A stretch of DNA of 64,000 nucleotides from Escherichia coli. GTDB taxonomy: Bacteria; Pseudomonadota; Gammaproteobacteria; Enterobacterales; Enterobacteriaceae. The stretch is taken from assembly GCF_030384885.1 (NCBI RefSeq), contig NZ_CP128615.1. One strand, given 5' to 3'. Shown here in pieces: positions 1 through 64,000 of the stretch. The notes under the pieces were generated by a model. That model saw only the letters and a list, made by a program, of their open reading frames with translations, ran no database searches and was not told the origin of the DNA. Every line of letters starts with the position of its first letter. Within the stretch, counting starts at the first letter, position 1. The position numbers and the translations under genes are program-made.

Positions 1-978
1 ATGGATAAGTCGTCCGGTGAGCTGGTGACACTGACACCAAACAATAACAACACCGTACAACCTGTGGCGCTGATGCGTCTGGGCGTCTTTGTACCGACCC
101 TTAAGTCACTGAAGAACAGTAAAAAAAATACTCTGTCACGCACCGATGCCACGGAAGAACTGACGCGTCTTTCCCTGGCCCGTGCAGAAGGATTCGATAA
201 GGTTGAGATCACCGGCCCCCGGCTGGATATGGATAACGATTTCAAGACCTGGGTGGGGATCATTCATTCCTTTGCCCGCCATAACGTGATTGGTGACAAA
301 GTTGAACTGCCTTTTGTCGAGTTTGCAAAACTGTGTGGTATACCCTCAAGCCAGTCATCACGCAGGCTGCGTGAGCGCATCAGCCCTTCCCTGAAACGCA
401 TTGCCGGTACCGTGATCTCCTTTTCCCGCACCGATGAGAAGCACACCCGGGAATACATCACCCATCTGGTACAGTCAGCCTACTACGATACTGAGCGGGA
501 TATTGTTCAGTTACAGGCTGATCCCCGCCTGTTTGAACTGTACCAGTTTGACAGAAAAGTCCTTCTCCAGCTTAAGGCGATTAATGCCCTGAAGCGACGG
601 GAGTCCGCCCAGGCACTCTACACCTTTATAGAGAGCCTGCCCCGGGATCCGGCACCGATATCGCTGGCGCGGCTGCGTGCACGCCTCAATCTGAAGTCTC
701 CGGTATTTTCCCAGAACCAGACGGTCAGACGGGCAATGGAGCAGTTACGCGAGATTGGATATCTTGATTACACGGAGATCCAGCGGGGGCGAACAAAACT
801 CTTCTGTATTCACTACCGGCGTCCCCGGTTAAAAGCGCCGAATGATGAGAGTAAGGAAAATCCGTTGCCACCTTCACCTGCGGAAAAAGTCAGTCCGGAG
901 ATGGCGGAGAAACTTGCCCTGCTTGAAAAACTGGGCATCACGCTGGATGACCTGGAAAAACTCTTCAAATCCCGCTGA
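1..978 (+). CDS. repA: RepFIB-type plasmid replication initiator RepA (Rep_3 family)
   Basis: 325-aa ORF starting at base 1; sequence recognised as IncFIB RepA-like; followed immediately by iteron-like repeats. Confidence 0.85.
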
Positions 979-1004
979 ACATAAACTGTAGTCAGTGAAG
1001 AACG

Positions 1005-1250
1005 CCCCTTTACTGACTACAGCTTATATTAACCGGTGCAGTGAGTGCTCTGCTCACTGCAGTTTATATTCTGTTTCCTGCAGTACTGTCTGTAGCTGAG
1101 CTGCCATCTGCCTGTCCCTTACGTAAGTGATCCCGTAACCTGATGCTGAGGCATTGCTCCCTTCATAAAACATGACTTACTCACTACAGCTTATATACAT
1201 GCTCCAGCTTATGTTATGTCTGTTCTGCTGACCACAGCTTATATAAGGAA
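1005..1250. repeat. Iteron-like direct repeats of the RepFIB origin/incompatibility region
   Basis: Repeated ACAGCTTATAT-type motifs at about 1014, 1056, 1181, 1202 and 1231, directly downstream of repA. Confidence 0.65.
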
Positions 1251-1262
1251 GCGCGTATGCCG

Positions 1263-2003
1263 TCACCTCAGGGGAGGCAGTGTACGCAGGATCTCCGCAG
1301 CATCCCGCCCGTCACCTGTGAAAGGCACTGCCAGCGTGGCAGCCATATCCAGTGCAAACACCCGCGTATAAACCTCCATCGAACGTGGATCCCTGTGACC
1401 AGCCAGTGCCTGAATGACTTTCCGGGGCTGGCGGTGATAGAGCATGTGCATGATATAGCTGTGCCGGAAGGTGTGTGGTGTGACCGGAATCGAAAAGTGT
1501 ACCCCGTCAGCTTCGGCCCGTCTGACAGCCTGCTTCAGCCAGTTGCGCATGGTTTCATCGGTCACGGCCCATAATGGTTCACGACGACGGGGCCGGGTGG
1601 TGATCATCCAGCTTTCCATCTGCCTGACATAGCTTATATCTGTCAACGGAACCAGGCGCACTTCATCTTTTGGCGGGCGTCCGCGTCGCGCACGCACTTT
1701 TTCGGACAGGATCCGCACAAACGGTCTTACTCCATCCAGGTCAAATGATTCCGGCGTCAGCATCCGGGCTTCGCCAATACGCATTCCGGTATTCCAGAGG
1801 GTGGCGAACAGCATATGGTGACGCTGATCCGGCATATAGAAGAGAAGGGCACTCACTTCCGGGGCCAGCAGGTAGGCCGGTGTGGCCCCCGTGGAAGTGG
1901 CCATTCTTCTAAGGGAGAGCGCTGTTGCAAAATCCACCCCCGGCGCAATGGGTAACAGGGAAACGCGTTCTGGTGAATTCTGCAGGGGAATGACATTGTT
2001 CAT
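1263..2003 (-). CDS. int: Tyrosine site-specific recombinase (phage integrase family), RepFIB-associated
   Basis: 246-aa ORF with C-terminal HTFRHSY...LAGH...Y catalytic region; paralogous to the ORF at 26886-27677. Confidence 0.8.
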
Positions 2004-2827
2004 GAGTTATTTTTCACGTAGCACACGCACTGTTTATGGATACAGGTATTCTGACCTGAACGCCCGGATCCTTCCACGACAATAAATCGCAGCGCGCGGA
2101 TCCTTTTGTTTGCTTATCACGCATTATTGCGGGTAAAACCAAATACGTAAAGGTATGTTTTGCAGCAGGGATCCCGTATTAAGCCAGTCGTGGCGCGGGC
2201 TGAGGGCTGGTTTGCCGTTTTTGGGAGAAATGGGGTAATGCCAGGGCAAAGATGATCGCAAGGAAAGGAGAAGAATACACAGAGAGGAGAGTTGCGCTAC
2301 GTGAATTCTGGCCCGGGACGTCACCCGTCCCCCTGACCGTTTGACTTTACTCAGGAAGGTTGCAGACTCAACATAGTGACTGATTTATATGTAATCCTGC
2401 CAATGATTAATATAAAAAATAATAATGATTATGCAAAAAATTACTTTCGATAAGATGTATATAATTACAAAACAAGAAAATATATGTGCCTGAAATATAT
2501 CATGCTGAAGATATGAGCTTATATAAGTACCTTATGTATTGCCTGATATACTATTTTCAGAACGGCATGTACATGAATCTGACTCATGATTGCCACTCTC
2601 TTATTTTTTAAGTCCTCGCAAATACAGATAAGTTCTGGCTATAGAACAAGAAAGTACTTTTTAGGAATTTGCATGTGGGTTAACATTTTTTTTGCTATAA
2701 AATACATACAGTTATGTTATCACTTTGCGTTTTGTGCTTAGATCAAAAAAGAATATTCTGATTTTGATAATGTTGAAGGTATTCTGTAAAAAAAATCATT
2801 ATTTATTTTCATCAATTTTGTTAGCGT

Positions 2828-5800
2828 TTGTTTTTATTATCTATTATGAAAGAATTAAAAAAGTTTAATAGATATGTCATGTGTTTCTTTTTGGGGGCTC
2901 GCTTAGCATACGCCGAAAGTATTGACGGTAGCAGTACCATTAATAATAGGGATATCTCCGGATCATTAAATATAGGGGTTTGGAAAGATGCAAGTGTTAA
3001 CATTAATGGCACTGTAAATATTAAACAATATTTTTCGGTAGCTACTTGTAATGGTCAATCAAGCACCTGCCCTACTGGTGGATTAAATGCATCAGCAAAT
3101 ATTAATAACTCTGCAAAGGTAGGTGCAAGTGTTACTATTGTTGGCGACTCTTCAAAGGGAATATTAGATATAGATGGTGGTAGCTCTCTATATACACAGC
3201 AATTATGGGTCTCTGGAAATGATAACGACAAAACCAGTAATTTCAGTGATGACAGTAATGGTTCATTGAAAATTAACAATGGAAGCAATGTTTTTGTCGT
3301 ATTATCTCAAGATAATACCCCATTTAAAGATAACCCGATAAAATGGGATCAAAAAATTATTTCACAAGGAAATAATATAACAGATGGGACGGTTTCCTCC
3401 GGGGATTTAGTCTTGGGTAAAACTGGCAATGGTATTATTGACATAGATAACAAATCAAGACTAGATGTAAAAAATGATGTGGTTGTATCTACGGGGGTCG
3501 ATGGCATTCCTAATGAAAAACCTTCGCTTATAAATATAAATAATGAAAGTGATTTCTTGATTCATGGAAACATGAAAGGAGGGATTTCTGCTGCAGGCAA
3601 GTTACAGTTAAATATGGATAGTAGTTCCAATCTGCGTGTTGATAACAATATTACTGTGGGGATTGGGAGTGGATCAGATATTTCTGTGAGTGCGGCTAAT
3701 GGAAGCTCTATATCTGCAACTGGTGATTTCACTGTAGCTACAGGAGATAATTCGAATGCTAATTTAAATTTAGATGCTTCAAACCTGACAGTGAATGGAG
3801 TTTCTACCATAGGAAGTGGAAATGGCTCCACAACTAAATTTGATATTCAGAATAGCTCTGTTGTAACAAGCGGCAGTGGTATGACTTTGGCTAAAGGTAA
3901 GGGTACACAGGCCAATATAAATATATCCTCTTCGAAGTTAAATACTGGTTCGCTATCAGTTGGTGAGGGAGAGGCTGCTAAAGTCACAATGACCGGAAAT
4001 GGAGCTACCGTTAGCACCGGTAATTCCTTCACTGTTGCAAAAGGTAATAATGCATCCGCGACGCTGGATTACACTGATTCGGAAATTGATATCGGTAGTG
4101 GTTATATCGGAGAGGGCGACGCTGCTGAGACCCAGCTGGAGCTGAATAATTCGAAACTGACTGCCAGTGATAAGGTATTTATCGGGCAGGGAGATACAAC
4201 CCAAACAAACCTGACATTAAATAATCATTCGTCAGTAAATGTGTCCGGTGAGATGTCAGTGGCCCGGGGAAGTTCTGCTTCGGTTGATGTGACTGTTACT
4301 AATGCAATGTTGTCTGCTGACTCTCTGTCTCTTGGTGGAGGAGAAGCTGCTAAAGTCACAATGACCGGAAATGGAGCTACCGTTAACAGCGGTAATTCCT
4401 TCACTGTTGCAAAAGGTAATAATGCATCCGCGACACTGGATTACACTGATTCGGAAATTGATATCGGTAGTGGTTATATCGGAGAGGGCGACGCTGCTGA
4501 GACCCAGCTGGAGCTGAATAATTCGAAACTGACTGCCAGTGATAAGGTATTTATCGGGCAGGGAGATACAACCCAAACAAACCTGACATTAAATAATCAT
4601 TCGTCAGTAAATGTGTCCGGTGAGATGTCAGTGGCCCGGGGAAGTTCTGCTTCGGTTGATGTGACTGTTACTAATGCAATGTTGTCTGCTGACTCTCTGT
4701 CTCTTGGTGGAGGAGAAGCTGCTAAAGTCACAATGACCGGAAATGGAGCTACCGTTAACAGCGGTAATTCCTTCACTGTTGCAAAAGGTAATAATGCATC
4801 CGCGACACTGAATTACACTGATTCGAAAATTGATATCGGTGGTGGTTATATCGGAGAGGGCGACGCTGCTGAGACTCAGCTGGAGCTGAATAATTCGGAA
4901 CTGACTGCCAGTGGTAAGGTGTTTATTGGGCAGGGAAATACAACCCAAACAAACCTGACATTAAATAATCATTCGTCAGTAAATGTGTCCGGTGAGATGT
5001 CAGTGGCCCAGGGAAATTCTGCTTCGGTTGATGTAACAGTCACTAATGCAGTGCTGTCTGCTGACTCTCTGTCTCTTGGTGGAGGAGAGGCTGCTAAAGT
5101 CACAATGACCGGAAACGGAGCAACGATTAGCAGCGGCAATACTTTCACGGTCGCAAAAGGTAATAACGCATCTGCAGCGCTGGACTACTCTGATTCAAAA
5201 ATTAATATCGGTAATGGATATATCGGTGTGGGCGAAAAATCTCATACATTACTAAAACTGGACAACTCAATTTTCCATGCCGCTGGGAATATTGATATAG
5301 GTAAAGGCAGCTCTACTATAGCTACTGTTTCTGTCGGGGCTGGTAGTAATATGTCAATAAAAGGGAATGCTAGTATTGGCGTTGGAGATCAGGCTAAAGC
5401 AAAGTTTTCAGTAAAAGATAGTGTGCTGAATATAGGTAGTAGTCTGGTTCTCGGACAGGGGAATAGTACCGAAGCAGAAATGTCTGTTGAGCATTCTCAG
5501 CTTTATAGTGGTAGCCTGTTGCTTGGGACGGCTAACAATGCTGTCGTTTCTATGGATGCTAATGATGCAGGGATATCTGTCGTGGGAGATTATATAGTAG
5601 CAAAAGGTGATGGTTCAGAAGCTACGTTGATTTATAAAAACTCAGATATTAATCTTGGGAATGGTATACTAGGTGCTGGTTCCGGAGTAAAAACAGATTT
5701 ATCATTGGATAACAGTAAATTTGTTGCATCTGATGGAATAATCATCGGTGAAGGTGATAATGCCATAACTAATCTTTCTATCTCTGATCACTCTGTGTTT

Positions 5801-7783
5801 AAAGGAGAACGTATAAATATTGGTAATGGTGCATATTCAAAAAATTCTATAAGTATAACCGGAAATTCCATATTTGATTTCGGATCATCTCAGGAATCAA
5901 CCATTGGTGAAGGTGATTACAGCCAGTCGTTAGTTACCATTAATGATGCATCAGTTTATGGTGATGGTTCATTAACTCTGGCAAAAGGTAATAATAGTTT
6001 TGCAGTACTGAATCTTCAGGATAATGCAGTGACTAATGCCAACAACATTTCACTTGCTACAGGACTGGGCAGTAAAGCAATCGTGAATGTTAGTAATATG
6101 AATTCCGGACAGTTCAATCCTGTATCTATGGGAGCAGGAGATGGTTATGCGGAAGTAAATTTTGATGGTGTTAATGGCTATACACTCTCAACTAATTTCA
6201 TTTGTATGGATTCCGGTTCATGTGCAGACACTGTCATAAATGTAAACAGAGGGACAGTTTCTCTGTCAGGAACAAATGACTGGAAAGGGCAGATAAATGT
6301 TTATGACGGAACCCGACTGGATGCAAGGGGGAATGATGCCGTTGATGGTATACTGAATGTCAGCAAAGAAGCACAGGTTGACTTTAACGGATACTCGCAG
6401 CATATGACAGGGATAGATAATAAAGGGATGATTTATCTTTCTGACGGAAGTGCTTCATCAGATGTGTATCTGGATAAAGATTATGTTGCACATGATGGTT
6501 CCGGTGTACAGTTCGGGATTTTCGGGCAGAAAGAGGCGGATGTGATGCATGTTAAAGGTGATACATCCGGGAGTTCAGGTATAGTTGTCACGACAAACAG
6601 TAAAAATAAAATAAAGAAAGGTGGCGACATTCTTCTTGTTGAGGTTAATGGGGACTCATCAGGTAGTTTTTACCTTAACTCACTGATTAAGAATGGTAAG
6701 GAGTATAAGGTGACAGGTGACTACATTGATGTGGGGGCCTGGGAGTATGCGCTGAACAAGAAAAGGAAGAATTGGTATCTGAGTGTGGATATGCGTCCTG
6801 AGCCAGGTGCGTTTATAAACAATAGTAAAAGTATGTTAGATATGTTTGCTCTACAACGGTATGACATACCCGGGCAACATCGTTATCCTACATTGTTTGA
6901 AAACTTATATAACAATGGGATGTGGATTCAATTTAACAACAACTCAGGTAGTAATAGTGAGGTGTATGATAATCTCAAGACCAGTTATAGTTTAAATACT
7001 ATGATGATTGGAGGGGATATATACAATTGGACTGATGGATATAACTATTCACATATCGGGATAATGGGCGGGATGGGGAGTGCCGCTAACAAAACAACGT
7101 CAACAAATAATAAAAGAGCTACCGGAAATGTAGACGGTTATACTCTTGGGCTTTATCATGTATTTCAACAAAATATCAGTGATGGACTAAATGAGTCAGA
7201 ACGTCAGGGGCTGTGGACTTATTCGTCTATACAATACATGGATTATGATAACAGCGTCAGTTCAACAAATAATTTCAAGGCTAATTATGGTGTAAATGGT
7301 TTTCGCCTGACAGGTGAGGTTGGTTATCTAAAAAATATAGGTGGCATACAACCAAGCGATTTCTACGTTGAACCTAAGTTATACCTTTCGCATACTGAGT
7401 TGTCTGGAGGTGTAGTTGAAGATCTTCAGGGAGGGAAAATAACTTATCCGAATTCGCTAACTATTATTGAACCAGGAGTATTTTTCTCTTATCGAAAAAC
7501 TCATGAATCGACTTCCAATGATGAAGCAATGTTTAAAGATTATATAAAACAATCTGTAGTCGATGCATGGTTTGGTGGGGGGTATTCATTTAAAACTGGA
7601 AATTATAGTCGTACTAACTTTGATTCAGATATGGTTGAATATAATACATCGGATAATTTCGCTCTTAAGAGTGGTGTTGAATTTGAATTTTTGAAGGATG
7701 CACGTCTTTTATTAACATCCTCATACTCAATAAATAATGATCGCAACTTGAGTTTTATTCTTGGTGGCAATTATTATTTTTAA
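2828..7783 (+). CDS. Autotransporter (type Va) adhesin-like protein with repetitive beta-helical passenger and C-terminal beta-barrel
   Basis: 1651-aa ORF; N-terminal signal-like segment ending LAYAES (start may be the Met at 2846); Gly/Asn/Ser/Thr-rich repeats; C-terminus ends in aromatic ...NYYF typical of autotransporter barrels; AT-rich. Confidence 0.8.
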   Translation: MFLLSIMKELKKFNRYVMCFFLGARLAYAESIDGSSTINNRDISGSLNIGVWKDASVNINGTVNIKQYFSVATCNGQSSTCPTGGLNASANINNSAKVGASVTIVGDSSKGILDIDGGSSLYTQQLWVSGNDNDKTSNFSDDSNGSLKINNGSNVFVVLSQDNTPFKDNPIKWDQKIISQGNNITDGTVSSGDLVLGKTGNGIIDIDNKSRLDVKNDVVVSTGVDGIPNEKPSLININNESDFLIHGNMKGGISAAGKLQLNMDSSSNLRVDNNITVGIGSGSDISVSAANGSSISATGDFTVATGDNSNANLNLDASNLTVNGVSTIGSGNGSTTKFDIQNSSVVTSGSGMTLAKGKGTQANINISSSKLNTGSLSVGEGEAAKVTMTGNGATVSTGNSFTVAKGNNASATLDYTDSEIDIGSGYIGEGDAAETQLELNNSKLTASDKVFIGQGDTTQTNLTLNNHSSVNVSGEMSVARGSSASVDVTVTNAMLSADSLSLGGGEAAKVTMTGNGATVNSGNSFTVAKGNNASATLDYTDSEIDIGSGYIGEGDAAETQLELNNSKLTASDKVFIGQGDTTQTNLTLNNHSSVNVSGEMSVARGSSASVDVTVTNAMLSADSLSLGGGEAAKVTMTGNGATVNSGNSFTVAKGNNASATLNYTDSKIDIGGGYIGEGDAAETQLELNNSELTASGKVFIGQGNTTQTNLTLNNHSSVNVSGEMSVAQGNSASVDVTVTNAVLSADSLSLGGGEAAKVTMTGNGATISSGNTFTVAKGNNASAALDYSDSKINIGNGYIGVGEKSHTLLKLDNSIFHAAGNIDIGKGSSTIATVSVGAGSNMSIKGNASIGVGDQAKAKFSVKDSVLNIGSSLVLGQGNSTEAEMSVEHSQLYSGSLLLGTANNAVVSMDANDAGISVVGDYIVAKGDGSEATLIYKNSDINLGNGILGAGSGVKTDLSLDNSKFVASDGIIIGEGDNAITNLSISDHSVFKGERINIGNGAYSKNSISITGNSIFDFGSSQESTIGEGDYSQSLVTINDASVYGDGSLTLAKGNNSFAVLNLQDNAVTNANNISLATGLGSKAIVNVSNMNSGQFNPVSMGAGDGYAEVNFDGVNGYTLSTNFICMDSGSCADTVINVNRGTVSLSGTNDWKGQINVYDGTRLDARGNDAVDGILNVSKEAQVDFNGYSQHMTGIDNKGMIYLSDGSASSDVYLDKDYVAHDGSGVQFGIFGQKEADVMHVKGDTSGSSGIVVTTNSKNKIKKGGDILLVEVNGDSSGSFYLNSLIKNGKEYKVTGDYIDVGAWEYALNKKRKNWYLSVDMRPEPGAFINNSKSMLDMFALQRYDIPGQHRYPTLFENLYNNGMWIQFNNNSGSNSEVYDNLKTSYSLNTMMIGGDIYNWTDGYNYSHIGIMGGMGSAANKTTSTNNKRATGNVDGYTLGLYHVFQQNISDGLNESERQGLWTYSSIQYMDYDNSVSSTNNFKANYGVNGFRLTGEVGYLKNIGGIQPSDFYVEPKLYLSHTELSGGVVEDLQGGKITYPNSLTIIEPGVFFSYRKTHESTSNDEAMFKDYIKQSVVDAWFGGGYSFKTGNYSRTNFDSDMVEYNTSDNFALKSGVEFEFLKDARLLLTSSYSINNDRNLSFILGGNYYF
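3952..5230. repeat. Tandem array of about 3.4 near-identical 372-bp (124-codon) coding repeats inside the autotransporter passenger
   Basis: Protein repeat LSVGEGEAAKVTMTGNGATV...NAMLSADS recurs; DNA copies at about 4256-4627 and 4628-4999 differ by only a few bases; antisense ORFs recur at 372-nt spacing. Confidence 0.9.
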
Positions 7784-7829
7784 TCGTTACTGGTGAGGGT
7801 TAGCAATCGTCCAGCAAATTATTTGCAGG

Positions 7830-8102
7830 ATGATTGCTATATTCTGTCATTGGTTTTTTGAGGTAACAATGGTAAGATATCATGGCGAATTTACATACTA
7901 TGTTTATCAACAATCTGGACGTTACTTTTTTTGTAAGAAGCTAACGAAAAAGAGAGATACATCAAATTGTAATCATCTTCATATAATTCGAGAATTATCC
8001 TTCAATGAGGACGAGTTAGAATTAATAGATTTCAGCACAGACGGTTTGGACGCAAATGATAAAGAAATAATCAGGGGAATGATTGATGTGTTGAAAAAAT
8101 AA
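7830..8102 (+). CDS. Hypothetical protein
   Basis: 90-aa ORF in AT-rich DNA; no recognisable motif. Confidence 0.25.
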   Translation: MIAIFCHWFFEVTMVRYHGEFTYYVYQQSGRYFFCKKLTKKRDTSNCNHLHIIRELSFNEDELELIDFSTDGLDANDKEIIRGMIDVLKK

Positions 8103-8224
8103 ATATGTAAAAAAAGAATGTTTTATCAAATGTAACATATTTTCTTTTTTGTGCATGTATCTACCATAATCAAAGTAAATATATGCTTTGTATGTTGTTG
8201 ATTCGAATTAAATAATTTCCGACA

Positions 8225-8425
8225 GTGTATATGATCGATTATATGTTTTGGATAGGGGTTGTACTTTGGTCTACAGTAATAGTCATGTGGTTTTATGATA
8301 ACAAGGCATCATGCTCTGGACTTTTTGCCTTAAGTATATTTATATTTTCAGGTGGAGTTATGATTATGTTGTTTTTAATATCTTTTTTATATGGTGTAAT
8401 ATCAGCGTTAGGCCTTGCGGTATGA
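8225..8425 (+). CDS. Hypothetical small membrane protein
   Basis: 66-aa ORF, two hydrophobic segments. Confidence 0.3.
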   Translation: MYMIDYMFWIGVVLWSTVIVMWFYDNKASCSGLFALSIFIFSGGVMIMLFLISFLYGVISALGLAV

Positions 8426-8528
8426 AATTAATCATTGCGGTTGATTTATTCTCAAGTTGAACTTAAAGAAATCATGCTTATGTAAATATACTATTAAAAG
8501 ACAAAAAGAAGCCATTTAACCTGGAGGA

Positions 8529-9224
8529 GTGATGTATAGAGTTAATCATATTATGAGAACAATAAATGAAATGAGTTCTTATACTCCGCACATGAAAGTA
8601 AACAGAATTGCTGAACGGTTGAGTAAGGTGCAAAAAATATCTTTTTGCATCTCTGTTATTTCTTTTTTTCTTCTTGCCATAATTACTTTGACATATGGGC
8701 CGTTTAATACAAAAAGTAACTTGAGTTTTATTAGCGCATTATCTCTTTATTTTATTAATGTCATTATGGGAGTTACATATTTATCAGTTCCTGTAATTAA
8801 TACAATAAAGTATATATATAATTTTAAAGGGGAGGTGGTCAATGAATTAATATATGACATTGATAGTGATGAGCAACATATTGAAGCATTGTTACCTTAT
8901 TCATTAGAAGAGTTGACATATGTGTCAAACTGTATACAGGTAAGAATTCCCAAAATAAAATCAAAATGTTTCTTATGGGGAGGCGGGAAAACAGCAATTA
9001 TATCAATTTTATGCCTATCGTATTCGGCTATTTGTATCGTTAATGGAGGTAGCATAGATGGTATTTTTGTTGGGGAGACTGGTGATAAAATTATTGTCGC
9101 CATCATGTTTTTTATACTTTACACATCATTGATGAATATGTTTTTCAAACAAAAATTGCTATATTTACAAAATTTAAAAATGATAATAGATATGACTATA
9201 AAGATAAAAAGAAATTTCACATGA
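8529..9224 (+). CDS. Hypothetical multi-pass membrane protein
   Basis: 231-aa ORF with several hydrophobic helices; GGAGG RBS-like sequence upstream. Confidence 0.4.
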   Translation: MMYRVNHIMRTINEMSSYTPHMKVNRIAERLSKVQKISFCISVISFFLLAIITLTYGPFNTKSNLSFISALSLYFINVIMGVTYLSVPVINTIKYIYNFKGEVVNELIYDIDSDEQHIEALLPYSLEELTYVSNCIQVRIPKIKSKCFLWGGGKTAIISILCLSYSAICIVNGGSIDGIFVGETGDKIIVAIMFFILYTSLMNMFFKQKLLYLQNLKMIIDMTIKIKRNFT

Positions 9225-9865
9225 CTGCTACTCTAAAATAAAACAACACATGGGAGACTGTCTATTATTATTAATAACGAGTAACATTTGTTATTGCCAT
9301 TTATGGTGCTCCCGGGATCAGTTTTAACCATAAGCAAGAAAATGTTTCTTTGAACGGTTAGACATCACAAATGAGCGTCTGCCAAAAGTTGATGTAGCGC
9401 TTGCGGAATGTGTTGAGATTATATAGGGAAAGAACTACGGGGAATTATTATTGCCAGGCTTTCTCCTATGAATTTTAGCCATATCAATAGACCTTTGCTC
9501 TCAGTAACGCAAAGAGAGCATCTTTACTGATTGAAGGTAGTCAAGCGACATATGGTCACTTATTTTCTCATGTGTCGCTTGACACTATCCTGAAGTTTTT
9601 TAAGTCGATTTACGTCACCCAAAATGAAAAACTCCTTTGCATGAGTATTCATAATAATATCACAATGGTAAAGCTACATGACAGACATCTTAACTTAGTC
9701 AAGAGAGTACATAACAACTTTGCTATTACATATATTCAGGGTTGTTTGTAGTGGTTCACAAAATCAGGACACTGGAATAACCTGTTTCCACTTTTCTTCA
9801 TGTAAGCAAGGCGATAAACCACCATTGTTTGTATGAGGTCGATAAACGTTGTAATAACAATTTAT

Positions 9866-10117
9866 CTACTGCTTTATATCGCGTACTGCATGACTAAAAT
9901 CACCATAACCACCCTTCGCAAGCCATTTACTTTTAAATCTGTGAAAGACTCTTCCCATCGGCGAATTATCCAGGTAATTCCCTCTGCGACTCATACTTTG
10001 CATCGTCTCATAACGGCAGAGTAAAATTTTGTATTTATTGCTTTTATATTGAACACCTTGATCTGAATGCAACATCAGGTGGCCATCACGCGGTTGTGTT
10101 TCCTGAGCACTATGCAA
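9866..10117 (-). pseudogene. IS3-family transposase (OrfB) C-terminal fragment
   Basis: [10 protein letters not shown]...[15 protein letters not shown] integrase-core remnant; no intact element. Confidence 0.5.
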
Positions 10118-10177
10118 GTAAACGGCTCAACAGAACAGTATTGATATTTACTGAGCGGCCAGATCAACTTTTCAGGG

Positions 10178-11383
10178 TTACAGATCGCGTACCAGGTTTG
10201 CCGACCAGTCCTGGATATGTTCAATGCCGTAACACAGCCATTTTTCCAGCTCCACATTATTCAGACGGCATGTGCCGATCAGCGAGTACAGCACCGCCGC
10301 ATGTTCGCCACCACTGCCGGAACCCGCGAAGAGCCAGTTCTTCCGGCCTATGGCCACTCCCCGTAAGGCGTTCTCTGCGATGTTGTTGTCGATTTCCACC
10401 CAACCATTACTGCAGTACACGTTCCGAGCATCCCGCTACTGCAGCAGGTATGCAAACGCTTTTGCCGTATCCGAGTGACGCGCCAGTGTTTTCATCTGAG
10501 TCTGTATCCAGTCGTACAGTGACTGCATCAGTGGCGCAGGTCTGGCTTTTCTTGCCGCCAGACGCTGTTCTGCTGAACAGCCCCGGACCGCAACCTCGAT
10601 GGCATACAGTTCACTGATACGCTGCAGGGCTTCCATGGTGACGTCGGTTGGCGCTCTTGCATGCACATCGTGGATTTTTCTCCGGGCATGGGCCATACAC
10701 GCGGCTTCCGTTATTCTGCCTGATTCGTATAACGCCCGGTAGCCACCGTAAGCATCGGCTTGAAACACACCGCTGTAACCGGCCAGGTGATTTTGTGAAT
10801 GGATACCTTTCCAGCCGGACTGTACGCGAACCAGACCGCCGGGGGCATCTCCGAGCCGGCATCACGGTCATCACGGACGTAGCACCACTGCCGGACGGTT
10901 CGAGTTTTACCGGCCATCAGCACATACTGGCGCAGTATGTTATACAGCAGCTCCAGTAGTTCGCAACGGAACAGATCCAGCGTGGCACGCCTCAGCTACA
11001 CGCCCTGGCGACGGTATATTTCTGACTCGCGGTATAATGGCAGATGGTCTGCATATTTCCCGGTGACTACATGGGCCTAAAGCCCCGGTCCGGAATAACT
11101 GCTGAAGGCTCAGGTGTCTGCACGATATAGTTGCACCGGCAACAGGCCTGTTTCGGGCGTTGTGTTTCGATAACCTTAAAGGTGCAGCTGATAAGCTCTA
11201 GCAGCTCTGACACATTACACCCCAGAGGGCTGAGCTCACCACCACAGGCCGGGCAGCATTCCTCTTCCGGCCGGATGACCCTGGCTTCATAGGGAAGTGA
11301 GGCTGGTAACGATTTACGGGCTGAAGACTGGCGCAGGGAAGATGGCAGTGCCGGGTCATATTGCTCACCAGTGTTTCTGCCAT
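10178..11383 (-). pseudogene. IS66-family transposase (TnpC) remnant, multiple frame breaks, interrupted by IS3
   Basis: Adjacent ORF pieces (10178-10420, 10436-10768, 10711-10923, 11198-11383) with IS66 TnpC-like sequence in different frames. Confidence 0.6.
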
Positions 11384-11663
11384 TTCCTCCTGAAGTGCGC
11401 TGATTCGCTCCTGTGCTTCCTGTATTTACCGTTCGATTTTTGCGCGAAGTTTTTCTGAGCTTTTACCGAACTGCATGCGCTGCAGTTTTGCAACCAGCGA
11501 CTTCAGCCGGTTGGTTTCGGAAGCATAAGTCGCCACCTGCGATGAGAGCAGGCGGTTGTATTCATCCATCTGGCAGATGGTGTCCTGTTGCTTCTTCAAC
11601 CGTGCCAGCCACTGGCCTGCATCAACACCACTCTGATCCTACCCACGTAATATGGACACAGGC

Positions 11664-12479
11664 CTAAGCGAGGTTCTTGTTTTCAAATTGTTCCGGACTG
11701 AGGCCGCCACACCAACTGTGCCGCCGCCACCGATTGTAATCACATTCGATATAATTAAACACCGTTGCCCGCATTATTTCCCGGCTGATAAAGTGTTCTC
11801 CATGGATACATTCCACTTTCAGCGAATGAAAGAAGCTTTCCACGCAGGCATTATCGTAGCAGCAACCTTTTGCGCTCATACTTCCACGCAGATTATGCCG
11901 CTTCAGTTGCGCCTGATAATCTGCTGAACAGTACTGGCCTCCACGGTCCGTGTGAACGATAACGTTCCAGGGCCTCTTACGCCGCCATAGCGCCATCTGC
12001 AGGGCATCGCAGGCCAGTTGCGCCGTCATGCGTGGCGACATTGACCAGCCAATAACGGCACGTGACCACAGGTCAATGACCACTGCCAGATACAGCCAGC
12101 CTTCATCTGTACGTAAGTACGTGATGTCTCCTGCCCACTTCTGGTTCGGGCCACTGGCGTAAAAATCCTGCTCCAACAGATTTTCTGACACAGGCAGGCC
12201 GTGTGCGCGGTAGCTGACCGGGCTGAACTTCCGGGAGGCCTTTGCCCTCAGTCCCTGACAGCGCAGGCTTGCCGCCACGGTTTTTACGTTAAAGGGGTAA
12301 CCCTGAGCACGCAGTTCATCCGTCAGGCGTGGGGCACCGTAACGCTGTTTTGACCGGGTAAAAGCCGCGAGGACAACGCTGTCGCAGTGTTGGCGGAACT
12401 GCTGACGCGTGCTTATCCTTGTCCGCCGCTGACACCACGTATACCAGCCGCTGCGGGCCACCCGGAGCACGCGGCACAT
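11664..12479 (-). CDS. insF: IS3 OrfB (InsF-type DDE transposase catalytic subunit)
   Basis: 271-aa ORF with DDE integrase core (WAGDITY...HTDRGGQY...). Confidence 0.9.
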
Positions 12480-12526
12480 TGCTTTGATGCTGAACTCAGC
12501 CTGATGTTTTTCAATAAAGACTTACT

Positions 12527-12835
12527 TCATTTCAGGCGCTTCGCGAAGTATGTCGCGGCCTTTTGGAGGATAGCCAGCTCTTCATCCCGTTCTGCCAGCT
12601 GGCGTTTGAGACGTGCAATCTCGGTAGACATCTCCAGTTCACGTTCAGAAGACGTCTGCTGATTTTGCTGTTTACTGCGCCAGTTGTAGAGCTGTGATTC
12701 ATACAGGCTGAGTTCACGGGCTGCGGCAGTAACACCGATGCGTTCAGCAAGCTTCAGGGCTTCACTGCGAAATTCAGGCGAATGCTGTTTACGGGGTTTT
12801 TTACTGGTTGATACTGTTTTTGTCATGTGAGTCAC
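12527..12835 (-). CDS. insE: IS3 OrfA (InsE-type transposase DNA-binding subunit)
   Basis: 102-aa ORF, HTH and leucine-zipper region typical of IS3 OrfA. Confidence 0.9.
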   Translation of the reverse strand: MTHMTKTVSTSKKPRKQHSPEFRSEALKLAERIGVTAAARELSLYESQLYNWRSKQQNQQTSSERELEMSTEIARLKRQLAERDEELAILQKAATYFAKRLK

Positions 12836-13735
12836 CTCTGACTGAGAGTTTACTCACTTAGCCGCGTGTCCACTATTGCTGGGTAAGATCACTCTGGCGC
12901 AACGTCTGGCTGATTGCCCGGCTTCGTAATTCAATTCTTTGTACATAAACAGGACGCTTCACCTGCGCGCAATAAACGGTACGGTGAACACCGAATAAAT
13001 AACAAAGAATCCGCACTGGCCGCTTTGCCTTCAGCCGTGTGCTTAGTCCGACAAGTTTTGAGCATGCATTGAGAAAAACTCCGTTCCGTATGCCTTCATG
13101 AGTCTAATCCATTGAAATCAGCGATAGCTGTGATGAACTGTTTAGTGCTAAAACAGCACTACAATTTAACCTATACAACAATTAGGCGTACAATTTATTT
13201 TATGTTAAATTCAGTTTTATGTATCTGATTGCTTAATGTTCAAGTATTTAGATATTAGATAACACAGAATAACTCTTGTTTGGTATTTATTTTTTAGACG
13301 CTAGTCATTTAAAAAATGATAACTATAAGAATAATCACAAATTTAAACAACAATAAAAGTTATAGTTTTCAATGTCTTAATAAACCATGTTAACAATTTA
13401 TGCTTTATTCAATTCATTACATTTTCTTTAAGAATTTTCACGTTTAAAATAAAAAAATCATCACGGACAGGAGGTGTTTAGTTTATAGCTCAAAGAATTA
13501 ACATGATGATAACATCAGCGCAACCATTCTTTCTCCTTTTTGTTTTGATTTAACATAAAGGATTTTAGAATTTTAAAATCAAATAATGCTAAATAATAAA
13601 ATTGGAAAATAACACTTATTTTTCATCATAAAAATACCCATAAAATGGGGGGGGGGCAGCATTCATTATAATAAACAATATAAACTCCGACTTTGTGCTT
13701 GCCCTCAAAAAGAGGGCTTCTTTTAAGAAGATGAT

Positions 13736-13924
13736 ATGACAGATAATGAAAAAATAGACCTGATGATAAAAGAGATAAAATCTGTTATTTTAAAAAGGAC
13801 GGGAGAAGATAGCAAGGTAAGTATTGTAGAAATTGATGGTTGCAGGCGTATAAATATTTTAATAGATAACATATCAAGTTATCTAATTAAATTTTCAGAG
13901 CATCAAAACAACCAAATCACATAA
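13736..13924 (+). CDS. Hypothetical protein
   Basis: 62-aa ORF in AT-rich island. Confidence 0.25.
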   Translation: MTDNEKIDLMIKEIKSVILKRTGEDSKVSIVEIDGCRRINILIDNISSYLIKFSEHQNNQIT

Positions 13925-13931
13925 TTATAAG

Positions 13932-14534
13932 ATGTATTGTATAAATACTGATTGCACATATACAAAGATTGCAATAGAGCAGCTACTGCACGAAAAGTAT
14001 TTTGATGACAGGCGTTATTGCCATAGTATTAAGATCTATGATTTAAGGTTTTTTAAAATAGAGGATGTTGCCTACAAATTAATACAGTTATTTAAGGAGA
14101 GAAGAAAAGAAAATATAATATTTCTCTGTTCCGATAGGTTTATACACAGCAAAGAAAAACCAAGAAACATTTTTTTTCTGGATACAAAAGATAGCATACG
14201 CAACTGGAGTAGACATTTAAAAAAACTTCGTTATTGTAATAGTAACTTGCTTATATGCTTTTTATTTTTATGTGGCCTCTACCATATATCTGTATTTACA
14301 GGAAAAAAACAGGTGATTATTGCCTGTATAAAAAAAGGATTTTCTTTTGCTGAAATTGTGAATTTTCTTAACATTAATGCGAGAACATTAGTTAATTATC
14401 TTGGGAGGCTTACAACTTATTTTATTCTTCCATATAGTGATTCTTTATATAAATATATTATAGATAATATTATAGCATCATCTACCGAAGAGTATCATAT
14501 TCTTTTGACAAATCAAAGGAGATATTATGTTTAA
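13932..14534 (+). CDS. Putative regulator with C-terminal LuxR/GerE-like HTH
   Basis: 200-aa ORF; C-terminal segment GFSFAEIVNFLNINARTLVNYLGRL resembles a LuxR-type HTH. Confidence 0.35.
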   Translation: MYCINTDCTYTKIAIEQLLHEKYFDDRRYCHSIKIYDLRFFKIEDVAYKLIQLFKERRKENIIFLCSDRFIHSKEKPRNIFFLDTKDSIRNWSRHLKKLRYCNSNLLICFLFLCGLYHISVFTGKKQVIIACIKKGFSFAEIVNFLNINARTLVNYLGRLTTYFILPYSDSLYKYIIDNIIASSTEEYHILLTNQRRYYV

Positions 14535-14940
14535 TAGGCGCGTCTTATTTCTGTCTGTTTTTTCCTGTGCTGTATTCATGTTATCAGGTTGTTCATCTAA
14601 TAGATTTGCCTCTAGGGATGCAAATGCTACGTATGTTAATACGCAGCTAAAAATAATACCTCGATCCCAGGAGAAAATACAAGCTCAATCACAATGCTCA
14701 AGGAGCTTTTCGCTACTGCAAAAATTAAACACGGATAAGTTTAGCATGTATAGAAATCAGTTCGATGAGATAAATGATGCATACTTTTTTTATAAAAGAA
14801 ATGTTGATTTAATGAATAAAGACTCTAAAGAGTTAATGGCAAGCGTTCTTGATTCTAAACTAGATATGGTATGTGTACGAGTCGATAACGCCTCATTTGT
14901 AGGTATTTATGGGAAAATGAAAAAAGTTATGGACTTATAA
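14527..14940 (+). CDS. Putative lipoprotein
   Basis: Signal peptide with lipobox LSGC; C-terminal MNKDSKELM...LDMVCVRV motif shared with the ORF at 15665-16087. Confidence 0.5.
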   Translation: MFNRRVLFLSVFSCAVFMLSGCSSNRFASRDANATYVNTQLKIIPRSQEKIQAQSQCSRSFSLLQKLNTDKFSMYRNQFDEINDAYFFYKRNVDLMNKDSKELMASVLDSKLDMVCVRVDNASFVGIYGKMKKVMDL

Positions 14941-14946
14941 ACAGGA

Positions 14947-15510
14947 ATGAGGGCTTACTGCCCTCATTATCAATTTATGTTATTTTGGATCGCATCACTG
15001 TGTTGGTTTTCTCTAATTGTGTTATGGGGGACTGGATTTTATTCATTGCTCTTTTATATCATTTCTGTATTACTGATAATCATTTTATATACTTTATATT
15101 TTATTGGAGAGAATATGTTTTCTAAAGGAAAAATAAAGGAAAGTGATTCGACCACGACAATTATTTCAAAAAATACTTCGTTTGTTGGCGATATTAGTTC
15201 TGGTGAAAAAATAATAATTCACGGAAAAATTAATGGTAATATAAATACTAACAATGGTGTGGTATTTATTGATAAAGGAGGAGTTGTTAATGGTAGGGTT
15301 TTATGTGAAAAAATGATTTTAAATGGTGAATTGTATGGTGAATGCTGTTGCTCCACGTTAGATGTTTATGAAAATGGTTTTTTACAAGGAGAAGTTAGCT
15401 ATCGATTTCTGGAGATTCGCAATGGCGGATGTATTACAGGGATTGTAAACAAGGTGACTGACGAAGTGCAAAACAATGTATCTGAGTTAGTAAAAGCGAG
15501 AGAAAGTTAA
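14947..15510 (+). CDS. Bactofilin-like protein with N-terminal transmembrane segments
   Basis: 187-aa ORF; hydrophobic N-terminus then repeated G-x-V/I-x-G beta-helix-like units ([29 protein letters not shown]...). Confidence 0.45.
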
Positions 15511-15664
15511 AAATATGAAATTCGAGAATGTTATCTTACTCCTTGTTCTTGTCATTATGTTTTATTTTGTAATAACAAATTTAATTGAAGCGAATGATTA
15601 CTACAAAGAAATACATGTATATTCCGATGTATACAAGTGATTACATTTAATGTAATGATTACGT

Positions 15665-16087
15665 GTGGATAATATGATGATTATATTTCGATATTTAATT
15701 ATTATTATTTTAAGCGTATACATGACAGGGTGTACTAATAATAATTTAAAGAAAGAAGATATCCCCGAAGATATGTTCGCAATAATTTATGGTTCGGATA
15801 GCATAAAAAAATATGAACACGGACAGATGGAGCTTACAAAAAATATCAACAGTGGATGTATTGAAGCCTTGGTTTTTTTAAGTGAAGAGGACCCCGAGAA
15901 ATATAGCGATTATATAAATGATTATCATAAAATAGCAGAGGGGTATCGTTTTCTTGATGATAACAGAACATTCATGAATAAAGATTCAATTGAATTATTG
16001 GTAAGAGGGTTAAATGTTAAAAAGGATGTCCTCTGCTCAAGAGTAAAGTTTGAAAGCTTTCAGCACCTTAAAAACAAATTCCAATAA
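15665..16087 (+). CDS. Putative lipoprotein (paralog of 14527-14940)
   Basis: Lipobox MTGC; shared C-terminal MNKDSIELL...VLCSRV motif. Confidence 0.5.
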   Translation: MDNMMIIFRYLIIIILSVYMTGCTNNNLKKEDIPEDMFAIIYGSDSIKKYEHGQMELTKNINSGCIEALVFLSEEDPEKYSDYINDYHKIAEGYRFLDDNRTFMNKDSIELLVRGLNVKKDVLCSRVKFESFQHLKNKFQ

Positions 16088-16184
16088 TAGAAAAAACAAA
16101 TGCCAAGGTAATGCAATTCAGTTATTGCAGAGAATATACTTTATCTATTATCCTCACATTAGATGGGGATGATTAATATATTTC

Positions 16185-17258
16185 ATGAGACTCTTTATGA
16201 ATACTATAAAAATAAAGCTAAACCTAATTGATTATGATTCAATTGTAAATATTGAACTTCCCTGTCTTCTATCTGAAATAGAGATAGAGTTATTATCTCA
16301 ATTACTGAAGGGGTATTCTGTAAATGAGATTTCCAAGCGAAGAAACAGAAGTATCAAAACAGTCTCGTGCCAAAAAATGAAATTATATAAAAAACTTAAC
16401 GTAAAAAGCGATCTGACTTTATGGCGAGATGTTTTTTTAAGATTTAAAGCCTACCTACAACCTAAAAATATCATCTGTGATAATTTTAATAGCTCTGTTT
16501 TACCAGTTGTTTCATCTAAAGGGGAGAGTATGGCGCACTACAACATATATTACCAACCGATCTATAACGCAAAAAATGGAAATATTGCTGGATGTGATGT
16601 TACTATTGCGTTAAAAAATTCAGATGGTAGTGCTTTTGCACTAGATTCTGACAGAATTAATTATAACCCCAATGATAACAAAGTATCTTATTTGTTTGGA
16701 CATATCAACAAACTATTCTCACCGATTAAAAATAATCTTCCGCATGGTTTTTTTATTACGATAAACATTAATCCTGAAGATATTCTTACCTGTGATATCG
16801 AAAGGGAGTGTTTACATTTTATTAAAGTTTTCGGAACGGAACGGATAAGACTTGTCTTGCAGTTTTCAACTAAAGAAGAACTTTACATAATAAGAAGATA
16901 CCAGTCTTCTTTAAGACGTATCAGAAATAATAATGTTTATTTATCGCTTAATGATTTCGGTATGGGATATGCTGAGCTTTCACACTTGCAAAACATACCT
17001 TTCTCCTATGTAAACCTACATAAAACAATGTTCCATGATATAGAAAGCAATAGTTTAACAGATATAATAGCAACTACAATTATTGATTTATCAAAACAAC
17101 TGCATATAGATGTTATTGCTGATGGTATAGAAACGAAGAAACAGGCAGGTTATATGATTGAAAGAGGAGTTAAATATTTAAAAGGCATTGCATTATCATC
17201 ACCGCTACCTGCAGATGCATTTGTACGAAAATTGTTAGCTTCATTAAAACAAGTCTAA
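16185..17258 (+). CDS. LuxR-type HTH / EAL-domain protein (PdeL-like architecture, EAL motifs possibly degenerate)
   Basis: 357-aa ORF; N-terminal LuxR HTH (ELLSQLLKGYSVNEISKRRNRSIKTVSCQKMKLYKKLNV); C-terminal EAL-like domain (YQPIYNAKNGNIAGCDV, NDFGMGYAELSHL). Confidence 0.6.
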   Translation: MRLFMNTIKIKLNLIDYDSIVNIELPCLLSEIEIELLSQLLKGYSVNEISKRRNRSIKTVSCQKMKLYKKLNVKSDLTLWRDVFLRFKAYLQPKNIICDNFNSSVLPVVSSKGESMAHYNIYYQPIYNAKNGNIAGCDVTIALKNSDGSAFALDSDRINYNPNDNKVSYLFGHINKLFSPIKNNLPHGFFITININPEDILTCDIERECLHFIKVFGTERIRLVLQFSTKEELYIIRRYQSSLRRIRNNNVYLSLNDFGMGYAELSHLQNIPFSYVNLHKTMFHDIESNSLTDIIATTIIDLSKQLHIDVIADGIETKKQAGYMIERGVKYLKGIALSSPLPADAFVRKLLASLKQV

Positions 17259-17262
17259 AAAT

Positions 17263-17300
17263 CAGAACCACCCATATAGCGGGTGGTTCTGATTTTTTTA
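17263..17300 (+). terminator. Rho-independent terminator after the LuxR/EAL gene
   Basis: Stem CAGAACCACCC / GGGTGGTTCTG with a 7-nt loop followed by a T-run. Confidence 0.6.
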
Positions 17301-17799
17301 ATATCACCTGGTAAATATTATACCATTTTCATTTGATATGAATTTTCTTAAAATTGATATCAGCGAAGATTATAATTTTCGAGTGCGCAAAACCTGTCCG
17401 ATTTGTTAAACAACAAAAAGATTAAGGGTTTATTGGTATGAAATAAGAAAAAAACCTCCTTTGAATTCAAAGGAGGAGAAAAATAAGGCTTACTTCAAGT
17501 CACCCCCACTATCAATGGAAGTTTCTTATTTATACCTGTTCTTAATGTTAAATGTGATGTGTAAATTCCTAAATTTAAATCTATTGCCCATTTTGGGGTA
17601 AATTTCTTTGCTCAAGGGTAATTGTCATGGCGGTCACCAAACAATAACGTAGCTGGCGAAGTTCCATTGCGATTCTCCGGAGAAGGCTGGGATATTTACA
17701 TTAAATCAACATGCTGTCAGAAGAAAGCACTGAGTAGAGAATGGCGCGCATAACAAAACAACCGACAGGTTGACTTTTCAGAATAGGGGCAGTTTGGTG

Positions 17800-17937
17800 A
17801 TCGTCACCAGTATATGCAGCGTCAGCTGCATGGAAGGCGGCACTTCGTTGTTGCATATGGCACAGGAGTAAAACCGCCGAAGCCCGGCGTAAGCCGGTAC
17901 GTATTGATAGGTTTCACCTATCCCATCCCTGCCCTGC
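17800..17937. repeat. Direct repeat copy A (structured, about 140 bp; candidate ssDNA promoter/ssi-like element)
   Basis: Shares long identical stretches (GGCATGGAAGGCGGCAC, GGAGTAAAACCGCCGAAGCCCGGCGTAAGCCGGTAC) with 20329-20469. Confidence 0.6.
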
Positions 17938-18282
17938 GAGGCCATGCGGGCTTTCAGCGATGATGAAGTATAGATAAGCCCTTTTAACCCCGTTAGCGCG
18001 GCGTAGCCGCGCTAACGGGGACTTAGTGCTGACAGCTTGCTGGCAGTACTTAGGGGCTGTATGTCAGAGTTTAAGTGATTTTTCTTGACGGAACACGGTA
18101 GCTGCTAAGCTATATCCGCTTTCAGCCATGAGAGAGCTTCTGTGCGCGGTCAGAGTGGTCCCGACGAGGGGTTACCCGCAGTCGGGGCGTATCTCCGCGT
18201 TAGCGGACCGTCAGGGCCGCTAACGCGCGTGTATGGGATCAGTTTGGATATTCGAAATTATTGTACGTTTAACGAACCACAC

Positions 18283-18318
18283 ATTAATGCTAATGTATGC
18301 ATACATTAGCATTAATGA
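18283..18318. repeat. 36-bp perfect palindrome
   Basis: CATTAATGCTAATGTATGCATACATTAGCATTAATG is its own reverse complement. Confidence 0.7.
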
Positions 18319-18352
18319 TGAAGGAAAAGAATAACAATGGCAGTCAACCCAC

Positions 18353-18826
18353 TTATTTTTTGGATTTCTTAATTTTCGTCTGATAAAGCCGCTTTACCCG
18401 TTCAATTTCTGCCAGCGTTGCGGACCAGTGTAGTTCGGCGGCATGACGATATCTGGCAGCCATTTTTTCCACCATCTCCGGATTGCTGTCCGCGCTGCGG
18501 TGCTGACGCCCCTTCTCCCCAAAAACTTCAACAACCAGCCACTGGCTTCCGGTTCTGCCGAACAATGCCTTGCACAAACGTCTCACAGTCAGCGGGGTTA
18601 AATCTGGATCGGGATCGTAGGCAATGGTAGCAAAAATAAAGCGCAGCATTTCTGATGTCTTGTAACGCTTTACGCTGGCAGCCAGGCGTGAGGCACGTTG
18701 CGGTGCTTCCCAGCGGTCGTTACTGTAATTAGCCACTTCAGCCAGATAATCCTTTTCAAGTTTTTCAGCCGTGTAGCACCTGCAGCCTAAAAAAAGCCGC
18801 ATGGCCTCCCTGGTTTTGTCTCTCAC
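18353..18826 (-). CDS. Hypothetical protein bracketed by palindromes
   Basis: 157-aa ORF; no motif recognised. Confidence 0.45.
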   Translation of the reverse strand: MRDKTREAMRLFLGCRCYTAEKLEKDYLAEVANYSNDRWEAPQRASRLAASVKRYKTSEMLRFIFATIAYDPDPDLTPLTVRRLCKALFGRTGSQWLVVEVFGEKGRQHRSADSNPEMVEKMAARYRHAAELHWSATLAEIERVKRLYQTKIKKSKK

Positions 18827-18829
18827 ATA

Positions 18830-19687
18830 TCATCCCTCATTAATGCTAATGTACGCATACATTAGCATTAATGAGGGATGATATGCAGCAATAGCGTTTA
18901 CCACCCCAGCCGTCATCCGTGCGTCGGCGATCGCTGAGTGTGCCAGCCCTTCCCAGGTCAATCCGGCCTGGCTGGCAGCACTGGCCAGTGAAATCGTGCC
19001 ATAGCGGTTGGTGACCCCATAATATCCTGCAGCCAGCTCCATCGCACAATATACCGTCATTTCTTCCAGCCAGTCAGCCGGATCTCTATGTGCGGCAGCA
19101 GTCTGTTTCAGAATGCGGATGTCGAACCGGGCATTAAAGATAATTACTGGTCGGCCCCCGATAGCATGACGCAGTTGCCGCGCCACATCTGTCCATAATG
19201 GTGCGCCGCAGAGAGCCTGCTCACTGATACCATGCACAGCGGCGGCCTGCGCCCCGATGGCGACCGTGGGCTTCAGTCTGGTTTCAAATACCACCTGACC
19301 GGACGCATTGGTCAGGCCGATTTCCAGGGCTTCCGTGGTATTGTCCAGTCCTGTTGTTTCAGTATCCAGAAAGAGCGGTGCCAGACTCAGCCAGTCATAT
19401 GCCTGCCGTGCCATCCGGCCACTGGTGCTGTTAAGTCTGGATAAAACGGAAAGTCGCTGGCCAGCCAGAAGTTGTTTACTCGTCAGTGGGCGTTTCTCAC
19501 GCATCGGAACACAGTCTGCAATTCGGTATACAGCGAACCTGTCACCATAAGTGTTTTTATACCACTTAACTGGCTCAGCACCGGGGGCTGGCTTCATTCT
19601 GAATTCATCGCGCAGACGTCCTTTCGAGAAACATCTGTTTTCGGCAATCGCCTGCGCACGTCTGGTGGCCAGCTCATCATTATTCAT
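18830..19687 (-). CDS. DnaQ-like (DEDDh) 3'-5' exonuclease with about 100-aa N-terminal extension
   Basis: Exo motifs FLDTETTGL, HGISEQAL and HSAIADARMTAGV in a 285-aa ORF. Confidence 0.7.
   Translation of the reverse strand: MNNDELATRRAQAIAENRCFSKGRLRDEFRMKPAPGAEPVKWYKNTYGDRFAVYRIADCVPMREKRPLTSKQLLAGQRLSVLSRLNSTSGRMARQAYDWLSLAPLFLDTETTGLDNTTEALEIGLTNASGQVVFETRLKPTVAIGAQAAAVHGISEQALCGAPLWTDVARQLRHAIGGRPVIIFNARFDIRILKQTAAAHRDPADWLEEMTVYCAMELAAGYYGVTNRYGTISLASAASQAGLTWEGLAHSAIADARMTAGVVNAIAAYHPSLMLMYAYISINEG
18832..18878. repeat. Near-perfect palindrome (about 46 bp) related to the one at 18283
   Basis: CCCTCATTAATGCTAATGTACGCATACATTAGCATTAATGAGGG; one central mismatch. Confidence 0.7.
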
Positions 19688-19732
19688 GGTTCTTGCATCT
19701 CCGTCAGACGTTTTTATATCCGGACAGCCCCT

Positions 19733-20014
19733 TTATGGCCACTTCTGTGCAGTATGCAATACACGCAGGATATACACTTTTCCCCACTGGCTATCGATCT
19801 CATAAACCAGAACAAAATGCGGGTAAATAACCAGTTCCCGGATACCTTCCACACGACCGTTGCGGCCTTTATACGGCTGTCCGGCCAGGCTGCTGGCTGA
19901 ATAACCAATCCGTTCGTCCAGTTCAATGGCGGCCATCAGGTTCTGCTCCGTAATGTATCCACGAATGCACTTCCTGTCCTGGCTGGCCAGTATGGTCCAG
20001 AATATCTCCATCAT
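19733..20014 (-). CDS. relE: RelE/ParE-family toxin (type II TA)
   Basis: 93-aa ORF; 4-bp overlap with the upstream antitoxin ORF; C-terminal ...VYILRVLHTAQKWP. Confidence 0.7.
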   Translation of the reverse strand: MMEIFWTILASQDRKCIRGYITEQNLMAAIELDERIGYSASSLAGQPYKGRNGRVEGIRELVIYPHFVLVYEIDSQWGKVYILRVLHTAQKWP

Positions 20015-20301
20015 TTACCGGCGACCTTCCTGCTCATTTCATCCCGCCATGCGGTCGCGGAGGATTCGACCATGTCATGTGGAAGCACATCACCGCGCCC
20101 GAGTTGCTGACGTCCTGCCTCAACCTGGTCACGGAACCAGGTATTATGCTGCCGTTCAACGGTCTGGCGCATAAAATCCCGGATTAACTGAGAGCCATTA
20201 CGGTCCATGCTTTTTGCAGCGGCCATAAAAGCATCCTTCAGTTCAGCGTCAATTCTTAAACTCATATTAACCTGTGTCATTTGCCATCTCGTCATTACCA
20301 C
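20011..20301 (-). CDS. relB: RHH antitoxin (RelB/DinJ/ParD-like)
   Basis: N-terminal MSLRIDAELKDAFMAAAKSMDRNGSQLIRDFM ribbon-helix-helix-like segment; true start may be the internal Met at about 20265. Confidence 0.65.
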   Translation of the reverse strand: MVMTRWQMTQVNMSLRIDAELKDAFMAAAKSMDRNGSQLIRDFMRQTVERQHNTWFRDQVEAGRQQLGRGDVLPHDMVESSATAWRDEMSRKVAGK

Positions 20302-20328
20302 GTATATACGCAGTATATAACGATTCAG

Positions 20329-20469
20329 ATATCGTCACCAGGATATGCCGCGTCAGCGGCATGGAAGGCGGCACGCTGTGGTTACATGTGATACTGGAGT
20401 AAAACCGCCGAAGCCCGGCGTAAGCCGGTACTGATTGATAGATTTCACCTTACCCATCCCCGGCCCTGC
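20329..20469. repeat. Direct repeat copy B (paired with 17800-17937)
   Basis: Same orientation and conserved core as copy A; sits between the antitoxin start and the TraC fragment stop. Confidence 0.6.
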
Positions 20470-20473
20470 TAAG

Positions 20474-21470
20474 CTACAGCTGGTTGTATTTCGCGAACTC
20501 CTTCGCACTCTGTTTGAGGATAATTTTGTAGGAGGAGTTACCCCATGCCGCGCGGGCAGCACTGGAAGCCTTGTCAGAGTCAAAGTCGACGATGTTCTGT
20601 GTGATGGTGATATAGGCACCGGTATGACGGCGGGCGGTACGGTAACCTTTCTCAATAAATTCACCGACCTTGTGATTTTTGAAGTCCAGCAGACGCCAGC
20701 CTTCATCAATGACGTTCAGTTTCTTGAGGTTACGCGGCGTGCGGTACATCCGGTTCTCAATGTAAATGATAAGGCTGAACATCACCGCAACCAGCAGGGA
20801 CGGACGGTCTTCCAGTCCGCCCAGCTCCAGCACCACCATTTTCGCATCATCCCGCAGGGACGGCTCATCGGAGTTGAAATACTGGCCATAAGTGCCGTTA
20901 GCAGTGTACTGGTCAAGCAGCACAATCATTTCGTCCAGACGGCTGCGGATGGTCGGTGACTCGGCATACTGCTCGCTGTCACTGGCGTTTTTCAGGAAAT
21001 CCACCACGTCATCAATACGTGCCCTGTTCTCTTTGGCCAGCCATGATGCCCTGACTGCCTGCAGCAGCAGACCTTCATGCACTTCATCCAGGTTACCGTT
21101 GGGGCTGGCCATCACCGACAGCTGGTCGCGGACACGCTCCGCTGACTGGTCAATATCGGTGATGTTCGCAAACGGGTTAAAGCGCAGGGTTTCACCGTCC
21201 AGATATACGCCCCCCATGTTCTCACACAGGGACTTGTAGCCATCCCCCATGTCGAACACCACGGCAAAGCCCCCGGAGTCCAGCACGCTGCGGATAAGTG
21301 GCTGTATCAGCCCGGTTTTACCGGCCCCGGAGGTGCCACAGACCGCCATGTTATAGTTGGTGTTATTCATCCCCCGGAAGAAAATATCGATAAACGCCAG
21401 CTGGTTACGGTAGGTGGGTGCCAGCAGACCTGCCGGTGTCAGGGGGTTATCCGCCACTACCCCAGATGTC
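20474..21470 (-). pseudogene. traC: Internal fragment of an F-type conjugative ATPase TraC (VirB4 family)
   Basis: Walker A-containing segment NMAVCGTSGAGKTGLIQPL and surrounding sequence recognised as TraC-like; both ends of the protein missing, no other tra genes in the window. Confidence 0.5.
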
Positions 21471-21884
21471 ACACCAGTCACCTCTTTTTGCGGTGAAATG
21501 CACAGTGATGATTTCCCTGACATCATCCGGTAATCCTTCCCAGCGACGCTGTCCAGTACCGCTCTGCAGCCAGAGTTTATGCAGCATCAGGCAGTTTTGC
21601 TCATCCAGCAGTACACCGTCCTGCAGGTATGTCAGCCAGCGGGTGAACGCGATATTCTCCGGCGATACAACGCCACGCCCGGCAGCCGTCAGTCCGGGGC
21701 ATGGTTCAAACCGCACATCTTCAGTGGTCTGCAGAAGTCCGGCACTTCCGGCCAGAAACAGCTGAATACCTTCATTTGTGGCGCGGCGATAAAGCGGTGT
21801 GACTGCACCGCTGGCCAGTCGTTTAATCTCAGCAATCTGTGCCGGTTCACCAGAAAAATGCATACGATTTGAGCACCAGTTTGG
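21447..21884 (-). CDS. Hypothetical protein
   Basis: ORF with GGAG RBS before the ATG at 21884 (MPNWCSNRMHF...); overlaps the TraC fragment by about 80 bp. Confidence 0.4.
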   Translation of the reverse strand, partial: PNWCSNRMHFSGEPAQIAEIKRLASGAVTPLYRRATNEGIQLFLAGSAGLLQTTEDVRFEPCPGLTAAGRGVVSPENIAFTRWLTYLQDGVLLDEQNCLMLHKLWLQSGTGQRRWEGLPDDVREIITVHFTAKRGDWCDIWGSGG

Positions 21885-22241
21885 CATGGGAATTCTCCTC
21901 TCACATGCGGCCTCTATCAGGCCGTGCCGCACCTGTAACCGGGCGACCGCATACGAATGCAGGTGCGGCCCCGAAGCCGCAGCGCGTGGAGGAGGAACGA
22001 CGAAACGTGACCGGGTGAGGAGGCCGGCGACAGCGACACACTTGCATCGGATGCAGCTCGGTTAACGTGCCGGCACGGCCTGGGTAACCAGGTATTTTAT
22101 TCACAGAACCGTGCGCAAAATGCTGTGGATAAGCTGGACACAGCAGTCCACAGCAGGCATACAGCCACACCCTCAGAGAATTGAGCGTTTTTTAGTCACA
22201 ATAATGACATTTGACTGTGTGTGGATTCAGTTATTAGAATA

Positions 22242-22257
22242 CTGTATATACATACAG
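22242..22257. promoter_or_regulatory. LexA (SOS) box upstream of impC
   Basis: CTGTATATACATACAG matches CTGT-N8-ACAG; TTGACT -35-like hexamer at 22211. Confidence 0.65.
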
Positions 22258-22280
22258 CAATAGAAAAGGGAGATGAGAAC

Positions 22281-22529
22281 ATGATCCGCATTGAAATTCT
22301 TTTCGACCGCCAGAGCACAAAAAACCTCAAATCAGGCACACTTCAGGCGCTACAGAATGAAATCGAACAACGTCTGAAACCACACTCCCCGGAAATCTGG
22401 CTGCGTATAGACCAGGGCAGCGCCCCGTCTGTATCTGTCACAGGAGCCCGCAACGACAAGGATAAAGAACGTATCATGTCTCTGCTGGAAGAAATCTGGC
22501 AGGACGACAGCTGGCTGCCTGCAGCATGA
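22281..22529 (+). CDS. impC: ImpC (DinI-like small SOS protein)
   Basis: 82-aa ORF from the ATG at 22281 with GGGAGA RBS; first gene of an imp/umu-type operon. Confidence 0.75.
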   Translation: MIRIEILFDRQSTKNLKSGTLQALQNEIEQRLKPHSPEIWLRIDQGSAPSVSVTGARNDKDKERIMSLLEEIWQDDSWLPAA

Positions 22530-22963
22530 GTACCGTTTATCACCGTCCGGCTGACCCTTCAGGCGATGACAGTTACGTGCGACCGTTGTTTGCCGATCGT
22601 TGCCAGGCCGGTTTTCCTTCGCCTGCCACTGATTATGCTGAGCAGGAACTGGATCTGAACAGCTATTGCATCAGCAGACCTGCAGCCACCTTCTTTCTGC
22701 GCGCCAGCGGTGAATCGATGAACCAGGCTGGCGTGCAGAATGGTGATCTGCTGGTAGTGGACAGGGCCGAGAAACCACAACACGGGGACATCGTTATCGC
22801 TGAGATCGACGGTGAGTTCACCGTCAAACGACTGCTGTTGCGCCCACGCCCGGCACTGGAGCCGGTTTCAGACAGCCCGGAATTTCGCACACTGTATCCG
22901 GAAAACATCTGTATTTTTGGTGTTGTCACTCACGTGATACACAGGACGCGGGAGTTACGCTGA
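22526..22963 (+). CDS. impA: ImpA/UmuD-like protein (LexA-type S24 peptidase)
   Basis: 145-aa ORF with Ser/Lys self-cleavage region (GESMNQAG...VKRL); 4-bp overlaps with both neighbours. Confidence 0.85.
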   Translation: MSTVYHRPADPSGDDSYVRPLFADRCQAGFPSPATDYAEQELDLNSYCISRPAATFFLRASGESMNQAGVQNGDLLVVDRAEKPQHGDIVIAEIDGEFTVKRLLLRPRPALEPVSDSPEFRTLYPENICIFGVVTHVIHRTRELR

Positions 22964-24233
22964 TGTTTGCACTGGCTGATATCAACAGTTTCTACGCCTC
23001 ATGTGAAAAAGTTTTCCGCCCGGACCTTCGCAACGAACCGGTCATCGTACTCAGCAATAACGATGGCTGTGTGATCGCGCGCAGCCGGAGGCAAAAGCCC
23101 TTGGCATCAGAATGGGGCAGCCCTGGTTTCAGGTGAGACAGATGCGCCTGGAGAAGAAAATACATGTATTTTCCAGCAATTATGCGCTGTACCACAGCAT
23201 GAGCCAACGGGTCATGGCTGTTCTGGAGTCGCTTTCTCCCGCAGTTGAGCCCTACTCAATTGATGAAATGTTCATTGATTTGCGGGGGATAAATCATTGC
23301 ATCTCTCCGGAGGTTTTTGGTCATCAGCTCAGGGAACAGGTAAAGAGCTGGACAGGACTCACCATGGGGGTGGGCATTGCGCCTACAAAAACGCTGGCTA
23401 AAAGTGCACAGTGGGCAACAAAGCAATGGCCACAGTTTTCCGGTGTGGTCGCGCTGGAGGCAGAAAACCGTAATCGGATCTTGAAGCTACTGGGGCTGCA
23501 GCCAGTTGGTGAGGTCTGGGGAGTAGGACGCAGACTGACGGAAAAGCTGAATGCGCTGGGTATTAACACAGCACTGCAGCTGGCGCAGGCTAACACGGCA
23601 TTCATCCGGAAAAACTTCAGCATCATTCTTGAGCGTACGGTACGCGAACTCAACGGCGAGTCCTGCATATCCCTGGAAGAAGCACCACCGGCAAAACAGC
23701 AGATTGTCTGTAGTCGCAGTTTTGGTGAACGAATCACAGACAAAGATGCCATGCACCAGGCTGTTGTTCAGTATGCAGAGCGGGCCGCAGAGAAACTACG
23801 TGGGGAGCGTCAGTATTGCCGGCAGGTGACGACATTTGTACGGACATCCCCCTTTGCAGTAAAAGAACCCTGTTACAGCAATGCCGCTGTGGAAAAGCTT
23901 CCATTACCCACACAGGACAGCCGGGACATTATTGCCGCAGCATGCAGAGCGTTAAACCATGTCTGGCGTGAAGGGTACCGCTATATGAAGGCAGGAGTCA
24001 TGCTGGCTGATTTCACACCATCGGGTATAGCGCAGCCGGGATTATTTGATGAGATCCAGCCCCGTAAAAACAGCGAAAAGTTAATGAAAACACTCGATGA
24101 ACTGAACCAGTCTGGAAAAGGGAAAGTGTGGTTTGCGGGGCGAGGAACCGCCCCTGAATGGCAAATGAAACGGGAAATGCTCTCGCCTTCGTATACAACA
24201 CAATGGACTGAGATCCCCATTGCTTCATTCTGA
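22963..24233 (+). pseudogene. impB: ImpB/UmuC-like Y-family polymerase, interrupted by a 1-nt frameshift near 23086
   Basis: N-terminal 57 codons (MFALADINSFYASCEKVFRPDL...NDGCVIARS) in one frame stop at 23136; the rest (MGQPWFQ...) continues in another frame from 23112. Confidence 0.8.
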
Positions 24234-24237
24234 TATA

Positions 24238-24666
24238 TCAGAATAATTTTTGCATTTTAAGGCGCACATCATTCATTGCCTCCTGCACCGAATCAGTAGC
24301 AGAAGGAGGCATTTTTTCAGCAGATTGCAAAGCACCGAGTTCAGTCAACACAGCTCTGATATCGGCCTGAGAAGGCTTCCATCCTGTCGTCTGACTGAGT
24401 AAGGTTACAACCTGATCTGCTGAAAACTCCTCGCTCAAAATGGCAGTCAGCAATACAGGCAGGCGAGGATCAAGTTGGTGTAACGCCATTCCAGAAATAA
24501 ATGCATTCCGGAACAGCTCACCACGCTCAGAACGCGGAACGGACTCTATCGCTTCCAAAGCTTGAAAGTCTGCAGCTTTTTCCGGATGCAGATAAAGTGT
24601 GAATTTTTTCCTTTTCCGTTCATCGTCCACAATATTACTCCTCTTTGAAAGCCGCGATAGCTTCAA
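24238..24666 (-). CDS. ParR/StbB-like partition adaptor (type II system)
   Basis: Small ORF directly downstream of the ParM-like gene; assignment by position and size. Confidence 0.5.
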   Translation of the reverse strand: MKLSRLSKRSNIVDDERKRKKFTLYLHPEKAADFQALEAIESVPRSERGELFRNAFISGMALHQLDPRLPVLLTAILSEEFSADQVVTLLSQTTGWKPSQADIRAVLTELGALQSAEKMPPSATDSVQEAMNDVRLKMQKLF

Positions 24667-25606
24667 CCAGTGCTGTCTGTGGCGACTCCATCATCACTAC
24701 TTTTTGCCCAAGATGGTGCCATGCCGTTTTTATCGAATCATAGATCAACGGGGCCCCACCACCGACAACATAAACACGATTCACATGATGAAAATCACCG
24801 AGCTCATTGACTACTTGCTCCCCCAGACTGGCAATAGCCCCCTCAATGGTATTAAGGACCAGATCAGTTTTTGTTTCGTCATTTATAACCTGCCGAACAA
24901 AGTCCGGGTCATTACGACGTTTAATCAATTCATCTGCAACGAGGAAACTGGTATCACTGGATGCCATGCGCAATGCACTCATTGCAGCTTTCGTAACTGA
25001 AGACACACCAATGCCAGAATTACCATGAATGGCACTTACAGAGTCAAATTGACCAACGATAACACCAACATCAAGCGTAGTGCCGCCAATATCAACTACC
25101 AGCGATTTTTCGAACTGACCAACTTTATCCATGACCAGACGAGAAAACACAGCTGGCAATGATTCAGGCATCACATCAACGTGTTCAATGGTGAAAACAT
25201 CGCCTTTATTAAGACGAATCGGCCTCATTAAATTCTCAATTTTACGCTGAATGTTGAGTTCATTTTTTTGACACTCTTTCGTGTAGAACTCACTGATAGG
25301 CAAAGTCACAGTCAATGATACAGGCTGAGGCGCTAATCCACTATTCAGTAAAGCGTGATGCACAGCTAACAGGTTAACATCCGTATATTGATACTCAATA
25401 TGAGTCGTAAGAATAGATTGGTTGCTAACTTCATCATACGTGTATTTTTTACCATCCAGTTCATAGTTAAATGTCTGGCGAATCCCTAACCCGTCAACCT
25501 TCCATCCATGACGAAATGAGTTTTGCGACAACGACTTACAGATTTTCCCATTGTCATTCCATGCCAACTTGATTGTTGTTGAACCATCATCGCAGTATAC
25601 GTTCAT
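24635..25606 (-). CDS. ParM/StbA-like actin-type partition ATPase
   Basis: 323-aa ORF with actin-fold phosphate motifs (CDDGSTTIKLAW, VVDIGGTTLDVGV, YVVGGGAPL). Confidence 0.8.
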   Translation of the reverse strand: MNVYCDDGSTTIKLAWNDNGKICKSLSQNSFRHGWKVDGLGIRQTFNYELDGKKYTYDEVSNQSILTTHIEYQYTDVNLLAVHHALLNSGLAPQPVSLTVTLPISEFYTKECQKNELNIQRKIENLMRPIRLNKGDVFTIEHVDVMPESLPAVFSRLVMDKVGQFEKSLVVDIGGTTLDVGVIVGQFDSVSAIHGNSGIGVSSVTKAAMSALRMASSDTSFLVADELIKRRNDPDFVRQVINDETKTDLVLNTIEGAIASLGEQVVNELGDFHHVNRVYVVGGGAPLIYDSIKTAWHHLGQKVVMMESPQTALVEAIAAFKEE

Positions 25607-25609
25607 CTA

Positions 25610-25830
25610 TAGCCCCTTAAATACTCAATCTGAGTAAATCACTGTTTCTGGTTGCAAGGTAATACTCAATTTGAGCACTATCATAGTTATGAAATCACAA
25701 AACACAAGTAATATTTATTACATCATATGACATACTTCATATTTCATACTTCATAAATATGAATGCATGTTGACACATCAGGTTACAGTGTCAAAATATC
25801 ATCATACTTCACACATCACATTTATGAGGT
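25610..25830. promoter_or_regulatory. Divergent intergenic region with direct repeats; candidate centromere/promoter for both partition operons
   Basis: Repeated CATACTTCAT / TACTCAATTTGAG motifs between divergently transcribed partition genes. Confidence 0.4.
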
Positions 25831-25834
25831 TGCA

Positions 25835-26479
25835 ATGATTACTGTAGTTGGTGGGAACAAAGGTGGTTCAGGGAAAACTACCATTGCATCAAACCTGGCT
25901 ATTGCTCTCGCAAATAAAGGAAGGGAAGTCTGCCTGTTAAACGGAGATCTACAACGAACAGCCGCAAAACATCATGCGGAACGAGAAGCTGCAGGACTGT
26001 TACCAGCAATAACCCTTGTTGAGAAATTTGATAACCTGACACAAACACTACAGGCTCTGAATGAAAAGTTCGATGATGTAATAGTGGATGTCGCAGGAAG
26101 AAACTCAAAGGAATTCATAACGAGTGGAGTTGTCGCACATCAAATAATTGCGCCACTACAGTGTTCTCAACCAGATCTGGATACTCTTACAGAACTAGAA
26201 CAACAGATAGACGCAATGCGTAACCTTAACCCGGAACTTAAGGTTTATTGTTTACAAAGTATGGCAACAACCAATCCGGTTTTGAGGGGAAATGAGAGAA
26301 AAGAATTCCTTGAATATCTTGAAGAATTCCCAACAATTCAAGTCCTGGATTCAGTTATTTGTTTCAGAAAAGTCTATCGCGATTGCATGAGCAACGGCAC
26401 CGGTGTAGTAGAAACGAACAATACAGCAGCCAGAGCAGAAATTGAACATTTAATGAATGAGGTATTTGGCCCATGGTGA
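25835..26479 (+). CDS. parA: ParA-family partition ATPase (small ParF-like, type Ib)
   Basis: Deviant Walker A VVGGNKGGSGKTT at the N-terminus; start taken at the ATG at 25835 after a GAGG RBS. Confidence 0.8.
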   Translation: MITVVGGNKGGSGKTTIASNLAIALANKGREVCLLNGDLQRTAAKHHAEREAAGLLPAITLVEKFDNLTQTLQALNEKFDDVIVDVAGRNSKEFITSGVVAHQIIAPLQCSQPDLDTLTELEQQIDAMRNLNPELKVYCLQSMATTNPVLRGNERKEFLEYLEEFPTIQVLDSVICFRKVYRDCMSNGTGVVETNNTAARAEIEHLMNEVFGPW

Positions 26480-26748
26480 AGAAACCCAGCCAGCAAGCAT
26501 TAAACAGAGCTGCAGTTACGGTAGAACAAGCAGAGGCTCTGGCTCAGCGCCTTGCGGATAAACCATACGGCGCGCCGGAAAAACTCGAACCAGAAAAACA
26601 ATGTCGGACGACAATCTCTCTTGGTGAAAGCATGCTTGTCACAATAGAAGATCTGGCATTGAGGAATAAACGCAATGGTAAAGATCCAAAAAATGTAAGT
26701 GCCATCGTCAGAGTAGCCCTTGAGCAATACTTAAAAACACTAACGTAA
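26473..26748 (+). CDS. Small ParG-like DNA-binding partner of ParA (likely RHH)
   Basis: 91-aa ORF overlapping the parA stop; C-terminal AIVRVALEQYLK. Confidence 0.5.
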   Translation: MVKKPSQQALNRAAVTVEQAEALAQRLADKPYGAPEKLEPEKQCRTTISLGESMLVTIEDLALRNKRNGKDPKNVSAIVRVALEQYLKTLT

Positions 26749-26885
26749 TAATCAAGAAGTTATTACTTATGAAATCACACTTGTGAATTCACACTGTTTA
26801 AGCACCCTTGCATACAAGAGATCACATATTGCAGTGGTCTCTTCTTTTATAGAATAAATCACAATTCATAATTATGATTTGTGAC

Positions 26886-27677
26886 TTATGCGTGTCTGTT
26901 TTTCAGCATTGTGACAGCATCGGACTCAGGCATCGAAAACTGCACCCGGTGCCGTGCAGCCACATCCAGCGCAAACACCTTCGTGTACACCTCTGTCGAA
27001 CTAATCGACTTGTGCCCCATCAGGCTCTGCAGCACCTTCAGCGGAATACCAGCATACAGCATATGCATCGCGTAGGAATGGCGGAAAGTATGTGGGGTAA
27101 CCGGAACAGAGAACGTCACGCCGTCGGCCGCAGCGGCCTCTACAGCTTCATTCAGCCAGGTGCGAACTGTGCGGTCGGTGATTCCCCAGATGCGCGCCTT
27201 CTCCATTCTTCCGGTTCGTTTGTTTCTGCGCTCCAGTGGGATTTTCAGCGTGGCCACCATCATCTGCAGTTGGCTGACGTATTGTGTATCGGACAGGGGA
27301 ACCAGGCGATGCACCTGACTGCCAGCAGGGACACGGCCTGCCGTTCTGGTCGCTTTTTCAGTCCGTTGTTTGAGCGTGGCCAGCTGTACGAACGGATATG
27401 GCGGCGCCAGAGAAAAATCTCCCCGCGTCAGCGCCAGCGCTTCGTTTATACGTGCGCCCGTGTTCCACAGGGTGGCCAGCAACATTTTGCGGTGCAGATC
27501 CGGTACATAGTGGAGCAGGGCGCTGATCTCCGGCGCCAACAGATATTTTGGTAATTCGTCCTGCACAAGTGCCATCTGACGTAGTGCCAGCGCAGCCGGG
27601 TAATCAATGGCAACAGGTAATGTTGCCGGAGGCGTTAAAAAAGAACCTGGCAGGGAAAGCAATTGTGGGCCACTCAT
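26886..27677 (-). CDS. Tyrosine site-specific recombinase (candidate multimer resolvase)
   Basis: 263-aa ORF with HTFRHSYAMH...LMGH...Y catalytic region; paralog of int at 1263-2003. Confidence 0.8.
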   Translation of the reverse strand: MSGPQLLSLPGSFLTPPATLPVAIDYPAALALRQMALVQDELPKYLLAPEISALLHYVPDLHRKMLLATLWNTGARINEALALTRGDFSLAPPYPFVQLATLKQRTEKATRTAGRVPAGSQVHRLVPLSDTQYVSQLQMMVATLKIPLERRNKRTGRMEKARIWGITDRTVRTWLNEAVEAAAADGVTFSVPVTPHTFRHSYAMHMLYAGIPLKVLQSLMGHKSISSTEVYTKVFALDVAARHRVQFSMPESDAVTMLKNRHA

Positions 27678-28105
27678 GATGTCCCCTTTATGAAATCCTC
27701 AATCTCTTGCTCGGTCTTTTTAGACTTCTTTACCATTTCGTACTCCTTTTGGAGTGTTTTACCTCTGGCTTTCAACAATACCAACCTCGTTGGCGATAGT
27801 GTATCGGAAAGGCCGTGCAGAGGGAGGCCACATAACATTCTCAGTTCTCGTGATAACCGCAGTGCTTTTACTCCCAACATAGCTGCGTTTTTATGCAAAC
27901 TATATTCACCCGCTCCACCATAAGGAGTATCTTCAACAAACACATTATCTACACACACGACAGCTTCGTAGCTGAGAACAGAGAGTTCGCTGAGCCTATA
28001 CATCAGGCCAGAAGGAAGGGAGCGCCAGTTACCAGATACCGGGGAATAATCGATTTCCGGTAATAAGAACTCAGCTTCTCCTCTGCCATCCTGATCGTGC
28101 TCCAC
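27674..28105 (-). pseudogene. Gene of unknown function, N-terminus truncated by IS26
   Basis: ORF reads across the IS26 left inverted repeat at 28106; 4-bp overlap with the recombinase start. Confidence 0.5.
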
Positions 28106-28927
28106 AGGGCACTGTTGCAAATAGTCGGTGGTGATAAACTTATCATCCCCTTTTACTGATGGAGCTGCACATGAACCCATTCAAAGGCCGGTATTTTCAG
28201 CGTGACATCATTCTGTGGGCCGTACGCTGGTACTGCAAATACGGCATCAGTTACCGTGAGCTGCAGGAGATGCTGGCTGAACGCGGAGTGAATGTCGATC
28301 ACTCCACGATTTACCGCTGGGTTCAGCGTTATGCGCCTGAAATGGAAAAACGGCTGCGCTGGTACTGGCGTAACCCTTCCGATCTTTGCCCGTGGCACAT
28401 GGATGAAACCTACGTGAAGGTCAATGGCCGCTGGGCGTATCTGTACCGGGCCGTCGACAGCCGGGGCCGCACTGTCGATTTTTATCTCTCCTCCCGTCGT
28501 AACAGCAAAGCTGCATACCGGTTTCTGGGTAAAATCCTCAACAACGTGAAGAAGTGGCAGATCCCGCGATTCATCAACACGGATAAAGCGCCCGCCTATG
28601 GTCGCGCGCTTGCTCTGCTCAAACGCGAAGGCCGGTGCCCGTCTGACGTTGAACACCGACAGATTAAGTACCGGAACAACGTGATTGAATGCGATCATGG
28701 CAAACTGAAACGGATAATCGACGCCACGCTGGGATTTAAATCCATGAAGACGGCTTACGCCACCATCAAAGGTATTGAGGTGATGCGTGCACTACGCAAA
28801 GGCCAGGCCTCAGCATTTTATTATGGTGATCCCCTGGGCGAAATGCGCCTGGTAAGCAGAGTTTTTGAAATGTAAGGCCTTTGAATAAGACAAAAGGCTG
28901 CCTCATCGCTAACTTTGCAACAGTGCC
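28106..28927 (+). mobile_element. IS26, no flanking target-site duplication
   Basis: Terminal repeats GGCACTGTTGCAAA (28106) and TTTGCAACAGTGCC (ends about 28927); flanks CTCCACAG versus CCACCCAT. Confidence 0.95.
28171..28875 (+). CDS. tnpA: IS26 transposase Tnp26
   Basis: MNPFKGRYFQRDIILWAVRWYCKYGISYRELQEM... recognised. Confidence 0.95.
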   Translation: MNPFKGRYFQRDIILWAVRWYCKYGISYRELQEMLAERGVNVDHSTIYRWVQRYAPEMEKRLRWYWRNPSDLCPWHMDETYVKVNGRWAYLYRAVDSRGRTVDFYLSSRRNSKAAYRFLGKILNNVKKWQIPRFINTDKAPAYGRALALLKREGRCPSDVEHRQIKYRNNVIECDHGKLKRIIDATLGFKSMKTAYATIKGIEVMRALRKGQASAFYYGDPLGEMRLVSRVFEM

Positions 28928-29454
28928 CCACCCATCTGTTTGTGTCGGTACTCTGAGGGGGCATGGGGCAAAAACCTGAAAAAGGTATTCGCCTGGCTGC
29001 CCCGCTCCGGGCGAAAATGAAGGTACAGCGACGGGATGAATAGCACTTTTTGCTAAAGGAATATCAACAATAGCATGCTATAGTTACTTTAATGGGTAGC
29101 TGCGCCATTGACAATGGTGTGGTTTTCTGTTAACATTACTTTCATAGTATTGTTCCGTCCCGCTCCACTCCAACAAATCCGTTTATTTCCCGCCAGACCG
29201 GTTATCACCATTCCGGCCCGGATTTTTTTGGATTTTTTTCCGGGGAGCACCCGGGACGAGCTTAAAATCGGTATGACAGACAGGAGGATGCGAATGAACA
29301 CATCATAGCAGAATTGAAAGAGAAAACATTCTGTACGGTATCAACAGCGTTCACGTGTGTGAGGCGCCGGGTGCCTTTTATCTGAAAAAAGAGGTCAAGA
29401 AGATGATCAAGATTAACACATCAGTGTTAACAACAACCTGCCCAGGAGGGCTTT

Positions 29455-29799
29455 ATGAAAAATTTGTTCGACACCGAGGGAACGGTTCTATTCCCATTCC
29501 AGACTGAAATCCATTTTATCTGGACGATTTACACCACAGCTAAAACCCTTTACGTCAGTGCCTGTGGGCACATCGGACAGAAGCAATACTGGAGCGCCTG
29601 TCTCTGTATTTTGCTTCTTATGGCCTACGTGGGTCTCTGTGCTGCGGTGGTCTGGGCTGTAGTGCCCTGGCTTAAGGCCTTTATTGTGTCGAAATTTGCG
29701 GTTTCAGCACTCTGGGTCACGCCAGTAAAGAGTTTGTTGCTCAGGGGTATCGGTAAGATGGTGGGGGCCATCTGCCGAAAGTTTACTCTATTAAAGTAA
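29455..29799 (+). CDS. Hypothetical membrane protein
   Basis: 114-aa ORF with AGGAGGG RBS and two hydrophobic helices. Confidence 0.4.
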   Translation: MKNLFDTEGTVLFPFQTEIHFIWTIYTTAKTLYVSACGHIGQKQYWSACLCILLLMAYVGLCAAVVWAVVPWLKAFIVSKFAVSALWVTPVKSLLLRGIGKMVGAICRKFTLLK

Positions 29800-29972
29800 G
29801 AGCAGCAAGCTACACCAACGGATGGTGAATGTCAACAGGCATTCACCATCTCCTTACGGCGGTGGTCCCTGTGGCCACTGCCGCTTTCGCGCGGGTGTAA
29901 CACGGCAAAACTCCTCTGTACAACAGGGGCTCCCGCCGTCATTTTCCGGCACAGGTGAGGCCGGAATTGGAA

Positions 29973-30974
29973 CTAAAACGTAAACCGCGGGCCTGTCCGG
30001 TAGCGTTCACTATCGGCCAGCATTCTCTCAACCAGAGAGAAATCCTTTTCACCGCAGAACACGTACTGCTCCGCGAACTCCACCTGCAGGGCGTTGTAAT
30101 GCGTGACATGATCCGGGGTAAGCGGCATGAAAAGATAGTCCGTATACCTCCGGATATGTTCCAGTCTTTCAAAAGGCCGAATGTGACGGGGGATAAGATG
30201 CGGCGCTCTGGCAAGCAGATTGTGAAGATGCTGCTTTTGACGAATCATCTGTTCACGGATGGAGGGGCAATACATGGCCAGCATCAGCGTCGATGACAGG
30301 GGGAGGTAAATCTGTATCCCGCGAACGGCCAGACCAAGATTACCGTACGGACCGAAGTCATTGCTGTTCTTAAGCACGACGGGATTGTCTGATACGTAAA
30401 ACGGACTTTCTGGCCTGGTTTCCAGAAGGTACCAGTCCTTTTTCAGCAGGTGATCAATATGTGACATCTGCTGGACGAGCTGCCGCAGAAAAATATCCTT
30501 GGTATCGCCCCCGGACGACAGGCCCAGGGTTTCCAGGGCCTGCTCTTTAGTCGAGCCGATTGCCTCCATCTTATCGGTGAGCACCGAAATCATGCCTGAG
30601 ATACGCTCCAGTTCGCCGAAGGTTCGTGCGCGCTGCACGGCAACAAACACGGCCAGCCTGTAGCGTTCGTCATCTGTCAGCCTGCGAATATCCCTGTGCG
30701 CCAGCAGGGCTGCAATTACCGGTGCCGCGTGGTGCTCGTAAATCCCCAGCAGTGGTTCAAGACTCAGACGGTCCGGGTGATTTTCGAGGTTGTAGAACGT
30801 GTTGCGGACGGTTGCATCATCCGGCGTGGTGGCATAGGCGCGCCCTGCAGCCTTGTCAAAGGCGTATAAACGCTGACGCTTACCCTTTCCCGGCGTACTG
30901 AAATGCTTCAGTAAAAAACGGGGAACCGTATGCTGTCTGACCACATCGGTCTGCAGATTGACTGAATCGGCCAT
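29973..30974 (-). CDS. DUF4238-like protein (candidate defence-island gene)
   Basis: Start taken at the ATG at 30974 with GGAGA RBS; N-terminal HTVPRFLLKHF resembles the H-x-V/I-P-x-F-Y/L-L-K/R-x-F signature I associate with DUF4238. Confidence 0.45.
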   Translation of the reverse strand: MADSVNLQTDVVRQHTVPRFLLKHFSTPGKGKRQRLYAFDKAAGRAYATTPDDATVRNTFYNLENHPDRLSLEPLLGIYEHHAAPVIAALLAHRDIRRLTDDERYRLAVFVAVQRARTFGELERISGMISVLTDKMEAIGSTKEQALETLGLSSGGDTKDIFLRQLVQQMSHIDHLLKKDWYLLETRPESPFYVSDNPVVLKNSNDFGPYGNLGLAVRGIQIYLPLSSTLMLAMYCPSIREQMIRQKQHLHNLLARAPHLIPRHIRPFERLEHIRRYTDYLFMPLTPDHVTHYNALQVEFAEQYVFCGEKDFSLVERMLADSERYRTGPRFTF

Positions 30975-31179
30975 AACTTTATCTCCCTGAAAAGCCACGC
31001 AGGCGCACCGGTGCATCTGTATTGACGGCATGGGCAGCTGGTTTGCGGCATAACATTAGAAAACAGAACCGTTCGATAATACCTGTGTTTAACACCCTGT
31101 CAGTACTGATGAAATTTAAATCTCCGATTATAGCTTTTTTCGGATCTCAGCAGAAAAAAGACAGAAGTGTGTATAGGTT

Positions 31180-31270
31180 TGGCATATGCGTACCCCTGCC
31201 ATCTGCATATGCTATATCTATACATATGCCGATCATCTGCATATACTGAGCATATGTATAAAGGCCGGTC
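31180..31270. promoter_or_regulatory. vapBC-1 promoter/operator repeats
   Basis: Repeated CATCTGCATAT / GCATATG motifs upstream of vapB. Confidence 0.45.
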
Positions 31271-31285
31271 GGCCAGGAGGAAATA

Positions 31286-31516
31286 ATGAGAACCGTATCC
31301 ATTTTTAAAAACGGCAATAACCGCGCCATCCGTCTGCCCCGCGATCTTGATTTTGAGGGGGTGAGCGAGCTGGAGATCGTCCGGGAAGGGGACAGCATCA
31401 TCCTACGCCCCGTCCGGCCGACCTGGGGCTCGTTCGCGAAGCTCGAAAAAGCTGACCCGGACTTTATGGCGGAGCGCGAGGACGTTGTCACCGACGAAGG
31501 ACGGGTTAACCTGTGA
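31286..31516 (+). CDS. vapB: VapB antitoxin (AbrB/SpoVT fold), copy 1
   Basis: 76-aa ORF MRTVSIFKNGNNRAIRLPRDLDFEG...; 4-bp overlap with vapC. Confidence 0.85.
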   Translation: MRTVSIFKNGNNRAIRLPRDLDFEGVSELEIVREGDSIILRPVRPTWGSFAKLEKADPDFMAEREDVVTDEGRVNL

Positions 31517-31929
31517 ACAAAACGTATATGCTGGACACCAACATCTGCTCTTTCATCATGCGCGAGCAGCCGGAAGCCGTCCTGAAGCGCCTGGAGCAGG
31601 CGGTGCTGCGTGGCCACCGTATCGTGGTCTCGGCCATCACTTATTCCGAAATGCGCTTCGGGGCTACCGGCCCGAAGGCCTCGCCGCGCCACGTGCAGCT
31701 GGTTGACGCGTTCTGCACCCGCCTCGATGCCATCCTGCCCTGGGATCGCGCCGCGGTGGACGCGACCACGGAGATTAAGGTGGCGCTGCGCCTCGCCGGG
31801 ACGCCGATCGGCCCGAACGACACGGCGATTGCCGGACACTCCATCGCCGCCGGTGCCGTGCTGGTGACGAATAATACGCGGGAATTTGAACGGGTACCGG
31901 GTCTTGTGCTGGAAGACTGGATAAGATAA
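31513..31929 (+). CDS. vapC: VapC PIN-domain toxin, copy 1
   Basis: 138-aa ORF with PIN acidic residues (MLDTNICSF, ...TNNTREFERV). Confidence 0.85.
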   Translation: MNKTYMLDTNICSFIMREQPEAVLKRLEQAVLRGHRIVVSAITYSEMRFGATGPKASPRHVQLVDAFCTRLDAILPWDRAAVDATTEIKVALRLAGTPIGPNDTAIAGHSIAAGAVLVTNNTREFERVPGLVLEDWIR

Positions 31930-32002
31930 CGCTGTAAAACAAAACAGGCGGTCTGGCGCTGCCGGACACTCTTTCAGTCAGCGGTATATAAAGGAATAAA
32001 AG

Positions 32003-33565
32003 ATGCCTCTGATCACGCGGCTTATGCTGCAAAACTTTAAAAAGTTTCCGGAACTGGACCTGCGCTTCACTCATGACCGTAACATTCTGGTCGGGGATAA
32101 TGAGTCCGGGAAAAGCACGATTCTGCTGGCCCTTGACCTTGTGCTGAGCGACAGCCGGCACCGGGTCGAGGCATTGGGTGTGGAATCGCTCCTGTCCCAG
32201 TCAGCAGTCAGGCAGTTTCAGGAAGGTGAGCGCCGCGCCGATCGGTTACCCGTGCTGACAGCTGATGTTTTCCTGAGTAATGGGGGAGATCCTGACCTGA
32301 ACGGCAGGCAAAATCTGGCGGGTATCGATGCGGATGGTCTCAGAATGCGCATTGCACCCATGACGGAGGAATACGGTCAGGATATACATCATGTCCTGCA
32401 GCAGGATCCCGATAATTTTCCCTATGAATACTATTCCGTGCGGTTCAGCACCTTCTCCGGGGGGCATTTTGCCGGCTTCAGACGCTATCTGCGCCATCTG
32501 CTGTTAGACAGTGCACGCATCGATAACGAGCACGCCGCACAGGAATATACGCGCACAGTTTACAGCGTCAATGTGCCGGTAGCCGATCGGTACCGGCTTG
32601 AAAACAGTTACCGGCAACAGAAAATGCACTTCTGCACCCGGCATCTGTCAGCCATAAACGACACGCTGGATACGTATCAGTTTGGCGTGCGTTCCGGTGC
32701 TAAATCAGGTCTTGAGGCGAATCTGGACATTACCGAGGACGGTATTTCCATTCGTCACCGTGGAAAAGGAAGGCAGTGCTTCATCAAAACAGAGTTTGCA
32801 CTGCAGCGGCATCAGCAGCAGGGAGAGCTCCACGCACTGTTGCTTGAGGAGCCGGAGAATCATCTCAGCCATGTCAGTATGAAGAGGCTGGTTAATCAGC
32901 TTGCAACTGAACGGCAGACGCAGGTGTTTATTGCCACACACAGCAGCCATATCTCATCCCGCCTCGATCTGCGTAAGGCAATCCTCCTCGGGTCTGCCCG
33001 ACCGGTACTGATGAATGAACTTTCCGCTGAGACTGCCGCCTTCTTCATGAAAGCACCGGACAATAATGTGCTGGAATTTGCGCTGGCCAGACGTGTGCTG
33101 CTCGTGGAGGGGGATGCTGAGTTTATTCTGATCGAGGCCTTTTATCGCCGCCTGTATGGCAGGTCGCCGGAGGATGACGGGGTTCACATCATCGCTATCG
33201 GCGGAACGAGTTTCCGTCGTTATCTTGAACTGGCCCGTCTTCTGGAAAATCGCGTCGCGGCCCTTCGTGATAATGACGGCAACTATCAGCAAAACTGCGA
33301 TGAACGCTATGCTGACGTGCTTTGTTCCCGCTCCCGGGTATTTGCTGATCGCGATAACACCCGATCCACATTTGAAATCTGCCTGTATCAGGATAACGCT
33401 GGTCTGTGTGATGCGCTTTTCCGCGGAACACGCCGGACACTCACGGTGCAGGAATACATGCTGGCCAATAAGGCAGAAGCAGCATTCCGGCTGTTACAGC
33501 TGCACGCCGAAGAGCTGACAGTACCTGATTATATTCAGGAGGCACTGGCATGGATAAGAGAGTGA
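32003..33565 (+). CDS. OLD-family ATPase/TOPRIM nuclease (GajA-like)
   Basis: Walker A GDNESGKST, Walker B-like LLLEEPENH, H-loop IATHSSH, TOPRIM-like LLVEGDAEF and ALRDNDG. Confidence 0.65.
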   Translation: MPLITRLMLQNFKKFPELDLRFTHDRNILVGDNESGKSTILLALDLVLSDSRHRVEALGVESLLSQSAVRQFQEGERRADRLPVLTADVFLSNGGDPDLNGRQNLAGIDADGLRMRIAPMTEEYGQDIHHVLQQDPDNFPYEYYSVRFSTFSGGHFAGFRRYLRHLLLDSARIDNEHAAQEYTRTVYSVNVPVADRYRLENSYRQQKMHFCTRHLSAINDTLDTYQFGVRSGAKSGLEANLDITEDGISIRHRGKGRQCFIKTEFALQRHQQQGELHALLLEEPENHLSHVSMKRLVNQLATERQTQVFIATHSSHISSRLDLRKAILLGSARPVLMNELSAETAAFFMKAPDNNVLEFALARRVLLVEGDAEFILIEAFYRRLYGRSPEDDGVHIIAIGGTSFRRYLELARLLENRVAALRDNDGNYQQNCDERYADVLCSRSRVFADRDNTRSTFEICLYQDNAGLCDALFRGTRRTLTVQEYMLANKAEAAFRLLQLHAEELTVPDYIQEALAWIRE

Positions 33566-34572
33566 TATTTGCGGTTGCCGGCTCGGGCAAGACCACGCTG
33601 CTGATACAGCGGTTGAGTGAGGACCGGCGGACGCTGATCCTGACCTTCACCGTGAATAATGAAGCGCATCTCCGGGCGCAGATTATCAGACGTTTTGGCT
33701 TTATCCCGGACGGGATCAGGGTGATGACCTGGTTTGAGTTTCTGCACGGTTTTTGCTTCAGGCCTTTCCTGCAGGAGCAGCTGGCATCGCGTGGGCTGAG
33801 CTTCGACCAGCCCCCACCCAGAATACCGCGCACGAATGCCCGGCATTATCAGGATCCCGCCGGACGGCTGTATCACCGGAGGCTCGCACACTTACTCACA
33901 GCCCGGGGGCTGCTGCCAGATATCCGTACCCGGCTTGCCCGTTACTACGATGAACTGCTTGTCGATGAAGTCCAGGACTTTGCCGGACATGACTTTAATT
34001 TTCTGCTGGAGCTCTGCCGCGCGGAAATCACTGTGCTCTGTTGCGGCGATTTTTATCAACATACCTTTGATACAAGCCATGACGGCAACGTTAATTCAAC
34101 GCTGCACGATGACATTACGCGATATGAGGCCCGCTTCGACGCAGCAGGTTTCACGGTTGACCGGGACACGCTCAACCGGACATGGCGTTGCTCAGCTTCA
34201 GTGTGCGAGTTTATCACCGGACAACTGAACATCCGTATCGCTGCCCATGGGATACATGCCACCCTGATTGAAACGATCACAGATGCAGAGCGCACAGCCA
34301 CCCTGCACGCCGATAATACGGTGATTAAGCTCTTCTATCGTGAACATCACCGTTACGGCTGCTATTCCATGAACTGGGGCGTCAGTAAAGGGCTCGACCA
34401 CTTTCAGGATGTCTGCATTGTGATGGGATCTTCCCACTGGAAGCTTCTGACCCGTCAGGAACTGGCAGCCCTTCCACCGTCGTCCCGTAACAGGCTGTAC
34501 GTGGCATGCTCACGGGCGCGCGGCAACATTTATTTTGTTCCCGAAATTCATCTGCGCCGATTCCGGAACTGA
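33550..34572 (+). CDS. Compact SF1/UvrD-like helicase (GajB-like)
   Basis: Motifs AVAGSGKTT (I), LLVDEVQD (II), GDFYQ (III), YVACSRAR (VI); 16-bp overlap with the upstream nuclease gene. Confidence 0.6.
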   Translation: MDKRVIFAVAGSGKTTLLIQRLSEDRRTLILTFTVNNEAHLRAQIIRRFGFIPDGIRVMTWFEFLHGFCFRPFLQEQLASRGLSFDQPPPRIPRTNARHYQDPAGRLYHRRLAHLLTARGLLPDIRTRLARYYDELLVDEVQDFAGHDFNFLLELCRAEITVLCCGDFYQHTFDTSHDGNVNSTLHDDITRYEARFDAAGFTVDRDTLNRTWRCSASVCEFITGQLNIRIAAHGIHATLIETITDAERTATLHADNTVIKLFYREHHRYGCYSMNWGVSKGLDHFQDVCIVMGSSHWKLLTRQELAALPPSSRNRLYVACSRARGNIYFVPEIHLRRFRN

Positions 34573-34861
34573 GTCAGCTGCTTCTCAGTCGGGCACAATT
34601 CAGAAATAAAGCTGTATGGCCAACGATGTCACTTCAGGCTGGAAAAGTGCGGATCCGGTTTTGCCTTTTTTCGGATCTGAGCGGGAAAAGTGAGAAACCA
34701 ACATAGGTGTAACATATCCATATGCCGGGCATCTGCATAGGCAAAGCATACGCATATACCTACCATCTGCATATGTAACACCTATACAAGCCGGGCTTGC
34801 AGGCATATACTTCACCTATGCGGGAATACTCCCTGGCACACTCAGCATATGAGGAAAAACC

Positions 34862-35092
34862 ATGCGCACAGTTTCGATATTTAAAAACGGCAATAACCGC
34901 GCCATCCGTCTGCCCCGGGACCTGGATTTTGATGGCGTCAGCGAGCTGGAGATCGTCCGGGAAGGGGACAGCATCATTCTGCGTCCCGTCCGGCCGACCT
35001 GGGGCTCGTTCGCGCAGCTGGACAGGGCCGATCCGGACTTTATGGCGGAGCGTGAGGATGTGGTCAGCGATGAAGGACGCTTTGAGCCATGA
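34862..35092 (+). CDS. vapB: VapB antitoxin, copy 2 (diverged paralog)
   Basis: 76-aa ORF MRTVSIFKNGNNRAIRLPRDLDFDG...; own CATCTGCATAT operator repeats upstream (about 34700-34850). Confidence 0.85.
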   Translation: MRTVSIFKNGNNRAIRLPRDLDFDGVSELEIVREGDSIILRPVRPTWGSFAQLDRADPDFMAEREDVVSDEGRFEP

Positions 35093-35505
35093 AGAAAACC
35101 TGGATGCTCGACACCAACATCTGCTCGTTCATCATGCGCGAGCAGCCGGCAGCGGTGCTGAAGCGCCTGGAGCAGGCGGTGCTGCGCGGTGATCGCATTG
35201 TGGTCTCGGCCGTGACGTATGCCGAGATGCGCTTCGGCGCCACCGGCCCGAAGGCCTCGCCGCGCCATATTCAGCTGGTCGACGCGTTCTGCGCGCGCCT
35301 CGATGCCGTCCTGCCCTGGGACCGCGCCGCGGTGGACGCCACGACGGACATCCGGGTGGCGCTGCGCCTAGCCGGGACGCCGATCGGCCCGAATGACACG
35401 GCCATTGCCGGGCACGCCATCGCGGCGGGCGCCATCCTGGTGACGAACAATGTGAGAGAGTTTGCGCGGGTCCCGGGCCTGGTGCTGGAAGACTGGGTGA
35501 AATAA
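35089..35505 (+). CDS. vapC: VapC PIN-domain toxin, copy 2
   Basis: 138-aa ORF, clear paralog of copy 1. Confidence 0.85.
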   Translation: MKKTWMLDTNICSFIMREQPAAVLKRLEQAVLRGDRIVVSAVTYAEMRFGATGPKASPRHIQLVDAFCARLDAVLPWDRAAVDATTDIRVALRLAGTPIGPNDTAIAGHAIAAGAILVTNNVREFARVPGLVLEDWVK

Positions 35506-35546
35506 TCCCGTAATAATTTCCGTGACGGAGACGACAGACATGAATG

Positions 35547-35608
35547 GGCTTTGTTGAATAAATCGAACTTTTGCTGAGTTGAAGGATCAGATCACGCATC
35601 CTCCCGAC
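35547..35608 (+). mobile_element. 62-bp IS903-group left-end remnant
   Basis: GGCTTTGTTGAATAAATCGAACTTTTGCTGAGTTGAAGGATCAGATCACGCATCCTCCCGAC identical to the left end of the full copy at 55903. Confidence 0.75.
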
Positions 35609-35708
35609 TGGATTTGCCCCTATATTTCCAGACACCTGTTATCACTTAATGGAGTGACCCCGAGCCCGTAGACAAATCTGCCCTATAGTTTGAGCATAGG
35701 AGGAGTCT

Positions 35709-35993
35709 ATGGGCACATCACGTTTTACCCCTGAATTTAAGGAAGAGGCCGTCCGCCAGATCACCGAGCGGGGCTATTCTATTGCTGAAGTATCTGAACG
35801 GCTCGGCGTGTCGGCGCACAGCCTATATAAATGGCTCCGGGCTGTTAAGCCTGACAACAGTGGACAGCAGGCACAGGATTTACTGGATGCCAGAACAGAA
35901 ATTCTCAGGCTGAAAGCACAGCTTAAACGCACTGAGGAAGAGCGGGATATTCTGAAAAAGGCAGCGCGGTACTTTGCAAGGGAGCCCGACTGA
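35709..35993 (+). CDS. IS3-family OrfA
   Basis: 94-aa HTH protein MGTSRFTPEFKEEAVRQITERGYSIAEVSERLGVS... Confidence 0.7.
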   Translation: MGTSRFTPEFKEEAVRQITERGYSIAEVSERLGVSAHSLYKWLRAVKPDNSGQQAQDLLDARTEILRLKAQLKRTEEERDILKKAARYFAREPD

Positions 35994-36040
35994 AGTATCG
36001 CTTTATCAACGATCACCGTGAAATCTGGTCGATCGTTACA

Positions 36041-36566
36041 ATGTGTCGGGTCCTTAAGGTTGCCCGTGCCGGATTTTATGTCTGGCTCCATAACCCTGTA
36101 TCTGCCGGAGAAAAGGATAACCAGCGACTGCTGGAACTCATCCGCGACTCCTATACGCTGAGTGGTGGAGTTTACGGTTATCGCAGGGTTCATGGCGATC
36201 TTCGCGAAATTGGCGAAGTGTGCAGCAGAAACCGGGTTGCCAAAATCATGAGGAAAAACAGGATTCAGGCTATACATGGTTATAAAGTGCCACGCGGGAG
36301 CCGGGGACGACCGTCACTGATAGCGCCTAATCACGTGCGGCGTGAATTTACTGTAGTGAAGCCCAATCAGGTGTGGGTCACCGACATCACCTACATCCGC
36401 ACCTGGCAGGGCTGGCTGTACCTGGCAGTGGTTATCGATCTTTTTGCCCGTAATGTGGTGGGCTGGTCGATGAAGCCGACACTGTCGCGCGAGCTGGCAC
36501 TGGATGCGCTGCTGATGGCGGTCTGGCGACGTAAACCTGAAGAAAACGTCATTGTGCACAGCGATA
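36041..36566 (+). pseudogene. IS3-family OrfB, N-terminal part (interrupted after ...NVIVHSD)
   Basis: DDE core present up to HSD, then unrelated sequence. Confidence 0.6.
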
Positions 36567-37960
36567 GTAATAATGCCGATGTCAGTCTTTACCACCACTT
36601 AGTTTGCCGTTTAACCAGATTGGTGTGATTACTGATGCAGTGAAGACCTTCCCGCATCCTGACTCACACAGCGATCGACCTTTTGTGTCCTGCCCTGGAC
36701 CCGTCGGTTGCCGGAAGCGCCTTCATGCGAGGCATCTCCTCACCGATGCGCGTGACTCAAGAAGGGCCTGACGGCTTGTCTCGTTACTGTCCTGTCCGGG
36801 TTATCTGTCTGGAGATTCAACTCTGTTTCCTCACAGGAGCTCTGTCATGGTTGATAAAGTTACCGAAGCTGCCGTTGTGGGTGGCGTGGATACACATAAA
36901 GATTTGCACGTTGCCGCTGTCGTAGATCAGAACAATAAAGTCCTTGGGACTCAGTATTTCTCCACAACACGACAAGGTTACCGGCAGATGCTGGCATGGA
37001 TGACCTCGTTTGGGACATTAAAGCGAATTGGTGTTGAGTGCACAGGTACCTATGGTTCCGGTTTGCTTCGTTATTTTCAGAACGCCGGGTTAGAAGTTCT
37101 TGAGGTGACTGCTCCAGACCGGATGGAGCGACGCAAACGGGGTAAAAGTGACACAATTGATGCTGAATGTGCCGCTCATGCAGCATTCTCAGGCATCAGG
37201 ACAGTTACTCCCAAAACGCGTGATGGCATGATTGAGTCCCTGCGGGTATTAAAAACTTGCCGAAAAACAGCAATATCAGCCCGCAGAGTCGCTCTCCAGA
37301 TTATCCATTCAAATATTATCTCTGCCCCGGATGAATTACGTGAACAGCTCAGAAATATGACGCGCATGCAGCTCATCAGGACCCTGGGTTCCTGGAGACC
37401 TGATGCCAGTGAATACCGCAATGTAACCAACGTTTATCGCATTTCATTAAAGTCCCTTGCCCGACGCTATCTCGAGTTACATGACGAAATCGCTGATCTG
37501 GATGTCATGATTGCGGCAATTGTCGACGAGTTGGCACCTGAGCTGATTAAACGTAATGCTATCGGATACGAAAGCGCTTCACAGTTGCTGATCACTGCCG
37601 GAGACAATCCTCAACGGTTAAGATCAGAATCAGGATTTGCGGCACTGTGTGGTGTCAGCCCGGTCCCCGTTTCTTCTGGAAAAACGAACCGTTACCGACT
37701 TAATCGTGGTGGAGATCGTGCTGCAAATAGTGCACTTCACATCATCGCCATCGGACGCTTACGAACTGACGCAAAAACAAAGGAATATGTCGCCAGGCGT
37801 GTAGCCGAAGGACATACAAAAATGGAAGCGATACGCTGTCTAAAGCGATATATCTCCCGCGAAGTTTACACGTTACTGCGCAATCAAAACAGGCGGATCA
37901 ACAGTATCCCGATAACAGCTTGACTCTTAGAAGGGCGTCCAGGGCAGTCAGTATGGCAGT
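36567..37960 (+). mobile_element. IS110-family insertion sequence (boundaries approximate)
   Basis: Insert splitting the IS3-family orfB; carries an IS110-type transposase; no terminal inverted repeats, as expected for the family. Confidence 0.55.
36847..37923 (+). CDS. IS110-family transposase
   Basis: 358-aa ORF with N-terminal VGGVDTHKDLHVAAV motif. Confidence 0.8.
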   Translation: MVDKVTEAAVVGGVDTHKDLHVAAVVDQNNKVLGTQYFSTTRQGYRQMLAWMTSFGTLKRIGVECTGTYGSGLLRYFQNAGLEVLEVTAPDRMERRKRGKSDTIDAECAAHAAFSGIRTVTPKTRDGMIESLRVLKTCRKTAISARRVALQIIHSNIISAPDELREQLRNMTRMQLIRTLGSWRPDASEYRNVTNVYRISLKSLARRYLELHDEIADLDVMIAAIVDELAPELIKRNAIGYESASQLLITAGDNPQRLRSESGFAALCGVSPVPVSSGKTNRYRLNRGGDRAANSALHIIAIGRLRTDAKTKEYVARRVAEGHTKMEAIRCLKRYISREVYTLLRNQNRRINSIPITA

Positions 37961-37984
37961 GATGACTGGCAGCGGTTCTGCCGG

Positions 37985-38218
37985 GCCAATAATCTGGTAC
38001 CGAGCATGAGCCGTCGCGGCAACTGCTGGGATAATGCAGTGGCAGAATCGTTCTTCAGTTCACTCAAAAAAGAGCGCATCAGGAAGCGGATATACAAAAC
38101 CCGGGACATGGCCCGGGCGGATATTTTCGATTATATTGAAGTGTTCTACAACCGGGCCCGGCGCCACAGTCATCTCGGCGGCGTCAGCCCGGAGGCCTTC
38201 GAAAAGGCCTCGCAGTGA
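37985..38218 (+). pseudogene. IS3-family OrfB, C-terminal part
   Basis: ...NLVPSMSRRGNCWDNAVAESFF...RRHSHLGGVSPEAFE, the typical OrfB C-terminus. Confidence 0.6.
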
Positions 38219-38325
38219 GGACAGAAACTGTCTACCGGAGCGTGGTCACTCCACATTTAAAGAAACGAGCTTTGGTAAACATACCTGTAATGACTCCATA
38301 AAATGGCGCGTCAAACGACACCTAA

Positions 38326-40401
38326 TCAATTAACCCCAAGCGCCTTAAACACGGCATCGACGGGGTCTGCATAAAAGCTGATCTGGAATTTTGAGAACAA
38401 CTCAGCAGGAACCGTTGGAATATCTGAGGCTGAGGCCATTGGGAGCAAAATACGCTTTGCGCCACTGTCCATAGCTAACTGAAGACTGCCTGCAAGATCT
38501 TGAACAGGATTGACGACACCACCTAAAGTCATCTCACCCAAAACAACCATCTGCTCTTGAATCGGTCGGTTCATCAGAATTGAACAGAACGCAATTAATG
38601 CAGCGAGCGATGACTTTGTACTTGGCCCCGTATTGTGGAGCTCAACAACATGGAGGTGATACTCATGATCAGAAAACTTCGCCGACGCACTGATTCTATT
38701 CAGGTTACCTTTGAAATAATCAAAGCCAACACGCACAGCTTCTTTCGCTGCGGTATTCGAACCAAGGCCAGACACTGAGTGTTTACCAGAACCAGCCATC
38801 ATCTGGGTTTCATAGCGATATAACCCAAGCTGCCCAGTGCTTCCCTGAGTAACCAAGTGCACGACACCAGCGCGAGGTAAGCCCTCAGGAATTAGCTTGC
38901 TGCCACCTTGTTCCGGTACATTGATGAAGAATTCTTCTAATGAATCGTTATCGATGTAGCTAAAGTGCACATCAAAAAATTCCATTCCGCCAAGCTTTTT
39001 CAATTGCTCTTTGACTCTACGTCTAGTTTCCAGCGCATAGGTCAGGCAGGCTCTTACATCATCTTTTGTGTACTGTGCGTCGGGGTGTAGTAGCTTTAAC
39101 AAGCCCGAAACAGTTCTGCGTACAGCAATTACATCACGCTGATTAAGGTTATTACCGAGTTTGAAGAACTTATCGATAGCATCCGCAAAACTTCTTTTGC
39201 GCATTTCACGCATGTATTCAGCAAGATAGTCTGTGATTAATCCGTAACTATTGGTGAAAAACTCAGGACGCATCTTCGGTATTTCCCATCCAGGAATATA
39301 GGAATGGAAACGGTCAAAAAAAGCAGTGTCAATCATGGCTTCAGGAAAAGGTGCCAACAGATGACTGGTCTTCACCAGTGTCTCAACGCTTTGATTGATG
39401 TTACCGACGAATACCATGGAAGCCTTCGCTTCGATTGAATCACGACCACGGGCAAAAGACCCTGACGCCATATAATCTTTCATTATTTGGACGCCGTCTT
39501 TGTCTTTAAAGTTAATACCCGCTACTTCATCAAAGGCGACAACATCCCACATTCCGACCAACCCAACTTGGCGCGAGCTCATGTTATAGAACAAGTTCGC
39601 CACAGTTGTTTGTCCGCCCGAGACAAGCAATGAGTTTGGTGAGCACTCCTTGTAGACATGGCTTTTACCTGTCCCTCTTGGTCCGAGCTCACAAACGTTG
39701 TAGTTGTTTTCAACGAATGGGATCATACGAGTGATAAGATGCCATTTCACCCGATGCTCTAAGTTGGTTGGCTCCATACCCACGGAACGAAGCAACACAT
39801 CCATCCACTGATCGGTACTAAAATGTCTTCTGGTTGAAAACACCTCATCCATGTTCATGGACGGCATTTGTATCGGTTTTAAACTCATAATGGAGAAAGG
39901 TGATGTCTTCTGACCTTCCTCAAAGAAATACTGGACGGTAATAATGCACCAGATGCCGCCAGTTAATAATTTTTCGTTGTCTTGTACTATTTTGGTCGGT
40001 ACAAGGGCATCCTTGATACCCAGGTTCGACAACGCAGCTTCATAGACGTCTTTTTTCTGGTTGAGCTTAACGCTTACTTTGTCGATGATTTTAAACGTGC
40101 CGCGTTCACGGATCAGTGACTTCACTTTCTCCGCTTCATCTGGTCGGACATAGTTCTCAGCCAAGATTTTTTTTACATTATCAAGGCCTTGCATTACAAC
40201 TTCGTCGTCATCGGACGCACAATACATGCCTAGTAAATACTCAAGCACATAGACAGGGACGTTAGCGCCTTCTTTCAATTGCTTTGTCAGATCTTTTCGA
40301 ACGACACGGCCTTTAAAATATTGGTTGAGCAATGCGTCTAAATCGGCGCTTTGCATCTGATTTTTTTCGTCTTTATGATCTTGTGAAAAATCAGTTGTCA
40401 T
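38326..40401 (-). CDS. brxL: BrxL (BREX Lon-like protease/ATPase)
   Basis: 691-aa ORF, last gene of the BREX operon; P-loop GPRGTGKSH and C-terminal Lon-protease-like domain. Confidence 0.85.
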   Translation of the reverse strand: MTTDFSQDHKDEKNQMQSADLDALLNQYFKGRVVRKDLTKQLKEGANVPVYVLEYLLGMYCASDDDEVVMQGLDNVKKILAENYVRPDEAEKVKSLIRERGTFKIIDKVSVKLNQKKDVYEAALSNLGIKDALVPTKIVQDNEKLLTGGIWCIITVQYFFEEGQKTSPFSIMSLKPIQMPSMNMDEVFSTRRHFSTDQWMDVLLRSVGMEPTNLEHRVKWHLITRMIPFVENNYNVCELGPRGTGKSHVYKECSPNSLLVSGGQTTVANLFYNMSSRQVGLVGMWDVVAFDEVAGINFKDKDGVQIMKDYMASGSFARGRDSIEAKASMVFVGNINQSVETLVKTSHLLAPFPEAMIDTAFFDRFHSYIPGWEIPKMRPEFFTNSYGLITDYLAEYMREMRKRSFADAIDKFFKLGNNLNQRDVIAVRRTVSGLLKLLHPDAQYTKDDVRACLTYALETRRRVKEQLKKLGGMEFFDVHFSYIDNDSLEEFFINVPEQGGSKLIPEGLPRAGVVHLVTQGSTGQLGLYRYETQMMAGSGKHSVSGLGSNTAAKEAVRVGFDYFKGNLNRISASAKFSDHEYHLHVVELHNTGPSTKSSLAALIAFCSILMNRPIQEQMVVLGEMTLGGVVNPVQDLAGSLQLAMDSGAKRILLPMASASDIPTVPAELFSKFQISFYADPVDAVFKALGVN

Positions 40402-40417
40402 GTTTCACCTCAGCGCC

Positions 40418-43090
40418 TTAGAAAAAATCATCTTGGAATGCCAAATCAATGGTTACCGCGTATTGGCTATAACGGGTTCTCATTTCCGCATTCTCAAGAA
40501 CTAATGTGTATTGAGCGTTTCTATCGAACTGGGAGCCAATAAGCTTTAACCTAGCTTCGCGAGTACGTTCATCCATCACTTTACTCACGCTATCAAAGTT
40601 AATCGTTTCACGACTGGAGACTTCATTACCTTGTGCATCGACGATATAGACATCCAACAACCGTGCGACGAAACGCTCGCCTACAGGGTCTGTCTGAATA
40701 AATCTGACCTTGTCGATATTGTTTACTAATTTGATGGGCTGAGTGGCTGCTACAACACCTACCGGTTGTTTCTCATGTTTTGCTGCTTGTTCTTTTTGTA
40801 GCTCTCGCACATGTAGTACCGGTACGCAGACTTCCTGTAGCATCGCTCCGCCATGCACAAACTTAGCACCACCAACGAAGTGGAAGCGTTGAGCCGCTTT
40901 TGGAAGCAGGAACTCGGTATCACTTGAGCCATGAGCCGTATCGTTAATTGAGCCTTTCCAACAGGCTTCATCTGAAGGCAAGTTATTACCAACGATATAA
41001 CGTTTCTTGGCTTCTATCGCTCCAGCAGGTTTGGTTTTCAACGAGGTTTTGTCAGCCGCTACAAGTGCTTTTTGTTGGAAGAGGAAGCCATGGTCAGCAG
41101 TGATCACAACTCGGCTGCCGTTTAGACGGTTGATGACCCGCCCAACGAGGTCTTTTAGCTCTTCAATGGCACTACGACAGGCTTCAAACGTTTTCTCTTC
41201 AGTTGCTGCCTTATCACCAATCGCATCAATGGTATCGTGATAGATATAAACGACTTCTACGTCTCGAACCTTGTCACGCCCCTCCTGGTTACTCCAGCTC
41301 ATCAGTTCCTTAGAACTCACTGCCATACCACCTACTTTTTGTAGGATGGCGTTGCGGTTGTCTAGACCCTGTGAAGAAATACCATCCACATAAACAGCCG
41401 TGCCTTGCTCTGGCTGGTAACTGAGCGCCTTATGAGGCAATAATGCCGCCATCCCAAGTTGGGTATAACTCGGCAAAACGCCCAACTGCGTAGACACCTC
41501 AGCCTTAAATCGCTTCTCGTTGTTAATGATAGCGCCAAGCTCATTCGCAATTTCAAAACGCAGGGCATCAGAGATGATCACAAACACTCGTTTTGTCTGT
41601 TTCAGACTCAGTCGTGTGCGAACTTCTTTTTCATAGAAGTCATACTGGTGCGGTACGCCAGAAATCTGCCACTTTTCAAGTAATTTTTCATTGGCCAAGT
41701 GACGATCCCATGCAAGGCCAAGCTCATACAAGTACCAGTTGGTATAAATGCTTTCGACTTCGTCGTCGAGCTGACGCAGTATGTCTGCACCTTTACTCAA
41801 TACAGAGTGCACATGCTCATTGAACAAACGGTAAGCCTGGTCAAAACGATAAATGTCTGTGGTATAGGCGTCGTACATTGCTTTCGCGTTATCAAAGTGG
41901 AACCCATCCACATAGCGATTTCGCAAGTGCATTAACTCTTCAGCGTTGCGGATAGCTTCATAAATTGCGAAGTATTCTTTGCGTGACAATGTCCAGTGGC
42001 TAGAAAGACGTCTTGATAAGACCGTATCAAACTGAACCCGGTCTAGCGCTTTACTGCTATCGAGCAAATCACGAACTAAACCACGGATTATGGCCTGTTC
42101 CACAGCTTCGAACGTTTCGCATTCGATAAGCTCAACCGGATGGTACTGCCCAGCACGAGTCGAAATTTCCAACTGTTGGCTAAGCACCTTAGAGATGCTT
42201 TCGTAGTAAGCGGCGAAAGAGCGGCTGTCGCGCCAGCTCACCATAAACGCCAAGGCTGTCGCCCGGCCTGATGCGCTTTTTAGAACATTGTTAAGCAACC
42301 AATCGCGTTCAACACCTTCAATTTGGCTCCAGAATTCAGTACAGAATAATTTCAACACGAAGTCTGAGAAGGTTGGCTCTTCAACTGTATAGCCAAAACC
42401 CTCACTCAGATATGCCCAGAGTGAGGTCTCAAGATCAAACTTTCCTAGCTGGCTCCATAAAGGTTGACCAAGGCTTTCATCTTCGATATAAGCCGCATAT
42501 TCGCGTAGTAACCCAAGCAGAATGTCCGACAAAGACGCAGAATCAGCTTTTACAACCACTGCCATCATCTTTCTGTCTAACGACAGTTCGTCTTCGTTCT
42601 CAGTCACCCACTTTTTTAAACCGGCTATGCGCTGTTTATTGGCAAAAAAGCTCTGGCGCTTACGAATGTGCGTGCGAAGCGCCATTTTCGGAATACCCAG
42701 CTCATTAAGCAGCATTGAGCTGTGATCAGCAAAAAACTGCTCGCTATACAAACGCACGTCTAGCAACCAATCGCGGTCAGGCTCTGGCTCAGCGCTTGGA
42801 AAATAGATAAGGAATTTAGCTTCACGCTCATCTACTTCAATGCGTTTTTTCACTGCCAATACAGACTCATTGCCCATATTGAGGATGGTCAAATCATTTG
42901 GAAGCACCCGTGCAGTTTTATCCGCCGATTTATCGTCTGTTTCTTTTGCAAGCCCTTCTTTTGCAATAGAGAGGGCGTTAGCTAAATGCTCAAGCTCTTC
43001 AGTAAAGCTTTGCTCTGGGTCGTACCAAAACACAATGCGGCTTTGTTCAAATTTGGCAGCAACGCCTTGTGCCAGTTCACTAATCTGCAT
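40418..43090 (-). CDS. pglZ: PglZ (alkaline-phosphatase-superfamily BREX protein)
   Basis: 890-aa ORF with ITADHGF motif. Confidence 0.85.
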   Translation of the reverse strand: MQISELAQGVAAKFEQSRIVFWYDPEQSFTEELEHLANALSIAKEGLAKETDDKSADKTARVLPNDLTILNMGNESVLAVKKRIEVDEREAKFLIYFPSAEPEPDRDWLLDVRLYSEQFFADHSSMLLNELGIPKMALRTHIRKRQSFFANKQRIAGLKKWVTENEDELSLDRKMMAVVVKADSASLSDILLGLLREYAAYIEDESLGQPLWSQLGKFDLETSLWAYLSEGFGYTVEEPTFSDFVLKLFCTEFWSQIEGVERDWLLNNVLKSASGRATALAFMVSWRDSRSFAAYYESISKVLSQQLEISTRAGQYHPVELIECETFEAVEQAIIRGLVRDLLDSSKALDRVQFDTVLSRRLSSHWTLSRKEYFAIYEAIRNAEELMHLRNRYVDGFHFDNAKAMYDAYTTDIYRFDQAYRLFNEHVHSVLSKGADILRQLDDEVESIYTNWYLYELGLAWDRHLANEKLLEKWQISGVPHQYDFYEKEVRTRLSLKQTKRVFVIISDALRFEIANELGAIINNEKRFKAEVSTQLGVLPSYTQLGMAALLPHKALSYQPEQGTAVYVDGISSQGLDNRNAILQKVGGMAVSSKELMSWSNQEGRDKVRDVEVVYIYHDTIDAIGDKAATEEKTFEACRSAIEELKDLVGRVINRLNGSRVVITADHGFLFQQKALVAADKTSLKTKPAGAIEAKKRYIVGNNLPSDEACWKGSINDTAHGSSDTEFLLPKAAQRFHFVGGAKFVHGGAMLQEVCVPVLHVRELQKEQAAKHEKQPVGVVAATQPIKLVNNIDKVRFIQTDPVGERFVARLLDVYIVDAQGNEVSSRETINFDSVSKVMDERTREARLKLIGSQFDRNAQYTLVLENAEMRTRYSQYAVTIDLAFQDDFF

Positions 43091-46000
43091 TAGTTAACCT
43101 CCGGGGCCGAACCGGTAATGGCCTTAACATCAGCCAACAGATCACCAAACTTGCCGTAATTCACTTTCACGCCATCATCCAAATCCAGTGAAATACGCAT
43201 ATCAGCGTAGTGTTTTAGCTTGTCATCAAACTCGCGTAGTTCAACCTGTTTCTTGATTAAGGCATCCAACTCTTTCTTGAAGCGGTTCGCTTCACTGGTC
43301 GAGTCTGCCGTTTCAATCTGCTTCTCAAGCTGCTCTGCATAAGCATCGTATTTGCCGAGTAACGGGGTGACATACTCGGTACGCATACGCGAAAGCGTGC
43401 CCTCGTTGTAACGGTGCAGGTAAACCAGGCACTCAAAAGCCTTCTGTTTGCCTGAGCTAAACAACCAATAAATAGGACGTTTTTTGTATGTCTTCAGGTG
43501 GTCTTTGTAGAATTGAGTCGATAAATAGCGGCGGATCGTCTCAAGAGCTGATTCTGATTTTTTGGGCTTTATGGCATTTAAGCACAGAGACTCTGCAACA
43601 AAATCGAGATTTTCTTGTAAGTGTTCTTCACCCCAAACAACTTGGACAAACTCGCGGAAACGATTGGTTGCGTCGTCCTTGAACCATTCTTGGTCGGTTA
43701 GGGGAATGATGCCATTTTCGTCGGCAGCAAAAGATTGATAAGCACCTTCGGCAACGAGTTTATCAAACCCATAATTACAAGCATGAGCGTAGACTAAGCC
43801 TTCACGATCAAGAGAGTAACGCCCCATCATGCAACCAATGGAGTAACTAATGAGTTCACAGGTTGTATCAGATTTTAACTTACTTAAATCAGTAGAATTT
43901 TCATATCGAAAAGCAGGGTTAGCAAATAATGATAGTGTTGAAATATCTATTGAAACCGGCACCGAAATTCCAAAATCATTGCATATTAAAGAATTAACTT
44001 CACTTTCCAAATTGGCTTGTTCATTAACTAGATTTAACTTCACTTCATTTAGAACCTGATAAGATTCAGCAATTTTGGCACGTTTTATTTTACACAGAGG
44101 CGAACATTCAAAGTTCCATGACGTTTCGTACATATCCCAATCAACCTTTGCGTTGGAAATTAAATCGCTCACCTTTTCAAACAATGCTTCTTTGTCAGCC
44201 TTATTGAAAATTGCCGGCAATGAGGCTATTTGACTCGTTTCATAGTTAAGCGTTGGCGAAATGATTTTTAACTGTTCCAGCACTACAGATGAGTTTAACT
44301 GAGCCAATAAGGCATATTCTTCAATTCGAGAATTAAGAAATACTGATGCACCTGCAACGTCAAATATCGCTCCTTCAGGCTGCCATCTGAACGATGGAAT
44401 TCCACTCGAAATTTTTGACCAAGTTACTGAGCTACGAAAATAAAATGCACCATTTTTCACAGTTCTAGTAGGAGACCCATACAAACTTTTAGCGTATGCA
44501 AATACCTCTTCACCTGCATTTTCCCAATTAATTACGTATTCCTGATTGCCATACCATTTTCTATATGAACCGCCTTTATTATATGGAAACCATTTGAATC
44601 CTGAGGATTCAGCTTCATCTTTAGAACTAGAGTCATACATTGAGGTGTTTACTGGAACTTCATGCCATAGCCTTAAGAATCTATTATTATCACTTGTTTG
44701 ACACCCAACTCTAGTTTTAGCAACTGACGATATTGGCGCGTCCATAAATGTATTTAATATTTCCTTGGCAACCCAATAAGCAATCGGACTCCCAGGAATC
44801 TTTTTGAAATCATCCTGAGCTGTCGCTGCAAATTCATTCTCTCTATTGAGCAATGCTTTTTGCTTTTCTTCTTCATTGCCATCTATCAGCCTATAAAAGG
44901 TAGGTTGATAATGATTGATGTGCTTATTTTGAATAATCCAGGCAGTAGTCTGTACAACCTCGCCACTAATCTGACTAAAAGCGCGTGCACCGAGGTGAGC
45001 CATAGTAATAAATGTATGGTCTTCCAATAAATTGTTTCTTAGTTGCTCATAACTCGACAAGAACATCCACGATTGCATATTGATTTGAGCATTAAATCCA
45101 TATTGAGAAAGCAATTTAAATGCTCGCTCCATAAAAATGGCAAACAAGTCTGATTTACTATTTGGGTATTGTTTCTTAGCAAACTCTTTCAAATCTGCAT
45201 TCATTCCTTTTGCTCCCATATAGGGAGGATTAGCAATCACAGCATCGTAACGAATAGATAAAACCAAAGCCTGGTGAACAAACTCAATCAATTGCTTCGC
45301 TGCCAGCTTCTGCATTGAGTCGCCTGACTCTTGTAGCTCTACTAGCGTGCTCAGGAGCTCTTTTAGCTGTTCATGGTCATCGCTTGGTACATCAATCAAT
45401 GAACCAAAGGTCTTGGCTTGAGTAAATCTTGCCAACGTTCGCTTCAGCAGTTGGTAGCGGTTGTCTGCATTGAACGAGCTTAAATCTTGCTCTTCGTCAG
45501 AGAACAGTCCTTGTGATGTGCCGCTTTGCCAACTTCCCGATAGGTTGAGTGCTTTCCATAAGGTCGGCAGATCAATATGGTTACTTTCCTGCAATGACAG
45601 TACATTGAGTCGCACGTTACGGGTAAAAATACGCTTGTCGTCATCTCTCGCCATCATCATCAGGGCAAAGCCAGATAGCTGTGCTGCACGATCATCTATG
45701 TCCAAGCCGAAGAGGTTGTTCTCCAGGATCATCTTTGGAATGTCACGAGAGCGGAAACCACGTTCTTCGTAGATGGCTTTTAGTACGTTGTAAGCTTCAA
45801 TCAGTATGTGGCCCGAGCCACAAGCGGGATCGAGTACTTTGATGGTTTCAGGTTCAATCGATTCTGGCGTAATAGCCTTTAGCTGTTGGTTAACTTCGTC
45901 AGATTGCTGCGCAGGCTCAATGTAGTATTCCATCTGGCTTTTAATGGCAGAGTCTGGGTAGGTTTGCAGCCATTGACGACCGACTGAGTTTTGTACCAGG

Positions 46001-46758
46001 TACTTTACAATCCAGTTAGGTGTAAATAGCTGAGTAGCGGCAGGAATGTCTTCACTTTTGACTACTTTTCCGATGACCTGATCTTTCTTTTCAGAAATGT
46101 AGAATTGGTAAAGCCAACCAATCACTTCGACTTGTTGCCAGTCCTCTTCAGGGATGCCGTCTACCAATCCACGCAGAATGGAGTCGGTACGCATTAGGTT
46201 GTCTGGTAGCAGAAGCTCTGTTTCATCGTCCAATGCGTCAAATAAGAAAGGCATCGCTTCATGTAGCTTATGGCACTGGCCTAACAGCAGTTCACGATAC
46301 AGCTCTTCGTCTTTGTTGCCCGCAAGCTTGAGTTCAACAATGCGAGCTCTATCTAATCCGAGTTCATCCGCAGCGTCTTGGGCATGGTCGATAATTTCAA
46401 AGCCTTTAGGGTTGTCTGGGTGCGACAAAACACGAAAACCGTGGCCTAGATAGTCATGGATTTCCATATAGCGAATAGCACACAGACGGTTGAACCAGGT
46501 ATAAGCTACTTGTTCAATAAGTTGTGCATACCCAAGTTTCTGGCTTCTGGCTACTATGCGTTTTCTGGGCTCGGCCAGTTTACCGTCAAAACTGTTACCA
46601 GCGATTTGAAGCACAGAACCTTGTAGATTCGCTTCTGCAATTTGTAGCTCGCCCTTTTTATTCGCGGTGATACCAAAGGTATTTAATCGTTTAGCTACCG
46701 CATCCATAAATTCGCGGCGCGCTTTTGGTGCGTATTTTTTAATGTTGTTCGTATTCAT
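43090..46758 (-). CDS. pglX: PglX (BREX N6-adenine DNA methyltransferase)
   Basis: 1222-aa ORF with SAM motif LDPACGSGHIL and catalytic NPPY (VIANPPYMG). Confidence 0.85.
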   Translation of the reverse strand: MNTNNIKKYAPKARREFMDAVAKRLNTFGITANKKGELQIAEANLQGSVLQIAGNSFDGKLAEPRKRIVARSQKLGYAQLIEQVAYTWFNRLCAIRYMEIHDYLGHGFRVLSHPDNPKGFEIIDHAQDAADELGLDRARIVELKLAGNKDEELYRELLLGQCHKLHEAMPFLFDALDDETELLLPDNLMRTDSILRGLVDGIPEEDWQQVEVIGWLYQFYISEKKDQVIGKVVKSEDIPAATQLFTPNWIVKYLVQNSVGRQWLQTYPDSAIKSQMEYYIEPAQQSDEVNQQLKAITPESIEPETIKVLDPACGSGHILIEAYNVLKAIYEERGFRSRDIPKMILENNLFGLDIDDRAAQLSGFALMMMARDDDKRIFTRNVRLNVLSLQESNHIDLPTLWKALNLSGSWQSGTSQGLFSDEEQDLSSFNADNRYQLLKRTLARFTQAKTFGSLIDVPSDDHEQLKELLSTLVELQESGDSMQKLAAKQLIEFVHQALVLSIRYDAVIANPPYMGAKGMNADLKEFAKKQYPNSKSDLFAIFMERAFKLLSQYGFNAQINMQSWMFLSSYEQLRNNLLEDHTFITMAHLGARAFSQISGEVVQTTAWIIQNKHINHYQPTFYRLIDGNEEEKQKALLNRENEFAATAQDDFKKIPGSPIAYWVAKEILNTFMDAPISSVAKTRVGCQTSDNNRFLRLWHEVPVNTSMYDSSSKDEAESSGFKWFPYNKGGSYRKWYGNQEYVINWENAGEEVFAYAKSLYGSPTRTVKNGAFYFRSSVTWSKISSGIPSFRWQPEGAIFDVAGASVFLNSRIEEYALLAQLNSSVVLEQLKIISPTLNYETSQIASLPAIFNKADKEALFEKVSDLISNAKVDWDMYETSWNFECSPLCKIKRAKIAESYQVLNEVKLNLVNEQANLESEVNSLICNDFGISVPVSIDISTLSLFANPAFRYENSTDLSKLKSDTTCELISYSIGCMMGRYSLDREGLVYAHACNYGFDKLVAEGAYQSFAADENGIIPLTDQEWFKDDATNRFREFVQVVWGEEHLQENLDFVAESLCLNAIKPKKSESALETIRRYLSTQFYKDHLKTYKKRPIYWLFSSGKQKAFECLVYLHRYNEGTLSRMRTEYVTPLLGKYDAYAEQLEKQIETADSTSEANRFKKELDALIKKQVELREFDDKLKHYADMRISLDLDDGVKVNYGKFGDLLADVKAITGSAPEVN

Positions 46759-46773
46759 ATGATCTTGCGCCTC

Positions 46774-48537
46774 TTATTCTGTCTCTACGCTGTTTGCGGG
46801 TTGTAATGCGGTTCTAATGCGGGCAAGCAGTGTTTCCTGACGCTCGCGGTAAAAGTCCATAAACTGGTTTAGTTGTTCAGGTAATGATGTTATGGCTTGC
46901 GATTGCAGATGTGCTTGTCTTGCATTCACATCAGGCCACTGCTGCGCATACCATTCATGGGGCATTTTTTGCCGCTTCTGGTTGTTGATTGTCCCTTCCA
47001 ACAGTTGAAGGTTTGGCAGCTTGTTAGATGCCTCGATGAGTTCATCTAGCTGTTCAGCTGGGACACCAACTTTTGCAAGCTTGTTACGCGTAAACAAACC
47101 TTTGGGGTAAATGTGGTCCACATGAAAGTGTCGTGAAAAATCGAATCCTGGGAACAACAAAGTCAACAAGGCAAAGGTACGCGGATTACCATAATCCAAC
47201 TGCGCTAGTTCACTAATTTCCTCTGGGTCAAAGCGCAACGATTTACCACGCTGTTGCATGGTCGCTTCAATTTTCGCTAGCGGGAAACCCGTATCACCCG
47301 ATTGTTTAATGTCTGAGCGAAGCATAGTAAGCAGGGTATCCAAACCACTTCCCCAGATGCCTGACGCTTTCAACAACGACCTAATGAGCCAGTTTCTGAT
47401 GCATTCTCTATCGACCGCATATTCAACCCTAGAAAGGTAGCTTGCCGTTAACTTTCGGTGGTGCAGGTAATAGGCTAACGGGAGGATGGCACTTGTTGCT
47501 CTGAGGTTTTGTGCATTAAAACCAAAACTTGCCAGCAACTGCATTGAGAGCAATAACGCATCACGAATTGGCGTCCAGTTCTTTTCGAGAATCGCCATAT
47601 TTTCCTTGTTAAAGTTCTCAACCTTAAAGCCCACGCTACCGATGTCAGAGAGCATTAAGCCTGCTTTTAAAACGAGATCTTTTGATACGTTGAATCCATC
47701 ACCAACACGGTTCATCTCATCCACTAAGGCATGAATTTCTTCACGGGCATCTAACGAGCTCCACTGCGCTACGGCTATTGAAAGTAGTAAGTCTGAGTAG
47801 GACAAAGTAGTGCCGCCGCTATTCATGCGGATAAAGATATTCAGAACACGTTCAAGGCTCTGATCACTTTCTTCGTAAAACGAAATCTTATCTTTGTCAT
47901 GGATAGTTCGATACAAGTGACGAAGAGTTGAGCGAGCCTCTTTGCGTTGCTCCGAGCTCAACCTAGCATCATCAGCAACTTCATCGATAAGTGCATCTTC
48001 TTCCTCTTCCATGATCCGGCCTACACGGAACCAGTATTGTTCAGATGCATCCAAAGAGGCTTTATCGTCGGTTAGGAACTCAAAGTCATACATCGACCCA
48101 GTTTCTAAGTCGGGCTGGCTTAACAGATTTAAGTGAAGCCTGCGCACTGGGAAGGCGTCATCATTGCTCCACCATTTACCTGTCAGCTTCCACGCAAATG
48201 AGCCGCGTAGGCCGATGTTCAAAGCGGTAATCCGCTGCTGTCCATCTAGGACGGCAATGAACTCACGCTCTGGTAACTGAGTGACATTTTCACAATGGTA
48301 GTTATCTCGCTCATGGTAATGCTGCATGAACTGATAAAACTGATAGCTATGCCGGTTCTCTGGTTTTATCTTCCAGAATAGAAAGGTCCCAAACGGGTAA
48401 CCTTGCAACAGGCTATCAAATAGACGACAGATCTGTTCTGGTCGCCATACAAACTCTCGCTGGATGGCCGGTAACAGGTATTCCTGCTCAGCAACCTTGT
48501 CGAGTAATGATCTTATTGTTCCACCCGCTTGATACAT
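46774..48537 (-). CDS. GmrSD-like DUF262/DUF1524 protein (BrxU-like type IV restriction enzyme candidate) embedded in BREX
   Basis: N-terminal DUF262 DGQQR motif (IAVLDGQQRITALN); C-terminal His-Me-finger-like HVDHIYPKG. Confidence 0.7.
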   Translation of the reverse strand: MYQAGGTIRSLLDKVAEQEYLLPAIQREFVWRPEQICRLFDSLLQGYPFGTFLFWKIKPENRHSYQFYQFMQHYHERDNYHCENVTQLPEREFIAVLDGQQRITALNIGLRGSFAWKLTGKWWSNDDAFPVRRLHLNLLSQPDLETGSMYDFEFLTDDKASLDASEQYWFRVGRIMEEEEDALIDEVADDARLSSEQRKEARSTLRHLYRTIHDKDKISFYEESDQSLERVLNIFIRMNSGGTTLSYSDLLLSIAVAQWSSLDAREEIHALVDEMNRVGDGFNVSKDLVLKAGLMLSDIGSVGFKVENFNKENMAILEKNWTPIRDALLLSMQLLASFGFNAQNLRATSAILPLAYYLHHRKLTASYLSRVEYAVDRECIRNWLIRSLLKASGIWGSGLDTLLTMLRSDIKQSGDTGFPLAKIEATMQQRGKSLRFDPEEISELAQLDYGNPRTFALLTLLFPGFDFSRHFHVDHIYPKGLFTRNKLAKVGVPAEQLDELIEASNKLPNLQLLEGTINNQKRQKMPHEWYAQQWPDVNARQAHLQSQAITSLPEQLNQFMDFYRERQETLLARIRTALQPANSVETE

Positions 48538-48553
48538 AGTTATCCGTTGCCTC

Positions 48554-51500
48554 TTACTTAATTCTTACTCGGTCGCCAGCTTTGACCGCAGCAATCAGCT
48601 GCTCTCTTAAAGCGGCAAGATAGGCATCAACTTCGGCTTCACTTTCAATGAATCCGGTTGTTACTGACTTAGCCATGGCATCGGTTGAGTTAATCGTTAC
48701 GGTACGTTTTGCAACCGGCTGTGGCTGCACTGGTTCAGAGGCTGGCTCAGGTGCTGGAGCTGCTTTACCGGCTTTCGCTGCTTCCTCTTCGCGTGTCTGC
48801 TGTTCGAGTTCACGACGTCTTTGCTCAGCTTCAGCTTTTTTGCGTTGATCTTCGATAAAGCCATTCAGCAACTCATAGGCTTCGTCCTCGTAACCTTCCG
48901 CTTCAGTTTGCTCACTGATAATTTGTGGTATTGAAGAGGTCGCTTCAATACGCTGTCTGCACATTTGTAACGGGCGCAGTGCTTGGTTCTGTAATTCAGA
49001 CGGTGCATGAGCTTCAGCTAGCGCTTCTTTTACACGTCCGATGCGCAGATCAACACGCTCTAAGGCATGAGTGCGTTTTTCTTCAACCAATGTTGAGTTA
49101 ATTTTTGCCACCTGCTCGATAAGCGGATTAATGTGGCGCAGCTGCTCATACGGCGAGGGCATATTGTAAATGCGTTCTAATTCAGTGAGCGCTTTTAATG
49201 CTTCACTGTCTTTTTCTAACGCAGGTCTATTGGCCTTAAACTTCTCGTTCAATGCGCCAGCAAGGGCTTGCCAAGTTTGAAATTGGCTATTGTAGAAGTC
49301 ATCAAGATCCTCAAAGTCCTCAGCAAACTCTTCAAGGGCATCAGCGTTTTCTAAGAATCGGGTGATAAGAGCGAAGCTTGAAGTTTGCTCAAGAATACCC
49401 GCGACCAATGCAAGACCATCGTCAATTTGAGATTTACCTGGGAAATGGCCTGTCTGTGACTTGGTTCTGAATGATTTAAGCTCTTCATTCCAAGCCAGTA
49501 ATTCATCGCGCACTAATTCGTAGAGCTCCTTTTCACCAGAGCCGGTAAAGGTTTTTGAAAAGATCTCTTTAACAAGACCAGCAGCCTTTTTGATTTGGCG
49601 CTCGTCATGTTGCCTGATTTTATGTACACGGATCTCACCGCGTTTACGCACGCTGGTAAACGGCTCGTAAGCTTTTTTCAACGCCAGATCTGTGCCCTGG
49701 GTACTAAAAGATAACTTTCCAGCCAAGCCCAGCCTTGCAGTGAGCAATAAGATTTCATTGTCTGGCCAGCCATACGGGCGCTTGCCGAAGTGGGCAACGA
49801 TGTCACGTAAGTAAACAGGCTCATTACGCTCGACTTTTAGCGTTACGTACTGCTCAACCTCACGCGTAGCTTCTGGGTTACATTCATCCGCTTGAAGATC
49901 CAGTCCAATCTGAGCAATATCATCAGCAACAAGTACGGCCTGTAGCTCACGCAAAACTTCACCAGGCGTCGCCTTGAGCATGTTCAATTTAGCGAAGGTG
50001 TTTTCGATAACGTATTTGTATGCTTCTTCGACGATGGCACTTGGCGTTGCTGATTTCTTCGGTAGTTTTGTGCCGATAGCGTAAACGTCAGCCTCTGCAA
50101 ACAAAGCTTCAAAATCCGTTCTTAAGCGTTTTTCACGCTCAATATTTTCCATCTGCTTTTCGCGGAGAAGGTGTTCTTGCTCTGGTCGCTGTCCTGAATT
50201 TTGTTTTAAGAATCGGTCAGTTTTTATAAAGGTTGTCAGGTCATCCCAAAGACGTTTATGTTCGCCCAGCTTGACGAGCACGCACCCATCAGCCTCAAGC
50301 GTATGATTGATGCAGGCTTGATCGTGGGAGTAATTTTCAAAGTGCGAATCCAAAGGTGAAATGACTTTAATGACTAGATCTTCCAGCGTGGTGCCATCTT
50401 TTGGATGACCATTGCAAAAACGGCTCACCGCAAAGTCTTGCTTATTAATCGGGTATCGATAGGCACGATTACCTTTCAAAATACCGTCAAATACGATTGC
50501 TGAAAGCTTGTTAGAGACCTCTGACATTTCAACGTCAGTGTGGCGGATCTCGTTTTCAATCTCTTTTTCTTCGTTGGTCAGGAAGATAAATTCATCACCA
50601 TTACGCGCAATCAGCAATTGGCGTTCAAGACGATTCAAGCTCTCTTCAATTTGTTTACGCAGCGCAATTTTATCTGCATCGATTCGATCAATTGACAGCG
50701 TCACAAGGTTGTCTAGTGTGCTTTTGACAACGTCCACATAACGGATCAAGAAAAGAGTTTTTAGAATCTTGCCATCGAATTCTGTTAAGGAATCCAACTC
50801 ACAGGCTTGGTCAATCGTTCGCTTAACCGCTGGCTCCAAAAAGCTTTCAATCGGTGCATAGAAACTGTAAAACGGGATTAACACATCAAGGCCAGAGTCC
50901 TTCATCTGTTTTGCAGCTGATTGGAAAGCATCAAGTAATGAACGCTCACCCATGGCTAAGTGCTTACCCGTCGCGCCTTTTGTTCGAATTGACTCAAACA
51001 CTTTTTGAACCAGCGTGTAGTGGTAAGGCACAAACGGATAGTTGTCCACGAAAGACGGAGCGTCGGTGTAGCCCTTTAGAGACGCAGTTGTCGTTTTATC
51101 AAATGTCAGCTGGTTACGAAGAATGTCGCCCTTTTCAGCAAACACATCGATGAGGTGTGTACGAGCTTCTTCCGTTTTGGACAACAAACGCTTTTGAATA
51201 ACTTCCGAGGTATTCGAGCTCGACAGCTGCAAGCGGGTACTAAAACGCCCTTGAATTTTAGAGAAGTCCTCGCCATCGCGCTTATCCATACCACCAATGG
51301 CAGCATCAATGTCTGCCTGAGAGGTAACAACGACCCAAGCTCTGCCACCACAATATGTGCCAAGATCTTCAGTAATGGTCTGAAGCTTCAACATCATTTG
51401 TGTGTTCTTACCGATAAACTGACCGACTTCATCGACTAAGAAAAGAAGGTTACGATCTCCAGTTCGATCTAAGTATTCATTAACCCACTTACAGAAGTTT

Positions 51501-52231
51501 CGGATATCTAGCGGGAAATTGTTTTCAACCTGTTCAACCCACGCTTTGGCAGACTCTAATGATTGCTCACTGGCATGAGCGAGTGCTTCTGAAAGTTCGT
51601 CTCGATAGAAGTCATAGGCGTCACGCTCCTTTTCCCAAGTTGATTGAGTCAACTCAGCAAATTTGTCCTTGAAAGACATGTATTGATTACGCTTATCAAG
51701 CTCGCGTTCTAAATGCGCAATGTGAGGAAAATCAGCGCAGTATCCTACACGCTCATTAAAGACTTTGAGGAAGACCTTAAGAATGGCATTTTCTCGGTCA
51801 TCCGTATTGGCTCGTGAATCGATGTTAAAAAGAATAACATCAGTGTCTTTGGTAACAGCGTTTTGGATATCGGCCAACAGCATGGCATCGTTGATTTTGT
51901 CTTTAAAAAACTCAAATGCTTGACGGCCTTGGCCATCCTTTTCGACAGACTTATTTTCGAGGAGGTAAGACAAAATTTTCAGGAAGTGAGACTTACCCGA
52001 ACCAAAGAAGCCAGAGATCCACACACCAATTTTTCCTGACATTGATGCGCCACTTTGCGTCACAGATGGAACGTAAGCCTCAAAGAAAGCGCGAAAATGT
52101 CGATCTAGCTCTCGGGTTACAACATACTCATCAAGTTCGACATACACACTGTCATTGTCTTTCTGTTCCGCTTTAACAACGCCGTTAATATCACGCGTCA
52201 ACTTCTTGGAAAAAATCTGTTCAATTTTCAT
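48554..52231 (-). CDS. brxC: BrxC (large BREX P-loop ATPase)
   Basis: 1225-aa ORF with Walker A GFFGSGKSHFLK. Confidence 0.85.
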   Translation of the reverse strand: MKIEQIFSKKLTRDINGVVKAEQKDNDSVYVELDEYVVTRELDRHFRAFFEAYVPSVTQSGASMSGKIGVWISGFFGSGKSHFLKILSYLLENKSVEKDGQGRQAFEFFKDKINDAMLLADIQNAVTKDTDVILFNIDSRANTDDRENAILKVFLKVFNERVGYCADFPHIAHLERELDKRNQYMSFKDKFAELTQSTWEKERDAYDFYRDELSEALAHASEQSLESAKAWVEQVENNFPLDIRNFCKWVNEYLDRTGDRNLLFLVDEVGQFIGKNTQMMLKLQTITEDLGTYCGGRAWVVVTSQADIDAAIGGMDKRDGEDFSKIQGRFSTRLQLSSSNTSEVIQKRLLSKTEEARTHLIDVFAEKGDILRNQLTFDKTTTASLKGYTDAPSFVDNYPFVPYHYTLVQKVFESIRTKGATGKHLAMGERSLLDAFQSAAKQMKDSGLDVLIPFYSFYAPIESFLEPAVKRTIDQACELDSLTEFDGKILKTLFLIRYVDVVKSTLDNLVTLSIDRIDADKIALRKQIEESLNRLERQLLIARNGDEFIFLTNEEKEIENEIRHTDVEMSEVSNKLSAIVFDGILKGNRAYRYPINKQDFAVSRFCNGHPKDGTTLEDLVIKVISPLDSHFENYSHDQACINHTLEADGCVLVKLGEHKRLWDDLTTFIKTDRFLKQNSGQRPEQEHLLREKQMENIEREKRLRTDFEALFAEADVYAIGTKLPKKSATPSAIVEEAYKYVIENTFAKLNMLKATPGEVLRELQAVLVADDIAQIGLDLQADECNPEATREVEQYVTLKVERNEPVYLRDIVAHFGKRPYGWPDNEILLLTARLGLAGKLSFSTQGTDLALKKAYEPFTSVRKRGEIRVHKIRQHDERQIKKAAGLVKEIFSKTFTGSGEKELYELVRDELLAWNEELKSFRTKSQTGHFPGKSQIDDGLALVAGILEQTSSFALITRFLENADALEEFAEDFEDLDDFYNSQFQTWQALAGALNEKFKANRPALEKDSEALKALTELERIYNMPSPYEQLRHINPLIEQVAKINSTLVEEKRTHALERVDLRIGRVKEALAEAHAPSELQNQALRPLQMCRQRIEATSSIPQIISEQTEAEGYEDEAYELLNGFIEDQRKKAEAEQRRRELEQQTREEEAAKAGKAAPAPEPASEPVQPQPVAKRTVTINSTDAMAKSVTTGFIESEAEVDAYLAALREQLIAAVKAGDRVRIK

Positions 52232-52249
52232 TCGGGAGGCTCCCTGCTC

Positions 52250-52843
52250 TTAATTTTTTTTACCGTCTTCAGGCACAAGCTTGAAGGCGCGATAGTAGTT
52301 TTTAGATTCGATCATGCCGAAAGGATGCAAATCCCTTCCGCTATATTCACCCGGATAGAAAAGCACTAATGGCGTGCTACCCATAACGTCTTGCAGAGCA
52401 CTAAGTAACTCATGTCCTCGGATAAGAGGCCACGCACTGCCTAAGCCTGACAGCAACACAAACTCAAGTTCTGATGGCTTATATTTGTCCGCGATATACC
52501 TTGCCACTTTCTCTTGGCTCAGAGGCCCGGCTAGTGTTTTTCGAAGGCCATCAACACCGACTTGCAATTCACGCTGGCAAGCTCGGTCGAAAAGGCCTCG
52601 CTCCTCAAGCATATCTATCAAGACTTCAAAAATATTGAGATGGACAAAGCGGTAACCACGCTTGTTGAGTTTTTCGTCAACGTGCTTAATGTGCTCTCGT
52701 ACAAGCAGTTCATACTTGGCTGGATAGTCAAATACCCAAAATCCAATTTCATTGCCCAAGCCATCGTTTTTCAAAAACTTAGGGCTTTCAATTCGTTCCA
52801 GTATCAGATCAAGCCTGGTCTGAAGAGCCTTCATATTGTGCAC
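52250..52843 (-). CDS. brxB: BrxB (DUF1788)
   Basis: 197-aa ORF between brxA and brxC; assignment by size and synteny. Confidence 0.7.
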   Translation of the reverse strand: MHNMKALQTRLDLILERIESPKFLKNDGLGNEIGFWVFDYPAKYELLVREHIKHVDEKLNKRGYRFVHLNIFEVLIDMLEERGLFDRACQRELQVGVDGLRKTLAGPLSQEKVARYIADKYKPSELEFVLLSGLGSAWPLIRGHELLSALQDVMGSTPLVLFYPGEYSGRDLHPFGMIESKNYYRAFKLVPEDGKKN

Positions 52844-53430
52844 TCCATTACCTCAATCAAATCTTCCCGGCCCAGACGAACTAACCAGTCTTTAACTTCT
52901 GGCATTAGGTAAACAGGTTGTATTTTCTTTGTCCTGCTATCACTCAGGTAGCCACTATCAACCAGTGCCTTAATTGCGTTGTTACCCATTTTTTTGACAG
53001 TTGAGTCAGAAAAACCGCCAAGCTCAGCATATGCCCGCACTCTCGTGTCATAAAACTCAGACCATGCATCAGCGGTTAAAGAGGGTTTATAGGTGCGACG
53101 AGCTTCGGCTAAGGTAAGTCGCATAAAATAAGCGACAACCGGAGAATGAATGAGTAATGACATCATCAGCATTTGGACATAGGCACGTTCACTCGCGGCT
53201 AAAAGATCAGTCATAAACTCATCACCCAGGCCTTCAATACGCCAACGGATTGTTCTGGCATAACGAATAGCCGTCTGACCGGATTTTTTCTGAAGAACAT
53301 TTTGCTCAACGATCAGCGACTTCCACTCATCTTCTGGAAGTTTTTTCAATAGCGATTCTGCGATTATTCTAGATTCAGTTATCAATAAACTGCCTCCGAT
53401 AAGATCGCCTAAATATTCTTTTATATTCAT
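52831..53430 (-). CDS. brxA: BrxA (DUF1819)
   Basis: 199-aa ORF, first structural BREX gene; 13-bp overlap with brxB. Confidence 0.7.
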   Translation of the reverse strand: MNIKEYLGDLIGGSLLITESRIIAESLLKKLPEDEWKSLIVEQNVLQKKSGQTAIRYARTIRWRIEGLGDEFMTDLLAASERAYVQMLMMSLLIHSPVVAYFMRLTLAEARRTYKPSLTADAWSEFYDTRVRAYAELGGFSDSTVKKMGNNAIKALVDSGYLSDSRTKKIQPVYLMPEVKDWLVRLGREDLIEVMECTI

Positions 53431-53439
53431 AAATTCATC

Positions 53440-54366
53440 TCACGATTCGCTATATCCAGGAGCGAGTGCAGCATTGTCAACGCCGTATAGTGCTTCTGGA
53501 TTTTTAAGTGCTAAATGGAACTCTCGCCCATTGCTCTTACAATTCTTTGAACAATCGATATTCCATAAACGCAGTAAATATCCAGCGAACGCAGCTCTTA
53601 TCTCTACACGCAACCTATTGTTTTCCATTGCGTAGTCCATCGATACAGCTTCTGGATGTGCTAGTTTTGGATGAGGTATCAGCTCTAGCTCAACGATTCG
53701 GTTCCATTGCTTATCCCACTGAAGAGTCTCAACTTCGTCGTTAACCTCATCCTCTAACAACTCAACTTCACTTATTCTGGTTAAAACAAAATCCCTAAAT
53801 TCTCTAAGCTTTCTATCGAATGCTCGGACATGCCATCTCAAGCCATTGTCAATCAGGGTATGAGGAACTATTTGCCTGCTCCCATGACCACTCGACAATG
53901 AGGTGTACTCAATATTAATCACAGCGCGCTTATGTATGGCTTCACTAATAGCCGCTACAACTTCCAATTTCGGCTTATTGAGATGGAATGGTGCTTCACA
54001 AGCCATAGGTGGCCTGGCCTTGCCAAGAAAGCCATCACCGAACCCTTGGCTTATCGTCGCAAGAGTTCGAACAACGTCATAATCAAACAACGGCTGGAAT
54101 GCGCTCGTCTTCAAGTGCACTCTGCGCTTTTCGTCATACATAACGTTGTTAGGAGCCAACTCTTTGTACCGCGCAAAATCTTGTGTTGCCACAGACGGCG
54201 CTACGCTAAATCGCTCGGTTAAATAACTACGCCCAGCTTCACCTTTAAATAACAAAGTGAAATCAATATGAGCGAGTCGTTCTCTCTGTGCTTGGCTAAG
54301 CTCTTCAAGTCCAGTGTTGTCTTGCACTGTCAGCCTCTCAATCCATCTGGGACAAGCCCTAATCAT
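53440..54366 (-). CDS. brxR: BrxR-like regulator (wHTH-WYL type)
   Basis: 308-aa ORF immediately upstream of brxA, same strand; assignment by position and size. Confidence 0.6.
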   Translation of the reverse strand: MIRACPRWIERLTVQDNTGLEELSQAQRERLAHIDFTLLFKGEAGRSYLTERFSVAPSVATQDFARYKELAPNNVMYDEKRRVHLKTSAFQPLFDYDVVRTLATISQGFGDGFLGKARPPMACEAPFHLNKPKLEVVAAISEAIHKRAVINIEYTSLSSGHGSRQIVPHTLIDNGLRWHVRAFDRKLREFRDFVLTRISEVELLEDEVNDEVETLQWDKQWNRIVELELIPHPKLAHPEAVSMDYAMENNRLRVEIRAAFAGYLLRLWNIDCSKNCKSNGREFHLALKNPEALYGVDNAALAPGYSES

Positions 54367-54685
54367 TTAAAACTAGGAAGCCATCGATTGAATGCCATCA
54401 AGCAACCTACTTTTTTTCATTAGGTATCATAGTATCAACAAGTCGTCTTGTTGGCTATAAAAATTGGCTTGACGTTGTTCGAATGTTTCTTTTCTGGCCT
54501 TGATAGAAGCTCACGCTGGAATGCCAACTGACGCAATTCATTCTCTCGAACACGCCTAGCAACTTCTGCCTGGGCTGGTAGCTGATCTTGACCCTCCATC
54601 TCCGAACAGCTTTTGTATCTTAAGTTAACGATGTCCGCTGCCGCCGGTATTCCCTCGGGGAGTGATATCCCAGCGCGCTGTGCGG

Positions 54686-54961
54686 GTGGCTTCCATTTCC
54701 ATCAGATGTCCTTCCTGCTCCGCTACTGAAGGCGTGGTGCGTAACGGCAAAAGCACTGCCGGACATCAGCGCTATCTCTGCTCTCACTGCCGTAAAACAT
54801 GGCAACTACAGTTCACTTACACCGCCTCTCAGCCCGGTACGCACCAGAAAATCATTGATATGGCCATGAATGGCGTTGGATGCCGGGCAACCGCCCGCAT
54901 TATGGGCGTTGGCCTCAACACGATTTTACGTCACTTAAAAAACTCAGACCGCAGTCGGTAA
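54686..54961 (+). CDS. insA: IS1 InsA (GTG start)
   Basis: [43 protein letters not shown]... Confidence 0.8.
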
Positions 54962-55383
54962 CCTCACGCATACAACCGGGCAGTGACGTCATTGTTTGCG
55001 CGGAAATGGACGAACAGTGGGGTTATGTCGGCGCTAAATCACGCCAGCGCTGGTTGTTTTACGCGTATGACAGGATACGGAGGACGGTTGTGGCGCACGT
55101 ATTCGGTGAACGCACGTTGTCCACGCTGGAGCGTCTTCTGGGCCTGCTGTCGGCCTTTGAGGTCGTGGTATGGATGACGGATGGCTGGCCGCTTTATGAA
55201 TCACGCCTGAAGGGAGAACTGCACGTTATCAGCAAGCGATATAAGCAGCGCATTGAGCGGCATAACCTGAATCTGAGGCAGCATCTGTCAAGGCTGGGCA
55301 GGAAGTCACTGTCGTTCTCAAAATCGGTGGCGCTGCATGACAAAGTCATCGGGCATTATCTGAACATAAAACACTATCAGTAA
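54880..55383 (+). CDS. insB: IS1 InsB (expressed as InsAB' by frameshift)
   Basis: Overlaps insA in the -1 frame; 167-aa ORF. Confidence 0.8.
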
Positions 55384-55590
55384 GTTGGAGTCATTACCTT
55401 CTTTGCCGCCGGACATTGTCCGGCGCAACACCAAACCGGTCTGGCGGGCTGAGCCAATCCCGCAGGCAAATTCAGCCCTTACCGGATGGCTCAGCCCCCT
55501 ACTCATTGGAATTGGATATTCAACTTTCAGGGGCTACTGCGCCAGACTTCAGTCTTTAAAGTGATTGACTTAGCGCCTGGCACACTCAAT

Positions 55591-55902
55591 TTATTTAGGT
55601 AGCGGGCCTAATTGCACCCCATCAGGATAATACTTCCAGCCATCGCGAATTTTGACATTTTCATCCCACGGAAGTTTGTATTCGCCATTGGCAAGATCGC
55701 GCACCCAGGTCAGGTAATTCTCGCGTTCGCCTCCCGGTTTGCCGACATAGCCCCGGCAGCCAAGGTTGAAAATATTGTTTTCCAACGCCCAGTTTTCACG
55801 CGCTTTATCCACCAGGCGCGGGAACAGCTCTGCGGTAACAATTTCCCATGGGTTGCGGTGCCCCTGCTGAATGACGTTACCGTCATAATTGCAGACCGTA
55901 CC
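55591..55902 (-). pseudogene. C-terminal remnant of an unknown gene truncated by IS903
   Basis: ORF runs into the IS903 left inverted repeat at 55903 with no start. Confidence 0.4.
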
Positions 55903-56959
55903 GGCTTTGTTGAATAAATCGAACTTTTGCTGAGTTGAAGGATCAGATCACGCATCCTCCCGACAACACAGACCATTCCGTGGCAAAGCAAAAGTTCAGA
56001 ATCACCAACTGGTCCACCTACAACAAAGCTCTCATCAACCGTGGCTCCCTCACTTTCTGGCTGGATGATGGGGCGATTCAGGCCTGGTATGAGTCGGCAA
56101 CGCCTTCATCACGGGGAAGGCCCCAGCGCTATTCTGACCTTGCCATCACGACTGTGCTGGTCATTAAACGCGTATTCAGGCTGACCCTGCGCGCTGCGCA
56201 GGGCTTTATTGATTCCATTTTTACACTGATGAATGTTCCGTTGCGCTGCCCGGATTACAGCTGTGTCAGCAGGCGGGCAAAGTCGGTTAACGTCAGTTTC
56301 AAAACGTTCACCCGGGGTGAAATCGCGCATCTGGTGATTGATTCCACCGGGCTGAAGGTCTTTGGTGAAGGCGAGTGGAAAGTCAAAAAGCATGGCCAGG
56401 AACGCCGTCGTATATGGCGAAAGTTGCATCTGGCAGTTGACAGCAACACACATGAAATCATCTGTGCAGACCTGTCGCTGAACAATGTGACGGACTCAGA
56501 AGCCTTCCCGGGTCTTATCCGGCAGACTCACAGAAAAATCAGGGCAGCATCGGCAGACGGCGCTTACGACACCCGGCTCTGTCACGATGAACTGCGGCGT
56601 AAGAAAATCAGCGCGCTTATCCCTCCCCGAAAAGGTGCGGGTTACTGGCCCGGTGAATATGCAGACCGTAACCGTGCAGTGGCTAATCAGCGAATGACCG
56701 GGAGTAATGCGCGGTGGAAATGGACAACAGATTACAACCGTCGCTCGATAGCGGAAACGGCGATGTACCGGGTAAAACAGCTGTTCGGGGGTTCACTGAC
56801 GCTGCGTGACTACGATGGTCAGGTTGCGGAGGCTATGGCCCTGGTACGAGCGCTGAACAAAATGACGAAAGCAGGTATGCCTGAAAGCGTGCGTATTGCC
56901 TGAAAACACAACCCGCTACGGGGGAGACTTACCCGAAATCTGATTTATTCAACAAAGCC
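55903..56959 (+). mobile_element. IS903-group insertion sequence (1057 bp), no target duplication
   Basis: 18-bp terminal repeats GGCTTTGTTGAATAAATC at 55903 and inverted at 56942-56959; flanks GACCGTACC versus AGATGGAAT. Confidence 0.85.
55935..56903 (+). CDS. IS903-group (IS5-family) DDE transposase
   Basis: Sequence recognised as IS903/IS102-type transposase; canonical start may be further downstream. Confidence 0.85.
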
Positions 56960-57040
56960 AGATGGAATAGCCCCGCTCGGTGATTTGGCGGACAGCTTCT
57001 TCCTTAAATTCAGGGGTAAAACGTGGTGTGCCCATAGACT
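56960..57040 (-). mobile_element. About 80-bp fragment of an IS3-family orfA 5' region, inverted relative to 35703-35785
   Basis: Reverse complement closely matches AGTCTATGGGCACATCACGTTTTACCCCTGAATTTAAGGAAGAGGCCGTCCGCCAGATCACCGAGCGGGGCTATTC. Confidence 0.55.
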
Positions 57041-57041
57041 A

Positions 57042-57624
57042 TGACCTGCTCCCCGTTGATTAGTACACCCCGATGTTAGTAATGTCTTCATAAGCCACAT
57101 GAGGACATCCCCATGAAGAAGCGTTTTTCCGACGAACAGATCATCAGTATTCTCCGCGAAGCCGAAGCTGGGGTACCCGCCCGTGAACTCTGCCGCAAGC
57201 ATGCCATTTCCGATGCCACGTTTTACACCTGGCGTAAGAAGTATGGCGGTATGGAGGTGCCTGAAGTTAAGCGCCTGAAGTCGCTTGAGGAAGAGAACGC
57301 CAGACTCAAGAAGCTGCTTGCCGAAGCCATGCTGGATAAAGAGGCGCTTCAGGTGGCTCTTGGGCGAAAGTACTGACGACAGACCAGAAGCGGGAAGCCG
57401 TGATGCTGATGTGTGATGCGACCGGTCTGTCGCAACGTCGTGCCTGCAGGCTTACAGGTTTGTCCCTGTCGACCTGCCGCTATGAGGCTCACCGTCCGGC
57501 TGCTGATGCGCATTTATCAGGGCGCATCACTGAGCTGGCACTGGAGCGCAGGCGTTTTGGCTACCGTCGTATTTGGCAATTGCTGCGCCGTGAAGGGCTT
57601 CATGTTAATCATAAGCGCGTGTAG
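57042..57624 (+). mobile_element. Truncated IS3-family (IS407-group-like) element: intact orfA, orfB cut off
   Basis: Left end begins TGACCTGC; orfA 57113-57376; orfB fragment 57400-57624 ends abruptly. Confidence 0.6.
57113..57376 (+). CDS. IS3-family OrfA
   Basis: 87-aa HTH/leucine-zipper protein MKKRFSDEQIISILREAEAGVPARELCRKHAISDATFYTWRKKYGG. Confidence 0.7.
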   Translation: MKKRFSDEQIISILREAEAGVPARELCRKHAISDATFYTWRKKYGGMEVPEVKRLKSLEEENARLKKLLAEAMLDKEALQVALGRKY

Positions 57625-57873
57625 TGATGCGGACTACGACGTGCGTTTGGTCCAGGACTGCTGCTACGACCCGGATCGGGATGCCCACGAAGCTCTGTTG
57701 CGTTCCGGGTTCGGCGGACGTGTACAGGTCGTGTAATTTTCGGGCCTCGCATGATCGCGGCCATAGCCGCAGGTGGATTGGTGCGAGGCAGGGCCAGTCC
57801 AAGTCAGGGTGCGGTCATCGCGGCGCCTGCAACTCTCAAAAACCCATCGCCGTAGCGGAGGTCTTGTAATCGC

Positions 57874-58758
57874 ATGTCATTACGCACGCCCGATTTATTG
57901 TTCACAGCGATAGCACCTGCCATTTGGGGCAGCACCTACATTGTCACCACCCAATACCTGCCGAACTTCTCACCGATGACGGTCGCGATGCTGCGGGCGT
58001 TGCCGGCGGGTTTATTGCTCGTGATGATCGTCCGACAGATTCCAACGGGAATCTGGTGGATGCGCATCTTCATCCTCGGCGCACTTAATATTTCGCTATT
58101 CTGGAGCTTGTTGTTTATTTCGGTCTACCGCCTGCCGGGCGGGGTCGCGGCGACGGTAGGCGCTGTGCAGCCGCTGATGGTCGTGTTCATCTCTGCCGCT
58201 CTGCTAGGTAGCCCGATACGATTGATGGCGGTCCTGGGGGCTATTTGCGGAACTGCGGGCGTGGCGCTGTTGGTGTTGACACCAAACGCAGCGCTAGATC
58301 CTGTCGGCGTCGCAGCGGGCCTGGCGGGGGCGGTTTCCATGGCGTTCGGAACCGTGCTGACCCGCAAGTGGCAACCTCCCGTGCCTCTGCTCACCTTTAC
58401 CGCCTGGCAACTGGCGGCCGGAGGACTTCTGCTCGTTCCAGTAGCTTTAGTGTTTGATCCGCCAATCCCGATGCCTACAGGAACCAATGTTCTCGGCCTG
58501 GCGTGGCTCGGCCTGATCGGAGCGGGTTTAACCTACTTCCTTTGGTTCCGGGGGATCTCGCGACTCGAACCTACAGTTGTTTCCTTACTGGGCTTTCTCA
58601 GCCCGGGGACCGCCGTGTTGCTAGGATGGTTGTTCTTGGATCAGACGCTGAGTGCGCTTCAAATCATCGGCGTCCTGCTCGTGATCGGGAGTATCTGGCT
58701 GGGCCAACGTTCCAACCGCACTCCTAGGGCGCGTATAGCTTGCCGGAAGTCGCCTTGA
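57874..58758 (+). CDS. pecM: PecM-like EamA/DMT-family transporter (Tn1721 tet module)
   Basis: 294-aa polytopic membrane protein convergent with tetA. Confidence 0.85.
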   Translation: MSLRTPDLLFTAIAPAIWGSTYIVTTQYLPNFSPMTVAMLRALPAGLLLVMIVRQIPTGIWWMRIFILGALNISLFWSLLFISVYRLPGGVAATVGAVQPLMVVFISAALLGSPIRLMAVLGAICGTAGVALLVLTPNAALDPVGVAAGLAGAVSMAFGTVLTRKWQPPVPLLTFTAWQLAAGGLLLVPVALVFDPPIPMPTGTNVLGLAWLGLIGAGLTYFLWFRGISRLEPTVVSLLGFLSPGTAVLLGWLFLDQTLSALQIIGVLLVIGSIWLGQRSNRTPRARIACRKSP

Positions 58759-58789
58759 CCCGCATGGCATAGGCCTATCGTTTCCACGA

Positions 58790-59989
58790 TCAGCGATCGG
58801 CTCGTTGCCCTGCGCCGCTCCAAAGCCCGCGACGCAGCGCCGGCAGGCAGAGCAAGTAGAGGGCAGCGCCTGCAATCCATGCCCACCCGTTCCACGTTGT
58901 TATAGAAGCCGCATAGATCGCCGTGAAGAGGAGGGGTCCGACGATCGAGGTCAGGCTGGTGAGCGCCGCCAGTGAGCCTTGCAGCTGCCCCTGACGTTCC
59001 TCATCCACCTGCCTGGACAACATTGCTTGCAGCGCCGGCATTCCGATGCCACCCGAAGCAAGCAGGACCATGATCGGGAACGCCATCCATCCCCGTGTCG
59101 CGAAGGCAAGCAGGATGTAGCCTGTGCCGTCGGCAATCATTCCGAGCATGAGTGCCCGCCTTTCGCCGAGCCGGGCGGCTACAGGGCCGGTGATCATTGC
59201 CTGGGCGAGTGAATGCAGAATGCCAAATGCGGCAAGCGAAATGCCGATCGTGGTCGCGTCCCAGTGAAAGCGATCCTCGCCGAAAATGACCCAAAGCGCG
59301 GCCGGCACCTGTCCGACAAGTTGCATGATGAAGAAGACCGCCATCAGGGCGGCGACGACGGTCATGCCCCGGGCCCACCGGAACGAAGCGAGCGGGTTGA
59401 GAGCCTCCCGGCGTAACGGCCGGCGTTCGCCTTTGTGCGACTCCGGCAAAAGGAAACAGCCCGTCAGGAAATTGAGGCCGTTCAAGGCTGCCGCGGCGAA
59501 GAACGGAGCGTGGGGGGAGAAACCGCCCATCAGCCCACCGAGCACAGGTCCCGCGACCATCCCGAACCCGAAACAGGCGCTCATGAAGCCGAAGTGCCGC
59601 GCGCGCTCATCGCCATCAGTGATATCGGCAATATAAGCGCCGGCTACCGCCCCAGTCGCCCCGGTGATGCCGGCCACGATCCGCCCGATATAGAGAACCC
59701 AAAGGAAAGGCGCCGTCGCCATGATGGCGTAGTCGACAGCAGCGCCGGCCAGCGAGACGAGCAAGACCGGCCGCCGCCCGAAACGATCCGACAGCGCGCC
59801 CAGCACAGGTGCGCAGGCAAATTGCATCAACGCATACAGCGCCAGCAGAATGCCATAGTGGGCGGTGACGTCGTTCGAGTGAACCAGATCGCGCAGGAGG
59901 CCCGGCAGCACCGGCATAATCAGGCCGATGCCGACAGCGTCGAGCGCGACAGTGCTCAGAATTACGATCAGGGGTCTGTTGGGTTTCAC
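58790..59989 (-). CDS. tetA: TetA(A) tetracycline efflux MFS transporter
   Basis: 399 codons from the GTG at 59989 (KPNRPLIVILSTVALDAVGIGLIMPVLPGLLRD...). Confidence 0.95.
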   Translation of the reverse strand: MKPNRPLIVILSTVALDAVGIGLIMPVLPGLLRDLVHSNDVTAHYGILLALYALMQFACAPVLGALSDRFGRRPVLLVSLAGAAVDYAIMATAPFLWVLYIGRIVAGITGATGAVAGAYIADITDGDERARHFGFMSACFGFGMVAGPVLGGLMGGFSPHAPFFAAAALNGLNFLTGCFLLPESHKGERRPLRREALNPLASFRWARGMTVVAALMAVFFIMQLVGQVPAALWVIFGEDRFHWDATTIGISLAAFGILHSLAQAMITGPVAARLGERRALMLGMIADGTGYILLAFATRGWMAFPIMVLLASGGIGMPALQAMLSRQVDEERQGQLQGSLAALTSLTSIVGPLLFTAIYAASITTWNGWAWIAGAALYLLCLPALRRGLWSGAGQRADR

Positions 59990-60037
59990 GTCTGGCCTCC
60001 GGACCAGCCTCCGCTGGTCCGATTGAACGCGCGGATT

Positions 60038-60085
60038 CTTTATCACTGATAAGTTGGTGGACATATTATGTTTATCAGTGATAAA
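60038..60085. promoter_or_regulatory. tetO operators / divergent tetA-tetR promoters
   Basis: Palindromic TATCACTGATAA and TATCAGTGATAA between the divergent genes. Confidence 0.7.
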
Positions 60086-60094
60086 GTGTCAAGC

Positions 60095-60745
60095 ATGACA
60101 AAGTTGCAGCCGAATACAGTGATCCGTGCCGCCCTGGACCTGTTGAACGAGGTCGGCGTAGACGGTCTGACGACACGCAAACTGGCGGAACGGTTGGGGG
60201 TTCAGCAGCCGGCGCTTTACTGGCACTTCAGGAACAAGCGGGCGCTGCTCGACGCACTGGCCGAAGCCATGCTGGCGGAGAATCATACGCATTCGGTGCC
60301 GAGAGCCGACGACGACTGGCGCTCATTTCTGATCGGGAATGCCCGCAGCTTCAGGCAGGCGCTGCTCGCCTACCGCGATGGCGCGCGCATCCATGCCGGC
60401 ACGCGACCGGGCGCACCGCAGATGGAAACGGCCGACGCGCAGCTTCGCTTCCTCTGCGAGGCGGGTTTTTCGGCCGGGGACGCCGTCAATGCGCTGATGA
60501 CAATCAGCTACTTCACTGTTGGGGCCGTGCTTGAGGAGCAGGCCGGCGACAGCGATGCCGGCGAGCGCGGCGGCACCGTTGAACAGGCTCCGCTCTCGCC
60601 GCTGTTGCGGGCCGCGATAGACGCCTTCGACGAAGCCGGTCCGGACGCAGCGTTCGAGCAGGGACTCGCGGTGATTGTCGATGGATTGGCGAAAAGGAGG
60701 CTCGTTGTCAGGAACGTTGAAGGACCGAGAAAGGGTGACGATTGA
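60095..60745 (+). CDS. tetR: TetR(A) repressor
   Basis: 216 codons from MTKLQPNTVIRAALDLLNEVG... Confidence 0.95.
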   Translation: MTKLQPNTVIRAALDLLNEVGVDGLTTRKLAERLGVQQPALYWHFRNKRALLDALAEAMLAENHTHSVPRADDDWRSFLIGNARSFRQALLAYRDGARIHAGTRPGAPQMETADAQLRFLCEAGFSAGDAVNALMTISYFTVGAVLEEQAGDSDAGERGGTVEQAPLSPLLRAAIDAFDEAGPDAAFEQGLAVIVDGLAKRRLVVRNVEGPRKGDD

Positions 60746-61043
60746 TCAGGACCGCTGCCGGAGCGCAACCCACTCACTACAGCAGAGCCATGTAGACAAC
60801 ATCCCCTCCCCCTTTCCACCGCGTCAGACGCCCGTAGCAGCCCGCTACGGGCTTTTTCATGCCCTGCCCTAGCGTCCAAGCCTCACGGCCGCGCTCGGCC
60901 TCTCTGGCGGCCTTCTGGCGCTCCTGCTGCGGCGTCCGCTCGTGGGCCGTGGCGCGGGTCCGCGCGCCGGCCTCGTGCGCCTGGCGCTCGCGGGCGAGGT
61001 CCAGGGCGGCCGTCTTCACGTTCTGCCTTGCGCAGATGAGATA

Positions 61044-61081
61044 GGGGAGCCCGCAGAATTCGGAAAAAATCGTACGCTAAG
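61044..61081. repeat. 38-bp Tn1721/Tn3-family terminal inverted repeat
   Basis: GGGGAGCCCGCAGAATTCGGAAAAAATCGTACGCTAAG; the tnpA stop lies inside it. Confidence 0.85.
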
Positions 61082-64000
61082 GTTTTCCGGGCATCCGTAA
61101 GGGCCGAAACTTCCCGTCTTCCAGTCTGCGGCTCTGCCGCCAGACGTAATCGCCGGTTAGGTTGATGTGCTCCCAGCCCAGCGGCGACAGGAATTGCAGC
61201 AGCTCGCCGTCCACCGGCTTGCCGGCCTCGACCAACCCCTGGGTGGCGCGTTCCAGGTACACCGTGTTCCACAGCACGATAGCCGCCGTCACCAGGTTGA
61301 GGCCGCTGGCCCGGTAGCGCTGCTGCTCGAAGCTCCGATCCCTGATTTCCCCAAGGCGGTTGAAGAACACCGCCCTGGCCAGCGAGTTGCGCGCCTCACC
61401 TTTGTTCAGGCCGGCATGCACGCGGCGGCGCAGTTCAACACTTTGCAGCCAGTCCAGGATGAACAGCGTGCGCTCGATCCGGCCCAGCTCGCGCAGGGCC
61501 ACGGCCAGTCCGTTCTGGCGCGGGTAGCTGCCGAGCTTGCGCAGCATCAGCGAGGCGGTGACGGTGCCCTGCTTGATCGAGCTGGCCAGGCGCAGGATGT
61601 CGTCCCAGTGGGCACGCACGTGCTTGATGTTCAGGGTGCCGCCGATCAGCGGGCGCAACGTCGGGTAGGCTTGCACGCCCTGCGGCACGTACAGCTTGGT
61701 TTCGCCGAGGTCGCGGATGCGCGGCGCGAAGCGGAAGCCTAGCAGGTGCATCAGGGCAAAGACGTGATCGGTGAAGCCGGCCGTGTCGGTGTAGTGCTCC
61801 TCGATCCGCAGGTCGGACTCGTGGTACAGCAGGCCGTCGAGCACATAGGTGGAATCGCGGACGCCGACATTCACCACGCGGGTGCTGAACGGCGCGTACT
61901 GGTCGGAGATATGGGTATAGAACAGCCGTCCCGGCTCGCTACCGTACTTCGGGTTGACGTGCCCGGTGCTCTCGCCCCGGCCACCCGCGCGGAAGCGCTG
62001 GCCATCGGAGGATGAGGTCGTGCCGTCGCCCCAGTGGGCGGCAAAGGCGTGGCGATACTGGTGGTTGACCAGCTCGGCCAAGGCCGCCGAATAGGTTTCG
62101 TCGCGGATGTGCCAGGCTTGCAGCCAGGACAGCTTGGCGTAGGTCAGGCCGGGGCTCGACTCGGCCATCTTGGTCAGCCCGAGGTTGATCGCATCACCGA
62201 GGATTGCGGACAGCAGCAACGTCCTGTCTTTGGCCTCGGCCCCGTCCTTCAAGTGGGTGAAGTGGCGGCTGAAGCCCGTCCAGTCGTCCACGTCCATCAG
62301 CAGTTCGGTGATCTTGATGCGCGGCAGTAACTGGCTGGTTTGGTCGATCAGCGCCTGCGCCCGATCCGGCACCGCCGCATCCAGCGGGGTGATTTTCAGC
62401 CCTGACTCGGTGAGGATGGCATCGGGCAGCTCGTTGTCCTTGGCCAGGCGGGTGACGGTGGCCAACTGCTCGTCCAGCAGCTGCAAACGCTCTTCCAGGT
62501 ACTGGTCGCTGTTCGGGTTGATCGCCAGGGGCAGGGCCTGCTCGCGCTTGAGTGCGGCGAACTTCTCGGCCGGCAGCAGGTAGTCGTCGAAGTCGCGGAA
62601 CTGCCGCGAGCCCTTGACCCAGATGTCGCCGGAGCGCAGGGCGTTCTTCAGCTCGGACAGGGCGCAGATTTCGTAGAATTTCCGGTCGAGGCCTTCCGGG
62701 GTGATCACCAGCGGCTTCCAGCGCGGCTTGATGAAGGCCGTGGGTGCATCGGCCGGCACCTTGCGCAGGTTGTCGGCGTTCATCTCACGCAGGGTCTGCA
62801 CGGCTGCCAGCACGCCTTGCGCGGCCGGCGCGGCGCGCAGTTCCAGCACCTCCAGCAAGGCCGGCGTGTAACGGCGCAGGGTGGCGAAGTTCTCGCCGAC
62901 CAGGTGCAGGTGGTCGAAGCCTTCCGGCCGGGCCAGCAGCTCGGCCTCGCTGACGCTCTCGGTGAACTCGTCCCAGGGAATCACCGCCTCGATGGCGGCA
63001 TAGGGGTCGCTGCCGCTTTCCTTCGCTTCCAGCAGCGCCTGGCCGATCCTGGAGTACAGGCGCACCTTGTCGTTGATCGCCTTGCCCTGCTTCTGGAACT
63101 GCTGCTGATGCTTGTGCTTCGCGCCGCTGAACAGCTTGACCAGGATGCGGTCATGCAGATCGACCAGCTCATCGATCACGGTCGCGGTGCTCTCCAGCAC
63201 CACGGCGGCCAGGGTCGCGTAGCGGCGCTGCGGCTCGAACTTACCGAGGTCTTTGGGCGTCATCTGCCCACCCTCGCGGGCCAGCTTGAGCAGGCGGTTC
63301 TGGTGGATGTGCCGGCCCAGGCCTTCGGGCAAGTCCACCAACTGAAATGTCTTCAGCCGCTCGATGTGTTCCAGCATGTGCCGAGAGTTGGGTTTCAGCG
63401 GTGCCTGGCGCAGCCAGGTCAACCAGGTGATGCTGCTGCCGGCCTTGAGCTTCAACAGCTCGTCCAGCTTGGCCCGATGCGAGTCCGTGAGTGGTTCGAC
63501 CAGGGCGCGGTAGACCCGCCGATTGGCTCGCGCAATGGCTTCCGAGCAGGCCCGGTCAATCACGCTCAGCGCCGGCAGGATGCGTCGTTTCTGCCGTAGG
63601 CTCTCCAGGGCCTGACCGGCCAGCAGCAAGCCTTTGTCGGTCTGCTGGGCCAGCTCGGTTAGCTCGCGCACCAGGGCGCGGAAGTCGGACAGGCCGAACG
63701 GGGCCAGTTGCAGGTAGGTGCGCAGTTCCTGGGCATGCTCGCGACGGGTCACGTCGCGCTCGCCGTACTTTGCCCAGCTCGCCGGCTCGGCCTGGACTTG
63801 CTTCGCCACCCACAGGATGACCGGCTCGGGCAGCTCGCTGTCGGTTCCCAGCGCGTAACCGGGGTAGCGCAGCAGGCAGAGCTGCACGGCGAAGCCGAGG
63901 CGGTTGGCGTCGCCGCGTCGCTGGCGGATCAGCGACAGGTCGGAGTCGTTGAAGGTGTAGTAGCGGATCAGGTCATCCTGGCTTTCCGGCAGCGCAAGCA
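61077..64000 (-). CDS. tnpA: Tn3-family transposase TnpA (Tn1721-type), N-terminus beyond the window edge
   Basis: At least 936 aa with the Tn3-family DDE region; ORF still open at 64000. Confidence 0.9.

What the first reader, a model, noticed from the sequence alone, without database searches (positions are those of the whole stretch)
38326..54366. Complete plasmid-borne type 1 BREX locus with BrxR regulator and an embedded GmrSD-like gene between brxC and pglX
Seen: eight co-oriented minus-strand genes with short gaps or overlaps: a regulator-sized ORF, DUF1819-like, DUF1788-like, a 1225-aa P-loop ATPase (GFFGSGKSH), a 587-aa DUF262/DUF1524 protein (DGQQR; HVDHIYPKG), a 1222-aa methyltransferase (LDPACGSG; NPPY), an 890-aa ITADHGF protein and a 691-aa Lon-like protein. 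Established: brxA-brxB-brxC-pglX-pglZ-brxL is the type 1 BREX gene set; WYL-type BrxR regulators and a GmrSD-like type IV enzyme (BrxU) embedded in a plasmid BREX island have been described. Inference: here the GmrSD-like gene sits between brxC and pglX; I cannot say from memory whether that exact position matches the described case. The arrangement would give complementary restriction of modified and unmodified phage DNA.
Basis: partly seen in the sequence, partly recalled or inferred. Interest (0 to 1): 0.7.

Follow-up and report, generated by a model that had tools for sequence, protein, structure and literature searches.

The report
Known BREX plus BrxU plasmid island
This is an intact copy of the already characterised pEFER-type phage-defence island, a type 1 BREX system with the type IV restriction enzyme BrxU between brxC and pglX, and it differs from the studied copy mainly in carrying a different DNA-recognition module in its methyltransferase.

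Summary

The 587-aa protein is 584/587 identical to BrxU of E. fergusonii plasmid pEFER (PDB 7P9K). Picton et al. 2021 state that brxU lies between brxC and pglX, which is the same position. Seven of the eight proteins are 96.8-99.7% identical to pEFER's. The same 16-kb DNA is 100% identical in two RefSeq E. coli plasmids that are already annotated as BREX.

Three things differ from pEFER:
- PglX residues ~501-1000, which carry the recognition loop and the target-recognition domain, are replaced. Identity there is 24-56% and GC is 36% against 46% for the rest of the gene. The methylated and targeted motif is therefore probably not pEFER's GCTAAT. My weak prediction is ..AAG, perhaps GT(A/T)AAG.
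- This PglX allele is rare among E. coli records but matches the one in a Providencia rettgeri entry that I take to be ICE R391.
- pEFER's upstream brxS is absent and brxT is truncated by IS elements.

Ten related islands carry ten different recognition domains on a near-identical backbone.

Interest is low.

The parts
53440..54366 (-). brxR, the WYL-domain transcriptional repressor of the island. The probable true start is the GTG at 54327, giving 295 aa.
   Evidence: PADLOC WYL 7e-18. Pfam WYL 4e-12. PDB 7QFZ (pEFER BrxR) 1e-193 over residues 14-308. 96.8% identical to pEFER BrxR.
54402..54428 (-). R-BOX1-like BrxR operator just downstream of the PbrxR promoter: GATACCTAATG-AAAAA-AAGTAGGTTGC. 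It has 3 substitutions relative to pEFER, and IR2 is kept at 10 of 11 positions.
   Evidence: Alignment with pEFER 12820-12846. Operator defined in PMC9122601.
53610..53636 (-). R-BOX2, the second BrxR box, lying inside the 3' end of brxR upstream of brxA.
   Evidence: Exact match to pEFER 13612-13638. Defined in PMC9122601.
54435..54582 (-). 3' remnant of the 105-aa ORF found upstream of brxR in pEFER, which I take to be brxT. The 5' part is missing and brxS is absent. Homology with pEFER ends at 54582.
   Evidence: blastn breakpoint at pEFER 12666 = window 54582. The intact 318-nt ORF is present in pEFER, pECO-6dfa and pHS08-175-1.
52831..53430 (-). brxA (DUF1819).
   Evidence: PADLOC BrxA 5e-108. 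PDB 7ZGE (pEFER BrxA) 8e-125. 97% identical to pEFER.
52250..52843 (-). brxB (DUF1788). RefSeq start is 52834.
   Evidence: PADLOC BrxB 6e-71. 97% identical to pEFER.
48554..52231 (-). brxC, the P-loop ATPase, with Walker A motif GFFGSGKSH at residue 74.
   Evidence: PADLOC BrxC E = 0, 1536 bits. 98.7% identical to pEFER. Motif located.
46774..48537 (-). [quoted passage not shown] It has the DUF262 NTPase motifs RLFDS and DGQQR and the DUF1524 HNH motif DHIYP.
   Evidence: 584/587 identical to PDB 7P9K. Pfam GmrSD_N 8e-34, GmrSD_C 0.013. PADLOC HEC-05 6e-234. Motifs located.
43090..46758 (-). pglX, the N6-adenine methyltransferase and specificity subunit, with motif I LDPACGSG and motif IV NPPY.
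   Evidence: PADLOC PglX E = 0. PDB 8C45 and 9EWZ E = 0. 73.7% identical overall to pEFER PglX.
43859..45208 (-). Replaced specificity cassette inside pglX (aa ~518-967 by nucleotide breakpoints). It includes the MTase recognition loop and the TRD, and its GC is 36.4% against 45.7% for the rest of pglX.
   Evidence: No nucleotide homology to pEFER across this stretch. Amino-acid identity of 24-56%. GC values. Found in 2 of 72,556 plasmids and 4 of 5,426 E. coli genomes.
40418..43090 (-). pglZ, the alkaline-phosphatase-fold protein, with the ITADHGF motif at residue 663.
   Evidence: PADLOC PglZ E = 0. PDB 9NV3 3e-293. 98.3% identical to pEFER.
38326..40401 (-). brxL, the Lon-like ATPase.
   Evidence: PADLOC BrxL E = 0. 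PDB 8EMC E = 0. 99.7% identical to pEFER.
54686..55398 (+). IS1 copy that bounds the island on the brxR side. A short IS3-family transposase C-terminal remnant lies at 54583-54685.
   Evidence: blastn to pEFER IS1. Annotation of identical plasmids. Translation.
36847..37923 (+). IS110-family transposase inserted into an IS3-family remnant. It bounds the island on the brxL side; island homology ends at 38032.
   Evidence: Annotation of NZ_CP024857.1 and NZ_CP123330.1. blastn breakpoints.

Best explanation
The locus is an intact member of the pEFER-type two-arm phage-defence island carried on plasmids of Enterobacterales and probably on SXT/R391 conjugative elements.

[quoted passage not shown] PglX, acting in a BrxBCXZ complex, methylates the fifth base (an adenine) of a 6-bp non-palindromic motif on host DNA. 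The same complex recognises unmethylated copies of that motif on incoming phage DNA and blocks its replication.

Arm 2 is BrxU. This dimeric, NTP-dependent GmrSD-family HNH nuclease cuts DNA containing 5mC, 5hmC or glucosyl-5hmC. It therefore catches phages whose modified DNA escapes BREX.

BrxR represses the operon from the R-BOX operators.

Shown here:
- Gene content, order and integrity.
- Near-identity to the experimentally characterised pEFER proteins.
- Replacement of the PglX specificity module.

Inferred from pEFER experiments:
- The two activities, their independence and their complementarity.

Inferred from sequence rules, and weak:
- This PglX recognises a motif other than GCTAAT. 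It probably ends in ..AAG and is possibly GT(A/T)AAG.
For: Gene content:
- All eight ORFs are intact and match the BREX, BrxU and WYL profiles.
- BrxU is 99.5% identical to PDB 7P9K, and RLFDS, DGQQR and DHIYP are all intact.
- BrxR, BrxA, BrxB, BrxC, PglZ and BrxL are 96.8-99.7% identical to pEFER's proteins.

Published function of the pEFER island:
- brxU lies between brxC and pglX.
- PglX-dependent GCTAAT N6mA methylation.
- BREX and BrxU each restrict a separate set of phages.
- BrxU alone is sufficient for defence, and it cuts 5mC, 5hmC and glc-5hmC DNA in an NTP-dependent way (PMC8565348).

Regulation:
- BrxR repression through the R-BOXes is published (PMC9122601).
- R-BOX2 is exact here, and R-BOX1 matches at 24 of 27 positions.

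Conservation of the arrangement:
- The 16-kb DNA is 100% identical in NZ_CP024857.1 and NZ_CP080127.1.
- 57 plasmids cover at least 80% of it.
- In eight further islands the 587-aa gene sits in the same slot.

Specificity change:
- PglX aa ~501-1000 are 24-56% identical to pEFER.
- The +1 recognition loop matches the long loop of E. coli HS BrxX (GGTAAG) and Salmonella PglX (GATCAG), not pEFER's short loop (loop role described).
- A802/N838 and V684/Q687 correspond to the published covariation rules for A at position -1 and T at position -3.
Against: - No functional data exist for this allele; the methylation motif is only predicted. Only 1 of the 23 rule-based PglX designs in PMC11341690 worked.
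- pEFER's upstream brxS is absent and brxT is truncated. PMC9122601 refers in passing to these as accessory genes needed for host methylation.
- R-BOX1 is less symmetric than in pEFER.
- The Pfam match to GmrSD_C is weak, E = 0.013.
- The generic promoter and terminator scan gave nothing above chance.
Confidence: 0.93

Rival explanations
1. The genes are intact, but the BREX arm is silent or methylation-deficient in this copy. The cause would be IS insertions that removed brxS and the 5' part of brxT, together with an altered BrxR operator. Only BrxU would then be active.
For: Homology to pEFER stops at window 54582, inside the brxT-like ORF, with an IS3 remnant and IS1 beyond it. [quoted passage not shown] R-BOX1 has 3 substitutions.
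Against: About 150 bp upstream of R-BOX1, including the predicted -10 element, is conserved. All eight ORFs are intact and identical in plasmids from unrelated sources: AR_0011, chicken isolates and a human stool isolate. PMC8565348 itself says the function of brxS and brxT is unclear. No promoter activity was detected upstream of brxS, and a single IR2 is enough for BrxR repression.
Confidence: 0.06
2. The 1222-aa protein is a stand-alone type IIG (MmeI-like) restriction-modification enzyme rather than a BREX PglX.
For: The best PADLOC model by score is REase_MTase_IIG, at 1781 bits against 1589 bits for PglX. [quoted passage not shown]
Against: Outside the swapped cassette the protein is 96-100% identical to pEFER PglX. 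It aligns end to end with the solved PglX and BrxX structures 8C45 and 9EWZ, which have an N-terminal helical bundle and no nuclease domain. It sits between brxC/brxU and pglZ. The EcoSal review notes that these proteins were formerly listed as type IIG in REBASE.
Confidence: 0.01

Closest known systems
[quoted passage not shown] 2021, PMC8565348; BrxR: Picton et al. 2022, PMC9122601)
   Same: The gene order is the same: brxR-brxA-brxB-brxC-brxU-pglX-pglZ-brxL. BrxU is 99.5% identical and the other proteins, apart from PglX, are 96.8-99.7% identical. R-BOX2 is identical and nucleotide identity is about 97% over 15.2 kb. pEFER and the identical-island plasmid NZ_CP024857.1 are both typed IncR.
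   Different: The PglX specificity cassette (window 43859-45208) is unrelated at the nucleotide level, and its TRD is 38% identical at the protein level. The +1 loop is the long form rather than pEFER's short form. brxS is absent and brxT is truncated. R-BOX1 has 3 substitutions.
BREX islands in hotspot 5 of SXT/R391 conjugative elements (ICE R391; ICE VchBan9, gene set drawn as R-A-C-U-X-Z-L)
   Same: A Providencia rettgeri protein, AAM07997.1, is 1039/1052 identical to this PglX, including the whole TRD, and a Morganella morganii protein is 1210/1222 identical. I take AAM07997.1 to be from ICE R391, because its accession falls among the R391 ORF accessions quoted in PMC7251087. R391 and ICEPmiIre01 are reported to carry this BREX cluster (PMC7251087). 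BREX-Ban9 includes BrxU (PMC11580459).
   Different: Those copies are chromosomally integrated in conjugative elements, whereas this one lies in an IS-bounded segment of a plasmid. I did not align the R391 island DNA, and PMC7251087 cites a different accession (AAM08017.1) for R391's PglX.
Salmonella Typhimurium D23580 BREX with embedded PARIS, and E. coli HS BREX
   Same: Both are type 1 BREX systems. Salmonella D23580 also carries a foreign defence system (PARIS) within the BREX island. The PglX recognition loop for the last motif base is almost identical to the one here.
   Different: The embedded cargo in Salmonella is PARIS (ariAB) rather than BrxU, and E. coli HS has none. Their motifs (GATCAG, GGTAAG) are known, and their TRDs are different from this one.
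GmrSD (E. coli CT596) and other GmrSD-like enzymes (SspE, HEC-06)
   Same: They share the DUF262 NTPase plus DUF1524 HNH architecture and the DGQQR motif.
   Different: BrxU is only about 13% identical to GmrSD. It has the RLFDS motif that HEC-06, EcoCT GmrSD and SspE lack. It also cuts 5mC DNA as well as glucosylated DNA.

Membership tests
Type 1 BREX | [quoted passage not shown] | tested here: met
   PADLOC profile matches for all six, in canonical order on the minus strand.
Type 1 BREX | PglX with gamma-class N6-adenine methyltransferase motifs (GxG motif I, NPPY motif IV) and no nuclease domain | tested here: met
   LDPACGSG at residue 309 and NPPY at 510. Full-length alignment to PglX and BrxX structures 8C45 and 9EWZ.
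Type 1 BREX | PglX-dependent N6mA at the fifth base of a 6-bp non-palindromic motif, and exclusion of unmethylated phage | not testable with these tools
   This requires a methylome and plaque assays. Only a sequence-based prediction (..AAG) could be made.
[quoted passage not shown] | N-terminal DUF262 (GmrSD_N) domain with the nucleotide-binding and hydrolysis motifs RLFDS and DGQQR | tested here: met
   Pfam PF03235 8e-34. Motifs at residues 38 and 98.
[quoted passage not shown] | C-terminal DUF1524 HNH nuclease domain (DHIYP) | tested here: met
   The Pfam PF07510 match is only E = 0.013. However, HVDHIYPKG is present at residue 472, and the protein is 584/587 identical to the crystal structure 7P9K, which shows this domain.
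[quoted passage not shown] | NTP-dependent cleavage of DNA containing modified cytosines | not testable with these tools
   Shown for the 99.5% identical pEFER protein (PMC8565348). None of the three substitutions here (residues 63, 141, 581) lies in a catalytic motif.
BrxR family (WYL regulators of defence islands) | HTH-WYL dimeric repressor encoded at the head of the island, with cognate inverted-repeat operator | tested here: met
   7QFZ 1e-193. Pfam WYL. R-BOX2 exact and R-BOX1 matching at 24 of 27 positions.
pEFER-type BREX/BrxU island | brxU inserted between brxC and pglX | tested here: met
   Gaps of 16 and 15 nt to the flanking genes. The published description is identical. The same slot is used in eight other islands.
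pEFER-type BREX/BrxU island | Upstream accessory genes brxS and brxT | tested here: not met
   Homology ends inside the brxT-like ORF, and an IS3 remnant and IS1 replace the rest.
pEFER-type BREX/BrxU island | PglX specificity for GCTAAT | tested here: inconclusive
   The TRD is 38% identical, and the +1 loop is the long form of the G-reading enzymes rather than pEFER's short T-type loop. The motif itself was not measured.

The most novel reading that the evidence does not exclude
The island is a conserved chassis on which the PglX specificity module is swapped as a cassette. Ten sampled islands share a 96-100% identical PglX N-terminal part (aa 1-500, 89-90% for the Moellerella copy) and C-terminal part, and a 99.3-99.8% identical BrxU. 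Yet they carry ten different TRDs, only 31-47% identical to each other, and the loop-bearing segment (aa 501-660) assorts independently of the TRD. The copy in this window carries the allele also found in a Providencia rettgeri (probably ICE R391) entry, and would methylate and target a motif that has not been determined and is not GCTAAT. In more distant BREX loci the same MTase/TRD hinge is where pglX is split into two ORFs, with other defence genes lying between the halves. On this reading, that hinge is a general exchange and insertion point.
Probability: 0.6. Interest if true: 0.4.

Novelty: already known. Interest (0 to 1): 0.15.

Why it matters
BREX with embedded BrxU has been published, solved structurally and annotated by NCBI's pipeline. 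BrxU homologues account for about 16% of the BREX loci in which a known defence system lies between pglZ and pglX (PMC11341690).

The modest value is practical. This multidrug-resistance plasmid, which carries tet(A), would protect its host against both unmodified and cytosine-modified coliphages, which is relevant to phage therapy and phage-host range prediction. Its PglX allele has an unmeasured motif that could be read directly from existing long-read data.

The allele series on a constant backbone is a ready-made natural data set for learning the PglX recognition code.

Tried and rejected
- **Promoter and terminator scan of 37900-54720.** It found fewer promoter-like sites than in shuffled sequence, and terminator-like sites at chance level. 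It says nothing about operon structure.
- **Composite transposon idea.** The IS3-family remnants at the two ends of the island share no nucleotide similarity, so there is no evidence that matching IS copies flank it.
- **Matching the TRD to a PglX of known motif.** Supplementary Fig. 15 of PMC11341690 is too garbled in the machine-read text. One row resembles the window only in a short stretch.
- **TRD search in the 5.8-billion-protein set.** It listed only ~590-aa proteins and not the identical full-length protein, which is in the collection. The list is therefore biased, and 'closest relative 80%' understates what exists. The exact look-up found 99% identical alleles in Providencia and Morganella.
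- **P0004 (Oceanimonas).** No gene record was held for it.
- **Literature search for split PglX.** It found nothing, which is not proof that it is undescribed.
- **Type IIG reading of PglX.** Rejected; see the rival explanations.
Full report
**Observation**

Intergenic distances run from -13 to +18 nt. All quoted peptide motifs are present at BrxC 74, BrxU 98 and 472, PglX 309 and 510, and PglZ 663.

PADLOC profiles assign the eight products, in order, to WYL, BrxA, BrxB, BrxC, HEC-05 (a GmrSD-like family), PglX, PglZ and BrxL. E-values run from 7e-18 down to 0.

**Identity**

The 587-aa protein is 584/587 identical to the crystallised BrxU of Escherichia fergusonii plasmid pEFER, PDB 7P9K. 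The three substitutions, at residues 63, 141 and 581, lie outside the RLFDS, DGQQR and DHIYP motifs. Pfam gives GmrSD_N at 8e-34 but GmrSD_C only at 0.013. For DUF1524 it is passed through the motif and the near-identical structure, not through the profile.

Other matches to solved structures:
- BrxR matches pEFER BrxR (7QFZ) at 1e-193 over residues 14-308, which suggests the true start is the GTG at 54327.
- BrxA matches pEFER BrxA (7ZGE) at 8e-125.
- PglZ and BrxL match solved BREX proteins.

I fetched pEFER (NC_011743.1) and compared the proteins pairwise:

| Protein | Identity to pEFER |
|---|---|
| BrxR | 96.8% |
| BrxA | 97.0% |
| BrxB | 97.0% |
| BrxC | 98.7% |
| BrxU | 99.5% |
| PglZ | 98.3% |
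| BrxL | 99.7% |
| PglX | 73.7% |

**Comparison with the literature**

Picton et al. [quoted passage not shown] They also show the following (PMC8565348):
- PglX-dependent GCTAAT N6mA methylation.
- Separate sets of phages restricted by BREX and by BrxU.
- BrxU alone is sufficient for defence.
- BrxU degrades 5mC, 5hmC and glucosyl-5hmC DNA in an NTP-dependent manner.

Picton et al. 2022 show that BrxR represses PbrxR and PbrxA through R-BOX1 and R-BOX2 (PMC9122601). Payne et al. found the same protein independently as HEC-05. Went et al. report BrxU homologues in about 16% of the BREX loci where a known defence system lies between pglZ and pglX.

**Public copies**

The 16-kb DNA is 100% identical in E. 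coli plasmids NZ_CP024857.1 (AR_0011, IncR) and NZ_CP080127.1. In all, 93 plasmid records match, and 57 of them cover at least 80%. RefSeq already annotates the genes as BREX components plus a 'DUF262 domain-containing protein'.

brxU at 95% nucleotide identity or more occurs in 51 of 5,426 complete E. coli genomes. Of the 52 places, 37 are on plasmids and 15 on chromosomes.

The window's right flank is 100% identical to NZ_CP123330.1. The left part of the window is a different mosaic.

**What differs from pEFER**

*1. The PglX specificity cassette.*

Nucleotide homology with pEFER runs over window 54582-45209 and 43858-38032 and is absent in between. In the protein, residues ~501-1000 fall to 24-56% identity, while the flanks are 96-100% identical. 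The cassette has 36.4% GC, against 45.7% for the rest of pglX.

It covers two elements known to determine specificity. One is the methyltransferase-domain loop that reads the last motif base. The other is the target-recognition domain, which reads the first four bases (Drobiazko et al.; Went et al.).

The cassette is found at 99.9% identity or more in only 2 of 72,556 PLSDB plasmids and 4 of 5,426 E. coli genomes. An exact look-up nevertheless shows the protein on 145 contigs. It also finds 99% identical proteins in Morganella morganii and in Providencia rettgeri entry AAM07997.1. I take that entry to be from ICE R391, whose hotspot 5 is reported to carry this BREX cluster (PMC7251087).

*2. 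The upstream accessory genes.*

Homology ends inside the 105-aa ORF that precedes brxR in pEFER and in other copies, and which I take to be brxT. Upstream of that point the window has an IS3-family remnant and IS1. About 150 bp upstream of R-BOX1, including the predicted -10 element, is retained.

*3. The BrxR operators.*

R-BOX1 has three substitutions, and R-BOX2 is exact.

**Allele series**

I fetched eight further islands chosen for differing pglX length. They come from IncY, IncR, IncFIB, IncC and IncHI2 plasmids of E. coli, Klebsiella, Raoultella, Enterobacter and Moellerella. All have a 587-aa DUF262 gene in the same slot.

Across the ten islands:
- BrxU is 99.3-99.8% identical to the window's.
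- PglX 1-500 is 97-100% identical, or 89-90% for the Moellerella copy.
- PglX 1001-end is 95-99% identical.
- The ten TRDs (aa 661-1000) are only 31-47% identical to each other.
- The segment 501-660 forms its own groups that do not follow the TRD. For example, pEFER and pPK5074-69kb are 100% identical in 501-660 but 39% identical in the TRD.

The sample was biased towards different alleles. One allele, with a 3630-nt pglX, accounts for about 44 of the 69 plasmid records that match pglX. That the TRD is the most variable part of PglX is already noted in the literature. The clean cassette pattern on a near-clonal island is my own observation.

**Motif prediction (inference, weak)**

I aligned the ten alleles with the TRD regions of Salmonella PglX and E. 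coli HS BrxX, recovered from PDB alignments.

| Motif position (1-6) | Residues here (Salmonella numbering) | Basis | Predicted base |
|---|---|---|---|
| 6 (+1 relative to the modified A) | Loop LGARAFSQISGEVVQ, same length as in the two G-reading enzymes and one residue different | pEFER has the short loop associated with T | G |
| 5 | - | Modified adenine | A |
| 4 (-1) | A802 / N838 | The only experimentally validated rule; equivalent to N823 contacting A4 in E. coli BrxX | A |
| 3 (-2) | K782 / V801 | Half a rule for A | A or T |
| 2 (-3) | V684 / Q687 | Proposed rule for T | T |
| 1 (-4) | T766 / K768 | Lysine where the G-readers have arginine | G, tentative |

The best guess is GT(A/T)AAG. 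The only reasonably firm part is ..AAG, which differs from GCTAAT. Only 1 of the 23 rule-based designs worked in the source paper.

**Mechanism**

*Shown here:* an intact gene set, and near-identity to proteins with demonstrated activities.

*Inferred from pEFER and other type 1 BREX work:*
- A BrxBCXZ complex methylates host motifs and uses the same PglX recognition to detect unmethylated phage DNA.
- BrxL is needed for restriction only, where this has been tested.
- BrxU independently degrades cytosine-modified DNA.
- BrxR keeps expression low.

That complementarity is the published conclusion for pEFER.

**Rival explanations**

A silent BREX arm, caused by loss of brxS and brxT, is possible but unlikely. 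The ORFs are intact and identical across unrelated hosts, the promoter region is retained, and the 2021 paper calls the function of those genes unclear.

The type IIG reading suggested by the top PADLOC score is rejected on architecture and context.

**Verdict**

The system is already known: published, structurally characterised and annotated. The only new element is an uncharacterised PglX specificity allele, also present in Providencia and Morganella entries. Interest is 0.15.

**Seen in passing**

- A Gabija-like gajA-gajB pair lies 3.7 kb beyond brxL.
- Following the TRD's relatives turned up BREX loci in which pglX is split at the MTase/TRD hinge into ORFs of ~605-657 aa and ~586-596 aa. 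Unrelated defence genes lie between the halves: SIR2 plus a DUF87 ATPase in one, a reverse transcriptase in another, and a Shedu-like nuclease plus an AAA ATPase in a third. I found no description of this in the papers searched.

Noticed in passing
L014 4586-11776; L015; L016 2222-10791; L017 3478-10761 (related loci, not in the window): In more distant type 1 BREX loci, pglX is split at the methyltransferase/TRD hinge into an N-half (605-657 aa) and a TRD+CTD half (586-596 aa), with other defence-type genes between the halves. L014 has SIR2_2 plus a DUF87/HerA-like ATPase, with 4-nt ATGA overlaps at every junction, and also a BrxU-like gene after brxC. L016 has a 998-aa reverse transcriptase with two small ORFs. 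L017 (Oligella urethralis CP137240.1) has an SduA_C nuclease plus an AAA_15/21 ATPase. The L014 C-half is 75% identical to window PglX 643-1220. I found no description of this in the papers searched.
   Followed up: partly
window 32003-34572: A Gabija-like pair: a 520-aa GajA-type ATPase (PADLOC 1.5e-101) and a 340-aa short GajB-type UvrD helicase (1.7e-47) that overlap by 16 nt, about 3.7 kb beyond brxL. This is a second defence system on the same plasmid segment.
   Followed up: partly
window 29973-31031 (-): A 352-aa ORF. Matching plasmids list a DUF4238 domain-containing protein among the features in this stretch, but I did not confirm that the label belongs to this ORF. It has no PADLOC or NCBIfam hit. 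It lies next to the Gabija-like pair, so it may be another defence candidate.
   Followed up: no
window 43859-45208 and loci L002, L004-L011: Ten related BREX/BrxU islands carry ten different PglX TRDs, 31-47% identical to each other, on a 96-100% identical backbone (89-90% in PglX 1-500 for the Moellerella copy). The segment aa 501-660 recombines independently of the TRD. The window's cassette has 36% GC against 46% for the rest of pglX.
   Followed up: yes
window 54435-55398: The ORF that precedes brxR in pEFER and other copies, probably brxT, is truncated here. An IS3-family transposase C-terminal remnant (...[20 protein letters not shown]) and an IS1 copy replace the rest, and brxS is absent.
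   Followed up: yes
window 36847-38218: An IS110-family element is inserted into an IS3-family element directly beyond brxL. pEFER has a 100% identical 531-bp stretch of the same IS110-family sequence at the corresponding end of its island.
   Followed up: partly
window 13932-15510: Two ORFs of 200 and 187 aa lie in a 30% GC stretch and have no NCBIfam or PADLOC match. Next to them is a 357-aa protein with a LuxR-type HTH and an EAL domain at 16185-17258.
   Followed up: no
window 20474-21526 (-), 23112-24233 (+), ~58000-64000: General plasmid context: a 350-aa fragment of the F-type TraC ATPase (residues ~445-771 of the family model), which suggests a decayed transfer region; an N-terminally short UmuC; and a tet(A)-tetR(A)-TnAs1 resistance module at the high-GC right end.
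   Followed up: no
(tool behaviour): The word-indexed protein search with the TRD listed only ~590-aa proteins. It omitted the identical 1222-aa protein, which is in the collection. 'Closest relative' statements from that search alone would be misleading.
   Followed up: yes

Follow-up and report, generated by a model that had tools for sequence, protein, structure and literature searches.

A mosaic insertion-sequence scar upstream of brxR in an Escherichia coli BREX/BrxU island

Results

Organization of the region upstream of brxR

The stretch of Escherichia coli DNA analysed here (64 kb in length, hereafter the window) carries a BREX/BrxU island on its minus strand, in the order brxR-brxA-brxB-brxC-brxU-pglX-pglZ-brxL, with a 587-aa DUF262 protein at the brxU position. 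Pfam searches and gene order place a gene for a WYL regulator, brxR, immediately upstream of brxA; its start is the ATG at 54366 in RefSeq, while the start used in the pEFER paper is 39 nt downstream, corresponding to 54327. The same BrxR accession, WP_006788197.1, is found in IS-bearing plasmids identical to the window and in PCN061p6, which is IS-free. One further plasmid, pPK8568-156kb, is identical to the window over positions 36300-56959, and has every BREX gene as well as brxU annotated as intact.

A preliminary description of this locus had placed an IS1 element directly upstream of brxR. It does lie upstream, but the two are not adjacent: 319 bp intervene, of which 216 bp are native DNA from upstream of the BREX genes and 103 bp come from the terminus of an element resembling IS2. 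This IS2-like terminus, the IS1 remnant and the 3′ end of amiF together form a module of 1,320 bp (54583-55902), followed on the right by IS903. The coordinates of all features are collected in Table 1.

Table 1. Features of the brxR upstream region and of the adjoining insertion-sequence mosaic (window coordinates).
Feature	Coordinates	Strand	Basis or remarks
brxR, 308-aa WYL regulator of the BREX/BrxU island	53440-54366	-	ORF; Pfam WYL 2.3e-12; WP_006788197.1
Native PbrxR region	54402-54457	-	pEFER alignment
R-BOX1 IR2 AAGTAGGTTGC, preceded by spacer AAAAA	54412-54402 (IR2)	-	
R-BOX1 IR1 GATACCTAATG	54428-54418	-	
Extended -10 TGATACTAT	54437-54429 (hexamer 54434-54429)	-	our own reading
-35-like TAGCCA	54457-54452	-	17 nt upstream of the extended -10; our own reading
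3′ remnant of 105-aa gene, 49 codons and stop	54435-54582	-	comparison with IS-free loci
IRR-terminal 103 bp of an IS2-group, IS3-family element	54583-54685	-	TG tip at 54583
IS1 remnant without positions 1-55	54686-55398	+	713 bp, IS1 positions 56-768 kept
insA	54686-54961	+	ORF list
insB′ frame	54880-55383	+	ORF list
IS1 A6C frameshift site TTAAAAAAC	54935-54943	+	joins the InsA and InsB′ frames (-1 frameshift)
IS1 right inverted repeat (23 bp), intact	55376-55398		GGTAATGACTCCAACTTACTGAT on the minus strand
amiF (formamidase) 3′ fragment	55399-55902	-	co-inherited with the IS1 remnant; Klebsiella-type amiF-urtEDCB context
IS903, 1057 bp (ORF 55935-56903)	55903-56959	+	right limit of the Klebsiella-derived segment; annotation and match boundaries

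The IS1 remnant

Alignment with three complete E. coli IS1 copies placed the breakpoint at 54686: this is the first IS1-homologous base, the insA GTG start and position 56 of IS1. From there on the remnant is 96-99% identical to the complete copies, and all four sequences have identical right ends up to 55398, in agreement with the earlier statement that the right end is intact at that position. In the complete copies, the 55 bp ahead of the insA GTG include GGTAATGGTGCCAACTTACTGAT...; this sequence is absent from the window, and the alignment finds nothing convincing in common between those 55 bp and the window. A degenerate search of the whole 64 kb for the IS1-type inverted repeat, allowing up to 3 mismatches (0 matches expected by chance), returned a single copy, at 55376-55398, and of the terminal repeats only the right one is present. 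The loss of the left end also leaves no pair of flanks between which an 8-9 bp target-site duplication could be compared. The left repeat had thus been correctly reported as missing upstream of insA (54620-54685), and the element as truncated or recombined: its first 55 bp are gone, and foreign IS DNA is joined on in their place.

Transposition of IS1 requires both inverted repeats, and the promoter of IS1 is located within its first 55 bp. Since the remnant has a single inverted repeat, it cannot transpose and is immobile; its InsA and InsAB′ frames are intact, although they lack a promoter of their own. The insB′ frame alone passes the NCBIfam IS1 transposase model (142 against a cut-off of 100), while the insA frame scores 91, just under the IS1 cut-off of 100, and also matches a model of the IS1/IS1595 zinc-binding domain. 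In the identical plasmids, PGAP treats this gene as intact and calls it “IS1 family transposase, programmed frameshift”. The frames are oriented away from brxR, and a consensus promoter and terminator scan of both strands of 54250-54800 found no replacement promoter for insA. An inward-facing TTGACC (54588-54593) was considered as a possible driver of insA and rejected, as it is not followed by an acceptable -10. A GTG at 54662 lengthens the insA frame by 8 codons into the IS2-like DNA (54662-54685), the PGAP start being the canonical GTG at 54686.

The IS2-like terminus and its join to IS1

The DNA to the left of the IS1 remnant could be traced to the IRR end of a full-length element on the K. 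pneumoniae plasmid pKPN3, to which positions 54583-54689 are identical at 107 of 107 nt. Read on the minus strand, positions 54620-54685 give the 22 C-terminal codons of OrfB, whose translation resembles the end of IS3-family transposases, and in a BLAST search of PLSDB the segment 54583-54690 matched 2,341 plasmids, many of them at 107/107 under an annotated IS3-family transposase. The parent element (located at approximately 94.8-96.1 kb in NC_009649) is about 1,332 bp long and encodes an OrfA of 131 aa and an OrfB of 293 aa. Its OrfB passes the NCBIfam IS3 model (194 against a cut-off of 160), and its best match is IS2 TnpB, at a score of 415, which is below the cut-off of that model (597). 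Compared with IS2A of MG1655, the element is 69% identical in nucleotide sequence, 75% in OrfA and 63% in OrfB, with termini of the same style. On these comparisons we assign the parent to the IS2 group of the IS3 family, as opposed to IS2 proper.

The outer end of the terminus coincides with the end of the element: three different left flanks (truncated brxT, an IS66 fragment and an IS2 fragment) all stop at the TG tip base 54583, with one ambiguous C. The inner end does not have this character. At the join, 54685|54686, IS1 and its IS2-like partner both read GTGG, which extends the identity with the parent to 54689, and the bases around this overlap, GTGGcTTcCATT in IS1 and GTGGtTTtCATT in the IS2-like element, form an imperfect homology. 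Because the join falls inside a short imperfect homology, and at neither element’s end, we infer that it was formed by a microhomology-mediated (illegitimate) deletion rather than by transposition. A deletion of this kind would have taken IS1 bases 1-55, the greater part of the IS2-like element and whatever lay between the two.

The plasmid pKPN3 itself offers a second, different IS2-like/IS1 junction. At one end of its IS2-like element, an IS2 left-end fragment (L010, 2403-2501; 96 of 97 nt as in MG1655 IS2A) meets the IRR tip with a 1-bp spacer, and the other end of the element adjoins IS1 at approximately internal position 268 (L010, 3834-4335).

Recurrence of the module in BREX-free contexts

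The fused segment is by no means confined to BREX islands. In E. coli RefSeq genomes, positions 54582-55500 recur without brxR, and in both p1-LC-1302-2020-KPC3 and the NCTC11129 chromosome the segment has clpK-hsp20 and IS66-type fragments to its left and amiF-urtEDCB to its right. Alignment of the BREX-free copies shows that identity with the window starts exactly at ...C|TGATCTTGACC, and local BLAST shows that the block held in common with these records reaches 55902, where IS903 starts; two sequences with the Klebsiella-type context (L001 and L002) match window positions 54582-55902 at 99.3% and 98.8%. The E. coli genomes searched numbered 5,426, and the PLSDB plasmids 72,556. Among the latter, a 100-nt probe spanning the IS2-like/IS1 join (at least 80% coverage) matched 971 plasmids, mostly from Klebsiella, and a probe that included the Klebsiella-type left flank matched 960. 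With no BREX nearby, the same IS2-like/IS1 fusion is carried by one E. coli chromosome and by about 960 plasmids of the Klebsiella type. Since the fusion is shared with so many BREX-free Klebsiella-type plasmids, the truncation of IS1 is older than, and unrelated to, the BREX junction, and the IS2-like/IS1/amiF block is, on the evidence of the alignments, a common inherited module older than that junction. A search for a precursor on the Klebsiella side gave matches dominated by IS1.

An IncHI2A plasmid of K. pneumoniae (L015, 5102-6161) carries an IS903-like element, 92% identical, with the same left boundary, 55902/3, as the IS903 of the window. This common boundary suggests either recombination between IS903 isoforms or independent use of one site.

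The BREX junction and the upstream small gene

In a four-way alignment, the BREX DNA meets the IS2-like end at 54582|54583, exactly at the TG tip, with one ambiguous C. When positions 53900-54690 were searched in E. coli genomes, 6 plasmids matched the full stretch, while 45 records matched 53900-54582 only. In IS-free BREX loci, namely pEFER-like plasmids, PCN061p6 and several chromosomes, the sequence is continuous with the window from inside brxR to 54582, at 96.8-99.6% identity. These loci have a hypothetical 105-aa gene (WP_032156934.1) on the strand of brxR and 68 bp upstream of it; its full-length form occupies 12496-12813 in pEFER, and is also present in locus L004 (3536-3853). The gene is kept directly upstream of brxR in plasmid as well as chromosomal loci, with a variable set of genes beyond it. 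Of the three genes upstream of brxA that are named in the pEFER papers, the 105-aa gene is, by its position, most likely brxT. At the junction, the window has lost the first 56 of its 105 codons and everything beyond, including brxS; as far as sequence comparison goes, the loss is limited to brxS and the 5′ half of the brxT-like gene. A 54-aa ORF (54435-54599) has its in-frame ATG supplied by the IS end.

A piece of DNA related to brxS is nevertheless found elsewhere in the window. Positions 57042-57623 hold the first 582 bp of an IS3-family element, with orfA at 57113-57376 and an end at 57623, and this piece corresponds to the “IS3 transposase” upstream of brxT in PCN061p6 (96.9% identity) and in pEFER, i.e., to the authors’ brxS; with respect to BREX, the piece in the window is inverted. 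A single inversion linking the window to pEFER was considered and rejected, as no one inversion gives the observed order, which leaves multiple IS-mediated events.

The junction between the truncated brxT-like gene and the IS2-like end was detected in 9 PLSDB plasmids and in 6 E. coli RefSeq plasmids, the two sets partly overlapping. Among the PLSDB carriers are p1658/97, an IncR plasmid of Raoultella ornithinolytica, a plasmid of K. michiganensis and an IncHI2A plasmid of K. pneumoniae. Annotation was inspected for five of the nine, these four and AR_0011, and three more, all from E. coli, also match the whole composite. The same composite is present in every annotated BREX-junction record inspected, with the IS1 gene at a constant offset from brxR. 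The BREX-junction records have common DNA from BREX to at least 55573, and diverge rightward via IS5, IS903 and IS3 events. This pattern points to a single ancestral junction that subsequently travelled with a functional-looking island, its carriers now being IncF, IncR, IncHI2A and other plasmids in E. coli, Klebsiella and Raoultella.

The brxR promoter and operator

In pEFER, the region upstream of brxR has strong BrxR-repressible promoter activity, and the operator R-BOX1, an inverted repeat of 11-5-11 layout, lies at 12,820-12,846 with a predicted -10 just upstream (PMC9122601). The EMSA probe used in that study (pEFER 12,801-12,870) covers both R-BOX1 and the predicted -10, and its supplement lists the reporter fragments R7 (12,400-12,941) and R8 (12,682-12,941). 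A gap-free BLAST match allows direct conversion of coordinates (window = 67248 - pEFER), which places R-BOX1 at 54402-54428, the -10 at 54429-54434, the probe at 54378-54447, and R8 at 54307-54566. The mapped -10, R-BOX1, the probe and the whole of R8 all fall inside retained native DNA, the nearest element being approximately 125 bp from the junction, and a promoter followed by an 11-5-11 R-BOX1 is represented upstream of brxR by the homologous sequence 54402-54434. Judging from these alignments, the brxR promoter and its operator R-BOX1 are untouched by the IS junction. Fragment R7, on the other hand, spans 266 bp that are missing from the window, and DNA upstream of pEFER 12,666 may have contributed to the measured R7 activity.

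R-BOX1 reads GAAACCTACTG-AAAAA-CAGTAGGTTGC in pEFER and GATACCTAATG-AAAAA-AAGTAGGTTGC in the window, with 24 of the 27 bases identical; IR2 agrees at 10/11 positions, and IR1 differs at two bases. Two of the three differences recur in PCN061p6 and cq9, both IS-free E. coli loci, while the third falls on a position, base 3 of IR1, where the loci compared have T, G or A. Since these differences are found, or vary, in IS-free loci, they represent lineage variation and not an effect of the IS. The internal symmetry of R-BOX1 is 7/11 in the window versus 10/11 in pEFER.

The consensus scan of 54250-54800 returned no promoter or terminator on either strand, PbrxR itself (8/12 hexamer matches) also being missed, and in particular gave no promoter reading outward from the IS2-like tip. 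The putative -35 and -10 enclose a perfect 7-bp hairpin, CAACAAG-ACGA-CTTGTTG (54436-54453), which overlaps the stop codon of the upstream gene and is invariant in four aligned loci; it could be a second operator or a structure at the end of the upstream transcript.

Discussion

Proposed origin of the scar

We interpret the feature as a three-part mosaic scar, rather than an insertion of IS1 into the brxR promoter, with the promoter and the BREX genes intact, and put the probability of this reading at about 0.85. As to how the mosaic was assembled, the likeliest first step would be the transposition of an entire IS2-like copy into the brxT-like gene, since the flank changes exactly at the IS tip. 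The body of this copy would then have been swapped by homologous recombination within the terminal 103 bp, as suggested by an internal break identical to that in the ~960 Klebsiella-type plasmids, and the right side may have been set by a second crossover, or by later IS903/IS5 events. This history of insertion followed by recombination is put forward tentatively, at somewhat less than even odds, against other routes mediated by IS ends. Neither the 5,426 E. coli genomes nor the 72,556 plasmids yielded an intermediate carrying a full-length IS2-like element in brxT.

Could the junction affect BREX without touching the promoter? Loss of brxS, of the 5′ half of brxT, and of any upstream promoter or read-through into brxR might alter BREX indirectly. 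The conservation of the 105-aa gene upstream of brxR, on the same strand despite differing genes further upstream, speaks for such an effect, as does the presence of the lost 266 bp in the active fragment R7. A passing mention in PMC9122601 also has brxS and brxT as necessary for methylation. However, the pEFER authors treat brxS and brxT as accessory genes, PMC8565348 terms their role unclear and gives no deletion data, and no promoter activity was found upstream of brxS (PMC9122601). The brxT-like protein, moreover, matches no family in Pfam, NCBIfam or PADLOC. The truncated form has also been maintained in four species, on IncF, IncR, IncHI2A and other plasmids whose BREX genes are intact, and because of this persistence the island appears to tolerate the loss; we regard an indirect effect as unlikely.

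Less probable still is the reading offered in the preliminary description, in which the event that joined IS DNA to BREX truncated IS1 and removed or replaced the native brxR promoter, thereby altering BREX regulation. The left end of IS1 is indeed missing on the side facing BREX, and the native sequence upstream of brxR breaks off after 216 bp; yet the truncation junction is identical in the ~960 BREX-free plasmids and the one E. coli chromosome, and thus predates the BREX junction, so that the two are not tied to each other. The -10, R-BOX1 and the whole of R8, in turn, lie within retained DNA that is 96.8-99.6% identical to, and up to 54582 continuous with, the IS-free loci, a comparison in which the promoter is intact and its supposed loss finds no support. 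The idea that the element is a complete and mobile IS1 isoform, divergent and unusual at its left end, an idea to which the intact insA and insB′ frames and frameshift site and the same left junction in many plasmids might lend some appeal, can be set aside as having a negligible chance of being correct: the left 103 bp are 100% identical to an IS2-like end, with an OrfB C-terminus on the other strand and without anything like an IS1 repeat, nearly all recurrences share one flank on each side, which implies inheritance and not transposition, and no genuine IS1 isoform with this left end was found.

Implications

With the three-part mosaic as the preferred reading, the feature is an ordinary one, a routine mosaic IS scar that has already been sequenced. 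A suspected regulatory lesion is removed from consideration, the mapped brxR promoter and operator being intact, and the odd IS1 becomes an inherited scar, unable to move and frequent among Klebsiella plasmids. Since PbrxR, R-BOX1, brxR and all of the BREX and brxU genes are intact, BrxR autoregulation and BREX/BrxU expression would probably proceed as in pEFER-type islands. The junctions 54582|54583 and 54685|54686 can serve as lineage markers for tracing the BREX/BrxU island across plasmids and species, and the lineage provides a natural brxS/brxT-deficient comparator for the study of these uncharacterised accessory genes. It is improbable that this lineage, which naturally lacks brxS and the 5′ half of brxT and has spread with an otherwise intact island, constitutes a re-tuned or partly disabled BREX variant; if, nonetheless, the upstream genes or transcription through them do affect BREX methylation or control, it would offer a ready-made test of the roles of brxS and brxT.

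Comparison with known systems

Each part of the mosaic has a recognizable counterpart. The IS2-like terminus has its TG tip and OrfB C-terminus in common with the element on pKPN3, but keeps only 103 of its ~1,332 bp. The IS1 remnant resembles its closest annotated isoforms, IS1X3/IS1X4 (~96%), in insA, the A6C site, the insB′ frame and the 23-bp right repeat, and differs from the complete element in lacking the first 55 bp, that is, the left inverted repeat and the region of its own promoter.

For the mosaic as a whole, the closest relatives are E. coli p1658/97 (NC_004998) and its kin, which carry the identical succession of truncated brxT, IS2-like terminus, IS1 remnant, amiF fragment and IS903, at 99.8% over 48583-56959. 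To the right of IS903 these plasmids have IS100 and an arsenic-resistance region, whereas the window has the IS3 fragment. A literature search on p1658/97 returned only unrelated papers.

The island itself is best compared with that of pEFER (Picton et al. 2021 and 2022; PMC8565348, PMC9122601), which has the same gene order as the window. The two are 97.8% identical over the 2.3 kb compared (retained upstream DNA, brxR, brxA and brxB), with the -10 and R-BOX1 at the homologous position. In contrast to pEFER, the window is without brxS in its native place, its brxT-like gene is missing the first 56 codons, and R-BOX1 is changed at 3 of its 27 bases.

Follow-up and report, generated by a model that had tools for sequence, protein, structure and literature searches.

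A tet(A) region of Escherichia coli read as Tn1721 without its tet-side end

Tn1721 and the corresponding region of the window

Tn1721 (reference X61367; Tn21 subgroup of the Tn3 family) has been described as an element with three 38-bp inverted repeats (IRs), a partial duplication of tnpA, a platform of pecM, tetA and tetR, and a Tn1722 able to transpose on its own (PMC6205034). The intact element is made up of two parts. One is the self-sufficient, cryptic Tn1722, comprised of IRL, mcp, res, tnpR, tnpA and IRRI. The other, appended to it, contains tetR, tetA, pecM, what is left of a hydrolase ORF, a second copy (1.8 kb) of the 3' end of tnpA, and the third repeat, IRRII. One sequence serves as both IRRI and IRRII when the element is intact, and IRL differs from it at three positions. 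Tn1721 with tet(A) is an ordinary and very widespread element.

The DNA analyzed here is a stretch of 64,000 nucleotides of E. coli (the window). Its positions 57622–64000 are 100% identical to Tn1721 as found on thousands of plasmids, and to pKPS30 over 6,379 bp. Gene content, order and orientation are likewise those of Tn1721, and plasmid-borne copies are 99.98–100% identical to the region. The canonical order is kept in the window: the 3' hydrolase remnant, pecM, tetA(A), two tet operators and tetR(A), followed by IRRI and tnpA. The initial annotation had placed pecM, tetA(A), tetR(A), the operators, the IR and part of tnpA in this arrangement, and each was found where it had been placed or a few bases away. 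The carrier of the module is an E. coli-type F plasmid. As a Tn1721 reference, pFBAOT6 was tried and set aside; it has ISApu2 and ISApu1 annotated where tnpA should stand.

An intact Tn1721 of 11,128 bp with three IRs is present in pKP037-1. An alignment to Tn1721 had been proposed at the outset, and was run with the sequence of a sister plasmid (NZ_CP123330.1, E. coli AREA_497). The element corresponds to positions 2067–11128 of the intact copy, with two mismatches in 9,062 bp. What is missing on the pecM side is the first 2,066 bp of Tn1721, namely IRRII, the 1,786-bp tnpA duplication and 280 bp; in pKPS30, the tnpA duplicate and IRRII are found upstream of the hydrolase ORF. Of the three 38-bp IRs, the window has IRRI only, while the sister record has IRL and lacks IRRII. 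The duplicated tnpA 3' end beside IRRII is likewise absent, as homology begins at Tn1721 position 2067. We are highly confident that the region is the Tn1721 tet(A) transposon without its tet-side end, that is, ΔTn1721. It thus differs from Tn1721, where positions 1–2066 from the IRRII end are present, and is not a complete tet-mobilizing transposon.

The 38-bp IRRI (61044–61081, plus strand) is an exact 38/38 match to the IR of Tn1721/Tn1722, where chance alone would give 0 matches. The repeat has its outer end at 61044, and therefore the tet genes lie outside Tn1722. On the minus strand, tnpA, encoding a Tn3-family transposase of the TnAs1/Tn1721 type, occupies 61077–64000 and continues past the window edge. 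Its frame is open across all 974 codons within the window (codons 15–988 of 988), the first 14 codons being beyond the edge. The product is a DDE transposase of the Tn3 type, scoring 1289 bits against a cut-off of 500 with NCBIfam transpos_Tn3 and matching Pfam DDE_Tnp_Tn3 and DUF4158. The gene had been described as a 3' part of tnpA; tnpA is indeed there, but its truncation is only that of the window edge, and in the sister record the gene is whole (2,967 bp). A search beyond the window for the rest of the transposon, which had also been suggested, located tnpR, mcp and IRL in NZ_CP123330.1, followed by the IncF backbone. The IRRI and tnpA of the window are identical to those of Tn1722, and the sister plasmid carries a 5.6-kb unit with IRL, mcp, tnpR, tnpA and IRRI that would be, with its presumed res site, the full Tn1722. 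Inside the window, this unit is represented only by IRRI and 974 tnpA codons; the whole Tn1722 core would be present beyond base 64000, where it is known only from NZ_CP123330.1.

The tet genes and their control region

The outermost Tn1721 sequence on the tet side is a 115-bp piece of the ORF for an isochorismatase-family cysteine hydrolase (57622–57736, plus strand; Tn1721 positions 2067–2181). It retains the last 37 codons and the stop, and matches positions 136–164 of the 175 in the Pfam Isochorismatase profile (E=6.6e-4). Since this remnant separates an IS3-family fragment from pecM, the break lies inside the hydrolase ORF and not beside pecM. The pecM gene itself (57874–58758, plus strand; Pfam EamA, E=1.6e-39) is intact and encodes an EamA/DMT-family transporter of 294 aa, which is WP_000058717.1 in the identical sister record.

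The tetracycline efflux MFS pump gene tetA(A) (58790–59989, minus strand) starts with GTG and encodes 399 aa. It was searched for inactivating changes, which would have spoken against a working determinant, and none were found. The pump is full length by the allele-specific Tet(A) model (NCBIfam NF012193), scoring 892.6 bits against a cut-off of 840 over residues 2–395 of 399. In the identical sister record, tetA(A) is WP_000804064.1. By the residue profile of PMC10745318, TetA carries all seven signature residues of tet(A)-v1, the "type 1 tet(A) variant" (R5, M55, V75, A84, A201, S202 and F203), and none of the extras of v2–v5. It does not differ from tet(A)-v1, which is also the allele given by PGAP to WP_000804064.1 and is very common. 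Published work has linked tet(A)-v1 to reduced tigecycline susceptibility, or raised tigecycline MICs.

The repressor gene tetR(A) (60095–60745, plus strand; 216 aa; WP_000164043.1) is intact as well, with 305.1 bits against a cut-off of 265 for NCBIfam NF010319 and matches to Pfam TetR_N and TetR_C_1. It diverges from tetA, and between the two genes lies a control region (60038–60086) with two palindromic TetR operators at 60038–60052 and 60072–60086, an arrangement expected of a TetR-regulated operon. The palindromes have 15-nt arms that are 100% complementary, and overlap divergent promoter-like sites: a TTGACA/CATAAT site at 60092–60065 on the minus strand, and plus-strand sites at 60040–60087. 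In total, four promoter-like sites were found in the control region versus 0.2 expected. Because tetA and tetR, along with the two operators and the divergent promoter-like sites, are intact and base-for-base the same as on thousands of resistant plasmids, the host should show TetR-regulated, tetracycline-inducible efflux resistance. Between tetR and IRRI there is an 80-codon ORF (60777–61019, minus strand), which belongs to canonical Tn1721 and which PGAP calls a transposase (WP_000844627.1). It matched no Pfam or NCBIfam family, and its coding status is therefore doubtful.

The junction and its possible origins

The hydrolase remnant is abutted by the 5' fragment of an ISSen4-like IS3-family insertion sequence (582 of 1,221 bp; 57042–57623, plus strand). 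The fragment begins at 57042 (TGACCTGCTCCCC) and contains the left inverted repeat, orfA (57113–57376) and the first ~74 codons of orfB (57400–57621); the orfB fragment ends at a TAG at 57622–57624. Up to 57623, where homology stops, the fragment has 100% identity with an intact copy of 1,221 bp in NZ_CP024857.1, and its identity to copies annotated as ISSen4 or IS3 family is 98.8–99.7%. PGAP lists it as an incomplete ISSen4-family transposase, with matches to Pfam HTH_Tnp_1 and HTH_21 and to the IS3 family in NCBIfam, and neither NCBIfam nor Pfam detected an rve domain in it. In contrast to ISSen4 (IS3 family, IS407 group), only the first 582 bp are present here, without the right IR and most of orfB, including its catalytic part. 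Thus the pecM side ends in a truncated IS3-family element in place of the second transposon end, as the initial annotation had it. Its description of the module as capped by IS fragments applies to this side, and not to the other, which has none.

When the window was set against intact IS3 and Tn1721 sequences, the junction fell at a TA dinucleotide (57622–57623) common to both: IS3 reads …GCGTGTA and then CCGG, and Tn1721 reads …GGGCTA and then GTGATG. We read this as the result of a deletion. On one side, it took the outer 2,066 bp of Tn1721, comprising IRRII, the tnpA duplicate and the 280 bp running into the hydrolase ORF; on the other, it took the 3' 639 bp of the neighboring ISSen4-like element. 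The two broken ends are joined at the common TA. Because element ends are found at neither side of the junction, we infer that the join was illegitimate, of the microhomology type, and not a transposase product.

In the E. coli A10 and J2 plasmids from Panama, Tn1721 begins at the same TAGTGATGCGG. Their partner at the break is a fragment of a DNA methyltransferase gene, and their IRL flank differs too. In both lineages the intact partner reads GT(G/T)TA followed by CC, and TA is common to both joins. A random microhomology deletion alone does not explain why the Panama plasmids break at the same Tn1721 nucleotide with a different partner.

If the break at position 2067 were a recurrent, site-specific event and not two unrelated random deletions, then either a TA-duplicating (IS630-type) element would have entered the CTAG of the hydrolase remnant, rearranged its flank and later been excised, or the site would be a hot spot of double-strand breaks that are mended through TA microhomology. 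CTAG is the preferred IS630 target. The same nucleotide being broken with another partner in A10 and J2, and the TA at both joins, are consistent with this idea, and by a rough estimate the chance that two end points would coincide in ~2.9 kb among some ten truncated lineages is a few percent. A coincidence at that level may still occur, however, and the partner types known are only two. Genome, metagenome and viral contigs, a protein survey of the hydrolase C-terminus and PLSDB yielded neither a third partner nor an IS at this TA (the BLAST search for a third partner gave 1,204 matches, including 13 partial E. coli records not itemized). A pattern requiring a non-C base before TAGTGATG… had no match in genome_contigs, metagenome_contigs or viral_contigs; the unconstrained pattern matched seven metagenome contigs, all intact across the 2067 site, and the viral contigs had no copy of the break-site sequence, whether intact or broken. 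In the protein search, the other truncations ended elsewhere, two of these being IS26 ends, and the 2067 site was not among them. In neither lineage is the 9-kb unit flanked by target-site duplications, and no rare SNPs common to both lineages link them. The SNP comparison is uninformative on how the lineages are related, because the two differences from pKP037-1 occur in that plasmid only. We consider recurrence at this site unlikely. If it were true, a single kind of truncated 9-kb unit, made of tet(A) and Tn1722, would have repeatedly formed or moved and become attached to different partners via TA, and a TA-specific element since lost, or a hot spot of breakage, would be suspected.

Two other readings are less probable still. 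The tet module could be part of an IS-bounded composite (pseudo-compound) transposon mobilized by a nearby IS1, IS903 or IS3, given that IS1 (54686–55398), IS903 (55902–56959) and two IS3-type fragments stand immediately to the left. In the sister plasmid, however, no matching IS is found on the far side, where Tn1722 gives way to the IncF backbone; the IS3 fragment next to the module has neither a right end nor most of orfB, and IS903 has no 9-bp target duplication. Such a composite is very improbable. The region's wealth of repeated mobile elements would favor the idea that the junction is an assembly chimera, but we give it hardly any weight: the join is in unique sequence and not at a repeat, and exactly this junction is seen in a plasmid that was deposited separately and differs elsewhere from the window. 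This second, distinct plasmid, NZ_CP123330.1, is 100% identical to window positions 52663–64000 and about 100% identical to 34660–64000, while against the first 34 kb of the window it is rearranged and 72–98% identical (mostly 94–98%). Since the junction is shared by a separate plasmid that differs over the first 34 kb, it is real and inherited.

Consequences and distribution of the truncated element

The tet genes now lie beyond the one IR pair that is left, IRL-IRRI, and, by the established Tn3-family mechanism, would no longer be able to transpose as Tn1721. With IRRII lost, they would be fixed to the plasmid backbone, and their movement would now depend on that of the plasmid or on another rearrangement, IS-mediated or homologous. 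The Tn1722 core, judging from the identical sister plasmid, is probably still mobile and would leave the tet genes behind. As had been noted, the module is adjacent to a phage-defense island, and a BREX system lies directly upstream. One plasmid thus holds both tet(A) and BREX, and since the two adjoin, both traits travel together. Beyond routine resistance annotation, the significance of the locus is small.

A possible ancestor with the same IRL insertion site was sought in PLSDB, where the IRL junction occurs in no record; the IS3-Tn1721 junction was also absent from PLSDB. Among complete E. coli genomes, the IS3-Tn1721 junction was present in 1 out of 5,426. Because it is this rare, the junction could serve as an epidemiological marker of the plasmid lineage.

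Gene content and comparison with Tn1721

Genes were called from the ORF list together with family scans (Pfam and NCBIfam). From left to right, these revealed an IS3-family orfA (57113-57376), the first 74 codons of an IS3-family orfB (57400-57624), the 3' end (37 codons, up to 57736) of an ORF for an isochorismatase-family hydrolase, pecM/EamA (57874-58758, plus strand), tetA(A) (58790-59989, minus strand; 399 aa, GTG start; 892.6 bits with the NCBI Tet(A) model, cut-off 840) and tetR(A) (60095-60745, plus strand; 305 bits, cut-off 265). The 38-bp inverted repeat (IR) of Tn1721 is present as an exact match at 61044-61081, where the chance expectation is zero matches. Between tetR and this repeat (IRRI) lies an 80-codon ORF (60777-61019) annotated as a 'transposase' (WP_000844627.1); it matched no family in Pfam or NCBIfam, and the label therefore looks unsupported. 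The Tn3-family transposase gene tnpA, on the minus strand, occupies the remainder of the window from 61077. The initial annotation had recorded only the 3' part of tnpA, which holds within the window but not for the gene: its frame is open across all 974 codons inside the window and only 14 codons lie past base 64000, and thus the cut is an effect of the window edge, with none in the DNA itself.

The stretch 57622-64000 is 100% identical to pKPS30 over 6,379 bp, bearing out the canonical Tn1721 order previously described for pecM, tetA(A), tetR(A), the tet operators, the 38-bp repeat and tnpA. It is 99.97% identical to p2_BE2-5, and matching sequence was found in more than 5,000 plasmid records. 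In matching plasmids the hydrolase ORF has 130 codons, and ahead of it stand the 3' end of tnpA, duplicated over 1,786 bp, and an extra copy of the 38-bp repeat. The complete Tn1721 of pKP037-1 (11,128 bp, all three repeats) agrees with the published element, which carries three IRs of 38 bp, a partly duplicated tnpA, a Tn1722 able to transpose on its own and a pecM-tetA-tetR platform (PMC6205034). In the alignment to the pKP037-1 copy, a check proposed in the initial annotation, the window element begins at Tn1721 position 2067, counted from the IRRII end. Compared with intact Tn1721, it lacks IRRII, the tnpA duplicate and 280 bp reaching into the hydrolase ORF. The pecM side has indeed lost the second transposon end and meets a truncated IS3 element, whose homology extends to 57623. 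The first observation is thereby confirmed, and its interpretation is supported apart from small corrections; the element is well known, and its degraded state is a common one.

Regulation and allele of the tet operon

The resistance operon is intact and has the same sequence as copies in thousands of resistance plasmids. Two palindromic operators (60038-60052 and 60072-60086; core TTATCA[C/G]TGATAA) lie in the tetA-tetR intergenic region, overlapping promoter-like sites, one on the minus strand close to the consensus (TTGACA/CATAAT) and others on the plus strand. On what is established for class A tet determinants, TetR would use the two operators to keep both promoters repressed, and its release by tetracycline would allow TetA-mediated efflux. 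Relative to the reference in PMC10745318, TetA carries I5R, V55M, I75V, T84A, S201A, F202S and V203F; its residues (R5, M55, V75, A84, A201, S202, F203), with no extra v2-v5 changes, identify it as the tet(A)-v1 allele. In cloning experiments, the five variants with these residues increased the tigecycline MIC 8- to 16-fold, and the reference allele fourfold (PMC10745318). Since tet(A)-v1 is the commonest allele, its presence here is expected and not novel.

The IS3-Tn1721 junction and a shared breakpoint

The IS3 fragment is ISSen4-like, with 98.8-99.7% identity to copies annotated as ISSen4 or IS3 family. Up to 57623 it matches at 100% identity the complete 1,221-bp element carried by the IncR plasmid NZ_CP024857.1, which also has the BREX-IS1-IS903-IS3 block found in the window. 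Intact IS3 reads …GCGTGTA|CCGG, intact Tn1721 reads …GGGCTA|GTGATG, and the window reads …GCGTGTAGTGATG. Because TA is present in both intact reads, the join was placed on these two bases (57622-57623); the TAG that it forms ends the orfB fragment. No element terminus lies on either side of the join, and we therefore infer an illegitimate, microhomology-type deletion, not a transposition product. The junction was found in 1 of 5,426 complete E. coli genomes, on plasmid unnamed1 (NZ_CP123330.1) of AREA_497, an isolate from human stool in Athens, Georgia, and was absent from PLSDB records.

In A10 and J2, two E. coli from Panama, plasmid copies of Tn1721 likewise begin at position 2067 (TAGTGATGCGG…), with a truncated DNA methyltransferase gene as partner instead of IS3. 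This breakpoint falls at about 9008-9010 in NZ_CP195144.1. With …TGTTA|CCAG in the intact methyltransferase, TA is common to this join too, and the two partners have GT(G/T)TA|CC in common. A10 was the one studied closely, and its IRL flank differs as well; no SNPs linking the window and Panama lineages were found. Truncation across this Tn1721 site is rare (13 partial matches in 1,204 E. coli records), and by a rough estimate the breakpoint could be shared by coincidence with a chance of a few percent. A site-specific cause or hot spot is unlikely: a survey of genomes, metagenomes, viral contigs, hydrolase proteins and PLSDB yielded no third partner or IS at the 2067 site, and no target duplications were found around the truncated Tn1721 unit.

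Mobility and surroundings of the module

Across the retrieved stretches, NZ_CP123330.1 and window 34660-64000 share 99.99-100% identity (a 29-kb block running from an IS3 fragment through BREX to Tn1721), whereas its identity to the first 34 kb is just 72-98% (mostly 94-98%), with rearrangement. This plasmid is therefore a sister of the window replicon, not the replicon itself. The window replicon is a mosaic, which suggests block exchange among F-type plasmids. The rest of the transposon, which the initial annotation had proposed to seek beyond the window, was recovered there in part: the complete tnpA is followed by tnpR, mcp and IRL, which differs from the IRR sequence at 3 positions, and then by IncFII backbone, while the IRRII end is lost on the pecM side. 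Therefore NZ_CP123330.1 contains the full Tn1722 core, with the tet genes immediately beyond its edge. Tn3-family transposition requires two terminal IRs. IRL and IRRI would be the sole pair left, and with tetA outside this pair we infer that the tet genes would no longer be transposable as Tn1721; Tn1722 is probably still transposable.

To the left of the module lie IS1 (54686-55398), a formamidase (amiF) fragment (55591-55902), IS903 (55902-56959) and an 82-bp piece encoding an IS3-type OrfA N-terminus (56960-57041, minus strand; Pfam HTH_Tnp_1, E=6e-5). IS903 separates the amiF fragment from this piece, and comparison of its flanks for a 9-bp target duplication found none (GACCGTACC versus AGATGGAAT on opposite sides). 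The 82-bp piece belongs to another IS3-type orfA, which places the ISSen4-like element within an older IS3-type element. In NZ_CP024857.1 (7542-12322), the intact ISSen4-like copy is followed by genes for an AAA-family ATPase and a nuclease-domain protein, which may be another defence gene pair; the window lineage lacks this pair. Further left, past IS1, amiF and IS903, is a type 1 BREX system, the phage-defence island that had been noted nearby. BREX type 1 also lies close to Tn1721 in pPO125 (NZ_MW077912.1, 4327-29326), of the IncY plasmid family, with yacAB in between; its Tn1721 keeps an intact IRRII end, unlike that of the window. BREX and tet(A) thus occur side by side on plasmid backbones that are not related.
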